Shown: piece by piece, positions 1 to 31,784 of the stretch
Layout: each line of letters starts with the position of its first letter
Position numbering within the stretch: position 1 is the first letter of the stretch
Assembly: GCA_043735145.1 (NCBI GenBank)
Contig: JAYTEN010000041.1
Span: 1-31,784, forward strand
Origin: Gemmatimonadota bacterium
Lineage (GTDB): Bacteria; Gemmatimonadota; Gemmatimonadetes; Gemmatimonadales; JACORV01
Reading direction: 5' to 3'
Length of the DNA: 31,784 nt
Made by a program: the position numbers and the translations under genes
The notes under the pieces: generated by a model
Told to the model about the DNA's origin: nothing
The model's input: the letters and a program-made list of their open reading frames with translations, nothing else
The model's database searches: none

Positions 1-5
1 TTCCA

Positions 6-1193
6 TCAGATACGCTCCACGGAAAGGGCGACGGCGTTTCCGCCACCAAGGCAGAGAGTGGCGAGCCCGGTGGCCTTGTCTCGAGCCTGCAAAGCATACA
101 GCAGCGTGGTGAGAACGCGAGCGCCGCTGGCGCCGATGGGATGACCGAGGGCGACGGCGCCGCCATTCACGTTGACGCGCGACCAGTCCCAGCCCAGCGC
201 GCGGCCGTCGGCGAGGGCCTGCACGGCGAACGCTTCGTTCGCCTCGATGAGATCGTAATCGCCGATCGTCTTCCCTTCCTTCTGCATCAGGTTCTGCACC
301 GCGACGATCGGCGCGAAGAAGAGGTCCTTCGGCTCGCCGCCACCCGTCGCGTACCCGCTCACGCGCGCCAGCGGCTTCAGGCCGTGGGCCTGCGCATAGG
401 CGAGCGAGGTCACGACGAGCGCGCTGCCGCCGTCGTTGAGCCCGGGCGCATTGCCGGCGGTGACGCTGCCGTCCTTCACGAAGACGGGCTTCAGCTTCGC
501 GAGCGCTTCGAGGGTGGTGTCATGGCGCGGCGCCTCGTCCTTGTCCACGATCGTCGTGCCCTTCCGATCGGCGATCTCGACGGGCGCGATCTCATTCTTG
601 AAATGACACGCCTGCTGCGCCGCCGCCGCCTTCTGCTGGCTCTCGAGCGCGAACTGGTCCTGGTCGGCGCGCGAGATGCCGGCCTTCGTGGCCGTGTACT
701 CCGCGTGGTTGCCCATGTGACAGTCGCCGAACGAGCACCAGAGCCCGTCCATGATGACGCCGTCCTTCATTTCGGTGTTGCCGAGCTTCACGCCATTGCG
801 CATGCCGAACAGGTAATGGGGCGCGTTCGACATCGATTCCTGCCCGCCCGCGACGACGACGTTGACGTCGCCCGCCGCGATCGCCTGCGCCGCGAGCATC
901 ACGGCCTTGAGTCCCGAGCCGCACACCATGTTGATCGTGACCGCGGGCGTAGTGCCCGGGATGCCGGCCTTGATCGCGGCCTGGCGGCCGGGCGCCTGGC
1001 CCGCCCCGCCCTGCACCACGTGCCCCATGATCACGTCCTGCACGTCGCTCACCGAAATGCCGGCGCGCGCGATCGCGGCCCTGATCGCGACGGCGCCGAG
1101 GTCGGAGGCCTTCAGCGGCGCGAGCGCGCCCATGAACTTGCCGATGGGCGTGCGCGCGGCGCTGACGATGACGGCGGTGTTCTTCGGATCCAT
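6..1193 (-). CDS. Acetyl-CoA C-acetyltransferase (thiolase), 395 aa
   Basis: Thiolase motifs NMVCGSGL (catalytic Cys), [13 protein letters not shown] and CLGGG. Start moved to MDPKN (ATG 1193) behind a purine-rich AAAGGGGA. The TGA at 8-6 overlaps an ATG at 6-4 (TGATG), so a coupled downstream gene probably begins at the window edge. Confidence 0.95.
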
Positions 1194-1216
1194 TGGTTCT
1201 CGTATCCCCTTTGAGA

Positions 1217-1237
1217 GGGCGACCACAAGGGTCGCCC
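1217..1237. repeat. REP-like palindrome / hairpin between thrS and thiolase
   Basis: GGGCGACC-ACAAG-GGTCGCCC, a perfect 8-bp stem. The minus strand reads GTTGGGGCGACCCTTGTGGTCGCCC, resembling GTAG-tagged REPs. Confidence 0.6.
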
Positions 1238-1248
1238 CAACGTGTTCG

Positions 1249-1368
1249 TTATAGATCGAGTGCGCGCGTTATAGATCGAGTGCGCGCCTTATAGATCGAG
1301 TGCGCGCCTTATAGATCGAGTGTGCGCCTTATAGATCGAGTGTGCGCGTCATAGATCGAGGGTGCGTG
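1249..1368. repeat. 20-bp tandem repeat x6 overlapping the thrS stop codon
   Basis: ATAGATCGAG recurs at 1251, 1271, 1291, 1311, 1331 and 1351. The intervening 10-mers are near-identical (TGCGCGCGTT, TGCGCGCCTT x2, TGTGCGCCTT, TGTGCGCGTC). Confidence 0.98.
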
Positions 1369-3274
1369 ATGCGATCCGTTCCTTCAGGTCCGCGATGAAT
1401 GCATCCTGCTGAATGATGTTCTGCTTGGTTCCGGTTCCCCGCGTGCGGACGGCCACGGCGCCGGACTCGGCTTCGCGACCGCCGATGACCGCGAGGTACG
1501 GCACCTTCATCGTCTCGCCGTCGCGGATCTTGTAGTTCAGCGTCTGGTTGCGGTCGTCGAGGTTCGAGCGCACGCCCGCCGCGCGCAGCTTCTGGTGCAG
1601 CGCCTGCGCCGCCTCATTCTGCGCATCGGCGATCGGCAGCACCCGCACCTGCTCGGGAGAGATCCACAGCGGGAAGGCGCCGGCGAAGTGCTCGATCAAA
1701 ATTCCCAGGAAGCGCTCGAACGATCCGCTCACCGCGCGGTGGATGACGACGGGCCGGTGCTCGGCGTTGTCCTCGCCCACATAGATCAGGTTGAAGCGCT
1801 CGGGGGCGGCGTAGTCGAGCTGGATGGTGCCCAGCTGCCAGGTCCGGCCAATGGAGTCGGCGACATGGAAATCGATCTTGGGCCCGTAGAAGGCGCCGTC
1901 GCCCGGATTCAGCGTATACGGCAGGTCGAGCGATTCCAGCGCGGCCTTGAGGCCCGCCTCGGCGCGATCCCACATCGCGTCGTCGCCGATCCGCATCGCC
2001 GGGCGGGTGCCGAACTTCAGCGCCGGCTTCAGGCCGAAGGTGTTGTAGAAACCCACGATGAAATCGGCGAGCCGCTTCACCTCGGCGGCGATCTGGCTTT
2101 CCATCATGAAGATGTGGCAGTCGTCCATCGAGAACTGGCGCACGCGCGTGAGCCCCGACAGCGCGCCCGACAGCTCGTTGCGATGGAGGACGTCGAACGT
2201 CGCCATGCGCAGCGGCAGCTCGCGATACGAATGCTTGCCGTGCGAGTACATCAGGTAGTGCGACGGGCAGTTCATGGGCTTCAGCGAGAAGTCATGCTCG
2301 CCCGACTCGTTGTCGAGCACCATGAACATGTTCTCCCGGTACTTGCCCCAGTGCCCCGACTGCTCCCACAACCCCTTGTTGTACATGAGGGGCGTCTTCA
2401 CTTCCTGGTAGCCGTCGCGCTGGAGCTCCTGGAGATAGCCGTGCAGCTCGTTGACCATCGTGGTCCCGCGCGCCGTCCAGAAGGGCGCGCCTGGGGCCCA
2501 GTGGTGGAACATGAACAGGTCGAGCTCGCGGCCCAGCTTGCGATGGTCGCGCTTGCGCGCCTCCTCGAGCCGCGTGAGGTAGGCGTCGAGATCCTCTTTC
2601 TTGAACCAGGCGGTGCCGTAGATGCGCTGCAGCATCTGGTTCCGCTCGTCGCCGCGCCAGTAGGCGCCCGCGCCGTGCAGCAGCTTGAAGTGCTGGATGC
2701 GGCCGGTGGACGGCACGTGCGGGCCGCGGCAGAGATCGACGAAGGGGCCATCGGTGTAGACGGAGATGGTCTCGGTGTCGGGGATTTCCGACAGGCGCTC
2801 GAGCTTCAGCGGGTCGCCGGCGAAGCGCTGCTCGGCGTCGGGCCGGTTCACGACTTCGCGCACGAAGGGGAAGTCGGCCTTCACCACCTCGCGCATCTCG
2901 GCCTCGATTTTCTCGAGGTCCTCGGGCGTGAAGGGACGCGGCACGGCGAAGTCATAGTAGAAGCCGTCTTCGATAGGCGGGCCGAAGCCGATGCCGGCAT
3001 CGGGGAAGATGCGCCGCACGGCGGTGGCCAGCGCGTGCGCGGCCGAGTGGCGGAGGACGCCGAGGGCGTCGGCGTCGCGGTCGGTGAGGATAGCGAAGGG
3101 ACCCGACGCCTGGAGGGGCCGGTTCATCTCGACGATCTGGCCATCCAGGCGCGCGGCGAGCGCGGCCTTGGCCAGGCGCGGACCGATCGACTCGGCCACC
3201 TGCAACGGGGTCGTGCCGGGATCGACGCGCCGCTCGCTGCCGTCGGGGAGTGTCAGGACAAGCTGTTCGGCCAT
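1349..3274 (-). CDS. thrS: Threonine--tRNA ligase, 641 aa
   Basis: N-terminal TGS domain (LTLPDGS), editing motifs RHSAAH and DLCRGPHV, KPMNCP, GLTRVRQF, GAFYGPKID, HRAVSGSFERF and a C-terminal anticodon-binding domain. Start at MAEQL. Confidence 0.98.
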   Translation of the reverse strand: MAEQLVLTLPDGSERRVDPGTTPLQVAESIGPRLAKAALAARLDGQIVEMNRPLQASGPFAILTDRDADALGVLRHSAAHALATAVRRIFPDAGIGFGPPIEDGFYYDFAVPRPFTPEDLEKIEAEMREVVKADFPFVREVVNRPDAEQRFAGDPLKLERLSEIPDTETISVYTDGPFVDLCRGPHVPSTGRIQHFKLLHGAGAYWRGDERNQMLQRIYGTAWFKKEDLDAYLTRLEEARKRDHRKLGRELDLFMFHHWAPGAPFWTARGTTMVNELHGYLQELQRDGYQEVKTPLMYNKGLWEQSGHWGKYRENMFMVLDNESGEHDFSLKPMNCPSHYLMYSHGKHSYRELPLRMATFDVLHRNELSGALSGLTRVRQFSMDDCHIFMMESQIAAEVKRLADFIVGFYNTFGLKPALKFGTRPAMRIGDDAMWDRAEAGLKAALESLDLPYTLNPGDGAFYGPKIDFHVADSIGRTWQLGTIQLDYAAPERFNLIYVGEDNAEHRPVVIHRAVSGSFERFLGILIEHFAGAFPLWISPEQVRVLPIADAQNEAAQALHQKLRAAGVRSNLDDRNQTLNYKIRDGETMKVPYLAVIGGREAESGAVAVRTRGTGTKQNIIQQDAFIADLKERIASRTLDL

Positions 3275-3396
3275 GCCTCGAGCGGGAGCGCACCCAGGAC
3301 CGGGCGCACCTGCCGTCCATAGAGAAAGAAGAGAGCGACCAGAACCAGGATGAGGACAAAGGCGATGCCCCAACCCAGCAATTGCCGGGGTGTCAT
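3253..3396 (-). CDS. Small single-pass membrane protein (47 aa) overlapping the thrS start
   Basis: MTPRQLLGWGIAFVLILVLVALFFLYGRQVRPVLG...; one clear hydrophobic helix flanked by Arg; 22-nt overlap with thrS. Confidence 0.55.
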   Translation of the reverse strand: MTPRQLLGWGIAFVLILVLVALFFLYGRQVRPVLGALPLEAWPNSLS

Positions 3397-3528
3397 CCGC
3401 GCCTGATTGGGTGTTCCGCCGGTCACCGGAGGGCCCCGTCCGGATGGCGCAACTTGCGATGGGGCGTACGTTTCGCCACTGTACAAGGAATGTAGTCGGG
3501 GGCTTGCCCCGCTGCCACCGGAGACACC

Positions 3529-3993
3529 GTGTCACGCACCAGGAAAGGCCGCCGATTCGAGGTCGCGGACCTGCTGGCAACCGCCGCCGGGTCGATCGTG
3601 GGCGTCGCCCTCGGTTTTATCGCCGCCGGGAGCGTGGGCCGGATCAACCGCACCCGGTTGAAAAACGCGATGGGCCGGCTGACGCTGCGCGGCGCCGCGC
3701 CCAAGCGCTGGACGGAAGACGAAGCGGAGCGGCTGGAAGCACGGGTGCTCGACGCGCTGGCGCAGGACGTGGTGCTCGCGCGGCGTCCGATCCGGGTGTC
3801 GGTCCTCGGGATGGGCCTGGTCGAGCTCACCGGCTCGGTGCTGCACACGGCGGAAGTCGGCGTCGCCAGTGACGTGGTTCAGTCGGTGCCGGGGGTGGAG
3901 ACGGTATTGAATCACCTGGTCGTCGACGCCCCCAGCCGCCCCGCCCAACCCGGGACGCAGGGACCCAACGTGCCTCGCGCCGCCCGCGGCTGA
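3529..3993 (+). CDS. BON domain-containing protein with N-terminal membrane anchor
   Basis: Hydrophobic segment GSIVGVALGFIAAG, then a BON-like pattern (VLDALAQD...IRVSV..GLVELTGSV...VVQSVPGVETVLNHLVV). GGAG precedes the GTG start. Confidence 0.8.
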   Translation: MSRTRKGRRFEVADLLATAAGSIVGVALGFIAAGSVGRINRTRLKNAMGRLTLRGAAPKRWTEDEAERLEARVLDALAQDVVLARRPIRVSVLGMGLVELTGSVLHTAEVGVASDVVQSVPGVETVLNHLVVDAPSRPAQPGTQGPNVPRAARG

Positions 3994-4015
3994 GTGGTGC
4001 AAGGTGACGACCTGC

Positions 4016-4041
4016 GGCCCGCCTGGCGGGCCTTCTTTTTT
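4016..4041 (+). terminator. Intrinsic terminator after the BON gene
   Basis: GGCCCGC-CTG-GCGGGCC followed by TTCTTTTTT. Confidence 0.8.
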
Positions 4042-4114
4042 GGCTGGAATCCGGAAGCTGGAGTCGGGACGACTCCCGGCGGCACTTCGGCTTCGGCCGG
4101 GCAGGCAATCGTCT

Positions 4115-4135
4115 AGATTCCAGATTCCAGATTCC
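4115..4135. repeat. 7-bp tandem repeat (AGATTCC)x3 upstream of valS
   Basis: Directly visible; a complementary CTGGAATC lies at 4044-4051. Confidence 0.85.
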
Positions 4136-4140
4136 GGTCT

Positions 4141-4146
4141 TACACT
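4141..4146 (+). promoter_or_regulatory. -10-like hexamer TACACT 9 nt before the valS ATG (possible leaderless or near-leaderless mRNA)
   Basis: TANNNT immediately upstream of the start, with no Shine-Dalgarno. Confidence 0.45.
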
Positions 4147-4155
4147 CAGGCGCGC

Positions 4156-6849
4156 ATGAACGAGACAGAACTCAGTCCCCAGTATTCTGCGTCCGCGATC
4201 GAGCCCCCGCTCTACCAGGAGTGGCTGGCCCGCGGCCTCTTCACGCCCGACCCGTTGTCGGACCGCGACCCCTTCGTCATCGTGATCCCGCCACCTAACG
4301 TGACGGACAAGCTCCACGTGGGCCACGGGCTGAACAACACCGTGCAGGACGTGATCGTGCGCTTCGAGCGCATGCGGGGGCGCGACACGCTGTGGCTGCC
4401 GGGCACCGACCACGCCGGCATCGCGACCCAGAACGTGGTCGAGAAGCTGCTCGCGAAGGAAGGGAAGACGCGCTTCGACCTGGGCCGCGAGGCGTTCGTG
4501 AAGCGGGTCGAGGCGTACGTGGCCAAGACCGGGACCACGATCCTCGAGCAGCTCAAGGCCATCGGCGCGTCGTGCGACTGGACCCGCACCGCGTACACCC
4601 TCTCGCCGCACCTCTCGCGCGCAGTGCGCGAGGTGTTCGTCCGCCTCTGGGAGGAAGAGCTGATCTACCGCGGCCACCGGGTGATCCACTGGTGCCCGCG
4701 GTGCCTGACGAGCTTGTCGGACGAAGAGGCCGAGCACACTGAGCGCGACGGGCATCTCTATCATATCCGGTATCCGCTGGCCGACGGCTCGGGCTTCGTC
4801 ACCGTGGCGACCACGCGCCCCGAGACGCTGCTGGGCGACGTCGCCATCGCGGTGAGCCCCGAGGACGAGGCCAAGGCGAAGTACATCGGGAAGATGGTGC
4901 GGGTGCCCTTCGCCGACGTGGAGATCCCGATCATCGCCGACGAGGCGGTGGAGATGGGTTTCGGCACCGGCTTCCTCAAGATCACGCCGGCCCACGACCC
5001 GAACGACTTCGAGACCGGCAAGCGCCACCACCTGCCGATGCCGGTGATCCTGGCTCCCGATGCAACCCTGGCCGACGCGGCGCTCGAGGGGAAGGCCGGC
5101 GGCCGCGTGCCGCCCGAGCTGTTCGGCATGGATCGCTTCGAGGCGCGGCGCGTCATGGTCGAGCAACTCAAGCACCTGAAGCTGCTCGAGAAGGTCGAGC
5201 CGCACCGCCATGCCATCCGCCACTGCTATCGCTGCGATACCATCGTGGAGCCGCGGCTCAGCGACCAGTGGTTCGTGCGCACGAAGGGGTTCGCCGAGCG
5301 GGCGCTGAAGGCCCACCTGGACGGCAAGGTGCGCTTCATCCCCGAGCGGCGGGGCGAGGAGTTCAACCAGTGGCTGGAGAACATCCGCGACTGGAACATC
5401 TCGCGGCAGCTCTGGTGGGGGCACCGCATCCCGGTCTGGTACTGCGATGCCTGCAAGACGTCGAAGGCGTACCGCGAAGACCCGACGGCGTGCGACACCT
5501 GCGCCGGCCCGCTGCGCCAGGACGAGGACGTGCTCGATACCTGGTTCAGCAGCTGGCTGTGGCCGTTCTCGACCCTGGGCTGGCCCGACGACACGGCCGA
5601 CCTGCGGCGCTACTACCCGACCGACGTGCTGGTCACGGCGCCGGAGATCCTGTTCTTCTGGGTGGCGCGGATGATCTTCGCCGGGATGCACTTCCTGGGC
5701 GAGGTGCCGTTCCACACCGTGTACCTGCACGGCACGGTGCGCGACACCCAGCACCGCAAGATGTCCAAGTCGTTAGGTAACGGCATCGACCCGCTGGATG
5801 TGGTGCGGCTCTACGGCGCCGACGCGCTGCGCTTCACCGTGACCAACGGCCTCGCCGTGGGCACCGACATCATCCTCGACAACAACGACCTCGAGGCGAG
5901 CTTCGCGAGCGGGCGGAATTTCGCCAACAAGCTGTGGAATGTCGGGCGGCTGGTGCTCTCGCACCTTGCGGACGGGGGGACGGGGGGATGGGGGGCCGGG
6001 GGGTCTGGAATCGATGCCGAACGGCTGACGCTGGCCGACCGGTGGATACTGTCCAGGCTCGACCGGTGCGTGCGCGAGGCGACCGACCACATGGAGCGCT
6101 TCCGGCTGAACGATGCGACCGGGACGCCGTACCACTTCCTGTGGGACGACTTCGCCGACTGGTATCTCGAGGCGATCAAGCCGCGCCTCTATGGCGACGA
6201 GCCGGGCGGCGACGTGGCGCGCGCGGTGGCGGTGCAGTGCTTCGACACGGTGCTGCGGCTGCTGCACCCGATCATGCCGTTCATCACCGAGACCCTTTTC
6301 CGCCGGCTTCCCGGCAACACCGGCCGCACCATCGTCACCGCCCCATGGCCGGCGACCCGCGGCGCCGAGGATACGGCGACGGAAGCGGACTTCGCGTTCG
6401 TGCAGGCGCTGGTGGACGGCATCCGCGCCATCCGCGCCGACGCCAACGTGAAGCCGGGGCAGACGGTCGCTGCGTCAATCGCGGGGCTCACGCCGCGCGC
6501 GCGGGCCGCCATGGACGCCGAACGCGGCATGATCATGCGTCTCGCCAGGCTGTCGTCGCTCGACGAAGCCGAGCCGTCGGGGCCAGGCGGGTTCGCGGTG
6601 CTGCCGGGCGGCGCGTCGGTGTTTGTGGGCCTGGCCGGCGCCGTGGACGTGGCGAAAGAATGTGGCCGCCTGGGCGAGGAGCTCCAGCGGCTCGAGCGCC
6701 AACTCGAAGGGCTCACGTCCAAGCTTGCCAACGAGAATTTTCTGGCCAAGGCAAAACCGGAAGTCGTGGTTCAGGAGCGACAGAAGCAGACCGACTGGAC
6801 CGAGAAGGCGGGAACGTTGCGGGCGAAGCAGAAGGCGCTGGGATGCTGA
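4156..6849 (+). CDS. valS: Valine--tRNA ligase, 897 aa
   Basis: PPPNVT..LHVGH (HIGH), GTDHAGIATQ, ATTRPET, ITPAHDPND, WNISRQLWWGHRIP, DVLDTWFSS, KMSKSLGN and a C-terminal coiled-coil arm. Confidence 0.98.
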   Translation: MNETELSPQYSASAIEPPLYQEWLARGLFTPDPLSDRDPFVIVIPPPNVTDKLHVGHGLNNTVQDVIVRFERMRGRDTLWLPGTDHAGIATQNVVEKLLAKEGKTRFDLGREAFVKRVEAYVAKTGTTILEQLKAIGASCDWTRTAYTLSPHLSRAVREVFVRLWEEELIYRGHRVIHWCPRCLTSLSDEEAEHTERDGHLYHIRYPLADGSGFVTVATTRPETLLGDVAIAVSPEDEAKAKYIGKMVRVPFADVEIPIIADEAVEMGFGTGFLKITPAHDPNDFETGKRHHLPMPVILAPDATLADAALEGKAGGRVPPELFGMDRFEARRVMVEQLKHLKLLEKVEPHRHAIRHCYRCDTIVEPRLSDQWFVRTKGFAERALKAHLDGKVRFIPERRGEEFNQWLENIRDWNISRQLWWGHRIPVWYCDACKTSKAYREDPTACDTCAGPLRQDEDVLDTWFSSWLWPFSTLGWPDDTADLRRYYPTDVLVTAPEILFFWVARMIFAGMHFLGEVPFHTVYLHGTVRDTQHRKMSKSLGNGIDPLDVVRLYGADALRFTVTNGLAVGTDIILDNNDLEASFASGRNFANKLWNVGRLVLSHLADGGTGGWGAGGSGIDAERLTLADRWILSRLDRCVREATDHMERFRLNDATGTPYHFLWDDFADWYLEAIKPRLYGDEPGGDVARAVAVQCFDTVLRLLHPIMPFITETLFRRLPGNTGRTIVTAPWPATRGAEDTATEADFAFVQALVDGIRAIRADANVKPGQTVAASIAGLTPRARAAMDAERGMIMRLARLSSLDEAEPSGPGGFAVLPGGASVFVGLAGAVDVAKECGRLGEELQRLERQLEGLTSKLANENFLAKAKPEVVVQERQKQTDWTEKAGTLRAKQKALGC
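5972..6003 (+). repeat. (NN-GGGGGG)x4 in-frame tract in valS, a G-quadruplex-type motif
   Basis: G6-AC-G6-AT-G6-CC-G6 (5974-6003), encoding DGGTGGWGAGG. Confidence 0.9.
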
Positions 6850-8384
6850 GAAAGACCGTCGAAACGTCGAAACGTCGAAACGTCAAAGCGTGGACATGTT
6901 TTCGCTTCGACGCTTCGACGCTTCGACGCTTCGACGTGTTGCTACTTGCTCTCATCGCCGCGTGCGCCTCCACCGGCGATCCCCCGGGCGGGGCGCCGGA
7001 CCGCACCCCGCCCACCGTTCTGAGCGTGTCGCCGGAATCGGGCGCGGTGCTCGGCGCGCCGCCCGCGGAAGCCCGCATCACCTTCGACGAAGTCATCAGC
7101 GAGCGCACCGGCGGCCAGCCGCCCGACATCAGCGCCGCCGTGTTGCTCTCACCGACGGCCGAAGCGGTGCGGGTGCAATGGAAGCGCGACCACATCACCG
7201 TGCGCCCCAAATCGGGATTCCAGGCGGGACGCATCTATCACCTCGAGCTGCTGCCCGTCATCACCGACCTGCGCACCAATCGGATGCGCGCCGGACGGAC
7301 CATCGTCTTCTCGACCGGCCCCGCGATCCCCGACTCGCGCCTCGAGGGCACCGTGGTGGACTGGGTCGCCGGCCGCCCCGCGGCGCGCGCGCTGATCGAG
7401 GCGGTGCTGATGCCCGACTCGCTGGTCTACCGCACCCTCGCCGACTCGGGCGGGGTGTTCCGGCTCTCGCAGGTCCCGCCCGGACACTACCGCGTCTACG
7501 GCGTGATCGACCAGAACAACGACCGCCGGCGCGGCCTGCGCGAGATCTACGACTCGGCCGGCGTGGACCTCGACAGCGTGGCGCCGCCACTGGAGCTGTA
7601 CGCGTTCGCGCGCGACACCGTCGGCCCGCGGCTGCGGCAGACCGAAGTCGTCGACTCGATGACGCTGAAGCTGACCTTCGACCGTCCCCTCGATCCCACG
7701 CTGGTGCTCGACACCGCCATGGTGACGGTCGCGGCGCTCGAGGATTCCACCACGGCGCTTCCGCTGCTCGGCGTGTACACGCTGAAGGGTCTCGACTCGG
7801 CAAAAACCCGCGCCGACTCGATCCGCCGCGCCGCCGCCGACACGCTGCCGCGCGTGCCCGCCGACAGCCTGCGCCCGCCGGCCGGCAACACCAGTCGCGG
7901 CATTCCGCCCGACACGACGCGCCGCGTGCGGCCCGACACCACCCGCCGCGCGCCGGGGGATACCACCCGCGCCCGCGCCCGGGCGGGTGCGCCGGTGCGC
8001 CCGCCGGTCCGGACGCCGCAGGATTCCACCTGGCGCACCGTCCGGCCGCCGCTCGATTCCACCCGCGCCGACCGGATGATCGCACGCCATCCCGCGCCCA
8101 CCGACGTGCGCATCGTGCAGCTCGCGGAGCCGCTGGTGCCCGGCACCCGGTACGTGGTCTTCGTGCGCGGCGCGCGCAGCCTGTCGGGGAATGCCAAGGA
8201 TGGGCGCGGGCAGGTGCGGGCGCCGAGACCAGCAAGGCAGGCGCCAGGTCGCCCAGTCGCCAAGCCAGACAGCGCCGGCGTGACGCCACCCGACAGCACG
8301 CAGCGCGATTCCACGCCGATGCGCGCGGATAGCGCGCGCCCGGCCCCGCGCGACAGCACCACCCCGCCGGTTCGCCGCCCGTGA
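6843..8384 (+). CDS. Ig-like (Big_5-type) domain lipoprotein with a carboxypeptidase-regulatory-like domain and low-complexity D-S/T-rich C-terminal region, 513 aa
   Basis: Lipobox LIAA-C followed by ASTGDPPGGAPDRTPP, resembling Bacteroidota C-A-x-x-G-x-P-x-GG-x-x-D-x-x-PP Ig-like lipoproteins; VPPGHYRVYG..D.N.D. The ATG at 6843 overlaps the valS stop; an alternative in-frame GTG lies at 6936. Confidence 0.75.
   Translation: MLRKTVETSKRRNVKAWTCFRFDASTLRRFDVLLLALIAACASTGDPPGGAPDRTPPTVLSVSPESGAVLGAPPAEARITFDEVISERTGGQPPDISAAVLLSPTAEAVRVQWKRDHITVRPKSGFQAGRIYHLELLPVITDLRTNRMRAGRTIVFSTGPAIPDSRLEGTVVDWVAGRPAARALIEAVLMPDSLVYRTLADSGGVFRLSQVPPGHYRVYGVIDQNNDRRRGLREIYDSAGVDLDSVAPPLELYAFARDTVGPRLRQTEVVDSMTLKLTFDRPLDPTLVLDTAMVTVAALEDSTTALPLLGVYTLKGLDSAKTRADSIRRAAADTLPRVPADSLRPPAGNTSRGIPPDTTRRVRPDTTRRAPGDTTRARARAGAPVRPPVRTPQDSTWRTVRPPLDSTRADRMIARHPAPTDVRIVQLAEPLVPGTRYVVFVRGARSLSGNAKDGRGQVRAPRPARQAPGRPVAKPDSAGVTPPDSTQRDSTPMRADSARPAPRDSTTPPVRRP
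6857..6935. repeat. Palindromic 8-bp microsatellite (CGTCGAAA)x3-4 ... (GCTTCGAC)x4
   Basis: Left arm 6857-6888, central ACATGT 6894-6899, right arm 6904-6935; the arms are reverse complements with one mismatch per unit. Confidence 0.92.
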
Positions 8385-8410
8385 GCCCCGAGGCCGGGAC
8401 ACTGCCGACC

Positions 8411-8434
8411 TGGCGACTTGGCGACTTGGCGACT
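8411..8434. repeat. 8-bp tandem repeat (TGGCGACT)x3 directly before the selA start
   Basis: Directly visible; reverse-complement-like copies at 8244-8264 and 9070-9098. Confidence 0.9.
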
Positions 8435-8436
8435 TG

Positions 8437-9861
8437 ATGGACCCCCGCCGCGCGCTCCCGTCGGTGGATTCGCTCCTCCGCTCCCCCGCGATCGCGGCGT
8501 TAGGCGCGGCATCGGGGCGCGAGGCGCTGGTGCGCGCGATCCGCGGCACCCTCGCAGCGGTCCGCGCCACGCCGGGGATGCCGGCGCCGGCCGACGGGCA
8601 GTGGGCCCCGCTGATTTCGGCGCACCTCGCGGGCGCCGAGACGCCGACGCTGCGGCGGGTCGTCAACGCCACCGGGGTGGTGTTGCACACCAACCTCGGC
8701 CGGGCGCCCCTGGCGCGCAAAGCGCTCGATGCCATCGGCGAGGCCGCGGCCAACTACAGCACCCTCGAGTACGACGTCGCCAGGGGCGCCCGCGGCAGCC
8801 GCCATGTGCATTGCGCCGACCTGCTGACGGCATTGACCGGCGCGCCGGATGCAATGGTCGTGAACAACGCGGCGTCGGCGCTGCTCCTCGTGCTCGCGGC
8901 GGCGGCCGACGGCGGCCGCACCATCGTGTCCCGCGGCGAGCTGATCGAGATCGGCGGCGGGTTCCGCATTCCGGAGATCATGGAGCGGAGCGGGACGACG
9001 CTGGTCGAGGTGGGGACGACCAACAGAACTCGCGTGGGCGACTATGAACGGGCGATCGGCAAGCAGCCGCCAGGTCGCCAGGTCGCCAAGTCGCCCAGCC
9101 AGCGAACCTCGAGCGCCGTACCGCCATACCGCCGTACCGCCCTGCTCAAGGTGCACCGCTCCAACTTCAGGATCGAAGGCTTCACCGCGGAGGCCTCGCT
9201 CGAGGAGCTGGTGGCGCTGGGCAGGAAGAAGAAAGTGCCGGTGCTCTACGACCTCGGCGGCGGGCTGATGTTCGATCTCGACGTGCCGGGGCTGTCCGGA
9301 GAACCGACCCTTCCCGATTCGGCGCGCAGCGGCCCGACCGCCGTCGTCGCGTCGGGCGACAAGCTCCTCGGCGGACCGCAGGCCGGCATCATCGTCGGGA
9401 CCGCGAAGTTCGTCGCCGCGTGCCGCGCGCACCCGCTGGCGCGCGCGGCGCGCGCCGACAAGCTCACCCTCGCGGCGCTGTCGGCCACGCTTCAGCTCTA
9501 CCGCGATCCGGCCCGACGCGCGTCAATCCCGGTCATCGGCATGCTGACCATCCCGCTCCCGGAGCTGGAACAGCGCGCCGCCGTGCTGGCCGCCGCGCTG
9601 CCCGCCGCCGCGCGGGCCACCGTCGTGCCGACCCGCGCGGCGGTGGGCGGCGGCGCCTTCCCCGGCGTGGAGCTCGAGAGCCGCGGCGTCGCGCTCGATC
9701 CCGGGAACGTCAGCGCGAGCACCCTGGCCGCGCGGCTGCGCGCGCACCCGGTGCCGGTGGTGGGCGTGGTGCACAAGGGCCGCGTGGTGCTCGACGTCCG
9801 GGCGCTGCTGCACGGCGATGACGCCGTCATCGCCGACGCCGTCGCGGGCGCTCTGGCATGA
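8437..9861 (+). CDS. selA: L-seryl-tRNA(Sec) selenium transferase (SelA family, PLP-dependent)
   Basis: VVNATGVVLHTNLGRAPL, VVNNAASA, SRGELIEIGGGFRIPEIM, VEVGTTNRT, KVHRSNF and SGDKLLGGPQAG (PLP lysine). Confidence 0.93.
   Translation: MDPRRALPSVDSLLRSPAIAALGAASGREALVRAIRGTLAAVRATPGMPAPADGQWAPLISAHLAGAETPTLRRVVNATGVVLHTNLGRAPLARKALDAIGEAAANYSTLEYDVARGARGSRHVHCADLLTALTGAPDAMVVNNAASALLLVLAAAADGGRTIVSRGELIEIGGGFRIPEIMERSGTTLVEVGTTNRTRVGDYERAIGKQPPGRQVAKSPSQRTSSAVPPYRRTALLKVHRSNFRIEGFTAEASLEELVALGRKKKVPVLYDLGGGLMFDLDVPGLSGEPTLPDSARSGPTAVVASGDKLLGGPQAGIIVGTAKFVAACRAHPLARAARADKLTLAALSATLQLYRDPARRASIPVIGMLTIPLPELEQRAAVLAAALPAAARATVVPTRAAVGGGAFPGVELESRGVALDPGNVSASTLAARLRAHPVPVVGVVHKGRVVLDVRALLHGDDAVIADAVAGALA
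9070..9141 (+). repeat. Two 8-bp microsatellites inserted in frame in selA
   Basis: CCAGGTCG x2 plus CCAAGTCG (9070-9093), and GCCGTACC/GCCATACC/GCCGTACC (9115-9138). Confidence 0.9.
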
Positions 9862-10421
9862 GCGCGCCCGCGACGGCGCGCGGCGCCGTCTTCCTCGACC
9901 GCGACGGCACCATCATCGCGGACCCCGGCTACCTGCACGACCCCGCTGCGGTCGCGCTGCTGCCCGGCGCCGCCGAAGGGCTCGCCGCCCTGTCGCGCGC
10001 GCAGTGGCCGCTCGTGATCGTGTCGAACCAGTCGGGCGTCGCGCGCGGCATCTACGGCGCCGAGGCTTTCACCTCCACGACGGCGCGGCTCGAGGAGCTC
10101 CTCGCCGGCTACGGCGTCCGCATCCTCGCCTCCTACATGTGCCCCCATCATCCCGACGTCGACGGCCCCTGCGAGTGCCGCAAACCCGGCGTGAAGCTGT
10201 TCCGCCAGGCGGCGCGCGAGCATCGCCTCGACCTCGGCGCCTCCTGGTTCGTCGGCGATCGCTGGCGCGATGTGGAACCGGCCCTCACCCTGGGCGCCCG
10301 CGGCGTGCTGCTCGCCAACGACCCCCTCGCCGCCGACGCCCAGGAGGCCGCCCGGCACAACATCCGGGGCGTCAGCGACCTCCGTGCCGCCGCTGCCCTG
10401 ATCGGCGCCGATCCCCGCTGA
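9858..10421 (+). CDS. gmhB: HAD-IIIA phosphatase, D-glycero-D-manno-heptose 1,7-bisphosphate phosphatase-like
   Basis: FLDRDGTI, VSNQSGVARG, Zn-binding CPHHP...CECRKP and GDRWRD; ATGA overlap with selA. Substrate specificity is not provable from sequence. Confidence 0.85.
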   Translation: MSAPATARGAVFLDRDGTIIADPGYLHDPAAVALLPGAAEGLAALSRAQWPLVIVSNQSGVARGIYGAEAFTSTTARLEELLAGYGVRILASYMCPHHPDVDGPCECRKPGVKLFRQAAREHRLDLGASWFVGDRWRDVEPALTLGARGVLLANDPLAADAQEAARHNIRGVSDLRAAAALIGADPR

Positions 10422-10464
10422 CCTGCCACGGTGACGGGGATCACAGGCGCGGGCCATCGCTCGC

Positions 10465-10497
10465 TTGAACGCCCGGCACCGGCAGGGCATATTGCCC
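10465..10497 (+). promoter_or_regulatory. Sigma70-like promoter with an overlapping palindrome
   Basis: TTGAAC (10465-10470)-N17-CATATT (10488-10493); the inverted repeat GGGCA-TAT-TGCCC (10485-10497) overlaps the -10. Confidence 0.45.
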
Positions 10498-10553
10498 ATA
10501 CCCCCAAACGCATCCCGCTTCTATCCGGTCCACGTCCGCGGAGGTTGGTCCGT

Positions 10554-11915
10554 ATGACCCATCGATTCACCACCGGCTCGGTGAGCGTCTTCGCCCTCGC
10601 CCTGCTGTGCCTGGCACCGCGCGCGGGCGTCGCGCAGAACAACTACACCCAGCAGATGCAGGGCTACATGGCGCAGTACGCGCAGTCCGCGCAGTCGCGC
10701 GGCTACTCGCCCGTCACGCCCATGGTCACCGGCAACCTGAACCAGGGCGCGAACACCTCGCATAACTTCCCCCTGACGGCCGGCCGCAATTACGTCATCA
10801 TCGGCGTGTGCGACCGCGACTGCACCGACGTCGACCTGCGCCTCTACGACGCGTCGGGCAATACGATCGCCTCCGATGTCGCGGTGGACGATCATCCGAC
10901 GCTCCAGTTCACCGCGGGCATGTCGGGCAACTTCCGGCTCCAGGTCGAGATGGCGACCTGTTCGACCAACCCCTGCTATTACGGCGTGCAGCTCTTCGGT
11001 GGCGCGATGGGCGGCGGCAACAGCGGCGTCGCGCTCGCTCCGCAGCCGCAGCCGATGGGACAGCCGCAGCCGATGGCGATCAGCGCGCCCACGGCGATGG
11101 GCGTCATCGCCGCCAACCAGCAGGTCACCGGAAACCTCACCGCGATGGACGGCCGCTGGGACGGCAAACCCGCCCAGACGTGGCAGTTTCAGTGCCAGCC
11201 CGGCCAGGCGTTCCAGATGGACGTGCTTTCGACGTGGGATAACTACGCCATCGTCTTCGATCCGATGGGCACGCCTGTCGCCCACGACGACGACGGCGGA
11301 CCGGAAGGCCTGAACGCGCGCATCAGCTACACCTGCGCGATGGCGGGGATGTACCGCCTCGCGGTGACGACCTATACCAGCAGCACCACGCCCGGCACCT
11401 ACACCCTCCAGGTGCAGGCGATGGCCCCCGTCGCGCTCAACCAGCCGATGCCGATGAACCAGCCGCAGGCGCTGCCCACGGCGCAGCCGATGCAGCTGCC
11501 GGTCCAGCAGAGCGCGCCCGGCGCGACGATGCCGTCGCCCGCGCCGATCAGCCTGCCGCTCACCGGCAGCATCCCGGCGCCCGGCCAGATCGGCCAGATC
11601 CAGATAGGGACCAACGTGCAGGGCCGTCTCGAGACCGGCGACCAGCGCATGAACGACGGGACCTTCGCCGACGTCTGGCAGTTCTCGGGCACGGCCGGGC
11701 AGCACATCATCATCGAGCTGCGGTCGGAGGAGTTCGACACCTACGTCCAGCTCCTCGATGCCGCCGGCAACCGGCTGGCCGAGGATGACGACTCGCTGGG
11801 CGACCTCGATTCGAAGGTGGAGATCACGCTGCCTTCGAGCGGGGGCTTCCAGATCGTCGTGAACAACTTCGGCGAGGATCGCCGGGCCGGCATCTATACC
11901 CTGACGCTGCGCTAG
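10554..11915 (+). CDS. Secreted protein with a Cys-containing N-terminal beta-domain and two PPC (pre-peptidase C-terminal-like) domains, 453 aa
   Basis: GGAGG at 10540-10544 before ATG 10554; signal peptide ending AGVA-Q; PPC-like patterns (DNYAIVFDPMG..VAHDDDGG..GLNARISY; DTYVQLLDAAGNRLAEDDDSLGDLDSKVEITLP); Gln/Pro/Met linkers. Confidence 0.75.
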   Translation: MTHRFTTGSVSVFALALLCLAPRAGVAQNNYTQQMQGYMAQYAQSAQSRGYSPVTPMVTGNLNQGANTSHNFPLTAGRNYVIIGVCDRDCTDVDLRLYDASGNTIASDVAVDDHPTLQFTAGMSGNFRLQVEMATCSTNPCYYGVQLFGGAMGGGNSGVALAPQPQPMGQPQPMAISAPTAMGVIAANQQVTGNLTAMDGRWDGKPAQTWQFQCQPGQAFQMDVLSTWDNYAIVFDPMGTPVAHDDDGGPEGLNARISYTCAMAGMYRLAVTTYTSSTTPGTYTLQVQAMAPVALNQPMPMNQPQALPTAQPMQLPVQQSAPGATMPSPAPISLPLTGSIPAPGQIGQIQIGTNVQGRLETGDQRMNDGTFADVWQFSGTAGQHIIIELRSEEFDTYVQLLDAAGNRLAEDDDSLGDLDSKVEITLPSSGGFQIVVNNFGEDRRAGIYTLTLR

Positions 11916-11978
11916 GCTGCTTAACGACCGGCTGAGGAAAGCAGGCGGCTGAGCCTCAGGCAGGGATCAGCGGGAACC

Positions 11979-12010
11979 AGGCGGCGGGGATTTTCCCTGC
12001 CGCCTTTTTT
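11979..12010 (+). terminator. Intrinsic terminator inside a larger nested hairpin
   Basis: AGGCGGCGGGGA-TTTT-CCCTGCCGCCT followed by TTTTT. Confidence 0.75.
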
Positions 12011-12077
12011 CCAGCCCCCTGCCTGCAACTGCTCCGTCTGCTTTCCTCCGCCTGTCTTTTCAGGATATGTTGGGTGC

Positions 12078-12752
12078 GTGCCCATAGTCCAGATCGCCGT
12101 TCTCGCCTCAGGCCGGGGGTCCAATCTCCAGGCGCTGATCGATGCGCTTCCCGCGGGCGCGCCCGGGCGTGTCGCGCTGGTGGTGTCCAATCGCGAGGAC
12201 GCACCGGTGCTGGAACGCGCCCGCGAGCAGCACATCGCCGCCGCGACCATCGCGCGGGACGGCGCCGATGCCGATACGCTCATGGCGCACCTGCGCGCCC
12301 ACGCGATCGGCCTCGTGGTGCTGGCGGGTTACCTCAAGCGCGTCCCTGACGCCGTCGTGGCGGCGTACCGCGGCCGCGTCCTCAACATCCACCCGGCGCT
12401 GCTGCCCGCCTTCGGCGGAAGCGGGATGTACGGGCGCCGCGTGCACGAGGCGGTCCTCGCCAGCGGCGCGCGCCTCAGCGGCGCGACCGTCCACGTGGTG
12501 GACGAGCAGTACGACCACGGCCCCATCATCGCGCAGTGGCCGGTGCCGGTCCGCGCCGGCGACACGCCCGAGAGCCTCGCCGCGCGGGTGCTTGCCGTCG
12601 AGCACCGGCTGCTGCCGGCCGCGGTGCGCGCGGTGTGTGCCCGGATGGATCGATTCGCCGAGGTGCCCCGTCCCCTCGCCGCGAACCACGACTGCTTCGT
12701 GCTGTGCAACGTACCCGAACCCGACCTCGCCGATGCCCTCGTCTCGACATAA
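12078..12752 (+). CDS. purN: Phosphoribosylglycinamide formyltransferase
   Basis: AVLASGRGSNLQAL, VVLAGY, LNIHPALLPAFGG.GMYG..VH, SGATVHVVDEQYDHGPII; adjacent to purH. Confidence 0.96.
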   Translation: MPIVQIAVLASGRGSNLQALIDALPAGAPGRVALVVSNREDAPVLERAREQHIAAATIARDGADADTLMAHLRAHAIGLVVLAGYLKRVPDAVVAAYRGRVLNIHPALLPAFGGSGMYGRRVHEAVLASGARLSGATVHVVDEQYDHGPIIAQWPVPVRAGDTPESLAARVLAVEHRLLPAAVRAVCARMDRFAEVPRPLAANHDCFVLCNVPEPDLADALVST

Positions 12753-12761
12753 CGCCGCCTT

Positions 12762-12789
12762 CCCCACTCCCCCGCGTCCCCACCTCCCC
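12762..12789 (-). repeat. Four C4-5 tracts at about 8-bp period between purN and purH (G-quadruplex motif on the minus strand)
   Basis: CCCC-ACT-CCCCC-GCGT-CCCC-ACCT-CCCC. Confidence 0.65.
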
Positions 12790-12809
12790 ACTATTGCGGA
12801 GCCCCAGTA

Positions 12810-14336
12810 ATGCCGCGCGCACTCATCTCGGTATCCGACAAGCGTGGGGCGATCGAGTTCGCCTCCGGACTCGCCCAGCTCGGCTGGGAAATCATTTCCA
12901 CCGGCGGCACCGCGGCGGCGCTCGAGAAGGGCGGCGTGCCGGTCACGCTGGTCGAGAAGATCACCGGCTTCGCCGAAATGATGGACGGGCGAGTGAAGAC
13001 GCTGCACCCCGCCGTGCACGGCGGCATCCTCGCGCGCCGCGCGGTGCCGGGCGACCTCAAGGCCCTCGCCGACCAGGGCTACGCACCGATCGACCTGGTG
13101 GCGGTGAATCTCTATCCCTTCCGCGAAACGATCGCCCGTCCCGATGTCAGCATCGAGGAGGCGATCGAGCAGATCGACATCGGCGGGCCGTCGATGCTCC
13201 GCTCGGCGGCGAAGAATCACGACGCCGTCACGGTGGTCGCCGATCCGATGGATTATCGCCGCGTGATCGAGGCGATGCGCCACGGCGGCGTGAGCGCCGC
13301 GCTGCGGCGCGAGCTGTCGGCCAAGGCCTTCACGCATACCGCGGCCTACGACGGCGCCATCGCCGCGTACCTCTCGGGCGGTGCACCGGGCGACCTGCCG
13401 CCGACGCTCGTCGTCGTGCTCGAGCGGGTGCAGACGCTCCGTTACGGCGAAAACCCGCACCAGCCGGCCGCGTTCTACACGACGGGCGAGCCCGGCGGCT
13501 TGTCGGCCCTGACGCAGCTGGGCGGCAAGGAGCTGAGCTTCAACAACCTGCTCGACGTGGACGCCGCCCTCACCGCGGTCAGCCCCTTCGAGCGCGAAGT
13601 CGCGTGCGTGATCATCAAGCACACCACGCCCTGCGGCATCGCCCTGTCGATGAATCCCGTGGAGTCCTACCGCCTGGCGCTCGCGTGCGATCCCGTCTCG
13701 GCCTTCGGGTCGGTGGTGGGCTTCAACACCATCGTCACCGCGGAAGCAGCGCGCGCGATGACCGAGCTCTTCATCGAGGTCGTGGTCGCGCCGCGCTTCC
13801 ACCCCGAGGCGGTCGAGATCCTGTCGGCGAAGAAGAACCTGCGCATTGTCGAGGTCCCGCGCGCCGACGACCGGCTCGACTTCAAGCGGGTGCGCAGCGG
13901 ATTCCTGGTGCAGGAGCGGCTCCAGTTCGATCCCGATGAGCGCAACTGGAAGATCCCGACGAAGCGCCGGCCCGACGAGAAGGAAATCACCGACCTGCGC
14001 TTTGCGTGGGCCGCGGTCGGTTCGGTCAAGTCGAACGCGATCCTGCTCGCCCGCGGCTGCGCGGCGATCGGCATCGGCGCCGGCCAGATGAGCCGGGTGG
14101 ACAGCTCGATGCTCGCCGTCCACAAGGCGAAGGCCGCGGGGCACGAGACGCGCGGCGCCGTCCTCGCCAGCGACGCTTTCTTCCCCTTCCGCGATGGCGT
14201 GGATGCCGCGGCGCGCGCGGGCATCACGGCCATCGTACAGCCCGGCGGGTCGGTGCGGGACGAGGAAGTCATCAAGGCGGCGGATGAGCATGGCATGGCA
14301 ATGGTGATGACTGGAGTTCGGCAATTCAGGCACTAA
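12810..14336 (+). CDS. purH: Bifunctional AICAR transformylase / IMP cyclohydrolase
   Basis: ALISVSDK, STGGTA, GRVKTLHP, NLYPF, IDIGGPSM, LRYGENPHQ, KHTTPCG, GAGQMSRVDS, ASDAFFPFRD, QPGGSVRD and RQFRH. Confidence 0.98.
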   Translation: MPRALISVSDKRGAIEFASGLAQLGWEIISTGGTAAALEKGGVPVTLVEKITGFAEMMDGRVKTLHPAVHGGILARRAVPGDLKALADQGYAPIDLVAVNLYPFRETIARPDVSIEEAIEQIDIGGPSMLRSAAKNHDAVTVVADPMDYRRVIEAMRHGGVSAALRRELSAKAFTHTAAYDGAIAAYLSGGAPGDLPPTLVVVLERVQTLRYGENPHQPAAFYTTGEPGGLSALTQLGGKELSFNNLLDVDAALTAVSPFEREVACVIIKHTTPCGIALSMNPVESYRLALACDPVSAFGSVVGFNTIVTAEAARAMTELFIEVVVAPRFHPEAVEILSAKKNLRIVEVPRADDRLDFKRVRSGFLVQERLQFDPDERNWKIPTKRRPDEKEITDLRFAWAAVGSVKSNAILLARGCAAIGIGAGQMSRVDSSMLAVHKAKAAGHETRGAVLASDAFFPFRDGVDAAARAGITAIVQPGGSVRDEEVIKAADEHGMAMVMTGVRQFRH

Positions 14337-14341
14337 CAAGA

Positions 14342-14368
14342 GGAGAGCGGAGAGCGGAGAGCGGAGAG
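14342..14368. repeat. 7-bp tandem repeat (GGAGAGC)x3.9 after purH
   Basis: Directly visible; a degenerate complementary C/T-rich arm at about 14441-14467 lies inside the next signal peptide. Confidence 0.88.
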
Positions 14369-14434
14369 ATGGCGGTTTCATTACAAAATCGTGAAATCGT
14401 TGACGGCGGCCCGGCACGGGTAAACCTTCCATTC

Positions 14435-15904
14435 ATGAGACGCTCGCTCCTCTCATCTCTCTCCGCTGCCGTTCTGTTGCTCGCCATTGCCTGCGGCAGC
14501 GATCTGCCGAAGGGCACGACCGAGGTACGAGTCGGCCGCGTCGTCGTCCATACCGATTCCATGCTCGACGTGGTCGGCGTGATCTACCGCCTTGCCGACA
14601 CCACCGGCCTGCCCGTTCGAGGGCCGAAGCGTCACTGGTACCGCGACCTCCAGACTCAGCAGGACCATCCCGCGCTCCAGGCGGCGCGCGCGCCCGGCCC
14701 GATGCCGGTGTCGCTCGTGCTCGAGACCTGGGTCGAAGGCCAGAAGCCCGATACCACCTGCGGCTTCATCACGCCCGGTGAGCGCCGCTGCTTCACCGGC
14801 AACGCGCCGGTCCAGGCGCAGGTGCGCGCCTTTCTCCAGGCCGCGCCGGCCTTCGCGCCGCTGACCGCCGGCCTCGACATGATGAGCGAGAAGGAGCGCC
14901 GGCGCGATCTTGCCGACGTCTGGTACGCGCTCACCCGCACCAAGTCGCTCGACAGCGCGGTCGCGGCATATTCCGGTTACGGCGACCTGCGGTTCGACGT
15001 CACCCTGGCGCGCACGCTGTCCACCGGCAACACCACGTCGCTGGTGGACCCCGCCCGGCAGGTGGGTGACCCGCCGCGGATTTTCCTCACGCCCGACGGC
15101 GTCTTCAACGAGCGCTCGTTCCGGTCGCCGACCTACATCTATCTCGCCCTTGGCCACCAGATGTCGCACATCGTAGTGAAGCGGCTCTTCGCCGAGCATC
15201 CCGAGCTGATGCAGCACGGCTTCCCGCTGCTCAACGCCGTGGCGCCGGAAATGGCGCGGCTGGGGTACGACGGCATCTTCTGGGACGAGATCCTCGGCGA
15301 GCAGCTGGCGCGCGCCATCAGCATCCGCCTGATGCAGCTCACCATGCCGACGGTCGGGTGGGCGGCGCGCAGCCAGACCCTGATGTCTCCAGGCCTCGCG
15401 ATGGTGCCCTACCTGGAGGACGCGCTGATTCGCTACGAGCAGCACCGCGCGGAGTACCCAACCCTCGCGTCCTTTGCCGGCGAGCTGGCGAAGACCCTGG
15501 ACTCCATTCCCACCGATCCCTGCCGCGCCGCGGCAGCACCGGGGGTGGCGCTGGTCGGCGTCGCGCGGCACCGCGCCGTGGTCGGCTGGATGGCGGACAG
15601 CTCGCCGTTCCGCGAGAAGCGCCTGCTGGTGGGTGATACCGTGGTGGCCATCGACGGCGACAGCGTCTCGGCGGGCGGCCTGCTGACGCCGACGCGCCAG
15701 GCGAGCCTGGCGTGGGCGCAGCACCTGCCTTACGAGTTGGGGATCTTCGATATCCGGAGGAACGGCCATGACTACCGCATCCAGGTGCCGATCACCTGGG
15801 GGCCCCGCGTGCAGGTGCGCGTGGCGTCGCAGGTGCGCGTCGCGCCGACCCCCGCGGATTCGGCGCCGATCTGCCGGTGGGTCACGAGGGCGAAGAGAAA
15901 CTGA
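14435..15904 (+). CDS. Lipoprotein with a DUF4932-like/zincin-like domain (HQxxH) and C-terminal PDZ-like domain, 489 aa
   Basis: Lipobox LAIA-C; IYRLA..HPAL, GHQMSH and downstream W..ILGEQLARA; PDZ-like SSPF...LLVGDTVVAIDG. Family assignment is from remembered patterns only. Confidence 0.6.
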   Translation: MRRSLLSSLSAAVLLLAIACGSDLPKGTTEVRVGRVVVHTDSMLDVVGVIYRLADTTGLPVRGPKRHWYRDLQTQQDHPALQAARAPGPMPVSLVLETWVEGQKPDTTCGFITPGERRCFTGNAPVQAQVRAFLQAAPAFAPLTAGLDMMSEKERRRDLADVWYALTRTKSLDSAVAAYSGYGDLRFDVTLARTLSTGNTTSLVDPARQVGDPPRIFLTPDGVFNERSFRSPTYIYLALGHQMSHIVVKRLFAEHPELMQHGFPLLNAVAPEMARLGYDGIFWDEILGEQLARAISIRLMQLTMPTVGWAARSQTLMSPGLAMVPYLEDALIRYEQHRAEYPTLASFAGELAKTLDSIPTDPCRAAAAPGVALVGVARHRAVVGWMADSSPFREKRLLVGDTVVAIDGDSVSAGGLLTPTRQASLAWAQHLPYELGIFDIRRNGHDYRIQVPITWGPRVQVRVASQVRVAPTPADSAPICRWVTRAKRN

Positions 15905-15933
15905 TAGAATCTAGAATCTAGAATCTAGATTCT
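15905..15933. repeat. (TAGAATC)x3 plus TAGATTCT palindromic microsatellite between convergent genes
   Basis: Contains the perfect 14-bp palindrome AGAATCTAGATTCT (15920-15933), centred on the kinase stop codon. Confidence 0.88.
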
Positions 15934-17907
15934 CTCTTCAAGTACTTCCCTGACCTTCGCCGCCAGTGCTCCCGGGCTGAAGGGCTTCTGGAGAAACGCC
16001 GTCTCCCGCGTCATCACCCCGTGCTGCAGCACCGCATCATCCGTGTAGCCCGACATGTACAGCACCCGCACCTCCGGCCTCCGCTCCAGCAGCCGCCGCG
16101 CCACTTCGGGACCGCTCAGGTCGGGCATCACCACGTCGGTCAGCAGCAGGTGCAGCGGCCCGGTGTGCGTCGCAGCGGCCGTGAGCGCCGAGCGGCCGTC
16201 CTGGGCCTCGATGACCCGGTAGCCGCGCTGGCGCAGGATCTTCGCCGCGAGCTGGCGCACGCTCGGCTCGTCTTCGGCGAGCAGGATCGTCTCGGTCCCG
16301 TCGGCGACGGCGGGCGGCGCGGCCGCGGTCTCCGCCGCGCCCTGCGGCGCCGCAACCTGCGGCAGGTGGATGGTGAACAAGGTCCCCGCGCCCGGCGAGC
16401 TCTCCACGGCGACGAGTCCGCCGCTCTGCCTGACGACGCCGTATACCGTCGAGAGGCCGAGACCGGTGCCTTCCTTGCGCGTCGTGAAGAAGGGCTCGAA
16501 GACGCGCGCGCGCGTGGCCTCGTCCATGCCATGCCCGGTGTCCTTCACCGTCAGTACCACGAACGTCCCCGACGGCAGGCCGAGGCGGTGGGCGGCGATG
16601 TCGTCGAGCTCGGCGGCGCCCGTTTCGACGGTGATGCTGCCGCCCGTGGGCATCGCGTCGCGCGCGTTCACCACCAGGTTCAGGATCACCTGCTCCATCT
16701 GCGAAGCGTCGGCGCGCACCCACGACTGGCCGCCGGGCCGGAAGGTCAGGCGCACGTCCTCGCCGATGAGCCGCATGAGCATCCGCTTCATGTGCTCGAT
16801 GATGGCGTCGACGTCGAGCGTGCGCGGCTGCAGGACCTGGCGGCGGCTGAAGGCGAGCAGCTGCTGGGTGAGGCCGGCGGCGCGCTCGGCCGCCTTCTCG
16901 ATCTCGGCCAGGTCCTCGGCGGCCTCGGTGCCGGCGGGCACCGCGTCGTGCAGCATCTCGGCGTGCCCGACAATCGCCGTCAGCAGGTTGTTGAAGTCGT
17001 GCGCGACGCCGCCGGCCAGCCGTCCGATGGCGTCCATCTTCTGCGCCTGCGCGAGCTGGTCCTGGAGGGCGAGGCTTTCGGTGACGTCGCGGAAGTGCAC
17101 GACCAGCGCGTGCAGGCCGGGCTCGCGCAGCAGGTTGGTAATGGTGCCGTCGATCACCACGTAGCGGCCATCGGCGTGCCGGACGCGCGCGCGGGTGCGC
17201 ACCCGGTGGTGCGGCTGCTTGAGGACGTGGCCGAAGTCGTTCTGGACGCGGTCGAGCTCCTCAGGGAAGACCATGTCGGGCAGCGGCATGCCGCGCAGCA
17301 CCTCGACCGGATACCCCAGGATCTCGAGGGCCGACGGGCTGGCCCAGAGAATCACGCCGTCGGCAGTCGCGGTGAGAATGCCTTCGGAGCTGTTCTCGAT
17401 CAGCGCCCGGGCCCGCCGCTCGCTCTCGCGCAGCGCCGCCTCGGCGAGGCGGTGCTCGGTGACGTCGCGGAAGCTCCAGACGCGACCGTTAGGCACGCCG
17501 TCGATGATCTGCGCCTGCGAGTAGCGCTCAAAGACGCGGCCATCCTTGAAGTACAGGACGTCGTAGCTGGCCTGCTCGGGCCGCGCGTAGAGCTCGCGGA
17601 CCTTGGCGGTGAAGGTTTCGGGGTCGCGCAGCTGGTCGAGGACCCAGGCGATGGCGGTGCCGTCGTCGCGCCCCGCGAGGACCGACTCGGGGATGCGCCA
17701 CATCTCGCTGAAGCGGCGATTGACCGAGAGGATCTTGCCGTCGCGTCCGACGACGAGGATGCCGTCGGCGGTGGACTCCAGGGTAGCGCGCAGCAGCGCC
17801 GTGGACCGCGAAATTTCGGCTTCGGCGCGCCGCCGGTATTCGGCTTCCCCGTTAGTCGGCTGCTCACCGGCATCATCCGGGGGCGGATCGTTGTCCGTTA
17901 TCGCCAT
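15925..17907 (-). CDS. Hybrid sensor histidine kinase (PAS-PAS-HisKA-HATPase-REC), 660 aa
   Basis: LESTADGILVV and IENSSEGI PAS starts; GGVAHDFNNLL H-box; NLVVNARDAM; FEPFFTT; GTGLGLS; receiver ILLAEDE...LLLTDVVMP...FLQKPF. Confidence 0.93.
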   Translation of the reverse strand: MAITDNDPPPDDAGEQPTNGEAEYRRRAEAEISRSTALLRATLESTADGILVVGRDGKILSVNRRFSEMWRIPESVLAGRDDGTAIAWVLDQLRDPETFTAKVRELYARPEQASYDVLYFKDGRVFERYSQAQIIDGVPNGRVWSFRDVTEHRLAEAALRESERRARALIENSSEGILTATADGVILWASPSALEILGYPVEVLRGMPLPDMVFPEELDRVQNDFGHVLKQPHHRVRTRARVRHADGRYVVIDGTITNLLREPGLHALVVHFRDVTESLALQDQLAQAQKMDAIGRLAGGVAHDFNNLLTAIVGHAEMLHDAVPAGTEAAEDLAEIEKAAERAAGLTQQLLAFSRRQVLQPRTLDVDAIIEHMKRMLMRLIGEDVRLTFRPGGQSWVRADASQMEQVILNLVVNARDAMPTGGSITVETGAAELDDIAAHRLGLPSGTFVVLTVKDTGHGMDEATRARVFEPFFTTRKEGTGLGLSTVYGVVRQSGGLVAVESSPGAGTLFTIHLPQVAAPQGAAETAAAPPAVADGTETILLAEDEPSVRQLAAKILRQRGYRVIEAQDGRSALTAAATHTGPLHLLLTDVVMPDLSGPEVARRLLERRPEVRVLYMSGYTDDAVLQHGVMTRETAFLQKPFSPGALAAKVREVLEERI

Positions 17908-17965
17908 TGACGGAGGTTACCCACCTGCGGGCGGTGACGTCCATAGGCCCAGGGGCCCGATCCGC

Positions 17966-18988
17966 CTAGGGCACCGTATCCCGCGCGGTCGAGAGCGGCC
18001 GGACGAAGTCGATGGAGACCAGGTTCTGGTCCTCGGTGCGCGCCAGCACCGGCCCGCCGCGCGGCGGGCTGGTGAGCGTGGTGAGTACGTCGATGTGCTG
18101 GATCACGACCAGGTTGGGCACGACTTCGCGGAAGGTCGTCCTCGCGGTCCACTCGGAGACGCCGCGTGCCGCGCGCGCCAGCTGCGTCAGCGATACCCTG
18201 GTGTGGCGGATCTGGTAGGTCACGGGATCCAGATACGCGGACCCCTCCACGTCGGGCTCGCGCAACCGGCGCAGCGGCTTGAACTCGATGCGCAGCGCGT
18301 CGCGGCCGTCGACCCGCTCGACGCCCTTGAAGGTGAAGCAATGCGCCGCCTGGAAGGCCGAGTCGGCAAAGTCGGCCAGCACCGGCAGGTGGACGAACTG
18401 TCTCCCCTCGCTGCGGGCATCGGGGTCGGGCGTCACCACCTGCCCCGGCGCGTACGGCCAGCGCGCGTTGCTGGTCAGGTCGAGGGTGTCGATTTCCACC
18501 CTCCCGACCGCGTTGCTCCGCACATCGGCCAGCCGCCGCTCCATGCGGTAGCGGAACGGATAGCGATCCGACAGCAGGCGATAGCGTTCGGCGTTCTGGC
18601 GGAGCTGCTCGAAGACGGCGGCGAGAACCGCCTCGGCGGAGTCGCTGCCCGGCGTGCGGCAATTGCCGCTCGCGGTGACACGCAGATCGGCGAGACGGAT
18701 CGCCAGTCGCGTGAGCCGCACCCGGAAGGCGGGCGAGGCGGTGGTAATGGAGATGAGGGAGTCGAAGGGCGAATAGCCGACCTGCCGCGCGATGAGGCGG
18801 TACGGCCCCGGCGCGACGCGGGTAATGGCGAAGCGGCCGTCCTCGTCGGCGAAGCGCTGGCTGAATCCGGGCTCGAGCACCACAACGGCGTAGGGCACCG
18901 GCTCGCCCGATTCGCTTACCACCGCGCCGCGCACCGTTGCGGACGGTTGTTGCGCCTGCGCCGGCGCGGCGGCAAGCATGACCGCCAT
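17966..18988 (-). CDS. Carboxypeptidase-regulatory-like domain-containing secreted protein (start uncertain)
   Basis: Signal ending APAQA-QQ, then TVRGAVVSESGEPVPYAVVVL...ADEDGRFAITRVAPGPYRLIARQVGY, the typical CarboxypepD_reg pattern. The upstream part of the called ORF overlaps the next gene. Confidence 0.75.
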   Translation of the reverse strand: MAVMLAAAPAQAQQPSATVRGAVVSESGEPVPYAVVVLEPGFSQRFADEDGRFAITRVAPGPYRLIARQVGYSPFDSLISITTASPAFRVRLTRLAIRLADLRVTASGNCRTPGSDSAEAVLAAVFEQLRQNAERYRLLSDRYPFRYRMERRLADVRSNAVGRVEIDTLDLTSNARWPYAPGQVVTPDPDARSEGRQFVHLPVLADFADSAFQAAHCFTFKGVERVDGRDALRIEFKPLRRLREPDVEGSAYLDPVTYQIRHTRVSLTQLARAARGVSEWTARTTFREVVPNLVVIQHIDVLTTLTSPPRGGPVLARTEDQNLVSIDFVRPLSTARDTVP

Positions 18989-19031
18989 GACACAGGCGAT
19001 CGTGCGGCCGCCGGTCAGAAAGCCACGAAGA

Positions 19032-19301
19032 TCAGGGACAGTCGGGCAGGTTCCGCAGCATGCTGGGGTCACTGGTGGTCGAGAGGACCTCTCGGCCCTG
19101 CTTCTGGTCCACCGTGAGCCACACGCCCTTGGAGGCGACGTCCACCACGTTGATATAGAACTTGAGTTTGCCGTTCTTGATGCCGGCGATGGCGTCCTGC
19201 TCACTCATCTTCCACGCGGTGCCGTCGGAATTGGTGCCGCCGATGTGCGTGACGGTGTCACCCTGCTTGGCGCTGCAACGGACCATGTGATTCTCGGCCA
19301 T
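19032..19301 (-). CDS. DUF3892-like small protein, 89 aa
   Basis: VTHIGGTNSDGTAWKMS..DAIAGIKNG..KFYI...LSTTSD...LRNLPDCP matches the DUF3892 pattern as recalled. Confidence 0.7.
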   Translation of the reverse strand: MAENHMVRCSAKQGDTVTHIGGTNSDGTAWKMSEQDAIAGIKNGKLKFYINVVDVASKGVWLTVDQKQGREVLSTTSDPSMLRNLPDCP

Positions 19302-19372
19302 CTGCGTCGTGCTCCGCGTCGTGAGTGGCACATGCACCCGGTTCCCGCGTGCGATGCGTCCGGGAGGGAATC

Positions 19373-19382
19373 CATAATTATA
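19373..19382. promoter_or_regulatory. Overlapping divergent -10 elements
   Basis: CATAATTATA: perfect TATAAT on the minus strand (19382-19377) and CATAAT on the plus strand (19373-19378), between divergent genes; no convincing -35. Confidence 0.4.
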
Positions 19383-19540
19383 CGTCCGGCCCGCGGGTCA
19401 TGGCGACCGGGTCCTGATATTCGAGATGGCGCCGGATGAAGGTGGCAAGCCTCCCGGGCTTGCTTGCCGCCGGGCGCCACAACGCCTACTCTCTACGCGT
19501 CTGCCCAGTCACTTGTCCGTCTCCTGTCCGGAGGACCCCC

Positions 19541-19993
19541 ATGCGCAAGACCCCCATCGTTCTTTGTGCCCTTCTCGCAACCACGCTCGCGGCGCGCCAG
19601 GCCCAGGCGCCCGGCATCCAGTGGGGCGCGTCGCCGCCGTTCTTCCCGGCGGGCGCGCGCTTCGCGGTGCTCCAGGGCGATCCCTCGAAGCCCGGCCCCT
19701 ACACGGTGCGGCTGTCGATGCCCGCCGGCTATACCATCAAGCCGCACTTTCATCCGACCGACGAGAATGTCACGGTAATGGCCGGCACCCTTGCCCTCGG
19801 CATGGGCGATTCCGTGGACGCCGGCCACGCGCGCCACCTGGTGGCGGGCGACTTCATCGTCGCGCCGGCGCAGGCGCACCACTTCGCCATGGCCCAGGAG
19901 CGCGCCGTGGTCCAGGTCCACGGCATGGGACCGTTCGTGATCACGTACGTGCGTCCCGCCGACGATCCTCGGCACACGCCGGCGGCGCACTAG
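19541..19993 (+). CDS. Secreted cupin domain protein, 150 aa
   Basis: GGAGG before ATG 19541; signal peptide; GDPSKPGPYTVRLSMP, cupin motif PHFHPTDENVTV and second motif AQAHHFA. Confidence 0.85.
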   Translation: MRKTPIVLCALLATTLAARQAQAPGIQWGASPPFFPAGARFAVLQGDPSKPGPYTVRLSMPAGYTIKPHFHPTDENVTVMAGTLALGMGDSVDAGHARHLVAGDFIVAPAQAHHFAMAQERAVVQVHGMGPFVITYVRPADDPRHTPAAH

Positions 19994-20023
19994 CCGGCCG
20001 CGCATGCGCCCGCTCGTCTGTAC

Positions 20024-20977
20024 GTGGCCGTGATGGGCGACTCAACGCGAGACATCTTCGGCGAGGCCGCCGGCGCACAGCCGGCGCATCCCGGCACCTA
20101 CGGCGAGACACCCGCGGGATTCCGGCTTCCCGACGCGGCGCATCCCGGCCGCGTCCGGCTCCAGGTGTCCGACCTGTCGCGTTCGCTCGCGTACTACACA
20201 GACACCATCGGCCTGCGCCTCCTCGATCACCAGGGAGCGGACGCGGTGCTCGCGGCGCACGGCGACGACACCCCGCTGGTCGAGCTGCACGAGCGCCGCG
20301 GCGCGACGCCGGTGCCGCGCCGCGGCCGCGTCGGACTGTACCACTTCGCCATCCTGTTGCCCGATCGTCCCGCGCTGGGGCGTTTTTTCGCGCACCTGGG
20401 AGCGATCGATGCGCGCGCCGGATCCGCCGATCACCTTGTCAGCGAGGCGCTCTATCTCCAGGATCCCGACAACCTCGGCATCGAGGTCTACGCCGACCGG
20501 CCCCGCGAGACGTGGCGCCGCATCGGTCGCCAGCTCATGATGGCGACCGACCCGCTCGACGCACCGGGGCTGCTGGAGGAGGCGGCCGGCGAGGAGTGGG
20601 CCGGCATGCCGGCGGGAACGTCGATGGGGCACGTGCACCTGCACGTCGGCGACATCGCGCAGGCGTCGGCGTTCTATTCGAGTGCGTTAGGCTTCGACCG
20701 CATGGTCTGGGAGTATCCCGGCGCGCTCTTCCTCGGCGCCGGCGGCTATCACCATCACCTCGGCACCAACACCTGGGCCGGCGCGGGCGCCGCGGCGCCG
20801 TCGGCCGACGAGGCGCAGCTGCTCGAGTGGTCGATCGACCTGCCCGCGCGCGCGGACGTCGATGCGGCGGCCGAGAGCCTGGCGCGGGGTGGATTCGCCG
20901 CGGAGCGGGATGACGTCGCCGGCGCCCTGGTCACGCGCGACCCGTGGGGCACGCGCGTCCGGCTGCACCCCGCCTAG
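20024..20977 (+). CDS. VOC-family protein, CatE-like two-domain ring-cleavage dioxygenase/glyoxalase
   Basis: VRLQVSDLSRSLAYY, GLYHFAILLP, DHLVSEALYLQDPDNLGIEVYADRP, MGHVHLHV, GGYHHHLGTNTW and DPWG. Confidence 0.88.
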   Translation: MAVMGDSTRDIFGEAAGAQPAHPGTYGETPAGFRLPDAAHPGRVRLQVSDLSRSLAYYTDTIGLRLLDHQGADAVLAAHGDDTPLVELHERRGATPVPRRGRVGLYHFAILLPDRPALGRFFAHLGAIDARAGSADHLVSEALYLQDPDNLGIEVYADRPRETWRRIGRQLMMATDPLDAPGLLEEAAGEEWAGMPAGTSMGHVHLHVGDIAQASAFYSSALGFDRMVWEYPGALFLGAGGYHHHLGTNTWAGAGAAAPSADEAQLLEWSIDLPARADVDAAAESLARGGFAAERDDVAGALVTRDPWGTRVRLHPA

Positions 20978-21163
20978 CGGCTCGCGGATCGAGGAACCCC
21001 GTCAGCAGGCCGGGATCCACCCCCACGCCCGCCTTCCACGCCCGCCGGCTGGGCGCGGCGCCTCGTTCTTAACCAGCCTGACAGAAAGAGCCTCAACTTC
21101 GGCGCAGACCGTCCCTCCGCACCAAAGTGTTGCTAAAAAACCCCACATTCGTGCTCAACATCA

Positions 21164-21179
21164 GGGCACCAAACTTGCG
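21164..21179 (+). promoter_or_regulatory. Sigma54 (-24/-12)-like promoter
   Basis: GGGCAC-CAAAC-TTGCG with exact GG-N10-GC spacing (GG 21165-21166, GC 21177-21178), about 80 nt upstream of the response regulator. Confidence 0.5.
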
Positions 21180-21258
21180 TACCAAATGACCCGGCAGTGG
21201 AGGTGCCGGAGCGATATTAAAGCGCGTGGTTGCTTGCCACGCCCATATCAGGTGATCC

Positions 21259-21669
21259 ATGGACATGGATTCAGAGAAACTGCGCGTTCTCATTGTCGAC
21301 GACAATGCGGACTATTCCGCGGCCACGGCAGACCTCCTCCGCTCGTGGGGCTACTGTTCAGAGGTCACCTCGTCCGCACGCAATGCGTTCGAGCTGGCGG
21401 AACGCTTTCGCCCGCGCGCCGTCATTCTCGACCTCGGCCTCCCGGACCTGCACGGCTACGAGCTCGCGAAGCGGCTTCGCGAGCAGGCCGGCGCGCGGAA
21501 GATTCACTTCATCGTCGTCACCGGGTGGATGCAGATCGCGGACCAATTGTCGAGCAATGCCGCCGGCATCGCGCACCACCTCATCAAGCCGGTGAACACC
21601 GATGTTCTCCGGGAGATACTGGCCGCCTATCAGTCCGCCGAAGAAATCAGCGCCACCATCGGCGTTTGA
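21259..21669 (+). CDS. Single-domain response regulator (REC)
   Basis: RVLIVDDN, VILDLGLPDLHGYELA (phospho-Asp), VVTGW and HLIKPV; AGGTGA SD. Confidence 0.88.
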   Translation: MDMDSEKLRVLIVDDNADYSAATADLLRSWGYCSEVTSSARNAFELAERFRPRAVILDLGLPDLHGYELAKRLREQAGARKIHFIVVTGWMQIADQLSSNAAGIAHHLIKPVNTDVLREILAAYQSAEEISATIGV

Positions 21670-21788
21670 TCGCGCCGGGGTTGCGGCGGATCCTCTCAGC
21701 TTACCAGTCTCCGGCCGTACCTTCCTTGCCAGCGGCGGCGGCATGTGCGAATGTCCTCGGTCGCACGCACGGCCCCATGGGGTGTGCT

Positions 21789-21871
21789 GGAGGGATGGCC
21801 GAATGGCTATGGCAGCGGTCTTGAAAACCGCCGGGTGCAAGCCCTTGGGGGTTCGAGTCCCTCTCCCTCCG
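21789..21871 (+). tRNA. tRNA-Ser (anticodon UGA)
   Basis: Acceptor GGAGGGA/TCCCTCC; anticodon stem GCGGT-CTTGAAA-ACCGC (TGA 21822-21824); long variable arm GGGT-GCAA-GCCC; GGTTCGAGTCC; discriminator G; CCA not encoded. Confidence 0.92.
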
Positions 21872-21882
21872 CTCCTCCCGCC

Positions 21883-23304
21883 TCAGCAGCCGACGCGCTG
21901 CGTGCTCACCACGATCCGGTCCATGTAGCGATCCTGCGCCACCGGCGATCCGTTATTCCAGTAGTTCTCGAAGTACACCGCATTCAGCGCGTAAGCCGAG
22001 AAGGCGCCGAGGAAGTTCAGGTCGGTGCGGCTCGCGTCGAGCGTGCCGTTGATCCAGAACTCCGAGATGCCGTTCGACTGCCCCGCATCGTTCAGCCGCA
22101 CGTGCGACTCGATGCAGTACCAGGTCCCCGAATTCGCCGTCGAGTAGATCGGGATGCTGCCCTTGCGCGAGCCCAGGAAGCGCAGGTGCGCGAAGTCGTT
22201 GTACGTCGTCGTCTGGAGATTGCCGGCGGTATCGGTCCCCGACGCCGGGTCGATGAACAGGAAATTCTCGTTGGGCGGCTTGCCCGACCAGTTGTGCGCG
22301 ATGGCGGCCTGCGCGAAGGTCGTCGGCGACGCGAAGACGAAGGCGCGCGTCAGCTTGTCGCCGCCCCCGCCCGTCCAGCCCGGCGCGGTCCGGAAGTAGA
22401 GGCGGTAGTAGAGTTCGCGATAGTTCGCCGTCCCCGCATCCACCGGCCGCATGTAGGTCTGCGGCGTGCGGCCCAGCGCGAGATGCAGTGAGCCCGCGCT
22501 GACGGTGCCGGCGGCAAAGTGCGAGCGCATGCCGGTCGATCCGTTGTAGCCGCTCCCCGCCAGCCGCGTGAACTTGCCGCCCGAACTGTCGTACTCGAAG
22601 TAACTGCCGAGCCGGCTCGTCTCGAAGTCGTCACACCAGACCCAGCCCGCGTGGACACCCGCGCATTCGTTGTTCGCGCTGGCGGCGCCCGCCACGGTGA
22701 CGGCGGCAGTACCCGTCTTCGTCTCGCTCGTGGCGGTGACGGTGGCCGATCCCGCCGCCACGGCAGTCACCAGCCCGGAGGCCGAGACCGTCGCCACGCC
22801 CGCCGCGCTCGTGGACCAGGTCACCAGGCGACCCGCCAGCACGATGCCATTGGCATCCTTGGTGACGGCGCCCAGCCGGACGGTGTCGCCGATGACCAGC
22901 GACGGCGCACTCGGCGACACCGTCACCGAGGATACCGGCTTGGGGCCGGCCGCGGCCACCGAGACCGTCGCCGCGCCCGACTTCGTCTCGCTGGTGGCGG
23001 TGACCGTCACCCCTCCCACCGCGAGGGCCGTGACCAGGCCCGTCGCCGACACGCTGACGATCCCCGGTGTACCGGCGGCCCACGTCACGGCGCGGCCGCT
23101 CAGCGGCGCGCCGGTCGAATCGGCCAGGATGGCCGTCATCCGCACGGTGTCGCCGACGACCAGCGCGCTCGTGCCCGGCGAGACCATGACCTGCGCCACC
23201 GGGGCGACGGGCGGCGTGATGACCGGCGCGTCGGCGGCGGCGGAGCAGGCAATGCAGGCGAGCAGGACCAGCGCGGACGTGGTCGGGACGTTAGGCATGG
23301 TCAC
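21883..23304 (-). CDS. Exported (probable lipoprotein) protein: two Big_2 Ig-like domains plus a C-terminal polysaccharide-lyase/concanavalin-like beta-sandwich
   Basis: Signal ending LLACIAC; two repeats VxVSP....LVxGDTVRx.A...D..G..L.GR.VTW......xxxVSAxGLVTA.A.G..TVTATSETK.G.A.V.V; C-terminal WVWCDDFE...WYCIESHVRLNDAGQSNG..EFWING. The GTG start overlaps the upstream TGA (GTGA); alternative ATG at 23298. Confidence 0.75.
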   Translation of the reverse strand: MTMPNVPTTSALVLLACIACSAAADAPVITPPVAPVAQVMVSPGTSALVVGDTVRMTAILADSTGAPLSGRAVTWAAGTPGIVSVSATGLVTALAVGGVTVTATSETKSGAATVSVAAAGPKPVSSVTVSPSAPSLVIGDTVRLGAVTKDANGIVLAGRLVTWSTSAAGVATVSASGLVTAVAAGSATVTATSETKTGTAAVTVAGAASANNECAGVHAGWVWCDDFETSRLGSYFEYDSSGGKFTRLAGSGYNGSTGMRSHFAAGTVSAGSLHLALGRTPQTYMRPVDAGTANYRELYYRLYFRTAPGWTGGGGDKLTRAFVFASPTTFAQAAIAHNWSGKPPNENFLFIDPASGTDTAGNLQTTTYNDFAHLRFLGSRKGSIPIYSTANSGTWYCIESHVRLNDAGQSNGISEFWINGTLDASRTDLNFLGAFSAYALNAVYFENYWNNGSPVAQDRYMDRIVVSTQRVGC

Positions 23305-24245
23305 CTGTGGGTGGCATCGAGAGAATCGAGGAAGACCCGCACCGCGCGGATCATGGCATCGGGATTGTCATTGGTGGTGAGATGGCCGGAGTGGGGAATG
23401 ATCTCGACCTTCGACCCGGGAATCATGGCGGCAAAGGCCCGGGTGCTCGTCGGCGTGGCCTCGTCATGGTCGCCGGCGGTGAACAGCACCGGCAGGCGCA
23501 GCTCGTGCAGGCGCGGCGTGATGTCGTAGTGCTTCAGCGTGCCCGTCACCACGAACTCGCTCGCCCCCTGCATGTAGTTGTAGAGCGGCCCGGCGATCTG
23601 GGAGAAGCTGCTATCGGTGTCGGGGGTCGGCGGCGTGAGGAAGACGTACCGGCCATAATACTCCATGACGGCGCCCTGGTACGCCGCCGTCGTCTCGGCA
23701 TGCTGGGCTTCGAGGCGGTGGATCGTCCGCTGGGTGGAGTCGGGCATGGTGCGCAGGAGGCTGTCGGCATCGTGCAGCCACATCGGAATCGAGAGCGCGC
23801 TGCTGGCGAGGATCAGCCCGCGCACGCCGCCCTGATGCGCCAGTGCGTATTCGGTCCCGAGGATCGTGCCCCAGGAATGGCCGAGGATGTACACGTCGCG
23901 GATGCCGAGGGAATCGCGCAGCGCCTGGAGCTCGCGCACGAAGCGCGGGATATTGAAGAGCGCGGTGTCGGTGACGTGGTCCGACTTTCCCGCCCCGAGC
24001 TGGTCGTAGATGATGACCGGCCGCTCGTCGGCCAGGGCGAGCAGCGGCTTGAGATAGTAGCTCGGCACCCCCGGCCCGCCATGGAGCAGGATCAGCGGCG
24101 TCTTCGTTCCCGACCCGGCGATCCGATACCAGATGTGGCCGCCTTCGACCGGGATCCGGCCCTCGCGCGGCTGGAGCGCATGCGGTCTTTTGCCGCAGGA
24201 CACCACGGACAGGGCGAGGAGGACGGCGGACACGACACGGCGCAT
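23301..24245 (-). CDS. Proline iminopeptidase-family alpha/beta hydrolase with lipoprotein signal, 314 aa
   Basis: LLHGGPG, YDQLGAGKS, GHSWG nucleophile, GDHDE and SGH; lipobox VVS-C; GGAG SD. Confidence 0.88.
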   Translation of the reverse strand: MRRVVSAVLLALSVVSCGKRPHALQPREGRIPVEGGHIWYRIAGSGTKTPLILLHGGPGVPSYYLKPLLALADERPVIIYDQLGAGKSDHVTDTALFNIPRFVRELQALRDSLGIRDVYILGHSWGTILGTEYALAHQGGVRGLILASSALSIPMWLHDADSLLRTMPDSTQRTIHRLEAQHAETTAAYQGAVMEYYGRYVFLTPPTPDTDSSFSQIAGPLYNYMQGASEFVVTGTLKHYDITPRLHELRLPVLFTAGDHDEATPTSTRAFAAMIPGSKVEIIPHSGHLTTNDNPDAMIRAVRVFLDSLDATHR

Positions 24246-24327
24246 GAAGGACTCCAAGGAAGTGGATCGGAGTATCAACGATGCAGCGCGGCGGCCGGAT
24301 TGGCGAGGGGGAGGTCCCGGGTTGAAG

Positions 24328-24356
24328 TTGTGAGCCGGACACTCCCCGGGTAGGTT
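24328..24356 (+). promoter_or_regulatory. Sigma70-like promoter for tRNA-Ser(GCU)
   Basis: TTGTGA (24328-24333)-N17-TAGGTT (24351-24356). Confidence 0.5.
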
Positions 24357-24369
24357 TATCCCCCTCAAC

Positions 24370-24401
24370 GCTTCGACGCTTCGACGTTTCGACGCTTCGA
24401 C
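24370..24401. repeat. 8-bp tandem repeat (GYTTCGAC)x4 upstream of tRNA-Ser(GCU)
   Basis: Same unit as 6904-6935. Confidence 0.9.
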
Positions 24402-24413
24402 GTTTTGGTTTCC

Positions 24414-24500
24414 GGAGCGGTGGCCGAGTGGCTTAAGGCACAGGTTTGCTAAACCTGCGTAGGGGCAACCTTACCGGGGGTTCGAATCCCCCCCGCTCCG
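24414..24500 (+). tRNA. tRNA-Ser (anticodon GCU)
   Basis: Acceptor GGAGCGG/CCGCTCC; D-arm GCCGAGTGGCTTAAGGC; anticodon stem CAGGT-TTGCTAA-ACCTG (GCT 24448-24450); long variable arm; GGTTCGAATCC; CCA not encoded. Confidence 0.95.
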
Positions 24501-24517
24501 TTGGTTCTCCGCAGCCG

Positions 24518-27500
24518 TCAGCCGTCGGTCCGCGCCGCCAGCTCGCCCGCCCGCTGCACCGTTTCCAGCAACGTCGCGATGGTGAACGGCTTCTGCAGGA
24601 ACAGAGTCCCGGCCGACACGGCACCCTGGTTCAGGGCGTCCTCCTCACTGTAGCCGGACATGAGCACGATCTGGATCCGGCCGTCGAGCAGCCGGACCCG
24701 CTCGGCGACCTGCCGCCCTGACAGCTGCGGCATCACCATGTCGGTCAGCAAGAGATCGATGTGACCCCGGTGCTCCTCGGCGAGCACCAGCCCCTGCGCT
24801 CCATCGGACGCTTCGAGTACCGTGTATCCGTGCCGAATCAGGACCCGTGAGAGCAGCGCACGCACCGCGGCTTCATCCTCGACCAGGAGGATCGTGCCTG
24901 ACGCCGAAGCGGCGGGGTCCCGCGGCATTTCCGGGGCGCGCATCTCCGGCCGCGCGTCCACCCGCGGCAGGAGGACGACGAACGACGTGCCGCGGCCGCG
25001 CGCGCTGTCGACGCGAATGGCTCCCCCGCTCTGCTGCACGATCCCATACACGGTCGCGAGCCCCAACCCGGTTCCCGACTGCTTGGTTGTGAAGAAGGGC
25101 TCGAAGATGCGCGCCATCGTGTTCTCGTCCATGCCGGTGCCGCTATCGGCGACCTCGAGCGCCGCGAATCGACCCGGGGGCAGACCCCACGCCCTACCTC
25201 CGTCCGCATCGAGCTCGACGTTCCGGGTGGACAGCGTCAGCCGGCCGCCGGACGGCATGGCGTCGCGGGCATTGATGGCGAGGTTCAGAATCACCTGGCC
25301 GATCTGGGAATCGTCGGCCAGCACCGCCCCCAGGTCGGGATCGCGCTCGATGACGAGCTGGATATGCTCGCCGATGAGCCGCTCCAGCATCCGCACCAGC
25401 TCGTCGACGGTCGCGTTGAGATCCAGCGGCCGGGGCTGGAGCACCTGCCGGCGGCTGAACGCGAGCAGTTGATGCGTCAGATCCGACGCCCGGTCGGCGC
25501 CGCGGCGGATCTCGGCGAGATCCTGGCGGCGCGGATCGTCCGCATCCACCGTCGCGATCAGCAGGTCGGTGTAGCCGCTGATGGCTGTCAGGACGTTGTT
25601 GAAGTCGTGCGCGATACCGCCCGCCAGCCTGCCGATCGCCTCCATCTTCTGCGATTCCGCGAGCTGGCGCTGGAGCAGCTGGAGCGCCGTGATATCGCGC
25701 GCCACCGTGGACAGGAACTCCACCGAGCCGTCGGCACCCTTGTGAGCCAGGATGACTTGCGAGACCGGAATCTCGCGGCCGTCACGCGCGAGCAGGGCGG
25801 TCTCGCCGACCCAAGCGCCATCCCGGATGGCCGCGGGCAGGCCTTCACGCAGGATCAGCTCGCTCGCCCAGGCGGGGCGGAAGTCGGAGACCGGCCGACC
25901 CACCACATCTTCCTGCTCGGCGATGCCGACGAGGCGGCGGCCGGCGCGATTCAAGTAGAGCATCCGCCCCTCCGCCGTGGCGCTGCCCACGTAGTCGGTG
26001 GTTCCCTCGAGGATGGCCAACAGCCGACGCTGCTCGGCCTCCACGCGGCGTGATTCCGACAGATCACGGACGAAGGCGCTGAAGACCCAGTGGCCGTCGA
26101 TCCGGAGCGGGACAATGCCAAGCTCCACCGGCACCAGGCTGCCGTCGCGGCGCCGGGCATCGCGAAAGATGCGCTGGCCGAGGATACGGGCCTCGCCGGT
26201 CGCGATGAATCGGTCGAAGCCGTGGCGGTGCAGCCCGCGATCGACCGGCGGGATGATGGTCTCCTCGATCGGCCGGCCGACCGCCTCCCCGGCCGTCCAC
26301 CCGAAGGTGCGCTCGGCCTGGGCATTCCATCCGGTAATGATCCCCGTGTCGTTCACCACGATCACCGAGTCCAGCGACGCGTCGATGACGCCGCGCAGGG
26401 TCGCCTCCGAGGTGCGCAGCGCGGTCTCGGCGCGCCGGCGCTCGGTCATGTCCATCATCGCCCCCAGCATGCGCGTGGGGGCGCCGCGCGAATCACGCAA
26501 CACAAAACCGCGGTCGTAGATATCGGCATAGGAGCCATCGGCTCGGCGGAACCGGTAGTCATCGGTCCAGGCACTGCCGCCCTGGTCGATCACGGCATGG
26601 ATCCCGTGCACGACCCGATCGAGATCGTCGGGATGCAAGTGGCTGGTCCACGACGTGATGTCGACGGCACCATCCCGCGGGTGGCCAAAAGCGGTCTCGA
26701 AGTTTTCGTTCCACCACAGCGCGTCGGTTTGCAGGTCCCAGTCCCAAACGACGTCGTTGGTGGCGCGGGCCACCAGCTCGAATCGTTCGCGGTTGGCCTG
26801 CGAAGCGACGGTTGCCAGCCGCCGGTCGGTGATGTCCTCCGCCACGCCCACGACGCCGGAGATTGCTCCCTGCAGGTCGCGCAGCGGCACGACGCGGTAA
26901 TAGAAGTGGCGCCCCTGCCATTCGATCTCATGACCGATCGCTTCGCCAGCGAGGGCGTCGCGGTGCGCCGCGATGGCCGTAGCATTGGTGCCCATGTGCT
27001 CGTAGAGCGACATGCCTACAACCTGATCGGGGGCGAGGTTCAGCGCTCCCAGCCCGGCCCCGAGGGAACTCGTGAGGCGCAGATCGCGGTCGGTCGTCCA
27101 CACTGTTGCGGGCACCTGGCTCAGGATGTGGCGGACGCGGTGCTCTTCCTCCCGCAGCCGCACTTCGGCGCGGCGCGCCGACAGCGCGACGGCGCGCAGC
27201 TCGATGGACGATAGCACGCAGGTCGCGAGGTGCTCGAGCAAACCGATTTCGGCTTTGGTCCACCGGCGCGGCTTGTGATCGATCACGCACAGGGTGCCAA
27301 GGACGTGGCCGTCGTGGGTGCGCAGGGGAATGCCGGCGTACGCCACCACACCGAGATCCGGGATCGCGAGGTTGTGGCGGACCAGGGGATTGCGCCGAGC
27401 ATCGCTGATGACCAGGGGCTCGCCCGTGACCACGACGTACTGACAGATGGAGTGCGAGAGCGGCGTCTCGCGCAGGTCGCACCAGGGCTTCCCCAGGCCG

Positions 27501-27733
27501 ATGCAGCTCTTGAAGTACTGGCGGTTCTCGTCGACCAGGCTGATCAGCGCGACGGGCGCTTTAAGCAGCCGGGCGGTGAGGCGCGTGAGGCGATCGAACG
27601 CCTCTTCCGCCGGCGAGTCCAGCAGGTCCAGTGCCCGCAGGTGCGCCAGGCGGACGGGGTCACGCAACACGTCAGGGGCAACCGCCTGCGGTGGCTGCCT
27701 GGTACCACGTCGGGTGTGCTTCCGCGGGCCCAT
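24518..27733 (-). CDS. Hybrid sensor histidine kinase (GAF-PASx4-HisKA-HATPase-REC), about 1071 aa
   Basis: GAF (LDSPAEEAFDRLTRL..., GTLCVID), PAS_3-like WDWDL...HPDD, further PAS domains, GGIAHDFNNVL, FEPFFTTK, GTGLGLA and receiver LLVEDE..LLTDMVMP..QKPF. Start taken at MGPRK. Confidence 0.93.
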   Translation of the reverse strand: MGPRKHTRRGTRQPPQAVAPDVLRDPVRLAHLRALDLLDSPAEEAFDRLTRLTARLLKAPVALISLVDENRQYFKSCIGLGKPWCDLRETPLSHSICQYVVVTGEPLVISDARRNPLVRHNLAIPDLGVVAYAGIPLRTHDGHVLGTLCVIDHKPRRWTKAEIGLLEHLATCVLSSIELRAVALSARRAEVRLREEEHRVRHILSQVPATVWTTDRDLRLTSSLGAGLGALNLAPDQVVGMSLYEHMGTNATAIAAHRDALAGEAIGHEIEWQGRHFYYRVVPLRDLQGAISGVVGVAEDITDRRLATVASQANRERFELVARATNDVVWDWDLQTDALWWNENFETAFGHPRDGAVDITSWTSHLHPDDLDRVVHGIHAVIDQGGSAWTDDYRFRRADGSYADIYDRGFVLRDSRGAPTRMLGAMMDMTERRRAETALRTSEATLRGVIDASLDSVIVVNDTGIITGWNAQAERTFGWTAGEAVGRPIEETIIPPVDRGLHRHGFDRFIATGEARILGQRIFRDARRRDGSLVPVELGIVPLRIDGHWVFSAFVRDLSESRRVEAEQRRLLAILEGTTDYVGSATAEGRMLYLNRAGRRLVGIAEQEDVVGRPVSDFRPAWASELILREGLPAAIRDGAWVGETALLARDGREIPVSQVILAHKGADGSVEFLSTVARDITALQLLQRQLAESQKMEAIGRLAGGIAHDFNNVLTAISGYTDLLIATVDADDPRRQDLAEIRRGADRASDLTHQLLAFSRRQVLQPRPLDLNATVDELVRMLERLIGEHIQLVIERDPDLGAVLADDSQIGQVILNLAINARDAMPSGGRLTLSTRNVELDADGGRAWGLPPGRFAALEVADSGTGMDENTMARIFEPFFTTKQSGTGLGLATVYGIVQQSGGAIRVDSARGRGTSFVVLLPRVDARPEMRAPEMPRDPAASASGTILLVEDEAAVRALLSRVLIRHGYTVLEASDGAQGLVLAEEHRGHIDLLLTDMVMPQLSGRQVAERVRLLDGRIQIVLMSGYSEEDALNQGAVSAGTLFLQKPFTIATLLETVQRAGELAARTDG

Positions 27734-27819
27734 CGCTGGAACATTGTCCCCCTCGACAGCCACCGCAAGCACGCCCCGCCGTTGTCGGCCCCCGCGGCCG
27801 CTCTTAACTTAGGCGGCTC

Positions 27820-29088
27820 ATGATCCGCGTCCGATTCGCCCCGTCGCCCACCGGCTACCTCCATGTGGGGGGCGCCCGCACGGCCCTCTTCAACTGGCTC
27901 TTCGTCCAGCACGCGCGACGTGCGGGCGAGGACGCGACCTTCATCCTGCGCATCGAGGACACCGACAAGGAGCGCTCGACCGCGGCGTTCACCCAGGTCA
28001 TCCTCGACGGAATGGCGTGGCTCGGCATGACGCCCGACGAGGGGCCATTCTTCCAGGCCGAGGGCAAGGCGCGCCACCAAGCCGACGCCGACCGCCTCGT
28101 GGCCGAGGGCAAGGCATACCTCGACGACGGCGCGGTGCGCTTTCGCGTGCCGCAGGAAGAGATCGCCTGGGACGACGCGGTCCACGGCCGCATCAGCTTC
28201 CAGGGCAAGGACCTCCAGGACTTCGTCATCCTGCGCGCCGACCGCTCACCGATCTACAACCTTGCGGTCGTCTCCGACGACGTGGACATGAAGATCACGC
28301 ACGTGATCCGCGCCGATGAACACATCTCCAACACGCCCAAGCAGATCCTGCTCTACCGCGCCCTCGGTTACGCGCAGCCGATCTTCGGGCACGTGCCCGT
28401 CGTCAATGGCGCGGATGGCAAGAAGCTCTCCAAGCGGCGCGGCGCCGTCGCCGTCGGCGACTACCAGGAGCGATTCCTGCCGGAGGCGATGGTCAACTTC
28501 CTCGTGCTCATCGGCTGGAGCCCGGGCGGCGACCGCGAGCTGTTCTTCGACCTCAATGAGCTGATCGACGCATTCGCCATCAAGGGGCTCCAGTCGAAAT
28601 CCGGCGTCTTCGACGAGAAGAAGCTCGAGTGGATGAACGCCGAGCACCTGAAGCACATGGGCGCGGCGAAGGTGCTCGCGCGGCTGCACGACGCCGAGCT
28701 GGTGGCGGCGCCTAACGCCGAAGCGATGGTGGGGATCGTGCTGCCCCGCAGCAAGACCATCACCGACGTGCGCGCGCAGGCCCGCAGCCGCGCCGGCCTC
28801 GACCCGATCATCACCGATGACAAGGCGAAGGCGTACGTCGACAAGGACCCCGACGGGTATCGCAGGGGACTCGCGCTCACCGTCCAGGCGCTGCAAGCCA
28901 CCGACGACTGGTCGGCCGCGAATCTCGAGGCGGTCCTGCGCGCCGTGGCGGAGTCGCACGGACTGAAGGCGGGCCAGGTCATGCAGCCGATCCGCATCGC
29001 CCTCACTGGGTCGACGGTGTCGGAGCCGGTGAACGAGACGCTGCACGTGATCGGGAAGGACGCGGCACTCGAACGTCTGAGCCTTTGA
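27820..29088 (+). CDS. gltX: Glutamate--tRNA ligase, short form (422 aa)
   Basis: RVRFAPSPTGYLHVGGARTALFNW, LRIEDTD, YNLAVVSDD, HISNTPKQ, KKLSKR (KMSKS equivalent) and a C-terminal anticodon-binding helices motif (MQPIRIALTG). TAACTT lies 9 nt upstream of the ATG. Confidence 0.93.
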   Translation: MIRVRFAPSPTGYLHVGGARTALFNWLFVQHARRAGEDATFILRIEDTDKERSTAAFTQVILDGMAWLGMTPDEGPFFQAEGKARHQADADRLVAEGKAYLDDGAVRFRVPQEEIAWDDAVHGRISFQGKDLQDFVILRADRSPIYNLAVVSDDVDMKITHVIRADEHISNTPKQILLYRALGYAQPIFGHVPVVNGADGKKLSKRRGAVAVGDYQERFLPEAMVNFLVLIGWSPGGDRELFFDLNELIDAFAIKGLQSKSGVFDEKKLEWMNAEHLKHMGAAKVLARLHDAELVAAPNAEAMVGIVLPRSKTITDVRAQARSRAGLDPIITDDKAKAYVDKDPDGYRRGLALTVQALQATDDWSAANLEAVLRAVAESHGLKAGQVMQPIRIALTGSTVSEPVNETLHVIGKDAALERLSL

Positions 29089-30911
29089 CCGCCCGTCCGC
29101 CCGTTCGCCCGTCCGCCGAGCTGCGCCGGCCCGCTCTTCTTTGGGCGCTGCTGCATGTGCCCGTCATCCTCTTCCTCTACAAGACGTCCCTCGTCATCGC
29201 CGTCGGCACCCTCACCGGGGGCTACCGGGCGGCAATGCTCGTCGCCTGGGTACTGGAAGCGTGCTTCCTCGCCACCCTGCCCTTCCTGGCCGGCTTGCTC
29301 TTCAGCCGCAACGCGCGCGTCTATCGCTGGGCCGCACCGGCGCTGTCAGCGCTCTTCGCCGTCATCCTCGCGGTCGACAGCCGGCTCTACGAGGCGCTCG
29401 CCTTCCATCTCAACTCGCTCATCATCCGCGTTGCCTTCCAGCCCGGCGCGCTGGGCCAGATCGGCATTCCGGAGAGCGAGTTCGCGATATTCGCCGCCAT
29501 CGTGGCCGCGCTGGTGGTGGCCGATATCGTGGCGGGTACGCGATTCATCGGCCGGTTCGCGTCGCCGGGGTGGCGATGGCGGTATCTGGCCATCCTCGCG
29601 CTGCTGCCCGTGGCCGACCGGCTGCTGGTCGCGACGCTGAACTTCACCGGCGGGCGCACGGTGATCGCGGCGGGCGACGTCATGCCGCTCCAGATCCGCT
29701 TCACCATGAGCAAGCTGCTGTCGAAGCTCACGGGCCGCCCGTTCGGGGGCACCGAGGATCGCCTCGCGCTGGCCGCCGGCCGCACCGCGCCGCCGCCGCT
29801 CCTGCCGGCCGACTCGGTCACCTTCACGCGCCGCCCCGACGTGGTGCTGATCCTGATCGAGAGCCTGCGCTCGGACTTTCTCTCCGACTCGGTGATGCCC
29901 CGCCTGTGGCAGCGGAGCCGGTCGGGCACGCGCTTCACGCATCACTACGCGTCCGCGAGCTCCACGCACTTCACCCTCTTCTCGATTGTCTACGGCGAGA
30001 ACGCGCAGAAGCTCGAGTCGGTGGTGGGCGCGGGGCGGCCGCCGCTCCTCTTCGGCGCGATGCGCGCCCACGGCTATCACACGCGGCTGATCACGGCGAG
30101 CTCGGTCGACTGGATGGGGATGAAGCAGACGGTCTTCCGCGACGTCTCGGGCGATCTCGACACCGACATCCCGGGCACCGGCGTGGCCCGCGACTCGGCG
30201 ATGCTGGCGCGGGCCACCGACTGGGTCTCGCGGGCCGACTCGCAGCCGGTCTTCCTGGTGCTCTTCTTCGACGGCACGCACTTCAACTACTCGTACTCGC
30301 CGGCGTCGCGGAAATTCACCCCCGACTGGGACGGGGCCGGCAGCATCACCGCCGCGCGCGTCGAGCCCATCCTGATGAAGCGGCGCGCCATGAACGCCGC
30401 CTACGAGGTGGACACGCAGATCGAGGGATTCCTCAACTGGTTCTCGCGGCGGCGGGGGCACGCGCCGCTGACCGTCGTCACCGGCGACCATGGCGAAGCC
30501 TTCCGCGAGCACGGCCGCGTGGGCCACGGCGCCGGCGTCGCCGAGGAAGAGATCCACGTGCCGATGGTGATGGTGGACGACAGCCTGGCGCGCGGCGTGA
30601 CGGACGGCGTGACGAGCCACGTGGACATCGTGCCGACCATCTTCCACCTGCTCGGCGACCGCCACGACCCCGCTACCTACAGCGACGGCGCGCCGATGAC
30701 GGCGCCGCCGCCGGGGCGCTTCGTGGTATCGACGGCGGGGTGGATTCCTCGTTATGCGGTCGTCGGCGAGCGGCTCAAGGCGCAGTTCTTCGGGCTCGAC
30801 GCCGGGCTGGGAAGCGTGACCCTCACCGGCCCGGCCGACGAGCCCCTGCCCGATGCCAATGCGCTGTTGCGGCTGAACGCGCCGGCGATTCTACGGGCTC
30901 TTCGGCGCTAA
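29085..30911 (+). CDS. Membrane-anchored sulfatase/alkaline-phosphatase-superfamily protein, YejM(PbgA)-like
   Basis: About five N-terminal TM helices; VVLILIESLRSD, HYASASST..TLFSIVYG, FFDGTHFNY, TGDHGE and TSHVDIVPT. No CxPxR/SxPxR formylglycine motif. TTG start overlaps the gltX stop. Confidence 0.75.
   Translation: MTARPPVRPSAELRRPALLWALLHVPVILFLYKTSLVIAVGTLTGGYRAAMLVAWVLEACFLATLPFLAGLLFSRNARVYRWAAPALSALFAVILAVDSRLYEALAFHLNSLIIRVAFQPGALGQIGIPESEFAIFAAIVAALVVADIVAGTRFIGRFASPGWRWRYLAILALLPVADRLLVATLNFTGGRTVIAAGDVMPLQIRFTMSKLLSKLTGRPFGGTEDRLALAAGRTAPPPLLPADSVTFTRRPDVVLILIESLRSDFLSDSVMPRLWQRSRSGTRFTHHYASASSTHFTLFSIVYGENAQKLESVVGAGRPPLLFGAMRAHGYHTRLITASSVDWMGMKQTVFRDVSGDLDTDIPGTGVARDSAMLARATDWVSRADSQPVFLVLFFDGTHFNYSYSPASRKFTPDWDGAGSITAARVEPILMKRRAMNAAYEVDTQIEGFLNWFSRRRGHAPLTVVTGDHGEAFREHGRVGHGAGVAEEEIHVPMVMVDDSLARGVTDGVTSHVDIVPTIFHLLGDRHDPATYSDGAPMTAPPPGRFVVSTAGWIPRYAVVGERLKAQFFGLDAGLGSVTLTGPADEPLPDANALLRLNAPAILRALRR
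29090..29117. repeat. 8-bp tandem repeat (CGCCCGTY)x3.5 forming the first codons of the YejM-like gene
   Basis: CGCCCGTC CGCCCGTT CGCCCGTC CGCC. Confidence 0.85.
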
Positions 30912-30964
30912 AAAGGGGGAAGGGGGAAGGGGGTCCCCCTTCCCCCTTCCCCCTTCCCCCTTTT
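30911..30964. terminator. Bidirectional terminator-like hairpin built from 7-bp repeats
   Basis: AAAA(GGGGGAA)2GGGGG-T-(CCCCCTT)3CCCCC-TTTT between convergent stop codons. Confidence 0.85.
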
Positions 30965-31486
30965 CTAGAGGTACCGCGCAATCGCCATCAGGCCGACCGC
31001 CACCATCAGGAAGACCGCCGCCAGGCGCGCGGCGCCGAGCAGCTTCTTCTGGAGCCGTCCCATCTGCTCCGACTGCTCCGGCGTGGGCGGCGCACCCGAG
31101 GATTTCAGCGTCGTCACGAGCGCCGTCAGCTTCTTGCCCGTCGGCATGCTGACCGTGACGCCCACGATCGCCGCCACGAGGGCCGCGGTCGCGCCGATCA
31201 TGATCCCGTGGCCCGTGTGCGACAGGAACCAGTCGTGCGAGAAGCCCCCGGAGACGTGCCACATCAGGATCACCCCGCTCAGGATCGTGAACACCATCAG
31301 CATCATCAGGTAGATGGGCAGCTTGCGCACCCGTCCGATCTGATCCATCACCGGTCCAGCCGCGGGGCCCACCGCCATGACGCTCGGCAGGATGATGCGG
31401 GCCACCATGACGGCGCCGCCCACCCAGAGCGAGCCCATGACGATGTGCACGAAGCGGAGCAGAATGACGGTCGTATTGCTTAGCAT
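30965..31486 (-). CDS. Four-helix integral membrane protein (CopD/DUF2269-like N-terminal pattern), 173 aa
   Basis: LRFVHIVMGSLWVGG and four hydrophobic segments; GAGGT SD. Confidence 0.7.
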   Translation of the reverse strand: MLSNTTVILLRFVHIVMGSLWVGGAVMVARIILPSVMAVGPAAGPVMDQIGRVRKLPIYLMMLMVFTILSGVILMWHVSGGFSHDWFLSHTGHGIMIGATAALVAAIVGVTVSMPTGKKLTALVTTLKSSGAPPTPEQSEQMGRLQKKLLGAARLAAVFLMVAVGLMAIARYL

Positions 31487-31520
31487 CGATGACCTCGCTG
31501 AAGTGACTTTCGTTCCAAAC

Positions 31521-31544
31521 TCTAGATTCTAGATTCTAGGTTCT
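31521..31544. repeat. 7-bp tandem repeat (TCTAGAT)x3
   Basis: Same family as 15905-15933. Confidence 0.85.
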
Positions 31545-31553
31545 TGTTTTTCC

Positions 31554-31784
31554 CTACCAGCCACTCCGCTGCCCCGCATTCTGCCGGTCGAGCCAGGCCT
31601 GGAGCGGCGCGAAGTACTCCAGTATCGCGCTGGCGTCCATCTGACGCGAGCCGGTGAGCTGCTCGAGCGCGTCCTGCCACGGACGGCTGGCGCCGAGCTG
31701 GAGCATCGCGTTCAGGCGCCGGCCGGCCTCGTGGCTGCCGTAGAAGGAACAGCGATACAGCGGCCCGGTGTGTCCCGACGCCTG
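31554..31784 (-). CDS. 3' end of an M2-family peptidyl-dipeptidase (ACE-like); partial, runs off the window
   Basis: Hand translation: QASGHTGPLYRCSFYGSHEAGRRLNAMLQLGASRPWQDALEQLTGSRQMDASAILEYFAPLQAWLDRQNAGQRSGW*, matching the ACE C-terminal pattern (GPLH.C.IY.S..AG..L..ML..G.S.PW...L...TG...MDA..L..YF.PL..WL). Confidence 0.85.
   Translation of the reverse strand, partial: QASGHTGPLYRCSFYGSHEAGRRLNAMLQLGASRPWQDALEQLTGSRQMDASAILEYFAPLQAWLDRQNAGQRSGW

Follow-up and report, generated by a model that had tools for sequence, protein, structure and literature searches.

Why should the exported proteins encoded in one stretch of 31,784 nucleotides, here called the window, carry the tripeptide D-(S/T)-(A/I/L/V/M/T) several times more often than their cytoplasmic neighbors? 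In Bacteroidota this tripeptide is the experimentally defined sequon for O-glycosylation; S is favored over T, E is not tolerated, and glycoproteomics found its sites to be almost completely glycosylated (PMC12871550). The same work termed the system unique to Bacteroidota and named only the Fibrobacterota as similarly enriched (PMC12871550). A sequence-only reading of the window had counted the sites by hand and proposed that their concentration in exported proteins reflects a periplasmic general O-glycosylation system.

The host, an uncultured soil-type bacterium of the Gemmatimonadales, belongs to the Gemmatimonadota and not to the Bacteroidota. Its ValS was closest to those of Gemmatimonadales MAGs (65-80% identity), and the MAG grouped with Gemmatimonadota genomes in a genome search. 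Gemmatimonadota is a phylum within the FCB superphylum. In the 2.46-Mb MAG (69% GC, 83% complete), we called 2350 genes and sorted their products into signal-peptide (SPI), lipoprotein (LIPO), membrane (TM), and cytoplasmic (CYT) classes; both the gene calls and the signal-peptide classes came from heuristics that we built ourselves, not from SignalP or DeepTMHMM. The sequon was scored as D-[ST]-[AILVMT], and the expectation was taken from each protein's own composition or from per-protein shuffles. The family assignments of the window proteins were all upheld by Pfam, and lipoboxes or signal peptides were present at the N-termini of its exported proteins. The features of the window are the following, with sequons observed and expected.

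6843..8384, + strand: Ig-like (Big_5 + CarboxypepD_reg) lipoprotein, 513 aa, lipobox LIAAC; 21 sequons, 2.6 expected
10554..11915, + strand: PPC-domain exported protein, 453 aa; 1 sequon, 1.6 expected, no enrichment despite export
14435..15904, + strand: DUF4932 lipoprotein, 489 aa, lipobox LAIAC; 8 sequons, 1.5 expected
17966..18988, - strand: CarboxypepD_reg exported protein, 340 aa, start codon uncertain; 5 sequons, 1.2 expected
19541..19993, + strand: exported cupin, 150 aa; 1 sequon, 0.3 expected
21883..23304, - strand: Big_2 lipoprotein, 473 aa, lipobox CIAC; 4 sequons, 1.7 expected
23301..24245, - strand: alpha/beta-hydrolase (proline iminopeptidase-like, Pip-like) lipoprotein, 314 aa, lipobox VVSC; 5 sequons, 1.1 expected
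29157..30911, + strand: polytopic membrane protein with an extracytoplasmic sulfatase-family domain (DUF3413 + Sulfatase), 584 aa; 4 sequons, 1.9 expected
6-1193, - strand: thiolase, cytoplasmic comparator
1349-3274, - strand: ThrS, cytoplasmic comparator
3598-3993: small BON-domain protein, in the group of cytoplasmic comparators; 0 sequons
4156-6849, + strand: ValS, cytoplasmic comparator
8437..14336, + strand: SelA, GmhB-like HAD phosphatase, PurN, and PurH, cytoplasmic comparators; 3 sequons together, 3.2 expected
15925..17907, - strand: cytoplasmic hybrid histidine kinase (PAS-HisKA-HATPase-REC), 660 aa; 0 sequons, 2.0 expected
24518-27670, - strand: GAF-PAS hybrid histidine kinase, cytoplasmic comparator; 2 sequons, 3.8 expected
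27820-29088, + strand: GltX, cytoplasmic comparator; 0 sequons, 1.2 expected

Our recount reproduced every hand count exactly (21/513, 8/489, 5/314, 5/340, and 4/473), giving 43 sites in 2129 aa for the five exported proteins against 8.1 expected (5.3-fold). The eight cytoplasmic enzymes carried 10 sites in 3748 aa, as counted before, with 9.2 expected; seven of these, against 4.8 expected, were in thiolase, ThrS, and ValS (within 6..6849). The single sites in the PPC and cupin proteins, which had been entered as a caveat, were likewise recovered. When the comparison took in every exported (seven) and every cytoplasmic (thirteen) protein of the window, the counts were 45/2733 and 15/6000, respectively (Fisher p = 4e-12). 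The rate in the window, 2.0 sites per 100 aa, exceeds that of exported proteins across the genome, which averages 0.78 per 100 aa, and about half of the sites come from one lipoprotein with a sequon-array tail. In this Ig-like protein, 14 of the 21 sequons lie in an Arg/Pro-rich, low-complexity C-terminal half at a spacing of ~8 residues. For the DUF4932 lipoprotein, no orthologue was found in the five relatives searched with that query. The Big_2 lipoprotein was filed by our predictor as a membrane protein because its n-region lacks K/R. The gene for the exported PPC protein sits among those for SelA, the GmhB-like phosphatase, PurN, and PurH.

The contrast between exported and cytoplasmic proteins held across the whole genome. 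Observed/expected ratios (O/E) were 2.45 for SPI, 2.86 for LIPO, 1.66 for TM, and 1.03 for CYT proteins, with shuffle z-scores of 28.3, 20.8, 10.0, and 1.0, respectively. It had been cautioned that exported proteins are rich in S and T; indeed, their S+T content was 12.7-14.8%, compared to 10.1%. Nevertheless, the enrichment survived correction for D/S/T composition: relative to per-protein shuffles, exported proteins carried 2.5 to 2.9 times the expected number of sequons and cytoplasmic ones 1.03 times. A first-order (dipeptide) expectation was also exceeded (1.60 vs 1.19). Of the exported proteins with a length of 100 aa or more, 80% had at least one sequon (59% expected) and 44% had three or more. 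The signal was robust to start-codon choice, to protein length, and to dropping the richest proteins. We conclude that exported proteins carry the sequon at ~2.5 times the chance frequency and that cytoplasmic proteins carry it at chance level.

C-terminal domains of N-terminally anchored proteins gave an O/E of 2.1-2.2. In 196 polytopic proteins, whose loops were assigned by the positive-inside rule, a predictor too crude for this comparison, 'cytoplasmic' loops gave 1.39 and 'periplasmic' loops 1.66. The sequon-richest proteins of the MAG are genuine constituents of the envelope: LptD-N, TamB, SprA, TPR proteins, and Big_2/RCC1 proteins. The richest 'cytoplasmic' outliers proved to be exported proteins missed by the predictor, a misclassification that can only dilute the contrast between the classes.

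The signal was also specific to the motif. Seven control tripeptides (the reversed motif, E[ST]X, N[ST]X, D[ST]-nonX, D[AG]X, [ST]DX, and DX[ST]) gave 0.64-1.22 in every class of the MAG. When each position was scanned in exported proteins, D alone was enriched at position 1 (2.54; E, 0.90), and only S (3.38) and T (1.77) were enriched at position 2. At position 3, the enriched residues were L (3.30), T (2.59), V (2.41), A (2.28), M (2.23), and I (2.13), with S weakly enriched (1.45) and the remaining residues below 1. The same scan was flat in cytoplasmic proteins. At all three positions the enriched residues are those of the Bacteroidota sequon, including the preference for S over T and the exclusion of E (PMC12871550).

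Comparison genomes were run through the same pipeline, using samples of 100-340 kb per genome or record rather than whole proteomes. As the sequence-only reading had anticipated, the proteobacterial negatives, E. coli K-12, a Cupriavidus chromid (66% GC), and an Azospirillum plasmid (67% GC), showed no enrichment (pooled exported O/E of 1.07), while three Bacteroidota genomes, whose phylum label rests on one locus (L040, Balneolaceae), gave 2.42. Two genomes labelled Gammaproteobacteria (G022 and G025) were left out of the negatives; they were placed in an apparently CPR-like phylum of 0.5-2 Mb genomes. A Hymenobacter plasmid, also a Bacteroidota record, was not enriched (0.78), which we take as evidence neither way. 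Four other genomes of the order to which the MAG belongs (G013, G015, G113, and G121) gave 1.6 to 2.4 each and 1.94 pooled. No enrichment was seen in sister orders of the same class (0.82 pooled, three genomes of 66-69% GC). Enrichment is patchy within the Gemmatimonadota and, among the sampled genomes, proteome-wide only in this order. The footprint is specific to compartment and, at each of the three positions, to the motif, and the negative-control lineages lack it; the proposal of periplasmic general O-glycosylation is supported in silico, the enrichment having neither vanished on composition correction nor appeared in the proteobacterial and sister-order negatives.

Individual orthologues gave the same picture. 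Within the order, TamB carries 19-26 sequons compared to 4 in E. coli, and the LptD-like protein carries 13-19 compared to 1. In three TamB orthologues with 27-37% identity, six sequon columns were kept in all three sequences; none of five control tripeptides had any such column.

Could such a footprint arise in some other way? The S+T content of exported proteins, the error-prone gene calls at 69% GC, and the proteins misfiled by the predictor would all favor an artifact of composition, secondary structure, high GC, or gene and signal-peptide calling. This explanation is largely refuted: per-protein shuffles already absorb composition, reversed and near-neighbor tripeptides are not enriched, the high-GC negatives and same-class Gemmatimonadota gave values of ~1 or less in the same pipeline, TamB and the LptD-like protein of E. 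coli have 1-4 sites, and misclassification only dilutes the contrast. It is also improbable, if somewhat less so, that the sequons are relics of an ancestral glycosylation system and persist in the MAG without an active one. Such a history would fit the patchy enrichment across Gemmatimonadota and the fact that we identified no dedicated glycosylation locus in the MAG (83% complete). However, the excess is found in all five sampled genomes of the order (2.5-fold, z 28), and individual sites are kept at 27% overall identity. Because neutral three-residue motifs would decay, both observations call for continuing purifying selection.

Selection could still act for a reason other than glycosylation, for example a different modification in the periplasm (such as phosphorylation or the attachment of lipid or peptide), a site read by an FCB-specific chaperone, protease, or sorting factor, or a structural or Ca-binding turn that suits envelope proteins of the clade. 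The evidence for a glycan in the MAG is purely statistical, and Gemmatimonadota and Bacteroidota share FCB-specific envelope machinery, namely SprA of the T9SS and BamG/H (PMC12611786), so that a shared reader of this kind is conceivable. We consider it unlikely, given that the residue sets at the three positions match the Bacteroidota sequon mapped by glycoproteomics (PMC12871550) and that the literature we examined describes no other reader of a D-S/T-X motif. Judging from the sequence evidence taken together, we favor, with a probability of roughly 0.77, the reading that selection favors D-(S/T)-(A/I/L/V/M/T) in the extracytoplasmic proteome of the MAG as the acceptor sequon of a Bacteroidota-type general O-glycosylation. 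The Bacteroidota system would then probably also be at work in a second phylum, the Gemmatimonadota. A literature search found no biochemical evidence of glycosylation for any member of the Gemmatimonadota.

The Bacteroidota system targets only extracytoplasmic proteins, and its motif occurs in roughly 50% or more of the proteins outside the cytoplasm. Its glycan has a Man-Rha-GlcA core common to most species, and to our knowledge its core flippase and ligase are still undiscovered. Among known systems, this one, represented by B. fragilis LFG, Elizabethkingia/Flavobacterium, Tannerella, Porphyromonas, and Prevotella, is the closest to what we observed. It uses the same three-residue sequon; in both cases only Sec-exported proteins, lipoproteins, and membrane proteins show the footprint, with the motif in most extracytoplasmic proteins and a similar magnitude (2.5 in the MAG, 2.4 in Bacteroidota). 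The differences are the host phylum and the surroundings of the MAG metG. No LFG-like metG-wzx-glycosyltransferase array was seen at this gene (C68:10736-12277, -), whose upstream side lies beyond the contig end in a MAG that is 83% complete; the gene downstream specifies an exported protein of 300 aa that has a single hydrophobic segment and is not a flippase.

Other systems show a more partial likeness. Those of the PglL/PilO type (Neisseria, Burkholderia, Acinetobacter) transfer an Und-PP-linked glycan en bloc to Ser/Thr of many exported proteins in the periplasm, but their targets are low-complexity Ala/Pro/Ser-rich stretches, and they do not require a strict tripeptide in which Asp is obligatory. 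One Wzy_C-domain protein is encoded in the MAG (C306:20035-21303); this says little, since Wzy_C proteins are ubiquitous O-antigen ligases and were also present in 9 of 14 control genomes. PglB N-glycosylation (Campylobacter, D/E-X-N-X-S/T) is likewise periplasmic, sequon-directed, and aimed at exported proteins, with an acidic specificity residue. However, it modifies Asn through an STT3-type transferase and a five-residue sequon, and N[ST]X was not enriched in the MAG (0.64-0.78). GT-C protein O-mannosyltransferases include the actinobacterial and fungal PMTs and human TMEM260 (PMC10214176); the MAG encodes a strong TMEM260-like homologue, although neither PMT nor TMEM260 is known to read a D-S/T-X sequon.

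In most Bacteroidota species the glycan is Man-linked to Ser/Thr, and the oligosaccharyltransferase is undiscovered even there (PMC12871550); our literature search found no Bacteroidota transferase published since 2024. The TMEM260-like (PF11028) GT-C homologue of the MAG (C97:16874-19462, E 3e-40) is a candidate, at this point only a lead. The enzyme is single-copy and near-universal in Bacteroidota. PF11028 was found in 24 of 25 Bacteroidota and all 61 Gemmatimonadota sampled; among 14 control genomes it was found only in B. thetaiotaomicron, and one Chloroflexota genome gave a weaker match. As a marker of enrichment it was rejected, being present in non-enriched Gemmatimonadota as well. No paralogue in the tree follows the enrichment; the complete and enriched genome G013 carries the common copy and no other. 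PMT_2 (PF13231) gave sub-threshold hits only, in a tandem GT-C+TPR cluster adjoining pilin-like genes, which is probably a separate matter. A bolder and rather doubtful possibility is that sequon-directed O-glycosylation is ancestral to the FCB superphylum, with the TMEM260-like GT-C as initiating transferase, a periplasmic O-mannosyltransferase reading D-S/T-hydrophobic. If true, lineages would differ only in breadth, proteome-wide in the order of the MAG and limited to a few proteins (e.g., LptD-like) in sister orders.

We infer the attachment of a glycan at the MAG sequons, the structure of this glycan, and the enzyme by analogy with Bacteroidota. By that analogy, Sec would export the proteins, many in the form of lipoproteins. 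A membrane transferase would then recognize Asp-Ser/Thr-hydrophobic in exposed segments on the periplasmic side and O-link to it a glycan built on undecaprenyl phosphate and flipped across the inner membrane.

What is new here, and supported in silico, is a Gemmatimonadota lineage for a system already known from Bacteroidota. A clean, position-specific footprint in Gemmatimonadales would move the origin of the system deeper into the FCB superphylum. Because related lineages show strong, no, or even depleted sequon usage, phylogenetic profiling could be used to find the missing enzymes. Finally, these soil bacteria are abundant, and their lipoproteins, LptD, TamB, and SprA are probably glycosylated, which would matter for structural and proteomic work on these proteins.

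The window (69% GC) is contig C41 of a MAG of 2.46 Mb (323 contigs, completeness 83%). Our own self-training gene caller, which scores each ORF by codon log-odds and greedily chooses non-overlapping ORFs, called 2350 genes in this MAG at a coding density of 91.5%. MAGs whose titles name Gemmatimonadales or Gemmatimonadota have a ValS 65-80% identical to the window's; after these, identity drops to at most 47%. Pfam bore out the gene annotation of the sequence-only reading, giving a cytoplasmic set of thiolase, ThrS, ValS, SelA, a GmhB-like HAD phosphatase, PurN, PurH, GltX, and two hybrid histidine kinases, and an exported set of Big_5/CarboxypepD_reg, PPC, DUF4932, CarboxypepD_reg, cupin, Big_2, and alpha/beta-hydrolase proteins. 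Lipoboxes are present in four exported proteins (LIAAC, LAIAC, CIAC, and VVSC). Because SelA (selenocysteine synthase, 8437-9861) is encoded here, the organism probably makes selenoproteins. A gene cut by the contig end (31554-31784) matches Peptidase_M2 over its C-terminal 76 residues (E 1.6e-27); this is the angiotensin-converting-enzyme family, which is uncommon among bacteria.

Previous counts of the Bacteroidota O-glycosylation sequon, D-(S/T)-(A/I/L/V/M/T), proved exact: 21/513, 8/489, 5/314, 5/340, and 4/473 aa in five exported proteins, 10 sites in 3748 aa of eight cytoplasmic enzymes, and, as had been cautioned, a single site apiece in the PPC and cupin proteins. With the expectation set by the D, S+T, and AILVMT content of each individual protein, the five exported proteins carry 43 sequons where 8.1 are expected, and the eight enzymes carry 10 where 9.2 are expected. 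Taking all window proteins, the sequon rate is 6.6-fold higher in the exported than in the cytoplasmic set (p = 4e-12). Since a single lipoprotein (6843-8384) supplies half of the window's sequons, the window overstates the MAG-wide mean for exported proteins, 0.78 per 100 aa. In the Arg/Pro-rich, low-complexity tail that forms the C-terminal half of this lipoprotein (7790-8384), the sequons are arrayed at a spacing of ~8 residues and include DSA, DSI, DTL, DSL, three DTT, and DST; the tail looks like a mucin-like glycan-array linker, not a folded domain. Both large hybrid histidine kinases have rather few sequons for cytoplasmic proteins: 0 versus 2.0 expected (15925-17907) and 2 versus 3.8 expected (24518-27670).

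The contrast between exported and cytoplasmic proteins survived composition-shuffled controls across the whole MAG, with proteins assigned to compartments by our own heuristic predictor of signal peptides, lipoboxes, and TM segments.

Sequons in the MAG by predicted compartment (O/E, observed/expected)
Signal-peptide proteins (358): observed 935, expected 382, O/E 2.45, shuffle z 28
Lipoproteins (116): observed 322, expected 113, O/E 2.86, shuffle z 21
Membrane proteins (400): observed 455, expected 274, O/E 1.66, shuffle z 10
Cytoplasmic proteins (1316): observed 996, expected 965, O/E 1.03, shuffle z 1.0

Several of the sequon-rich outliers filed as "cytoplasmic" are exported proteins missed by the predictor, the window's own lipoprotein among them, so the true contrast is somewhat larger than measured. 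At least one sequon is found in 80% of exported proteins versus 59% expected. The signal has the same strength for signal peptides at called and at alternative starts, and it is kept across all length classes and without the richest proteins; the sequon-richest are LptD-N, TamB, SprA, periplasmic TPR proteins, and a Big_2/RCC1 protein.

The enrichment is specific to the motif. Control tripeptides (the reversed motif, E[ST]X, N[ST]X, D[ST]-nonX, D[AG]X, [ST]DX, and DX[ST]) gave 0.64-1.22 in every class. In exported proteins, enrichment at position 1 is confined to Asp (2.54; Glu 0.90) and at position 2 to Ser (3.38) and Thr (1.77), while at position 3 Leu, Thr, Val, Ala, Met, and Ile are enriched (2.1-3.3) and Ser weakly so (1.45). 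The same scan of cytoplasmic proteins gave no enrichment at any position. Glycoproteomics has established that the Bacteroidota sequon prefers Ser and does not tolerate Glu (PMC12871550), and our scan recovers that sequon, both features included, from sequence statistics alone.

Control genomes were run through the same pipeline, with 100-340 kb sampled per genome or record; the three Bacteroidota were chosen from the phylum that includes a Balneolaceae MAG.

Exported O/E in control genomes
E. coli K-12: 1.15
Cupriavidus chromid (66% GC): 1.00
Azospirillum plasmid (67% GC): 0.81
Bacteroidota G027: 3.01
Bacteroidota G031: 2.59
Bacteroidota G040: 1.51

This comparison, which the sequence-only reading had proposed, separated the pooled Bacteroidota (2.42) from the pooled negatives (1.07) in these 100-340 kb samples. 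Cytoplasmic O/E in the three Bacteroidota was 1.12. A Hymenobacter plasmid, a single record, showed no enrichment (exported 0.78). Two genomes titled "uncultured Gammaproteobacteria" (G022 and G025; loci L035 and L068) were placed in a phylum with sampled genomes of 0.5-2 Mb, and their ValS resembles Saccharibacteria ValS; their NCBI labels are probably wrong.

Comparing matched families removes protein-family effects: TamB has 19-26 sequons in the MAG's order versus 4 in E. coli, and the LptD-like protein 13-19 versus 1. In three TamB orthologues of 27-37% identity, six sequon columns are conserved across all three genomes versus 0 for each of five control tripeptides, indicating purifying selection on individual sites. 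We conclude that the sequon enrichment is real and highly significant, and that composition, GC content, protein family, and pipeline do not explain it.

Within Gemmatimonadota, four other genomes of the order are enriched (G013 2.38, G015 1.60, G113 1.96, G121 2.23; pooled exported O/E 1.94, z about 11; cytoplasmic 0.91). Sister orders of the same class, at 63-69% GC, are unenriched in exported proteins (G126 0.79, G132 1.24, G117 1.20), and another genome of the class, G129 (sampled at C1 1,000,001-1,100,000, 2,000,001-2,140,000, and 3,000,001-3,160,000), is depleted in exported (0.48, P = 3.5e-6), TM (0.68), and cytoplasmic (0.69) proteins alike. Nevertheless, G126, G129, and G132 each have an LptD-like orthologue with 19-29 sequons, so the motif may still be read there but be in narrow use. 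In G129, whose LptD-like protein (L274) has 19 sequons despite the genome-wide depletion, the tag may be avoided outside a few dedicated targets. Across all the Gemmatimonadota sampled, no protein is as consistently rich in sequons as the LptD-N protein (L249, G000:C269:12111-13835, in the MAG; orthologues L271-L275), with 13-29 sites and O/E 4.5-9.4, versus 1 site in E. coli LptD. Other classes of the phylum gave 1.2-1.4 without clear compartment contrast. In one family (f8: G081, G083, G085, G087, G089, G091), predicted cytoplasmic proteins equal the exported class at ~1.5, an excess that may stem from signal peptides overlooked at lower GC or from a D-S bias across the genome.

Even in Bacteroidota no transferase, core flippase, or ligase has yet been identified (PMC12871550), so gene content cannot settle membership in the system. 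An LFG-like (metG-wzx-glycosyltransferase) arrangement was not seen at the MAG's metG, itself at a contig end, and the one Wzy_C protein belongs to a generic family. The MAG does encode a strong TMEM260-like GT-C homologue (C97:16874-19462, E 3e-40), which aligns with Bacteroidota copies over ~700 residues at 30-37% identity. Its family, PF11028, is present in 24/25 Bacteroidota and 61/61 Gemmatimonadota sampled; among 14 control genomes it occurs in B. thetaiotaomicron only, and it was not found in E. coli or the Cupriavidus chromid. In humans, TMEM260 acts as a protein O-mannosyltransferase (PMC10214176), and mannose is the linking sugar of most Bacteroidota O-glycans (PMC12871550), which makes the MAG's homologue an attractive candidate. 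However, neither its presence nor any paralogue tracks sequon enrichment within Gemmatimonadota, and our literature search found no paper tying the family to the sequon system; we regard it as a lead only. In many f2- and f3-family genomes a TMEM260-like gene lies ~6 kb from valS (G013:C2, G015:C4, G017:C3, G097:C9, G113:C1, G121:C3, G125:C2, G108:C3); in the MAG it is on a different contig from valS, C97, and the 21-sequon lipoprotein occupies the valS-adjacent position. Elsewhere in the MAG, four tandem GT-C-like multi-TM + TPR genes (L246, G000:C54:606-9465; 567-663 aa, weak PMT_2 matches) directly adjoin three small pilin-like genes with an N_methyl motif, possibly a cassette that glycosylates pilins or pseudopilins and is distinct from the sequon system.

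Taken together, the best explanation of the statistical footprint is the one first proposed from the window, periplasmic general O-glycosylation: we put at roughly three in four the chance that a Bacteroidota-type, sequon-directed system operates in this Gemmatimonadales lineage. Beyond that footprint, we infer the glycan, the enzyme, and site occupancy. Only Bacteroidota and Fibrobacterota are named in a 2025 review (PMC12871550); measured against the published record, the finding would add a new phylum to the range of a known system.

Follow-up and report, generated by a model that had tools for sequence, protein, structure and literature searches.

A long-unexplained type of bacterial repeat can be linked, through seven matching repeat families, to a candidate mobile cassette that carries a small gene for an intervening-sequence protein (IVP). 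In a Gemmatimonadales MAG from sediment (2.46 Mb, 69% GC, 323 contigs, 83% complete), about 540 runs of short 7-9-nt repeats were found genome-wide (542 arrays counted), and seven of the ten IVP genes had convergent (inverted) arrays on either side, with a separate major family for each gene. Arrays of such a kind are already known (STRR, Xanthomonas, Geobacter). Literature searches turned up no paper that connects heptamer repeats with IVP genes, and to our knowledge no function has been assigned to the IVP (S23p, four-helix-bundle) family.

The window, i.e. the whole stretch of DNA analysed (31,784 nt), is one entire contig of this MAG. An earlier note on it had listed a number of short arrays and regarded them as part of a non-random repeat system. 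Tandem Repeats Finder (TRF) recovered the listed arrays at their positions, and family structure and an excess over Markov expectation both showed the system to be genome-wide. Exact arrays of at least three copies numbered 107, 171 and 37 for periods 7, 8 and 9, while Markov simulations of order 3 and order 5 gave 0; counts for periods 4, 5 and at least 10 were at or under expectation. By exact-array counts, 8-nt units came ahead of 7- and 9-nt ones. The claim that periods are never multiples of 3 fails genome-wide because 9-nt families occur, e.g. AAGAAGGTG with 17 arrays. As in long SSRs, a unit of 5-11 nt is repeated head to tail to a length beyond chance and, as in STRR-type repeats, one unit occurs at many separate, mostly intergenic loci.

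About a dozen main families (some 13 units) covered most of the 542 arrays. Thirteen families had 12-76 arrays each, the largest being AAGTCGCC with 76, and four were G-rich. Among 278 exact 7/8-nt arrays, only three were orphans and the remainder belonged to multi-locus unit families; therefore, the excess is not generic slippage. Neighbouring arrays of one family were always arranged as unit(+), spacer, unit(-) and never directly, and such pairs make long hairpins. The inverted pairs and the units recurring at distant loci, both reported in the earlier note, were confirmed. Array ends favored certain phases (e.g. 29/37 for CGTCGAAG). All five copies of an idiosyncratic terminator core, with an identical G-T wobble, were flanked by CGTCGAAG arrays, and in one family the arms surround a canonical terminator (A-tract, stem, T-tract). 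Within one family the copy number ranged from about 3 to 14. Unit variants were scattered within arrays, and the arms of one pair were sometimes not mirror images. The duplicating process of the earlier note, taken as one acting on local sequence, does not fit nearly all arrays belonging to multi-locus families with preferred end phases, seven of them matching IVP arms. That interpretation is partly supported overall, and an active templated mechanism is possible.

All ten genes matching PF05635 (23S-rRNA IVP, Avd-like, four-helix bundle; TIGR02436) were over the Pfam cut-off. They all lie elsewhere in the genome, with 0 in the window, in agreement with the previous statement that the window holds no candidate factor. 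The arms of the seven cassettes belong to the families CTGGAAT, AAGGGGG, GGCGGTAC, CGTCGAAR, GTGAAGAAG, GTGACGAAG and GTGCGTA, and 254 of the 542 arrays have at most one mismatch from one of these seven units. The other three IVP genes are flanked by degenerate or complex repeats, not by homogeneous arrays. Each cassette has the PF05635/TIGR02436 ORF of an IVS-type element, enclosed by stem-forming inverted repeats (homogeneous in 7/10). Insertion into a 23S rRNA helix was not seen; the examined cassettes lie between protein-coding genes, some directly past the stops of convergent genes. At C290, direct repeats of about 25 nt were observed outside the arms. The two solved IVP homologues were deposited with five chains per entry. 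The closest one, XCC0516 of Xanthomonas (2GSC, itself a five-chain entry), is matched by the IVP of the C146 cassette (arms GGAATCT). A cross-phylum tie between this IVP and XCC0516 (GGGAATC) was considered and dropped; the Xanthomonadales IVPs are nearer to another Gemmatimonadales clade. Homology of PF05635 to Avd, the accessory protein of DGRs, has been reported (PMC10053308).

One gene-less family descends from its cassette. The gene-less GGAATCT pairs and the C146 cassette have both inner junctions in common, down to a variant inner unit, AGACTCC, and the pairs are thus internal-deletion derivatives of the cassette. Clear homology of this kind was limited to that family; it was not seen between cassettes and gene-less pairs of the AAGGGGG, GGCGGTAC and CGTCGAAG families. 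In the 83%-complete assembly, no IVP cassette was found for AAGTCGCC, AATCTAG, ACGGGGGG or ACCGGGG.

Several window arrays share units with these cassettes. AGATTCC x3 (4115..4135, plus strand) lies 20 nt 5′ of the valS ATG (4156) and belongs to the family AATCTGG/GGAATCT, which has 23 arrays in the genome and a unit identical to the arms of the IVP cassette G000:C146:5093-5567. Eight nt past the valS stop begins a convergent inverted pair (6857..6936) made of CGTCGAAA x3.5 (6857-6884), an 18-nt loop and CGCTTCGA x4.2 (6903-6936). Its family is the arm family of the IVP cassette at C52. The unit of 6903-6936 is identical to that of ACGCTTCG x4.4 (24368..24402, plus strand), which is located between a hydrolase gene start and tRNA-Ser (24413-24501). 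AAGGGGG x3 joined straight to TCCCCCT x4.1 (30913..30962) makes an almost perfect hairpin, with the stop of a convergent gene on each side (30911, 30965), and its unit is also the arm unit of the C123 IVP cassette. Hairpin formation, already suggested for this DNA, was borne out by the folds of 6850-6942 (RNA; dG -47.7 kcal/mol, z -4.6) and 30905-30970 (dG -53.1 kcal/mol, z -6.2).

Other window arrays have entered genes. Inside valS, GGACGGGG x4.2 (5970..6003, plus strand; family ACGGGGGG, 29 arrays in the genome) is read in frame as a Gly-rich linker, DGGTGGWGAGG. This region is variable among relatives and is repeat-like in G003 and G006 as well. In selA, CGCCAGGT x3.5 (9068-9095) and CGCCGTAC x3.5 (9114-9141), spanning 9068..9141 on the plus strand, form an in-frame insert of about 22 aa in a loop of SelA and break its Pfam match into two parts. 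The insert is missing from order-level relatives, and same-genus relatives have other arrays at that site. Comparison with relatives thus agrees with the earlier idea of new in-frame peptide segments, for both the SelA loop and the ValRS linker. The AAGTCGCC family is represented by CGACYTGG x3.9 (TRF unit CGACTTGG; 8406..8436, minus strand), which adjoins the selA ATG (8437), and by a degenerate CCAGGTCG-type array (8244..8270, plus strand) near the 3′ end of a lipoprotein gene. The latter is a weak member because its score is under the TRF threshold. A 22-nt pattern of this family's unit had 94 matches in the source genome and 0 in 40 relatives.

The remaining window arrays are at gene ends and starts. 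CCGCCCGT x3.6 (29089..29117, plus strand) starts at the first base after the gltX stop (29086-29088); in the same-genus genome G002, a pattern of its unit, GGCGGACG, matches 24 times, spread over about 17 places. TAGAATC x4.1 (15905..15933) lies between convergent genes and carries the stop codon (15925-15927) of a minus-strand histidine kinase gene, an example of the stop codons that arrays had rightly been said to supply; 15/25 arrays of the AATCTAG family straddle a stop codon. TCTAGAT x3.4 (31521..31544, plus strand) is the same unit in reverse complement and rotation. GGAGAGC x3.9 (14342..14368, plus strand) is Shine-Dalgarno-like and takes up all the space from the purH stop (14336) to the ATG that follows (14369). 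Its RNA is unstructured in folding, and this near-orphan unit has no other exact array in the genome. A degenerate TCCCCAC-type array (12761..12791, plus strand) follows the purN stop and precedes the purH start, with at most one mismatch from the CCCCACTT family. It had only 73% matches in TRF, and a CAGCCGT-type item at 24512 had only 2.1 copies; these two and the array at 8244 are the weak entries among those first listed.

The bias to gene junctions was also confirmed. There were 295 intergenic arrays (42.6 expected) and 77 arrays straddling a stop (11.6 expected), i.e. about 7-fold enrichment in both cases, on counts that rest on crude in-house gene calls. Convergent junctions had 0.39 arrays each, and tandem and divergent ones 0.16-0.17. 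About 100 arrays lay within housekeeping genes and left the reading frames open. Array length modulo 3 was uninformative as a frame test because TRF boundaries take in native bases. Among intergenic arrays, 80% were stop-free on both strands; as a rough estimate gives about 69% by chance at 69% GC, this is not a notable signal. Phase-variation SSRs have 1-6-nt units, lie in the promoter or the 5′ coding part of surface or virulence genes, and switch frame or expression. Here, units are 7-9 nt and the arrays are mostly at 3′ ends, beside housekeeping genes (valS, selA, purH, gltX), with the in-gene ones in frame. No shared functional theme was found among flanking genes. With at least four tracts of at least three G, a G-quadruplex (G4) is possible by sequence for ACGGGGGG, AAGGGGG, AAGTGGGG and ACCGGGG, and impossible for AAGTCGCC, AAGCGTCG, AATCTAG, ACGCACT and ACCGCCGT, families that together hold most of the arrays.

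The match between IVP and unit was also observed in other genomes. The single IVP of the same-genus genome G004 is bracketed by arrays of GTGGGACG, the unit that dominates there. Three GGGAATC-rich Xanthomonadales genomes each have a single XCC0516-type IVP between accB and accC, bracketed by GGGAATC/GGGATTC arrays. Among further IVP loci in the order, inverted array pairs were found at about 31/57. The repeat unit tracks IVP phylogeny. One IVP clade (support 100/99) has only GTGA units, with periods of 7, 8 or 9. A Mantel test of unit against IVP gave r = 0.17, a value reached in 3 of 5000 permutations, and the shared circular word was 4.3-5.5 nt at protein identities of at least 50%, compared with 2.9 nt below 40%. 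The seven IVP paralogues are old (branches of about 0.4-1.5 changes per site). Units are wholly different between species of one genus, and density ranges from about 1 to 23 arrays per 100 kb. Three IVP loci of G002 were examined and none has the dominant unit of that genome, and whole IVP clades, e.g. that of G031, are without homogeneous arrays. A simple relation of array density to IVP count was not found in 10 relatives (28-80 kb sampled per genome, mostly fragmented MAGs): G003 has seven IVPs and 2.5 arrays per 100 kb, and G004 has one IVP and 23. No pair of filled and empty sites was available because the nearest relatives have only about 72% SelA identity; a search of genome and metagenome contigs gave nothing above about 72-77% protein identity.

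We consider it somewhat better than an even chance that the arrays belong to hairpin cassettes of an IVS-like kind, to gene-less derivatives of these and to solo arms, and that slippage has altered their copy number. A full element would be about 0.5-0.7 kb long, consisting of an array, an IVP gene of about 120 aa and an inverted copy of the array, with about 420-560 nt between the arms. Every IVP paralogue would have its own 7-, 8- or 9-nt unit. Hundreds of sites would hold gene-less forms (two arms and a short loop, which in some cases contains an intrinsic terminator) or solo arms. The elements would persist where they are tolerated, i.e. after stops, between convergent genes, before starts and, for units free of stop codons, in variable loops on protein surfaces. 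Slipped-strand mispairing would then shift the copy number. We infer that the elements are, or formerly were, mobile, and the hairpins may serve as terminators or RNase III sites. The causality could also be reversed, with IVP genes lodging in pre-existing hairpins.

An assembly or binning artefact has a negligible chance of accounting for the arrays. The MAG is fragmented (323 contigs), and arrays of at least 31 nt interrupt Logan unitigs. However, the arrays are shorter than reads, in-gene arrays keep frames open, and the same architecture is seen in near-complete relatives of 3-10 contigs. Logan contigs from two samples, X1 and X4 (one possibly the source sample of the MAG, the other from the same study), spanned the 14342 array without difference, so that the objection foreseen in the earlier note fails. 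Only 25 of 646 contig ends fell in an array; therefore, arrays are not the main cause of fragmentation. No indels at arrays were seen in Logan contigs, which drop rare variants and end at arrays of at least 31 nt. It is very improbable that the arrays are REP/REPIN- or MITE-like elements moved by a conventional transposase (RAYT or an IS enzyme) that is perhaps missing from the MAG. Species-specific families, intergenic sites, inverted doublets with a typical spacer and gene-less derivatives of a gene-carrying master resemble such elements. But the arms are variable-length tandem arrays, not a fixed palindrome, and the gene in full copies encodes a 120-aa helical bundle, not a transposase. A RAYT or a reverse transcriptase had been suggested as a co-occurring factor. 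The Y1 transposase of RAYT (PF01797), the cognate gene of REP/REPIN, had no match in the 83%-complete genome, although 6/14 control genomes responded, and reverse transcriptase (PF00078) was not found there either; at this completeness both are weak as absences. The inverted arms and the gene-carrying master recall a MITE, yet neither target-site duplications nor flanking direct repeats were found around the pairs examined. With no target-site duplication, transposase, RAYT or reverse transcriptase found, mobility is without a mechanism.

Local polymerase slippage preferring units of about 7 nt (the LSSR idea of Mrazek), followed by selection that retains useful or harmless arrays and with the IVP genes as bystanders in existing hairpins, seems unlikely. 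The range of copy numbers, the variant units and the imperfect mirror symmetry of arms are consistent with it, and so are the near-orphan GGAGAGC at 14342, a unique array at the SelA site of G003, identical protein loops holding different arrays in different species, and array density unrelated to IVP count. But slippage would leave unexplained the scarcity of orphans, the dozens of loci with one unit, their preferred end phases and common idiosyncratic cores, and seven old paralogues each paired and co-varying with a different family. We regard as distinctly unlikely that the arrays are host signals under selection (sites of global regulators, as proposed for Geobacter, bidirectional terminators, mRNA 3′ stabilisers, G-quadruplexes, as proposed for Xanthomonas, or ribosome-binding spacers), with one trans factor, possibly the IVP, per family and no selfish spread. 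This would suit pairs within about 10 nt of convergent-gene stops, the family that encloses a canonical terminator, the very stable folds, the excess at convergent junctions, the four G-rich families, GGAGAGC x4 exactly at the ribosome-binding-site position, and the conservation of unit with IVP subtype. However, the roughly 100 arrays in housekeeping genes merely add peptide loops, G4 is impossible for most families, the flanking genes have no common theme, and a change of unit among congeneric species with such varied density would be odd for a conserved regulon.

If the arrays are indeed IVS-like cassettes and their derivatives, an IVP oligomer may recognise its own repeat, perhaps with one unit per subunit. 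We suggest tentatively, and with more doubt than confidence, that each paralogue is a sequence-specific repeat-binding oligomer (one 7-9-nt unit per subunit) that extends and disperses its own arms with host replication and repair enzymes. If so, the cassettes would be a class of transposase-less, protein-guided mobile elements, and STRR, Xanthomonas, Geobacter-type and similar heptamer/octamer repeats would have a common origin across phyla. Seven paralogous IVP genes and seven units form a natural 'matrix', in which the puzzle of the repeats and that of the IVP become one question. The elements change where genes stop and how their 3′ ends read, insert loops into essential enzymes such as SelA and ValRS, and probably shape transcript ends. 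As they break short-read assemblies, they are likely to be under-counted in MAGs.

23S rRNA intervening sequences with an S23p/IVP ORF occur in Leptospira and Coxiella. In these, as in our cassettes, a gene of the PF05635/TIGR02436 family is found in the loop of a long inverted-repeat stem. However, our cassettes lie between protein-coding genes rather than in rRNA helices, their stems are tandem arrays, and a reverse transcriptase was not found in the 83%-complete assembly. REPIN/RAYT systems are species-specific hairpin-doublet families tied to a cognate single-copy gene, and Rickettsia palindromic elements are tolerated in frame within housekeeping genes. Our arrays share hairpin-doublet families with a cognate gene and in-frame housekeeping insertions with these systems, but no RAYT was found in the 83%-complete assembly, their arms are variable tandem arrays, and the linked gene is not a known nuclease or transposase.

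Dispersed heptamer/octamer repeats have been on record since 1990 in cyanobacteria, Xanthomonas, Geobacter and Beggiatoaceae, with neither origin nor function given (PMC4692102, PMC4679880, PMC2700814). STRR, the TAACTGA repeats of Beggiatoaceae (MacGregor 2015, PMC4679880) and the LSSR class (5-11-nt units, heptamers commonest; Mrazek 2007, as summarised in PMC4679880) resemble our arrays in having tandem 7-nt units at many intergenic loci and a phylogenetically sporadic occurrence. These systems have one or few units per genome, mostly as direct arrays 5′ of starts, explained by slippage or translational control, whereas in our genome 8-nt units dominate, there are at least a dozen families, and convergent pairs are the rule. 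The GGGAATC heptamers of Xanthomonas and GGGGA(C/T)T of Nostoc (Rehm et al. 2015, PMC4692102) are closer: hundreds of loci per unit, a non-coding bias, positions no more than 50 nt from a stop or start, a preference for about four copies, some inverted pairs, and length and sequence variation among close relatives. That work proposed G-quadruplexes and left function and origin open, whereas most of our units cannot form G4; a statement that GGGAATC repeats bracket an IVP was not found in it. The paired sites of Geobacter metallireducens (Aklujkar et al. 2009, PMC2700814), GTTGCTYN x4, TCTCCGTS(Y) x3 and MTYCTGA x5 (classes 1-3) and GGGACCG x4 at 49 sites, are similar too. Several 7-8-nt families occur in that genome at 16-49 sites each, with 3-5 copies per site, mostly as opposite-strand pairs at variable distance and some inside genes. 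They were read as regulator-binding sites or regulatory RNAs, and a link to IVP was not reported (PMC2700814). Comparatively, the Gemmatimonadales genome carries a load about 10-fold heavier (about 540 arrays in 2.46 Mb), and its families match IVP arms.

The window of 31,784 bases is the complete contig C41. It belongs to G000, a fragmented metagenome-assembled genome (2.46 Mb, 323 contigs, 69% GC, completeness 83%). The best relatives of its PurH were Gemmatimonadales MAGs, and its DNA was also present in freshwater and other sediment metagenomes. Its gene content is ordinary housekeeping (thiolase, thrS, valS, selA, purN, purH and gltX), together with genes for histidine kinases and two for tRNA-Ser. 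An earlier note had listed about 13 short tandem arrays, most of them at gene junctions. Tandem Repeats Finder recovered nearly all of them at the same positions, and the list held overall; three entries were weak, as the array at 8244 is degenerate, that at 12761 has 73% matches and that at 24512 has 2.1 copies. Two other repeats were seen in the window. A 20-nt unit, TTATAGATCGAGTGCGCGCC, is repeated 5.6 times at 1249-1360, immediately downstream of the minus-strand thrS, and differs in kind from the 7-9-nt arrays in its longer unit and single locus. The other, in the gene of a PPC-domain protein at 10671-10700, repeats GCGCAGTMC (about 9 nt) and codes for a short AQY/AQS repeat in the peptide; it probably belongs with the ordinary coding repeats and lies outside the dispersed families.

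In the whole of G000, exact arrays with three or more copies of the unit numbered 107 at period 7, 171 at period 8 and 37 at period 9. Order-3 and order-5 Markov simulations yielded 0 such arrays at these periods, and counts at periods 4, 5 and at least 10 were at or under expectation. The proposed rule that periods are never multiples of three fails genome-wide, because 9-nt families occur. The arrays are real. Logan contigs of two samples, of which one may be the source of the MAG and the other belongs to the same study, crossed the GGAGAGC array at 14342 with zero differences, and Logan unitigs broke only at arrays of at least 31 nt. An assembly artefact has practically no chance of explaining the arrays.

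After units were canonicalised by rotation and strand, a few of them explained the majority of the arrays. The AAGTCGCC family comprised 76 arrays, followed by AAGCGTCG (37), ACCGCCGT (33), AATCTAG (25), ACGGGGGG and ACGCACT (24 each), ACCGGGG (22), AAACGTCG, AATCTGG and AAGGGGG (21 each), AAGTGGGG (18), AAGAAGGTG (17) and ACTAGGCG (12). Orphan units were found in only 3 of 278 exact 7- or 8-nt arrays. Generic slippage acting on arbitrary 7-8-mers therefore cannot account for the bulk of the arrays. For the top unit, AAGTCGCC, a 22-nt pattern had 94 matches in G000 and 0 in 40 relatives, six of them of the same genus; the unit GGCGGACG, rare in G000, occurred at about 17 places in the same-genus genome G002. 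The phase was also nonrandomly shared: 29 of 37 CGTCGAAG arrays had a common start phase, 60 of 76 AAGTCGCC arrays began in one of two phases, and the phase-fixed outer end commonly lay 0-8 nt from a stop codon.

Gene placement was assessed for 609 arrays in G000 with our own crude gene caller. The suspected junction bias was evident: 295 arrays were intergenic (42.6 expected) and 77 straddled a stop codon (11.6 expected), while gene-internal arrays were depleted (165 vs 489 expected). Convergent junctions carried about 2.3 times as many arrays per junction as tandem or divergent ones. Neighboring arrays of the same family were always arranged as unit(+), spacer, unit(-), and never in direct orientation. 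Their spacers formed a cluster below 60 nt and a second class of about 420-560 nt. The hairpins anticipated in the earlier note were supported by folding of the window pairs at 6857-6936 (-47.7 kcal/mol, z -4.6) and 30913-30962 (-53.1 kcal/mol, z -6.2); solo arrays did not fold. The loop of the CGTCGAAG family holds a canonical terminator of A-tract, GC-stem and T-tract, with five pattern-matched copies. Since CGTCGAAG arrays flank all five copies and four of these have an identical G-T wobble, their sequences point to copies of a single ancestor rather than independent terminators. Within 6843-6965, the CGTCGAAA/CGCTTCGA hairpin overlaps what may be the 5' end of the lipoprotein gene that follows, for which an ATG near 6843 and a GTG at 6936 are start candidates. 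Inverted pairs were also seen in unrelated loci that had been retrieved for PurH, namely ACTGACG x18.7 facing GTCAGTT x5 in an Acidobacteriota MAG (L004:15516-15735) and TTAGGCGG x5 opposite ACTAACCG x3 in a Gemmatimonadales MAG (L002:3406-3478).

About 100 arrays of period 7 or 8 lay inside predicted genes of G000, and the unit was stop-free in every coding-strand frame in 99 of them. They encode peptides such as SPSRQVAKSPS, PPVPPSPRPP and GTGDRGPGTG. New peptide segments had been proposed, and the SelA arrays at 9068-9141 indeed form an insert of about 22 amino acids that divides the Pfam match and is absent from order-level relatives. Other arrays occupy the identical site in same-genus species: CTCATGG x4 plus CCATCAG x4 in G003, GGCGGACN x4 plus CGTCCGCC x4 in G002 and TGGCTGT-type repeats in G006; G008, of the same family, has GCACGGGA x4. 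A similar pattern holds for the ValRS linker at 5970-6003. Permissive loops in proteins are thus sites of recurrent landing or growth, where sequence is replaced between species.

Outside the window, G000 has 10 genes for 23S-rRNA intervening-sequence proteins (IVP; PF05635/TIGR02436), which were present at all in only one of 14 control genomes. Convergent arrays bracket seven of the 10, and the unit at each belongs to a major family of its own. The arms of these cassettes are CTGGAAT/AGATTCC (contig C146), AAGGGGG/TCCCCCT (C123), GGCGGTAC x14/CGTACCGC (C151), CGTCGAAR/TTTCGACG (C52), GTGAAGAAG-type 9-mers (C1), GTGACGAAG-type 9-mers (C170) and GTGCGTA/ACTACGC (C207). Repeats at the remaining three genes are degenerate or complex. 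Among 542 arrays, 254 were at most one mismatch from some cassette unit. Both inner junctions of gene-less GGAATCT pairs recur in the C146 cassette: GGA-cgattg..gcgtg at the left one and gatcg-TCyAGACTCCAGATTCC, which includes the variant inner unit, at the right one. Such pairs stand to C146 as deletion derivatives to a master. No cassette was found in the 83% complete assembly for AAGTCGCC, the largest family, and several others; we conjecture that a cassette of some 450 bp between two highly repeated arrays may drop out of short-read bins. One IVP copy (C290:2026-2993, IVP at 2355-2663) has 10-nt arms, CAGGRTCAGG/CCTGAYCCTG. Beyond the arms, about 25 nt (GATCAGTAG..GAATACAGACG) are directly repeated on either side; a long target duplication or an insertion into an older repeat could account for this. 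Another (C161:5199-6166) lies between direct repeats, about 80 nt long and with several CTGTCCCCTGA motifs, and an inverted partial copy is also present; this bracket is more complex than tandem arrays.

Similar arms were found in other genomes. The sole IVP gene of the relative G004 is bracketed by GTGGGACG/GTCCCACC, the dominant family of that genome. In G002, G003, G008 and G028, inverted arrays with their own units occurred at 14-15 of 20 IVP loci, and 37 further loci had a pair at 17 and a one-sided array at 12. None of the three IVP loci examined in G002 had arms matching the dominant unit of that genome. Within one genus, array density varied between about 1 and 23 per 100 kb, and it did not track IVP count. 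At one locus of G008 (C1:1191281-1192780), inner arms GCACAGAC/TCTGTGCG around an IVP gene are nested in outer arrays GGGCACAG/CCTGTGCC, which looks like one element lodged within another.

Among 151 Xanthomonadales genomes, 15 had GGGAATC x3. Three rich carriers had a single IVP gene between accB and accC with GGGAATC/GGGATTC arms; a fourth carrier had GGGGACC arms, and no IVP was found in a fifth. As GGGAATC/GGGATTC arms bracket the IVP in the three rich carriers, the GGGAATC repeats of Xanthomonas (PMC4692102) are tied to an XCC0516-type protein; in the PDB, the crystal entry 2GSC of this protein (five chains) gave the best match to the C146 IVP. The cassette sat at the same accB-accC intergenic site in the three genomes (G128, G094 and G145). 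Thus, a cassette can be inherited stably at one locus while its unit disperses genome-wide.

A maximum-likelihood tree of 30 IVPs contained a clade, supported at 100/99, in which every member had GTGA units, at periods 7, 8 and 9, and a second supported pair with units GGCGGTAC and GCGGTTAA; two clades lacked homogeneous arrays. Among 38 IVPs, protein identity correlated with the length of the longest circular word that the units share (Mantel r = 0.17, reached in 3 of 5000 permutations), but relatives are non-independent, and no more follows from the correlation than that gene and arms are inherited together. The shared word was 4.3-5.5 nt at IVP identities of at least 50% vs 2.9 nt below 40%. 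As arms are recognisable at protein divergences where neutral DNA is expected to be randomised, their sequences suggest that they are under constraint.

We consider it somewhat probable that the arrays represent a population of IVS-like hairpin elements, made up of IVP cassettes, their derivatives without the gene, and solo arms, which diversified into a dozen or more unit families and is modulated by slippage. Slippage combined with selection, with IVP as a bystander, seems unlikely. Some local amplification does take place, as the near-orphan array at 14342 shows, but the scarcity of orphans and the binding of the excess to families speak against slippage as the main source. That the arrays are selected host signals is more doubtful still. 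A conventional transposase system is very improbable, since no transposase, RAYT or reverse transcriptase was found in the 83% complete assembly and no target-site duplication around the array pairs examined. Of the earlier interpretation, a genome-wide repeat system making hairpins, stop codons and peptide loops stands, whereas amplification of arbitrary junction sequence does not.

Arrays of like kind are described in PMC4692102 (Xanthomonas and Nostoc) and in PMC4679880 (Beggiatoaceae and cyanobacteria). Those of Geobacter metallireducens, with several paired octa- and heptanucleotide classes (PMC2700814), are of the same kind as the arrays in G000. Our literature search found no paper linking IVP genes to such repeats. 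To these systems G000 adds a paralogue-by-family match inside one genome, co-variation of the unit with the IVP clade, and a direct tie to the Xanthomonas GGGAATC repeats.

What the first reader, a model, noticed from the sequence alone, without database searches (positions are those of the whole stretch)
6843..8384. Lipoprotein saturated with Bacteroidota-type O-glycosylation sequons (21 sites)
Seen: 23 D-S/D-T dipeptides, of which 21 are followed by A/I/L/V/M/T (e.g. DSL, DSA, DSV, DTV, DSM, DTA, DST, DSI, DTL, DTT x3). Fourteen of them pack into the low-complexity C-terminal half. Established: D-(S/T)-(A/I/L/V/M/T) is the sequon of the general protein O-glycosylation system of Bacteroidota, which acts on exported proteins, and Gemmatimonadota are placed near the FCB group. 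Inference: this is a mucin-like, heavily glycosylated surface lipoprotein. I know of no description of such a system in this lineage.
Basis: partly seen in the sequence, partly recalled or inferred. Interest (0 to 1): 0.8.

Follow-up and report, generated by a model that had tools for sequence, protein, structure and literature searches.

The report
Sequon-packed core lipoprotein of Gemmatimonadota
This gene encodes a lipoprotein found in nearly every Gemmatimonadota genome. It carries 21 copies of the three-residue tag that Bacteroidota use to attach sugars to exported proteins. The same tag is over-represented in this genome's exported proteins only, so a Bacteroidota-type protein O-glycosylation system probably works in this phylum too, although no sugar has been shown.

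Summary
ORF 6843-8384 (513 aa) holds 23 D-S/T dipeptides. Twenty-one are D-(S/T)-(A/I/L/V/M/T), against 2.6 expected (0 of 20,000 shuffles reach it).

- **The protein.** It is a real lipoprotein with a conserved lipobox, three beta-sandwich domains, a disordered loop and a disordered tail. It is single-copy in 118 of 121 Gemmatimonadota genomes and always lies between valS and a selA-like gene.
- **Homologues.** Across 120 homologues the sequon Asp is invariant, Ser and Thr swap freely, and the third residue stays within A/L/V/T/I/M (plus S and G). In the unalignable loop and tail the motif is about 13-fold over-represented.
- **Genome-wide.** The motif is 2.24-fold enriched in exported proteins and 0.97 in cytoplasmic ones. 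Blind position scans recover exactly D, then S>T, then L/T/V/I/M/A. A Ralstonia control shows no such contrast.

The glycosylation reading is therefore well supported by sequence, but no glycan or transferase has been shown. "Surface" and "mucin-like" are not supported: by analogy with Bacteroidota, a periplasmic location is more likely. A YfhO-like GT-C enzyme found in all 51 sampled genomes of the phylum, encoded after rpoN, is a candidate transferase.

This scan has already noted the same sequon bias in other Gemmatimonadota genomes. No paper in the searched library pairs this phylum with O-glycosylation.

The parts
6843..8384 (+). Gene for the 513-aa lipoprotein (P0001). The ATG overlaps the valS stop (ATGCTGA).
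   Evidence: Homologues mostly begin ML(K/R)R at the same position. 120 homologues have E <= 3e-93.
6843..6965 (+). Signal peptide with lipobox LIAA-C (Cys41). Its n-region is lengthened by two 8-bp microsatellites.
   Evidence: The lipobox and the mature start C-A-S-x-GDPPGG are conserved across homologues. Repeats lie at 6857-6884 and 6903-6936.
7017..7322 (+). Big_5 (SbsA-type Ig-like) domain, residues 59-160. It has no sequon.
   Evidence: Pfam PF13205, E 2.5e-14. AF2 pLDDT is mostly above 90. Sequon O/E is 0.25 across 120 homologues.
7323..7610 (+). CarboxypepD_reg-like beta-sandwich, residues 161-256, with 3 canonical sequons (192, 237, 244) plus DSG201.
   Evidence: Pfam PF13620, 33.7 bits against a 32.3 cut-off. 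Asp192, 201 and 237 are invariant in 118-120 of 120 homologues.
7611..7781 (+). First half of a third beta-sandwich, residues 257-313, with sequons at 258, 271, 290 and 301 at strand ends or loops.
   Evidence: AF2 secondary structure. These Asp are invariant in 119-120 of 120 homologues, while S/T and the third residue vary.
7782..7865 (+). Inserted helix, residues 314-341, with sequons at 318, 325, 333 and 341. Part of it is a degenerate 24-bp x3 repeat.
7866..8063 (+). Disordered Pro/Arg-rich loop, residues 342-407, with 5 sequons (357, 365, 373, 394, 405).
   Evidence: pLDDT is below 50. The region is 0-96 aa long and unalignable in homologues, yet sequon O/E is 13.5.
8064..8222 (+). Second half of the third beta-sandwich, residues 408-460. 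It has no sequon.
8223..8381 (+). Disordered Pro/Ala/Arg-rich C-terminal tail, residues 461-513, with 5 sequons (476, 484, 489, 496, 504).
   Evidence: pLDDT is below 50. The tail is 0-101 aa long in homologues, with sequon O/E 13.4, and 96% of homologues have at least one.
4156..6849 (+). valS, the conserved upstream neighbour.
   Evidence: valS lies directly upstream in 76 of 80 related loci.
8434..9861 (+). selA-like gene, the conserved downstream neighbour, followed by a gmhB-like gene at 9858-10421.
   Evidence: It lies downstream in 69 of 80 related loci; only 64 of the 80 have more than 2.5 kb of sequence downstream of the family gene.

Best explanation
The gene encodes a lipoprotein that is conserved across the phylum and translationally coupled to valS. 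It has three beta-sandwich domains plus a disordered loop and tail. After Sec export and lipidation, its 21 D-(S/T)-(A/I/L/V/M/T) motifs are most likely read on the periplasmic side by a general protein O-glycosylation system of the Bacteroidota type. That would make it the most densely glycosylated protein of this cell. The sugars would sit at turns of domains 2 and 3. They would also turn the Pro/Ala/Arg-rich loop and tail into stiff, hydrated, protease-resistant bottle-brush segments, while the N-terminal Big_5 domain stays bare, perhaps as a binding face. Shown here: the gene, the lipobox, the domains, and selection on the motif in this family, this genome and this phylum. Inferred: that the motif is glycosylated, the location of the protein, and the role of the sugars. 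The function of the protein itself is unknown; its universal presence suggests a core envelope role.
For: (1) There are 21 sequons against 2.6 expected. Density is 4.44 per 100 aa, the highest in the genome; the next is 3.49, in an LptA-like protein.
(2) In 120 homologues, 15 alignment columns keep D in 87-120 of the 120 sequences (at least 102 in 13 of the 15). S and T swap freely (for example 28/91, 53/59). The third residue is A/I/L/V/M/T in 86.5% of cases, with S and G making up most of the rest, and P, D, E, Q, F, R almost excluded.
(3) The loop and tail have no alignable sequence and vary from 0 to about 100 aa, yet hold the motif at 13 times their local expectation.
(4) Genome-wide, in a set that does not include this protein, exported proteins show 1002 observed against 447.7 expected (2.24) and cytoplasmic ones 0.97. 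Controls E[ST]x, N[ST]x, the reversed motif and D[ST][other] lie at 0.7-1.1.
(5) Blind scans single out D at position 1, S (2.83) and T (1.68) at position 2, and L, T, V, I, M, A (1.8-3.0; S 1.28) at position 3. All other residues are below 1, and there is no flanking motif. This matches the experimentally determined Bacteroidota motif and its slight preference for Ser (PMC12871550).
(6) Ralstonia (67% GC) run through the same pipeline gives exported 1.19 against cytoplasmic 1.14.
(7) 80 loci from other Gemmatimonadota give exported 2.2 against cytoplasmic 1.0. Another class of the phylum gives 1.56 against 1.05.
(8) The family is present in 118 of 121 genomes of the phylum, and the lipobox is conserved.
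Against: No glycan, glycopeptide or transferase has been demonstrated, and the Bacteroidota transferase is unknown, so homology of the machinery cannot be tested. My Bacteroidota sample (250 kb of plasmids) showed no overall enrichment: exported 1.05 against cytoplasmic 0.91, with only a third-position bias of 47% against 35% expected. Enrichment as such is therefore not calibrated against the known system. Gene calling and signal-peptide classes are home-made heuristics. Asp-Ser/Thr also forms Asx and ST turns, and 8 of the sites sit at turns of folded domains. A few sites arose by tandem duplication and are not independent.
Confidence: 0.7

Rival explanations
1. The tripeptide is under selection in exported proteins, but for recognition by something other than a glycosyltransferase. 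Candidates are another periplasmic modification, a protease or chaperone docking site, or a cation-binding motif.
For: All evidence is for selection on the motif. None bears on the chemistry of what happens at it.
Against: All three positions coincide with the experimentally defined Bacteroidota O-glycosylation motif, including Ser over Thr, weak S at position 3 and exclusion of P/D/E/Q (against PMC12871550 and PMC8729774). The phylum belongs to the same FCB superphylum (established knowledge). The motif is not defined for any other system in the reviews I read (PMC12871550, PMC8729774) or that I know of.
Confidence: 0.12
2. There is no modification. D-S/T followed by a hydrophobic residue is a structural turn or strand-start motif that is common in beta-rich exported proteins, and its count is inflated here by low-complexity composition.
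For: The eight sites in folded domains lie at hairpin turns, loops or strand ends. Exported proteins are beta-rich.
Against: The strongest excess (13-fold) is in disordered, unalignable segments where no fold constrains sequence. Exported Ralstonia proteins show no excess over cytoplasmic ones. E and N at position 1 show no excess. The Ig-like Big_5 domain of the same protein has none.
Confidence: 0.08
3. The C-terminal sequon arrays are a neutral by-product of the microsatellite and tandem-repeat activity seen throughout this genome.
For: A degenerate 24-bp x3 repeat covers sites 325-341. The DTTRR units at 357-373 look duplicated. 8-bp microsatellites flank and invade the gene.
Against: This explains at most about 6 sites. 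Sites 333, 341, 405, 484, 489 and 496 are kept in 87-114 of 120 homologues. Tails with unrelated sequence in other genera carry the same motif.
Confidence: 0.03

Closest known systems
General protein O-glycosylation system of Bacteroidota (B. fragilis LFG system; glycoproteomes of T. forsythia, P. gingivalis, F. johnsoniae; reviewed in PMC12871550)
   Same: The three-residue acceptor D-(S/T)-(A/I/L/V/M/T, weaker S/G) is identical. It is restricted to non-cytoplasmic proteins, shows a slight Ser preference, and LPS-transport proteins with large periplasmic domains are among the richest carriers (LptD and LptF there, an LptA-like protein here).
   Different: The phylum differs, and nothing has been shown biochemically. 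Known Bacteroidota glycoproteins average about 2 sites (257 sites in 145 P. gingivalis proteins, PMC8729774), whereas this protein has 21. The excess in exported proteins here (2.2-fold) is far stronger than in my small Bacteroidota plasmid sample (1.05). No metG-wzx-GT locus of the LFG type was identified.
Sequon arrays on LptC/LptA, LptD and SprA of other Gemmatimonadota
   Same: The same motif occurs in the same phylum, in disordered tails or linkers of exported envelope proteins. In this genome too, the LptA-like protein beside rpoN has 19 sequons.
   Different: Those are other protein families in other genomes. This family is a phylum-universal lipoprotein of unknown function next to valS, and it has the highest density in its genome.
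SbsA-type Ig-like (Big_5) / CarboxypepD_reg multi-domain envelope proteins
   Same: The domain folds match (Pfam). Foldseek finds only strings of Ig-like domains, such as SbsC, pilins and the LdtMt2 N-domains.
   Different: No functional homologue was found. The lipid anchor, the domain order and the glycosylation-motif loop and tail are specific to the Gemmatimonadota family.
Sequon-dense N-glycoprotein lipoproteins of Campylobacterota (PglB system)
   Same: The logic is the same: an exported lipoprotein packed with short acceptor motifs for a general periplasmic glycosylation system.
   Different: That system is N-linked (D/E-x-N-x-S/T), its transferase (PglB, STT3 family) is known, and no STT3 is present in this genome.

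Membership tests
Substrate of a Bacteroidota-type general O-glycosylation system | Acceptor motif D-(S/T)-(A/I/L/V/M/T) | tested here: met
   21 canonical sites, plus DSG201 of the extended motif. The motif is conserved in homologues.
Substrate of a Bacteroidota-type general O-glycosylation system | The protein leaves the cytoplasm | tested here: met
   Signal peptide with a lipobox Cys41, conserved across 120 homologues.
Substrate of a Bacteroidota-type general O-glycosylation system | The organism shows the motif excess in non-cytoplasmic proteins, the criterion used in PMC12871550 Fig. 2A | tested here: met
   Exported 2.24 against cytoplasmic 0.97. Position scans recover the motif de novo.
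Substrate of a Bacteroidota-type general O-glycosylation system | Glycan on the motif Ser/Thr shown by mass spectrometry | not testable with these tools
   The organism is uncultured and no proteomic data exist.
Substrate of a Bacteroidota-type general O-glycosylation system | Homologous transferase and LFG-like biosynthetic locus | tested here: inconclusive
   The Bacteroidota transferase is unidentified. This genome has a Wzx-like flippase, one Wzy_C protein, no STT3, and an rpoN-linked GT2/GT4/YfhO-like cluster. No LFG reference sequences were available to compare.
Bacterial lipoprotein | Lipobox [LVI][ASTVI][GAS]C after a basic n-region and a hydrophobic h-region | tested here: met
   The sequence reads ...RRFDVLLLALIAAC-ASTGD, and the equivalent Cys is conserved. 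The Lgt/Lsp genes were not searched.
Pfam Big_5 (PF13205) and CarboxypepD_reg (PF13620) | Score above the curated gathering threshold | tested here: met
   54.3 bits against 23.6, and 33.7 bits against 32.3.
Mucin-like domain | Pro/Thr/Ser-rich repeats in which a large share of residues are glycosylated Ser/Thr | tested here: not met
   S+T is 15% of the protein. The loop and tail are Pro/Ala/Arg-rich, with one sequon every 5-20 residues.
Surface-exposed lipoprotein | An export signal or other evidence of surface exposure | not tested
   Nothing in the sequence addresses it. By analogy with P. gingivalis, glycosylated proteins are mainly periplasmic.

The most novel reading that the evidence does not exclude
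The YfhO-like GT-C membrane enzyme encoded at the end of the lptB-rpoN-GT2-GT4 cluster is the protein O-glycosyltransferase that reads D-S/T-x. It was present in 51 of 51 sampled Gemmatimonadota genomes, and its Pfam family is also found in Bacteroides thetaiotaomicron. It would use a polyprenyl-phosphate sugar made by the adjacent membrane GT2. If so, this phylum would give a handle on the still-unidentified Bacteroidota transferase, and this lipoprotein, with 21 sites, would be an ideal reporter substrate.
Probability: 0.2. Interest if true: 0.85.

Novelty: new member of a known kind. Interest (0 to 1): 0.62.

Why it matters
The D-(S/T)-hydrophobic O-glycosylation system is described as unique to Bacteroidota, is reported as essential there, and its transferase is still unknown. 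A second phylum with a stronger sequence signature would date the system to the common ancestor of the FCB group. It would also allow comparative genomics to narrow down the missing enzymes. This universal, single-copy lipoprotein has 21 sites and bare control domains in the same chain, so it is a natural test substrate for mass spectrometry in cultured Gemmatimonas.

Tried and rejected
- **Positive control.** 250 kb of Bacteroidota plasmids (Haliscomenobacter, Runella, Emticicia) gave no overall enrichment: exported 1.05, with only a third-position bias. Plasmid and surface-enzyme genes are a poor sample, and chromosomal Bacteroidota DNA could not be reached, so the effect size is not calibrated. 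A tblastn of a TonB-dependent receptor against plasmids, meant to find Bacteroidota records, returned only Proteobacteria.
- **Membrane topology test.** Comparing periplasmic loops with cytoplasmic parts used only 7 two-TM proteins, so it is inconclusive.
- **Fold searches.** PDB and AFDB clusters returned only generic Ig-like strings, with no functional clue. NCBIfam gave no hit.
- **Transferase candidates.**
  - The PMT_2-like GT-C proteins on contig C54 sit beside type IV pilin genes, so they look pilin-specific rather than general.
  - The Wzy_C/O-antigen-ligase homologue was found in only 19 of 51 genomes with a single-protein query, and waaL is dispensable for O-glycosylation in P. gingivalis.
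  - No STT3 was found, in a genome that is 83% complete.
- **Literature.** Searches for an identified Bacteroidota transferase found none.
- **Extended motif.** No preference beyond the three residues was seen.
- **Stop codons.** The '1 TGA' flags inside many homologue matches were judged to be read-through of the low-complexity tail model past the stop codon. This was not checked.
Full report
**Observation.** The ORF at 6843-8384 (+) translates to 513 residues. It contains 40 Asp, and 23 are followed by Ser or Thr. Twenty-one of those are followed by A/I/L/V/M/T; the exceptions are DSR164 and DSG201. Composition predicts 6.1 and 2.6 respectively, and none of 20,000 shuffles reaches either count. 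Taking each structural segment's own composition still gives 2.64 expected (P = 1e-12). Every one of the 14 Asp in the helix, loop and tail is a sequon Asp.

**What the protein is.**
- Pfam finds Big_5 (residues 53-158, E 2.5e-14) and CarboxypepD_reg (167-218, just above the cut-off). NCBIfam finds nothing.
- An AlphaFold2 model built on a 27-sequence alignment has mean pLDDT 77 and pTM 0.61. It shows three beta-sandwiches.
  - The third sandwich (264-312 plus 421-459) is interrupted by a helix (314-334) and a disordered loop (about 342-405).
  - The chain ends in a disordered tail (460-513).
- Structure searches return only generic strings of Ig-like domains, so the protein's own function remains unknown.
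- The start is an ATG that overlaps the valS stop. Homologues mostly begin ML(K/R)R at the same place.
- All complete homologues listed share a lipobox Cys followed by A-S-x-GDPPGGPPD. It is therefore a genuine lipoprotein.

**Distribution.**
- A protein search gave 505 relatives; the named hits are Gemmatimonadales MAGs.
- A scan of species-representative genomes returned 80 loci, 79 titled Gemmatimonadota or one of its lineages and one only 'bacterium'. valS lies directly upstream in 76 of them, and a selA-like gene follows in 69 of the 80 (only 64 have more than 2.5 kb of sequence downstream of the family gene). A gmhB-like gene follows in many of them.
- A profile search found the family, usually in single copy, in 118 of 121 genomes sampled across the phylum, covering 12 families and other classes.
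- It is a core gene of the phylum.

- They do not. Across 120 homologues the mean is 18.6 D[ST] and 15.1 sequons, against 4.4 and 1.9 expected.
- The third residue is A/I/L/V/M/T in 81% of cases against a 44% background. P, D, E, Q and F are at 0.02-0.07 of expectation and R is at 0.23.
- Fifteen alignment columns carry D[ST] in at least half of the sequences. In these columns:
  - Asp is kept in 87-120 of the 120 sequences (at least 102 in 13 of the 15).
  - Ser and Thr interchange freely (28/91, 82/37, 53/59 and so on).
  - The third residue wanders among L, V, A, T, I, M, with some S and G.
- The loop and tail vary from 0 to about 100 residues, cannot be aligned between genera, and are Pro/Ala/Arg-rich. 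Even so, they hold the motif at 13 times their own compositional expectation, in 89% and 96% of homologues respectively.
- The N-terminal Big_5 domain has essentially none (O/E 0.25).
- The motif is therefore the conserved feature, not the surrounding sequence.

**Is it a property of the organism?** I called genes in the 2.46-Mb genome (83% complete) by third-position GC. I classed them with simple lipobox, signal-peptide and hydrophobicity rules. My gene caller happened to drop the gene under study, so the set is independent of it.

| Set | Exported (observed / expected) | Exported O/E | Cytoplasmic O/E |
|---|---|---|---|
| This genome | 1002 / 447.7 | 2.24 | 0.97 |
| 80 other Gemmatimonadota loci, family mostly removed | 310 / 139.7 | 2.2 | 1.0 |
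| 386 kb of another class of the phylum | 129 / 82.6 | 1.56 | 1.05 |
| Ralstonia megaplasmid, 350 kb, 67% GC (negative control) | 47 / 39.4 | 1.19 | 1.14 |
| Bacteroidota plasmids, 250 kb | 54 / 51.2 | 1.05 | 0.91 |

- In this genome, lipoproteins alone reach 2.89.
- The controls E[ST]x, N[ST]x, the reversed tripeptide and D[ST][other] stay at 0.7-1.1 in the exported and cytoplasmic classes.
- Blind scans of each position, comparing exported with cytoplasmic proteins, single out the following:
  - only D at position 1;
  - only S (2.83) and T (1.68) at position 2;
  - L, T, V, I, M, A (1.8-3.0), and weakly S (1.28), at position 3;
  - every other residue at position 3 below 1.
- There is no flanking preference.
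- This is the experimentally defined Bacteroidota motif, including its slight Ser preference and rare S/G third residues (PMC12871550; PMC8729774).
- Within this genome the protein has the highest sequon density, 4.44 per 100 aa. The exported median is 0.49, and the runner-up is an LptA-like protein at 3.49.

**Caveats.**
- The Bacteroidota sample I could reach showed no overall excess. It showed only a third-position bias, 47% against 35% expected. I therefore cannot calibrate the size of the effect against the known system.
[quoted passage not shown] The passages I read do not name Gemmatimonadota.
- A topology test on membrane proteins was too small to use.
- Gene calls and localisation classes are heuristic.
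- No glycan has been shown.

**Machinery.** The Bacteroidota transferase, the core-glycan flippase and the ligase are still unidentified, so homology of the machinery cannot be tested. This genome contains the following candidates.

| Candidate | Where | What was seen |
|---|---|---|
| STT3 | none found | no match in an 83%-complete genome |
| Wzx-like flippase | contig C281 | one match above the family cut-off |
| Wzy_C protein | contig C306 | homologues in only 19 of 51 phylum genomes with this query |
| Three GT-C-like proteins | contig C54 | they sit beside type IV pilin genes |
| GT2/GT4/YfhO-like cluster | contig C269, after rpoN | see below |

- On contig C269 the gene order is a kdsD-like gene, the LptA-like protein (19 sequons), LptB and rpoN.
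- These are followed by a membrane GT2, a GT4, an LPG_synthase_TM-like protein, a Big_2/beta-propeller lipoprotein and another GT4.
- A GDP-mannose-dehydratase-like gene lies on the opposite strand within this stretch.
- The cluster ends with a YfhO-like GT-C that is cut by the contig end.
- The YfhO-like protein was found in 51 of 51 sampled genomes of the phylum. The Pfam family also matches in Bacteroides thetaiotaomicron.
- It is the best candidate transferase by distribution alone, and this is inference.
- Earlier notes of this scan described the same rpoN-linked cluster and the same sequon bias in other Gemmatimonadota genomes. I reproduced both here on this genome.

**Verdict.** The sequence evidence that these tripeptides are selected acceptor sites of a Bacteroidota-type O-glycosylation system is strong and internally controlled. 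I put it at 0.7 pending biochemistry. "Surface" and "mucin-like" are not supported. In P. gingivalis the system acts mainly on periplasm-facing proteins and spares abundant surface proteins, and the disordered parts here are Pro/Ala/Arg-rich with spaced sites. The finding is a new phylum and an extreme substrate for a known kind of system. No paper in the searched library pairs Gemmatimonadota with O-glycosylation.

Noticed in passing
window 6857-6936: Two perfect 8-bp microsatellites (CGTCGAAA x3.5 and CGCTTCGA x4.2) are partly complementary to each other. They lie inside the coding sequence for the signal-peptide n-region and lengthen it to 41 residues, against about 18-25 in several homologues.
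   Followed up: partly
window 8406-8436: An 8-bp repeat (CGACTTGG x3.9) lies in the short spacer between this gene's stop and the selA-like start. It belongs to the same kind of junction microsatellite seen elsewhere in the window.
   Followed up: no
G000 contig C269 (L099) 1-15600: The gene order is a kdsD-like gene, an LptA-like protein (574 aa, 19 sequons), LptB and rpoN. rpoN is followed directly by a membrane GT2, a GT4, an LPG_synthase_TM-like protein, a Big_2/beta-propeller lipoprotein, a GT4 and a YfhO-like GT-C. The GT-C is present in 51 of 51 sampled genomes of the phylum.
   Followed up: partly
G000 contig C54 600-9500: Two type IV pilin genes (N-terminus FTLIELLIV) lie next to three large GT-C-like membrane proteins with weak PMT_2, STT3 and LA_3751 similarity. 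This looks like a pilin glycosylation island distinct from the general system.
   Followed up: partly
window 4156-10421 and loci L015-L094: The order valS, lipoprotein, selA-like, gmhB-like is conserved in essentially all related loci that have room for it. The lipoprotein start overlaps the valS stop, which suggests translational coupling to a housekeeping gene.
   Followed up: yes
Genome-search hits (e.g. G041, G068, G001): About a quarter of the homologue matches are flagged '1 TGA' inside the match. This is probably the low-complexity tail model reading past the true stop codon. It was not inspected, although the neighbouring gene is selA-like.
   Followed up: no
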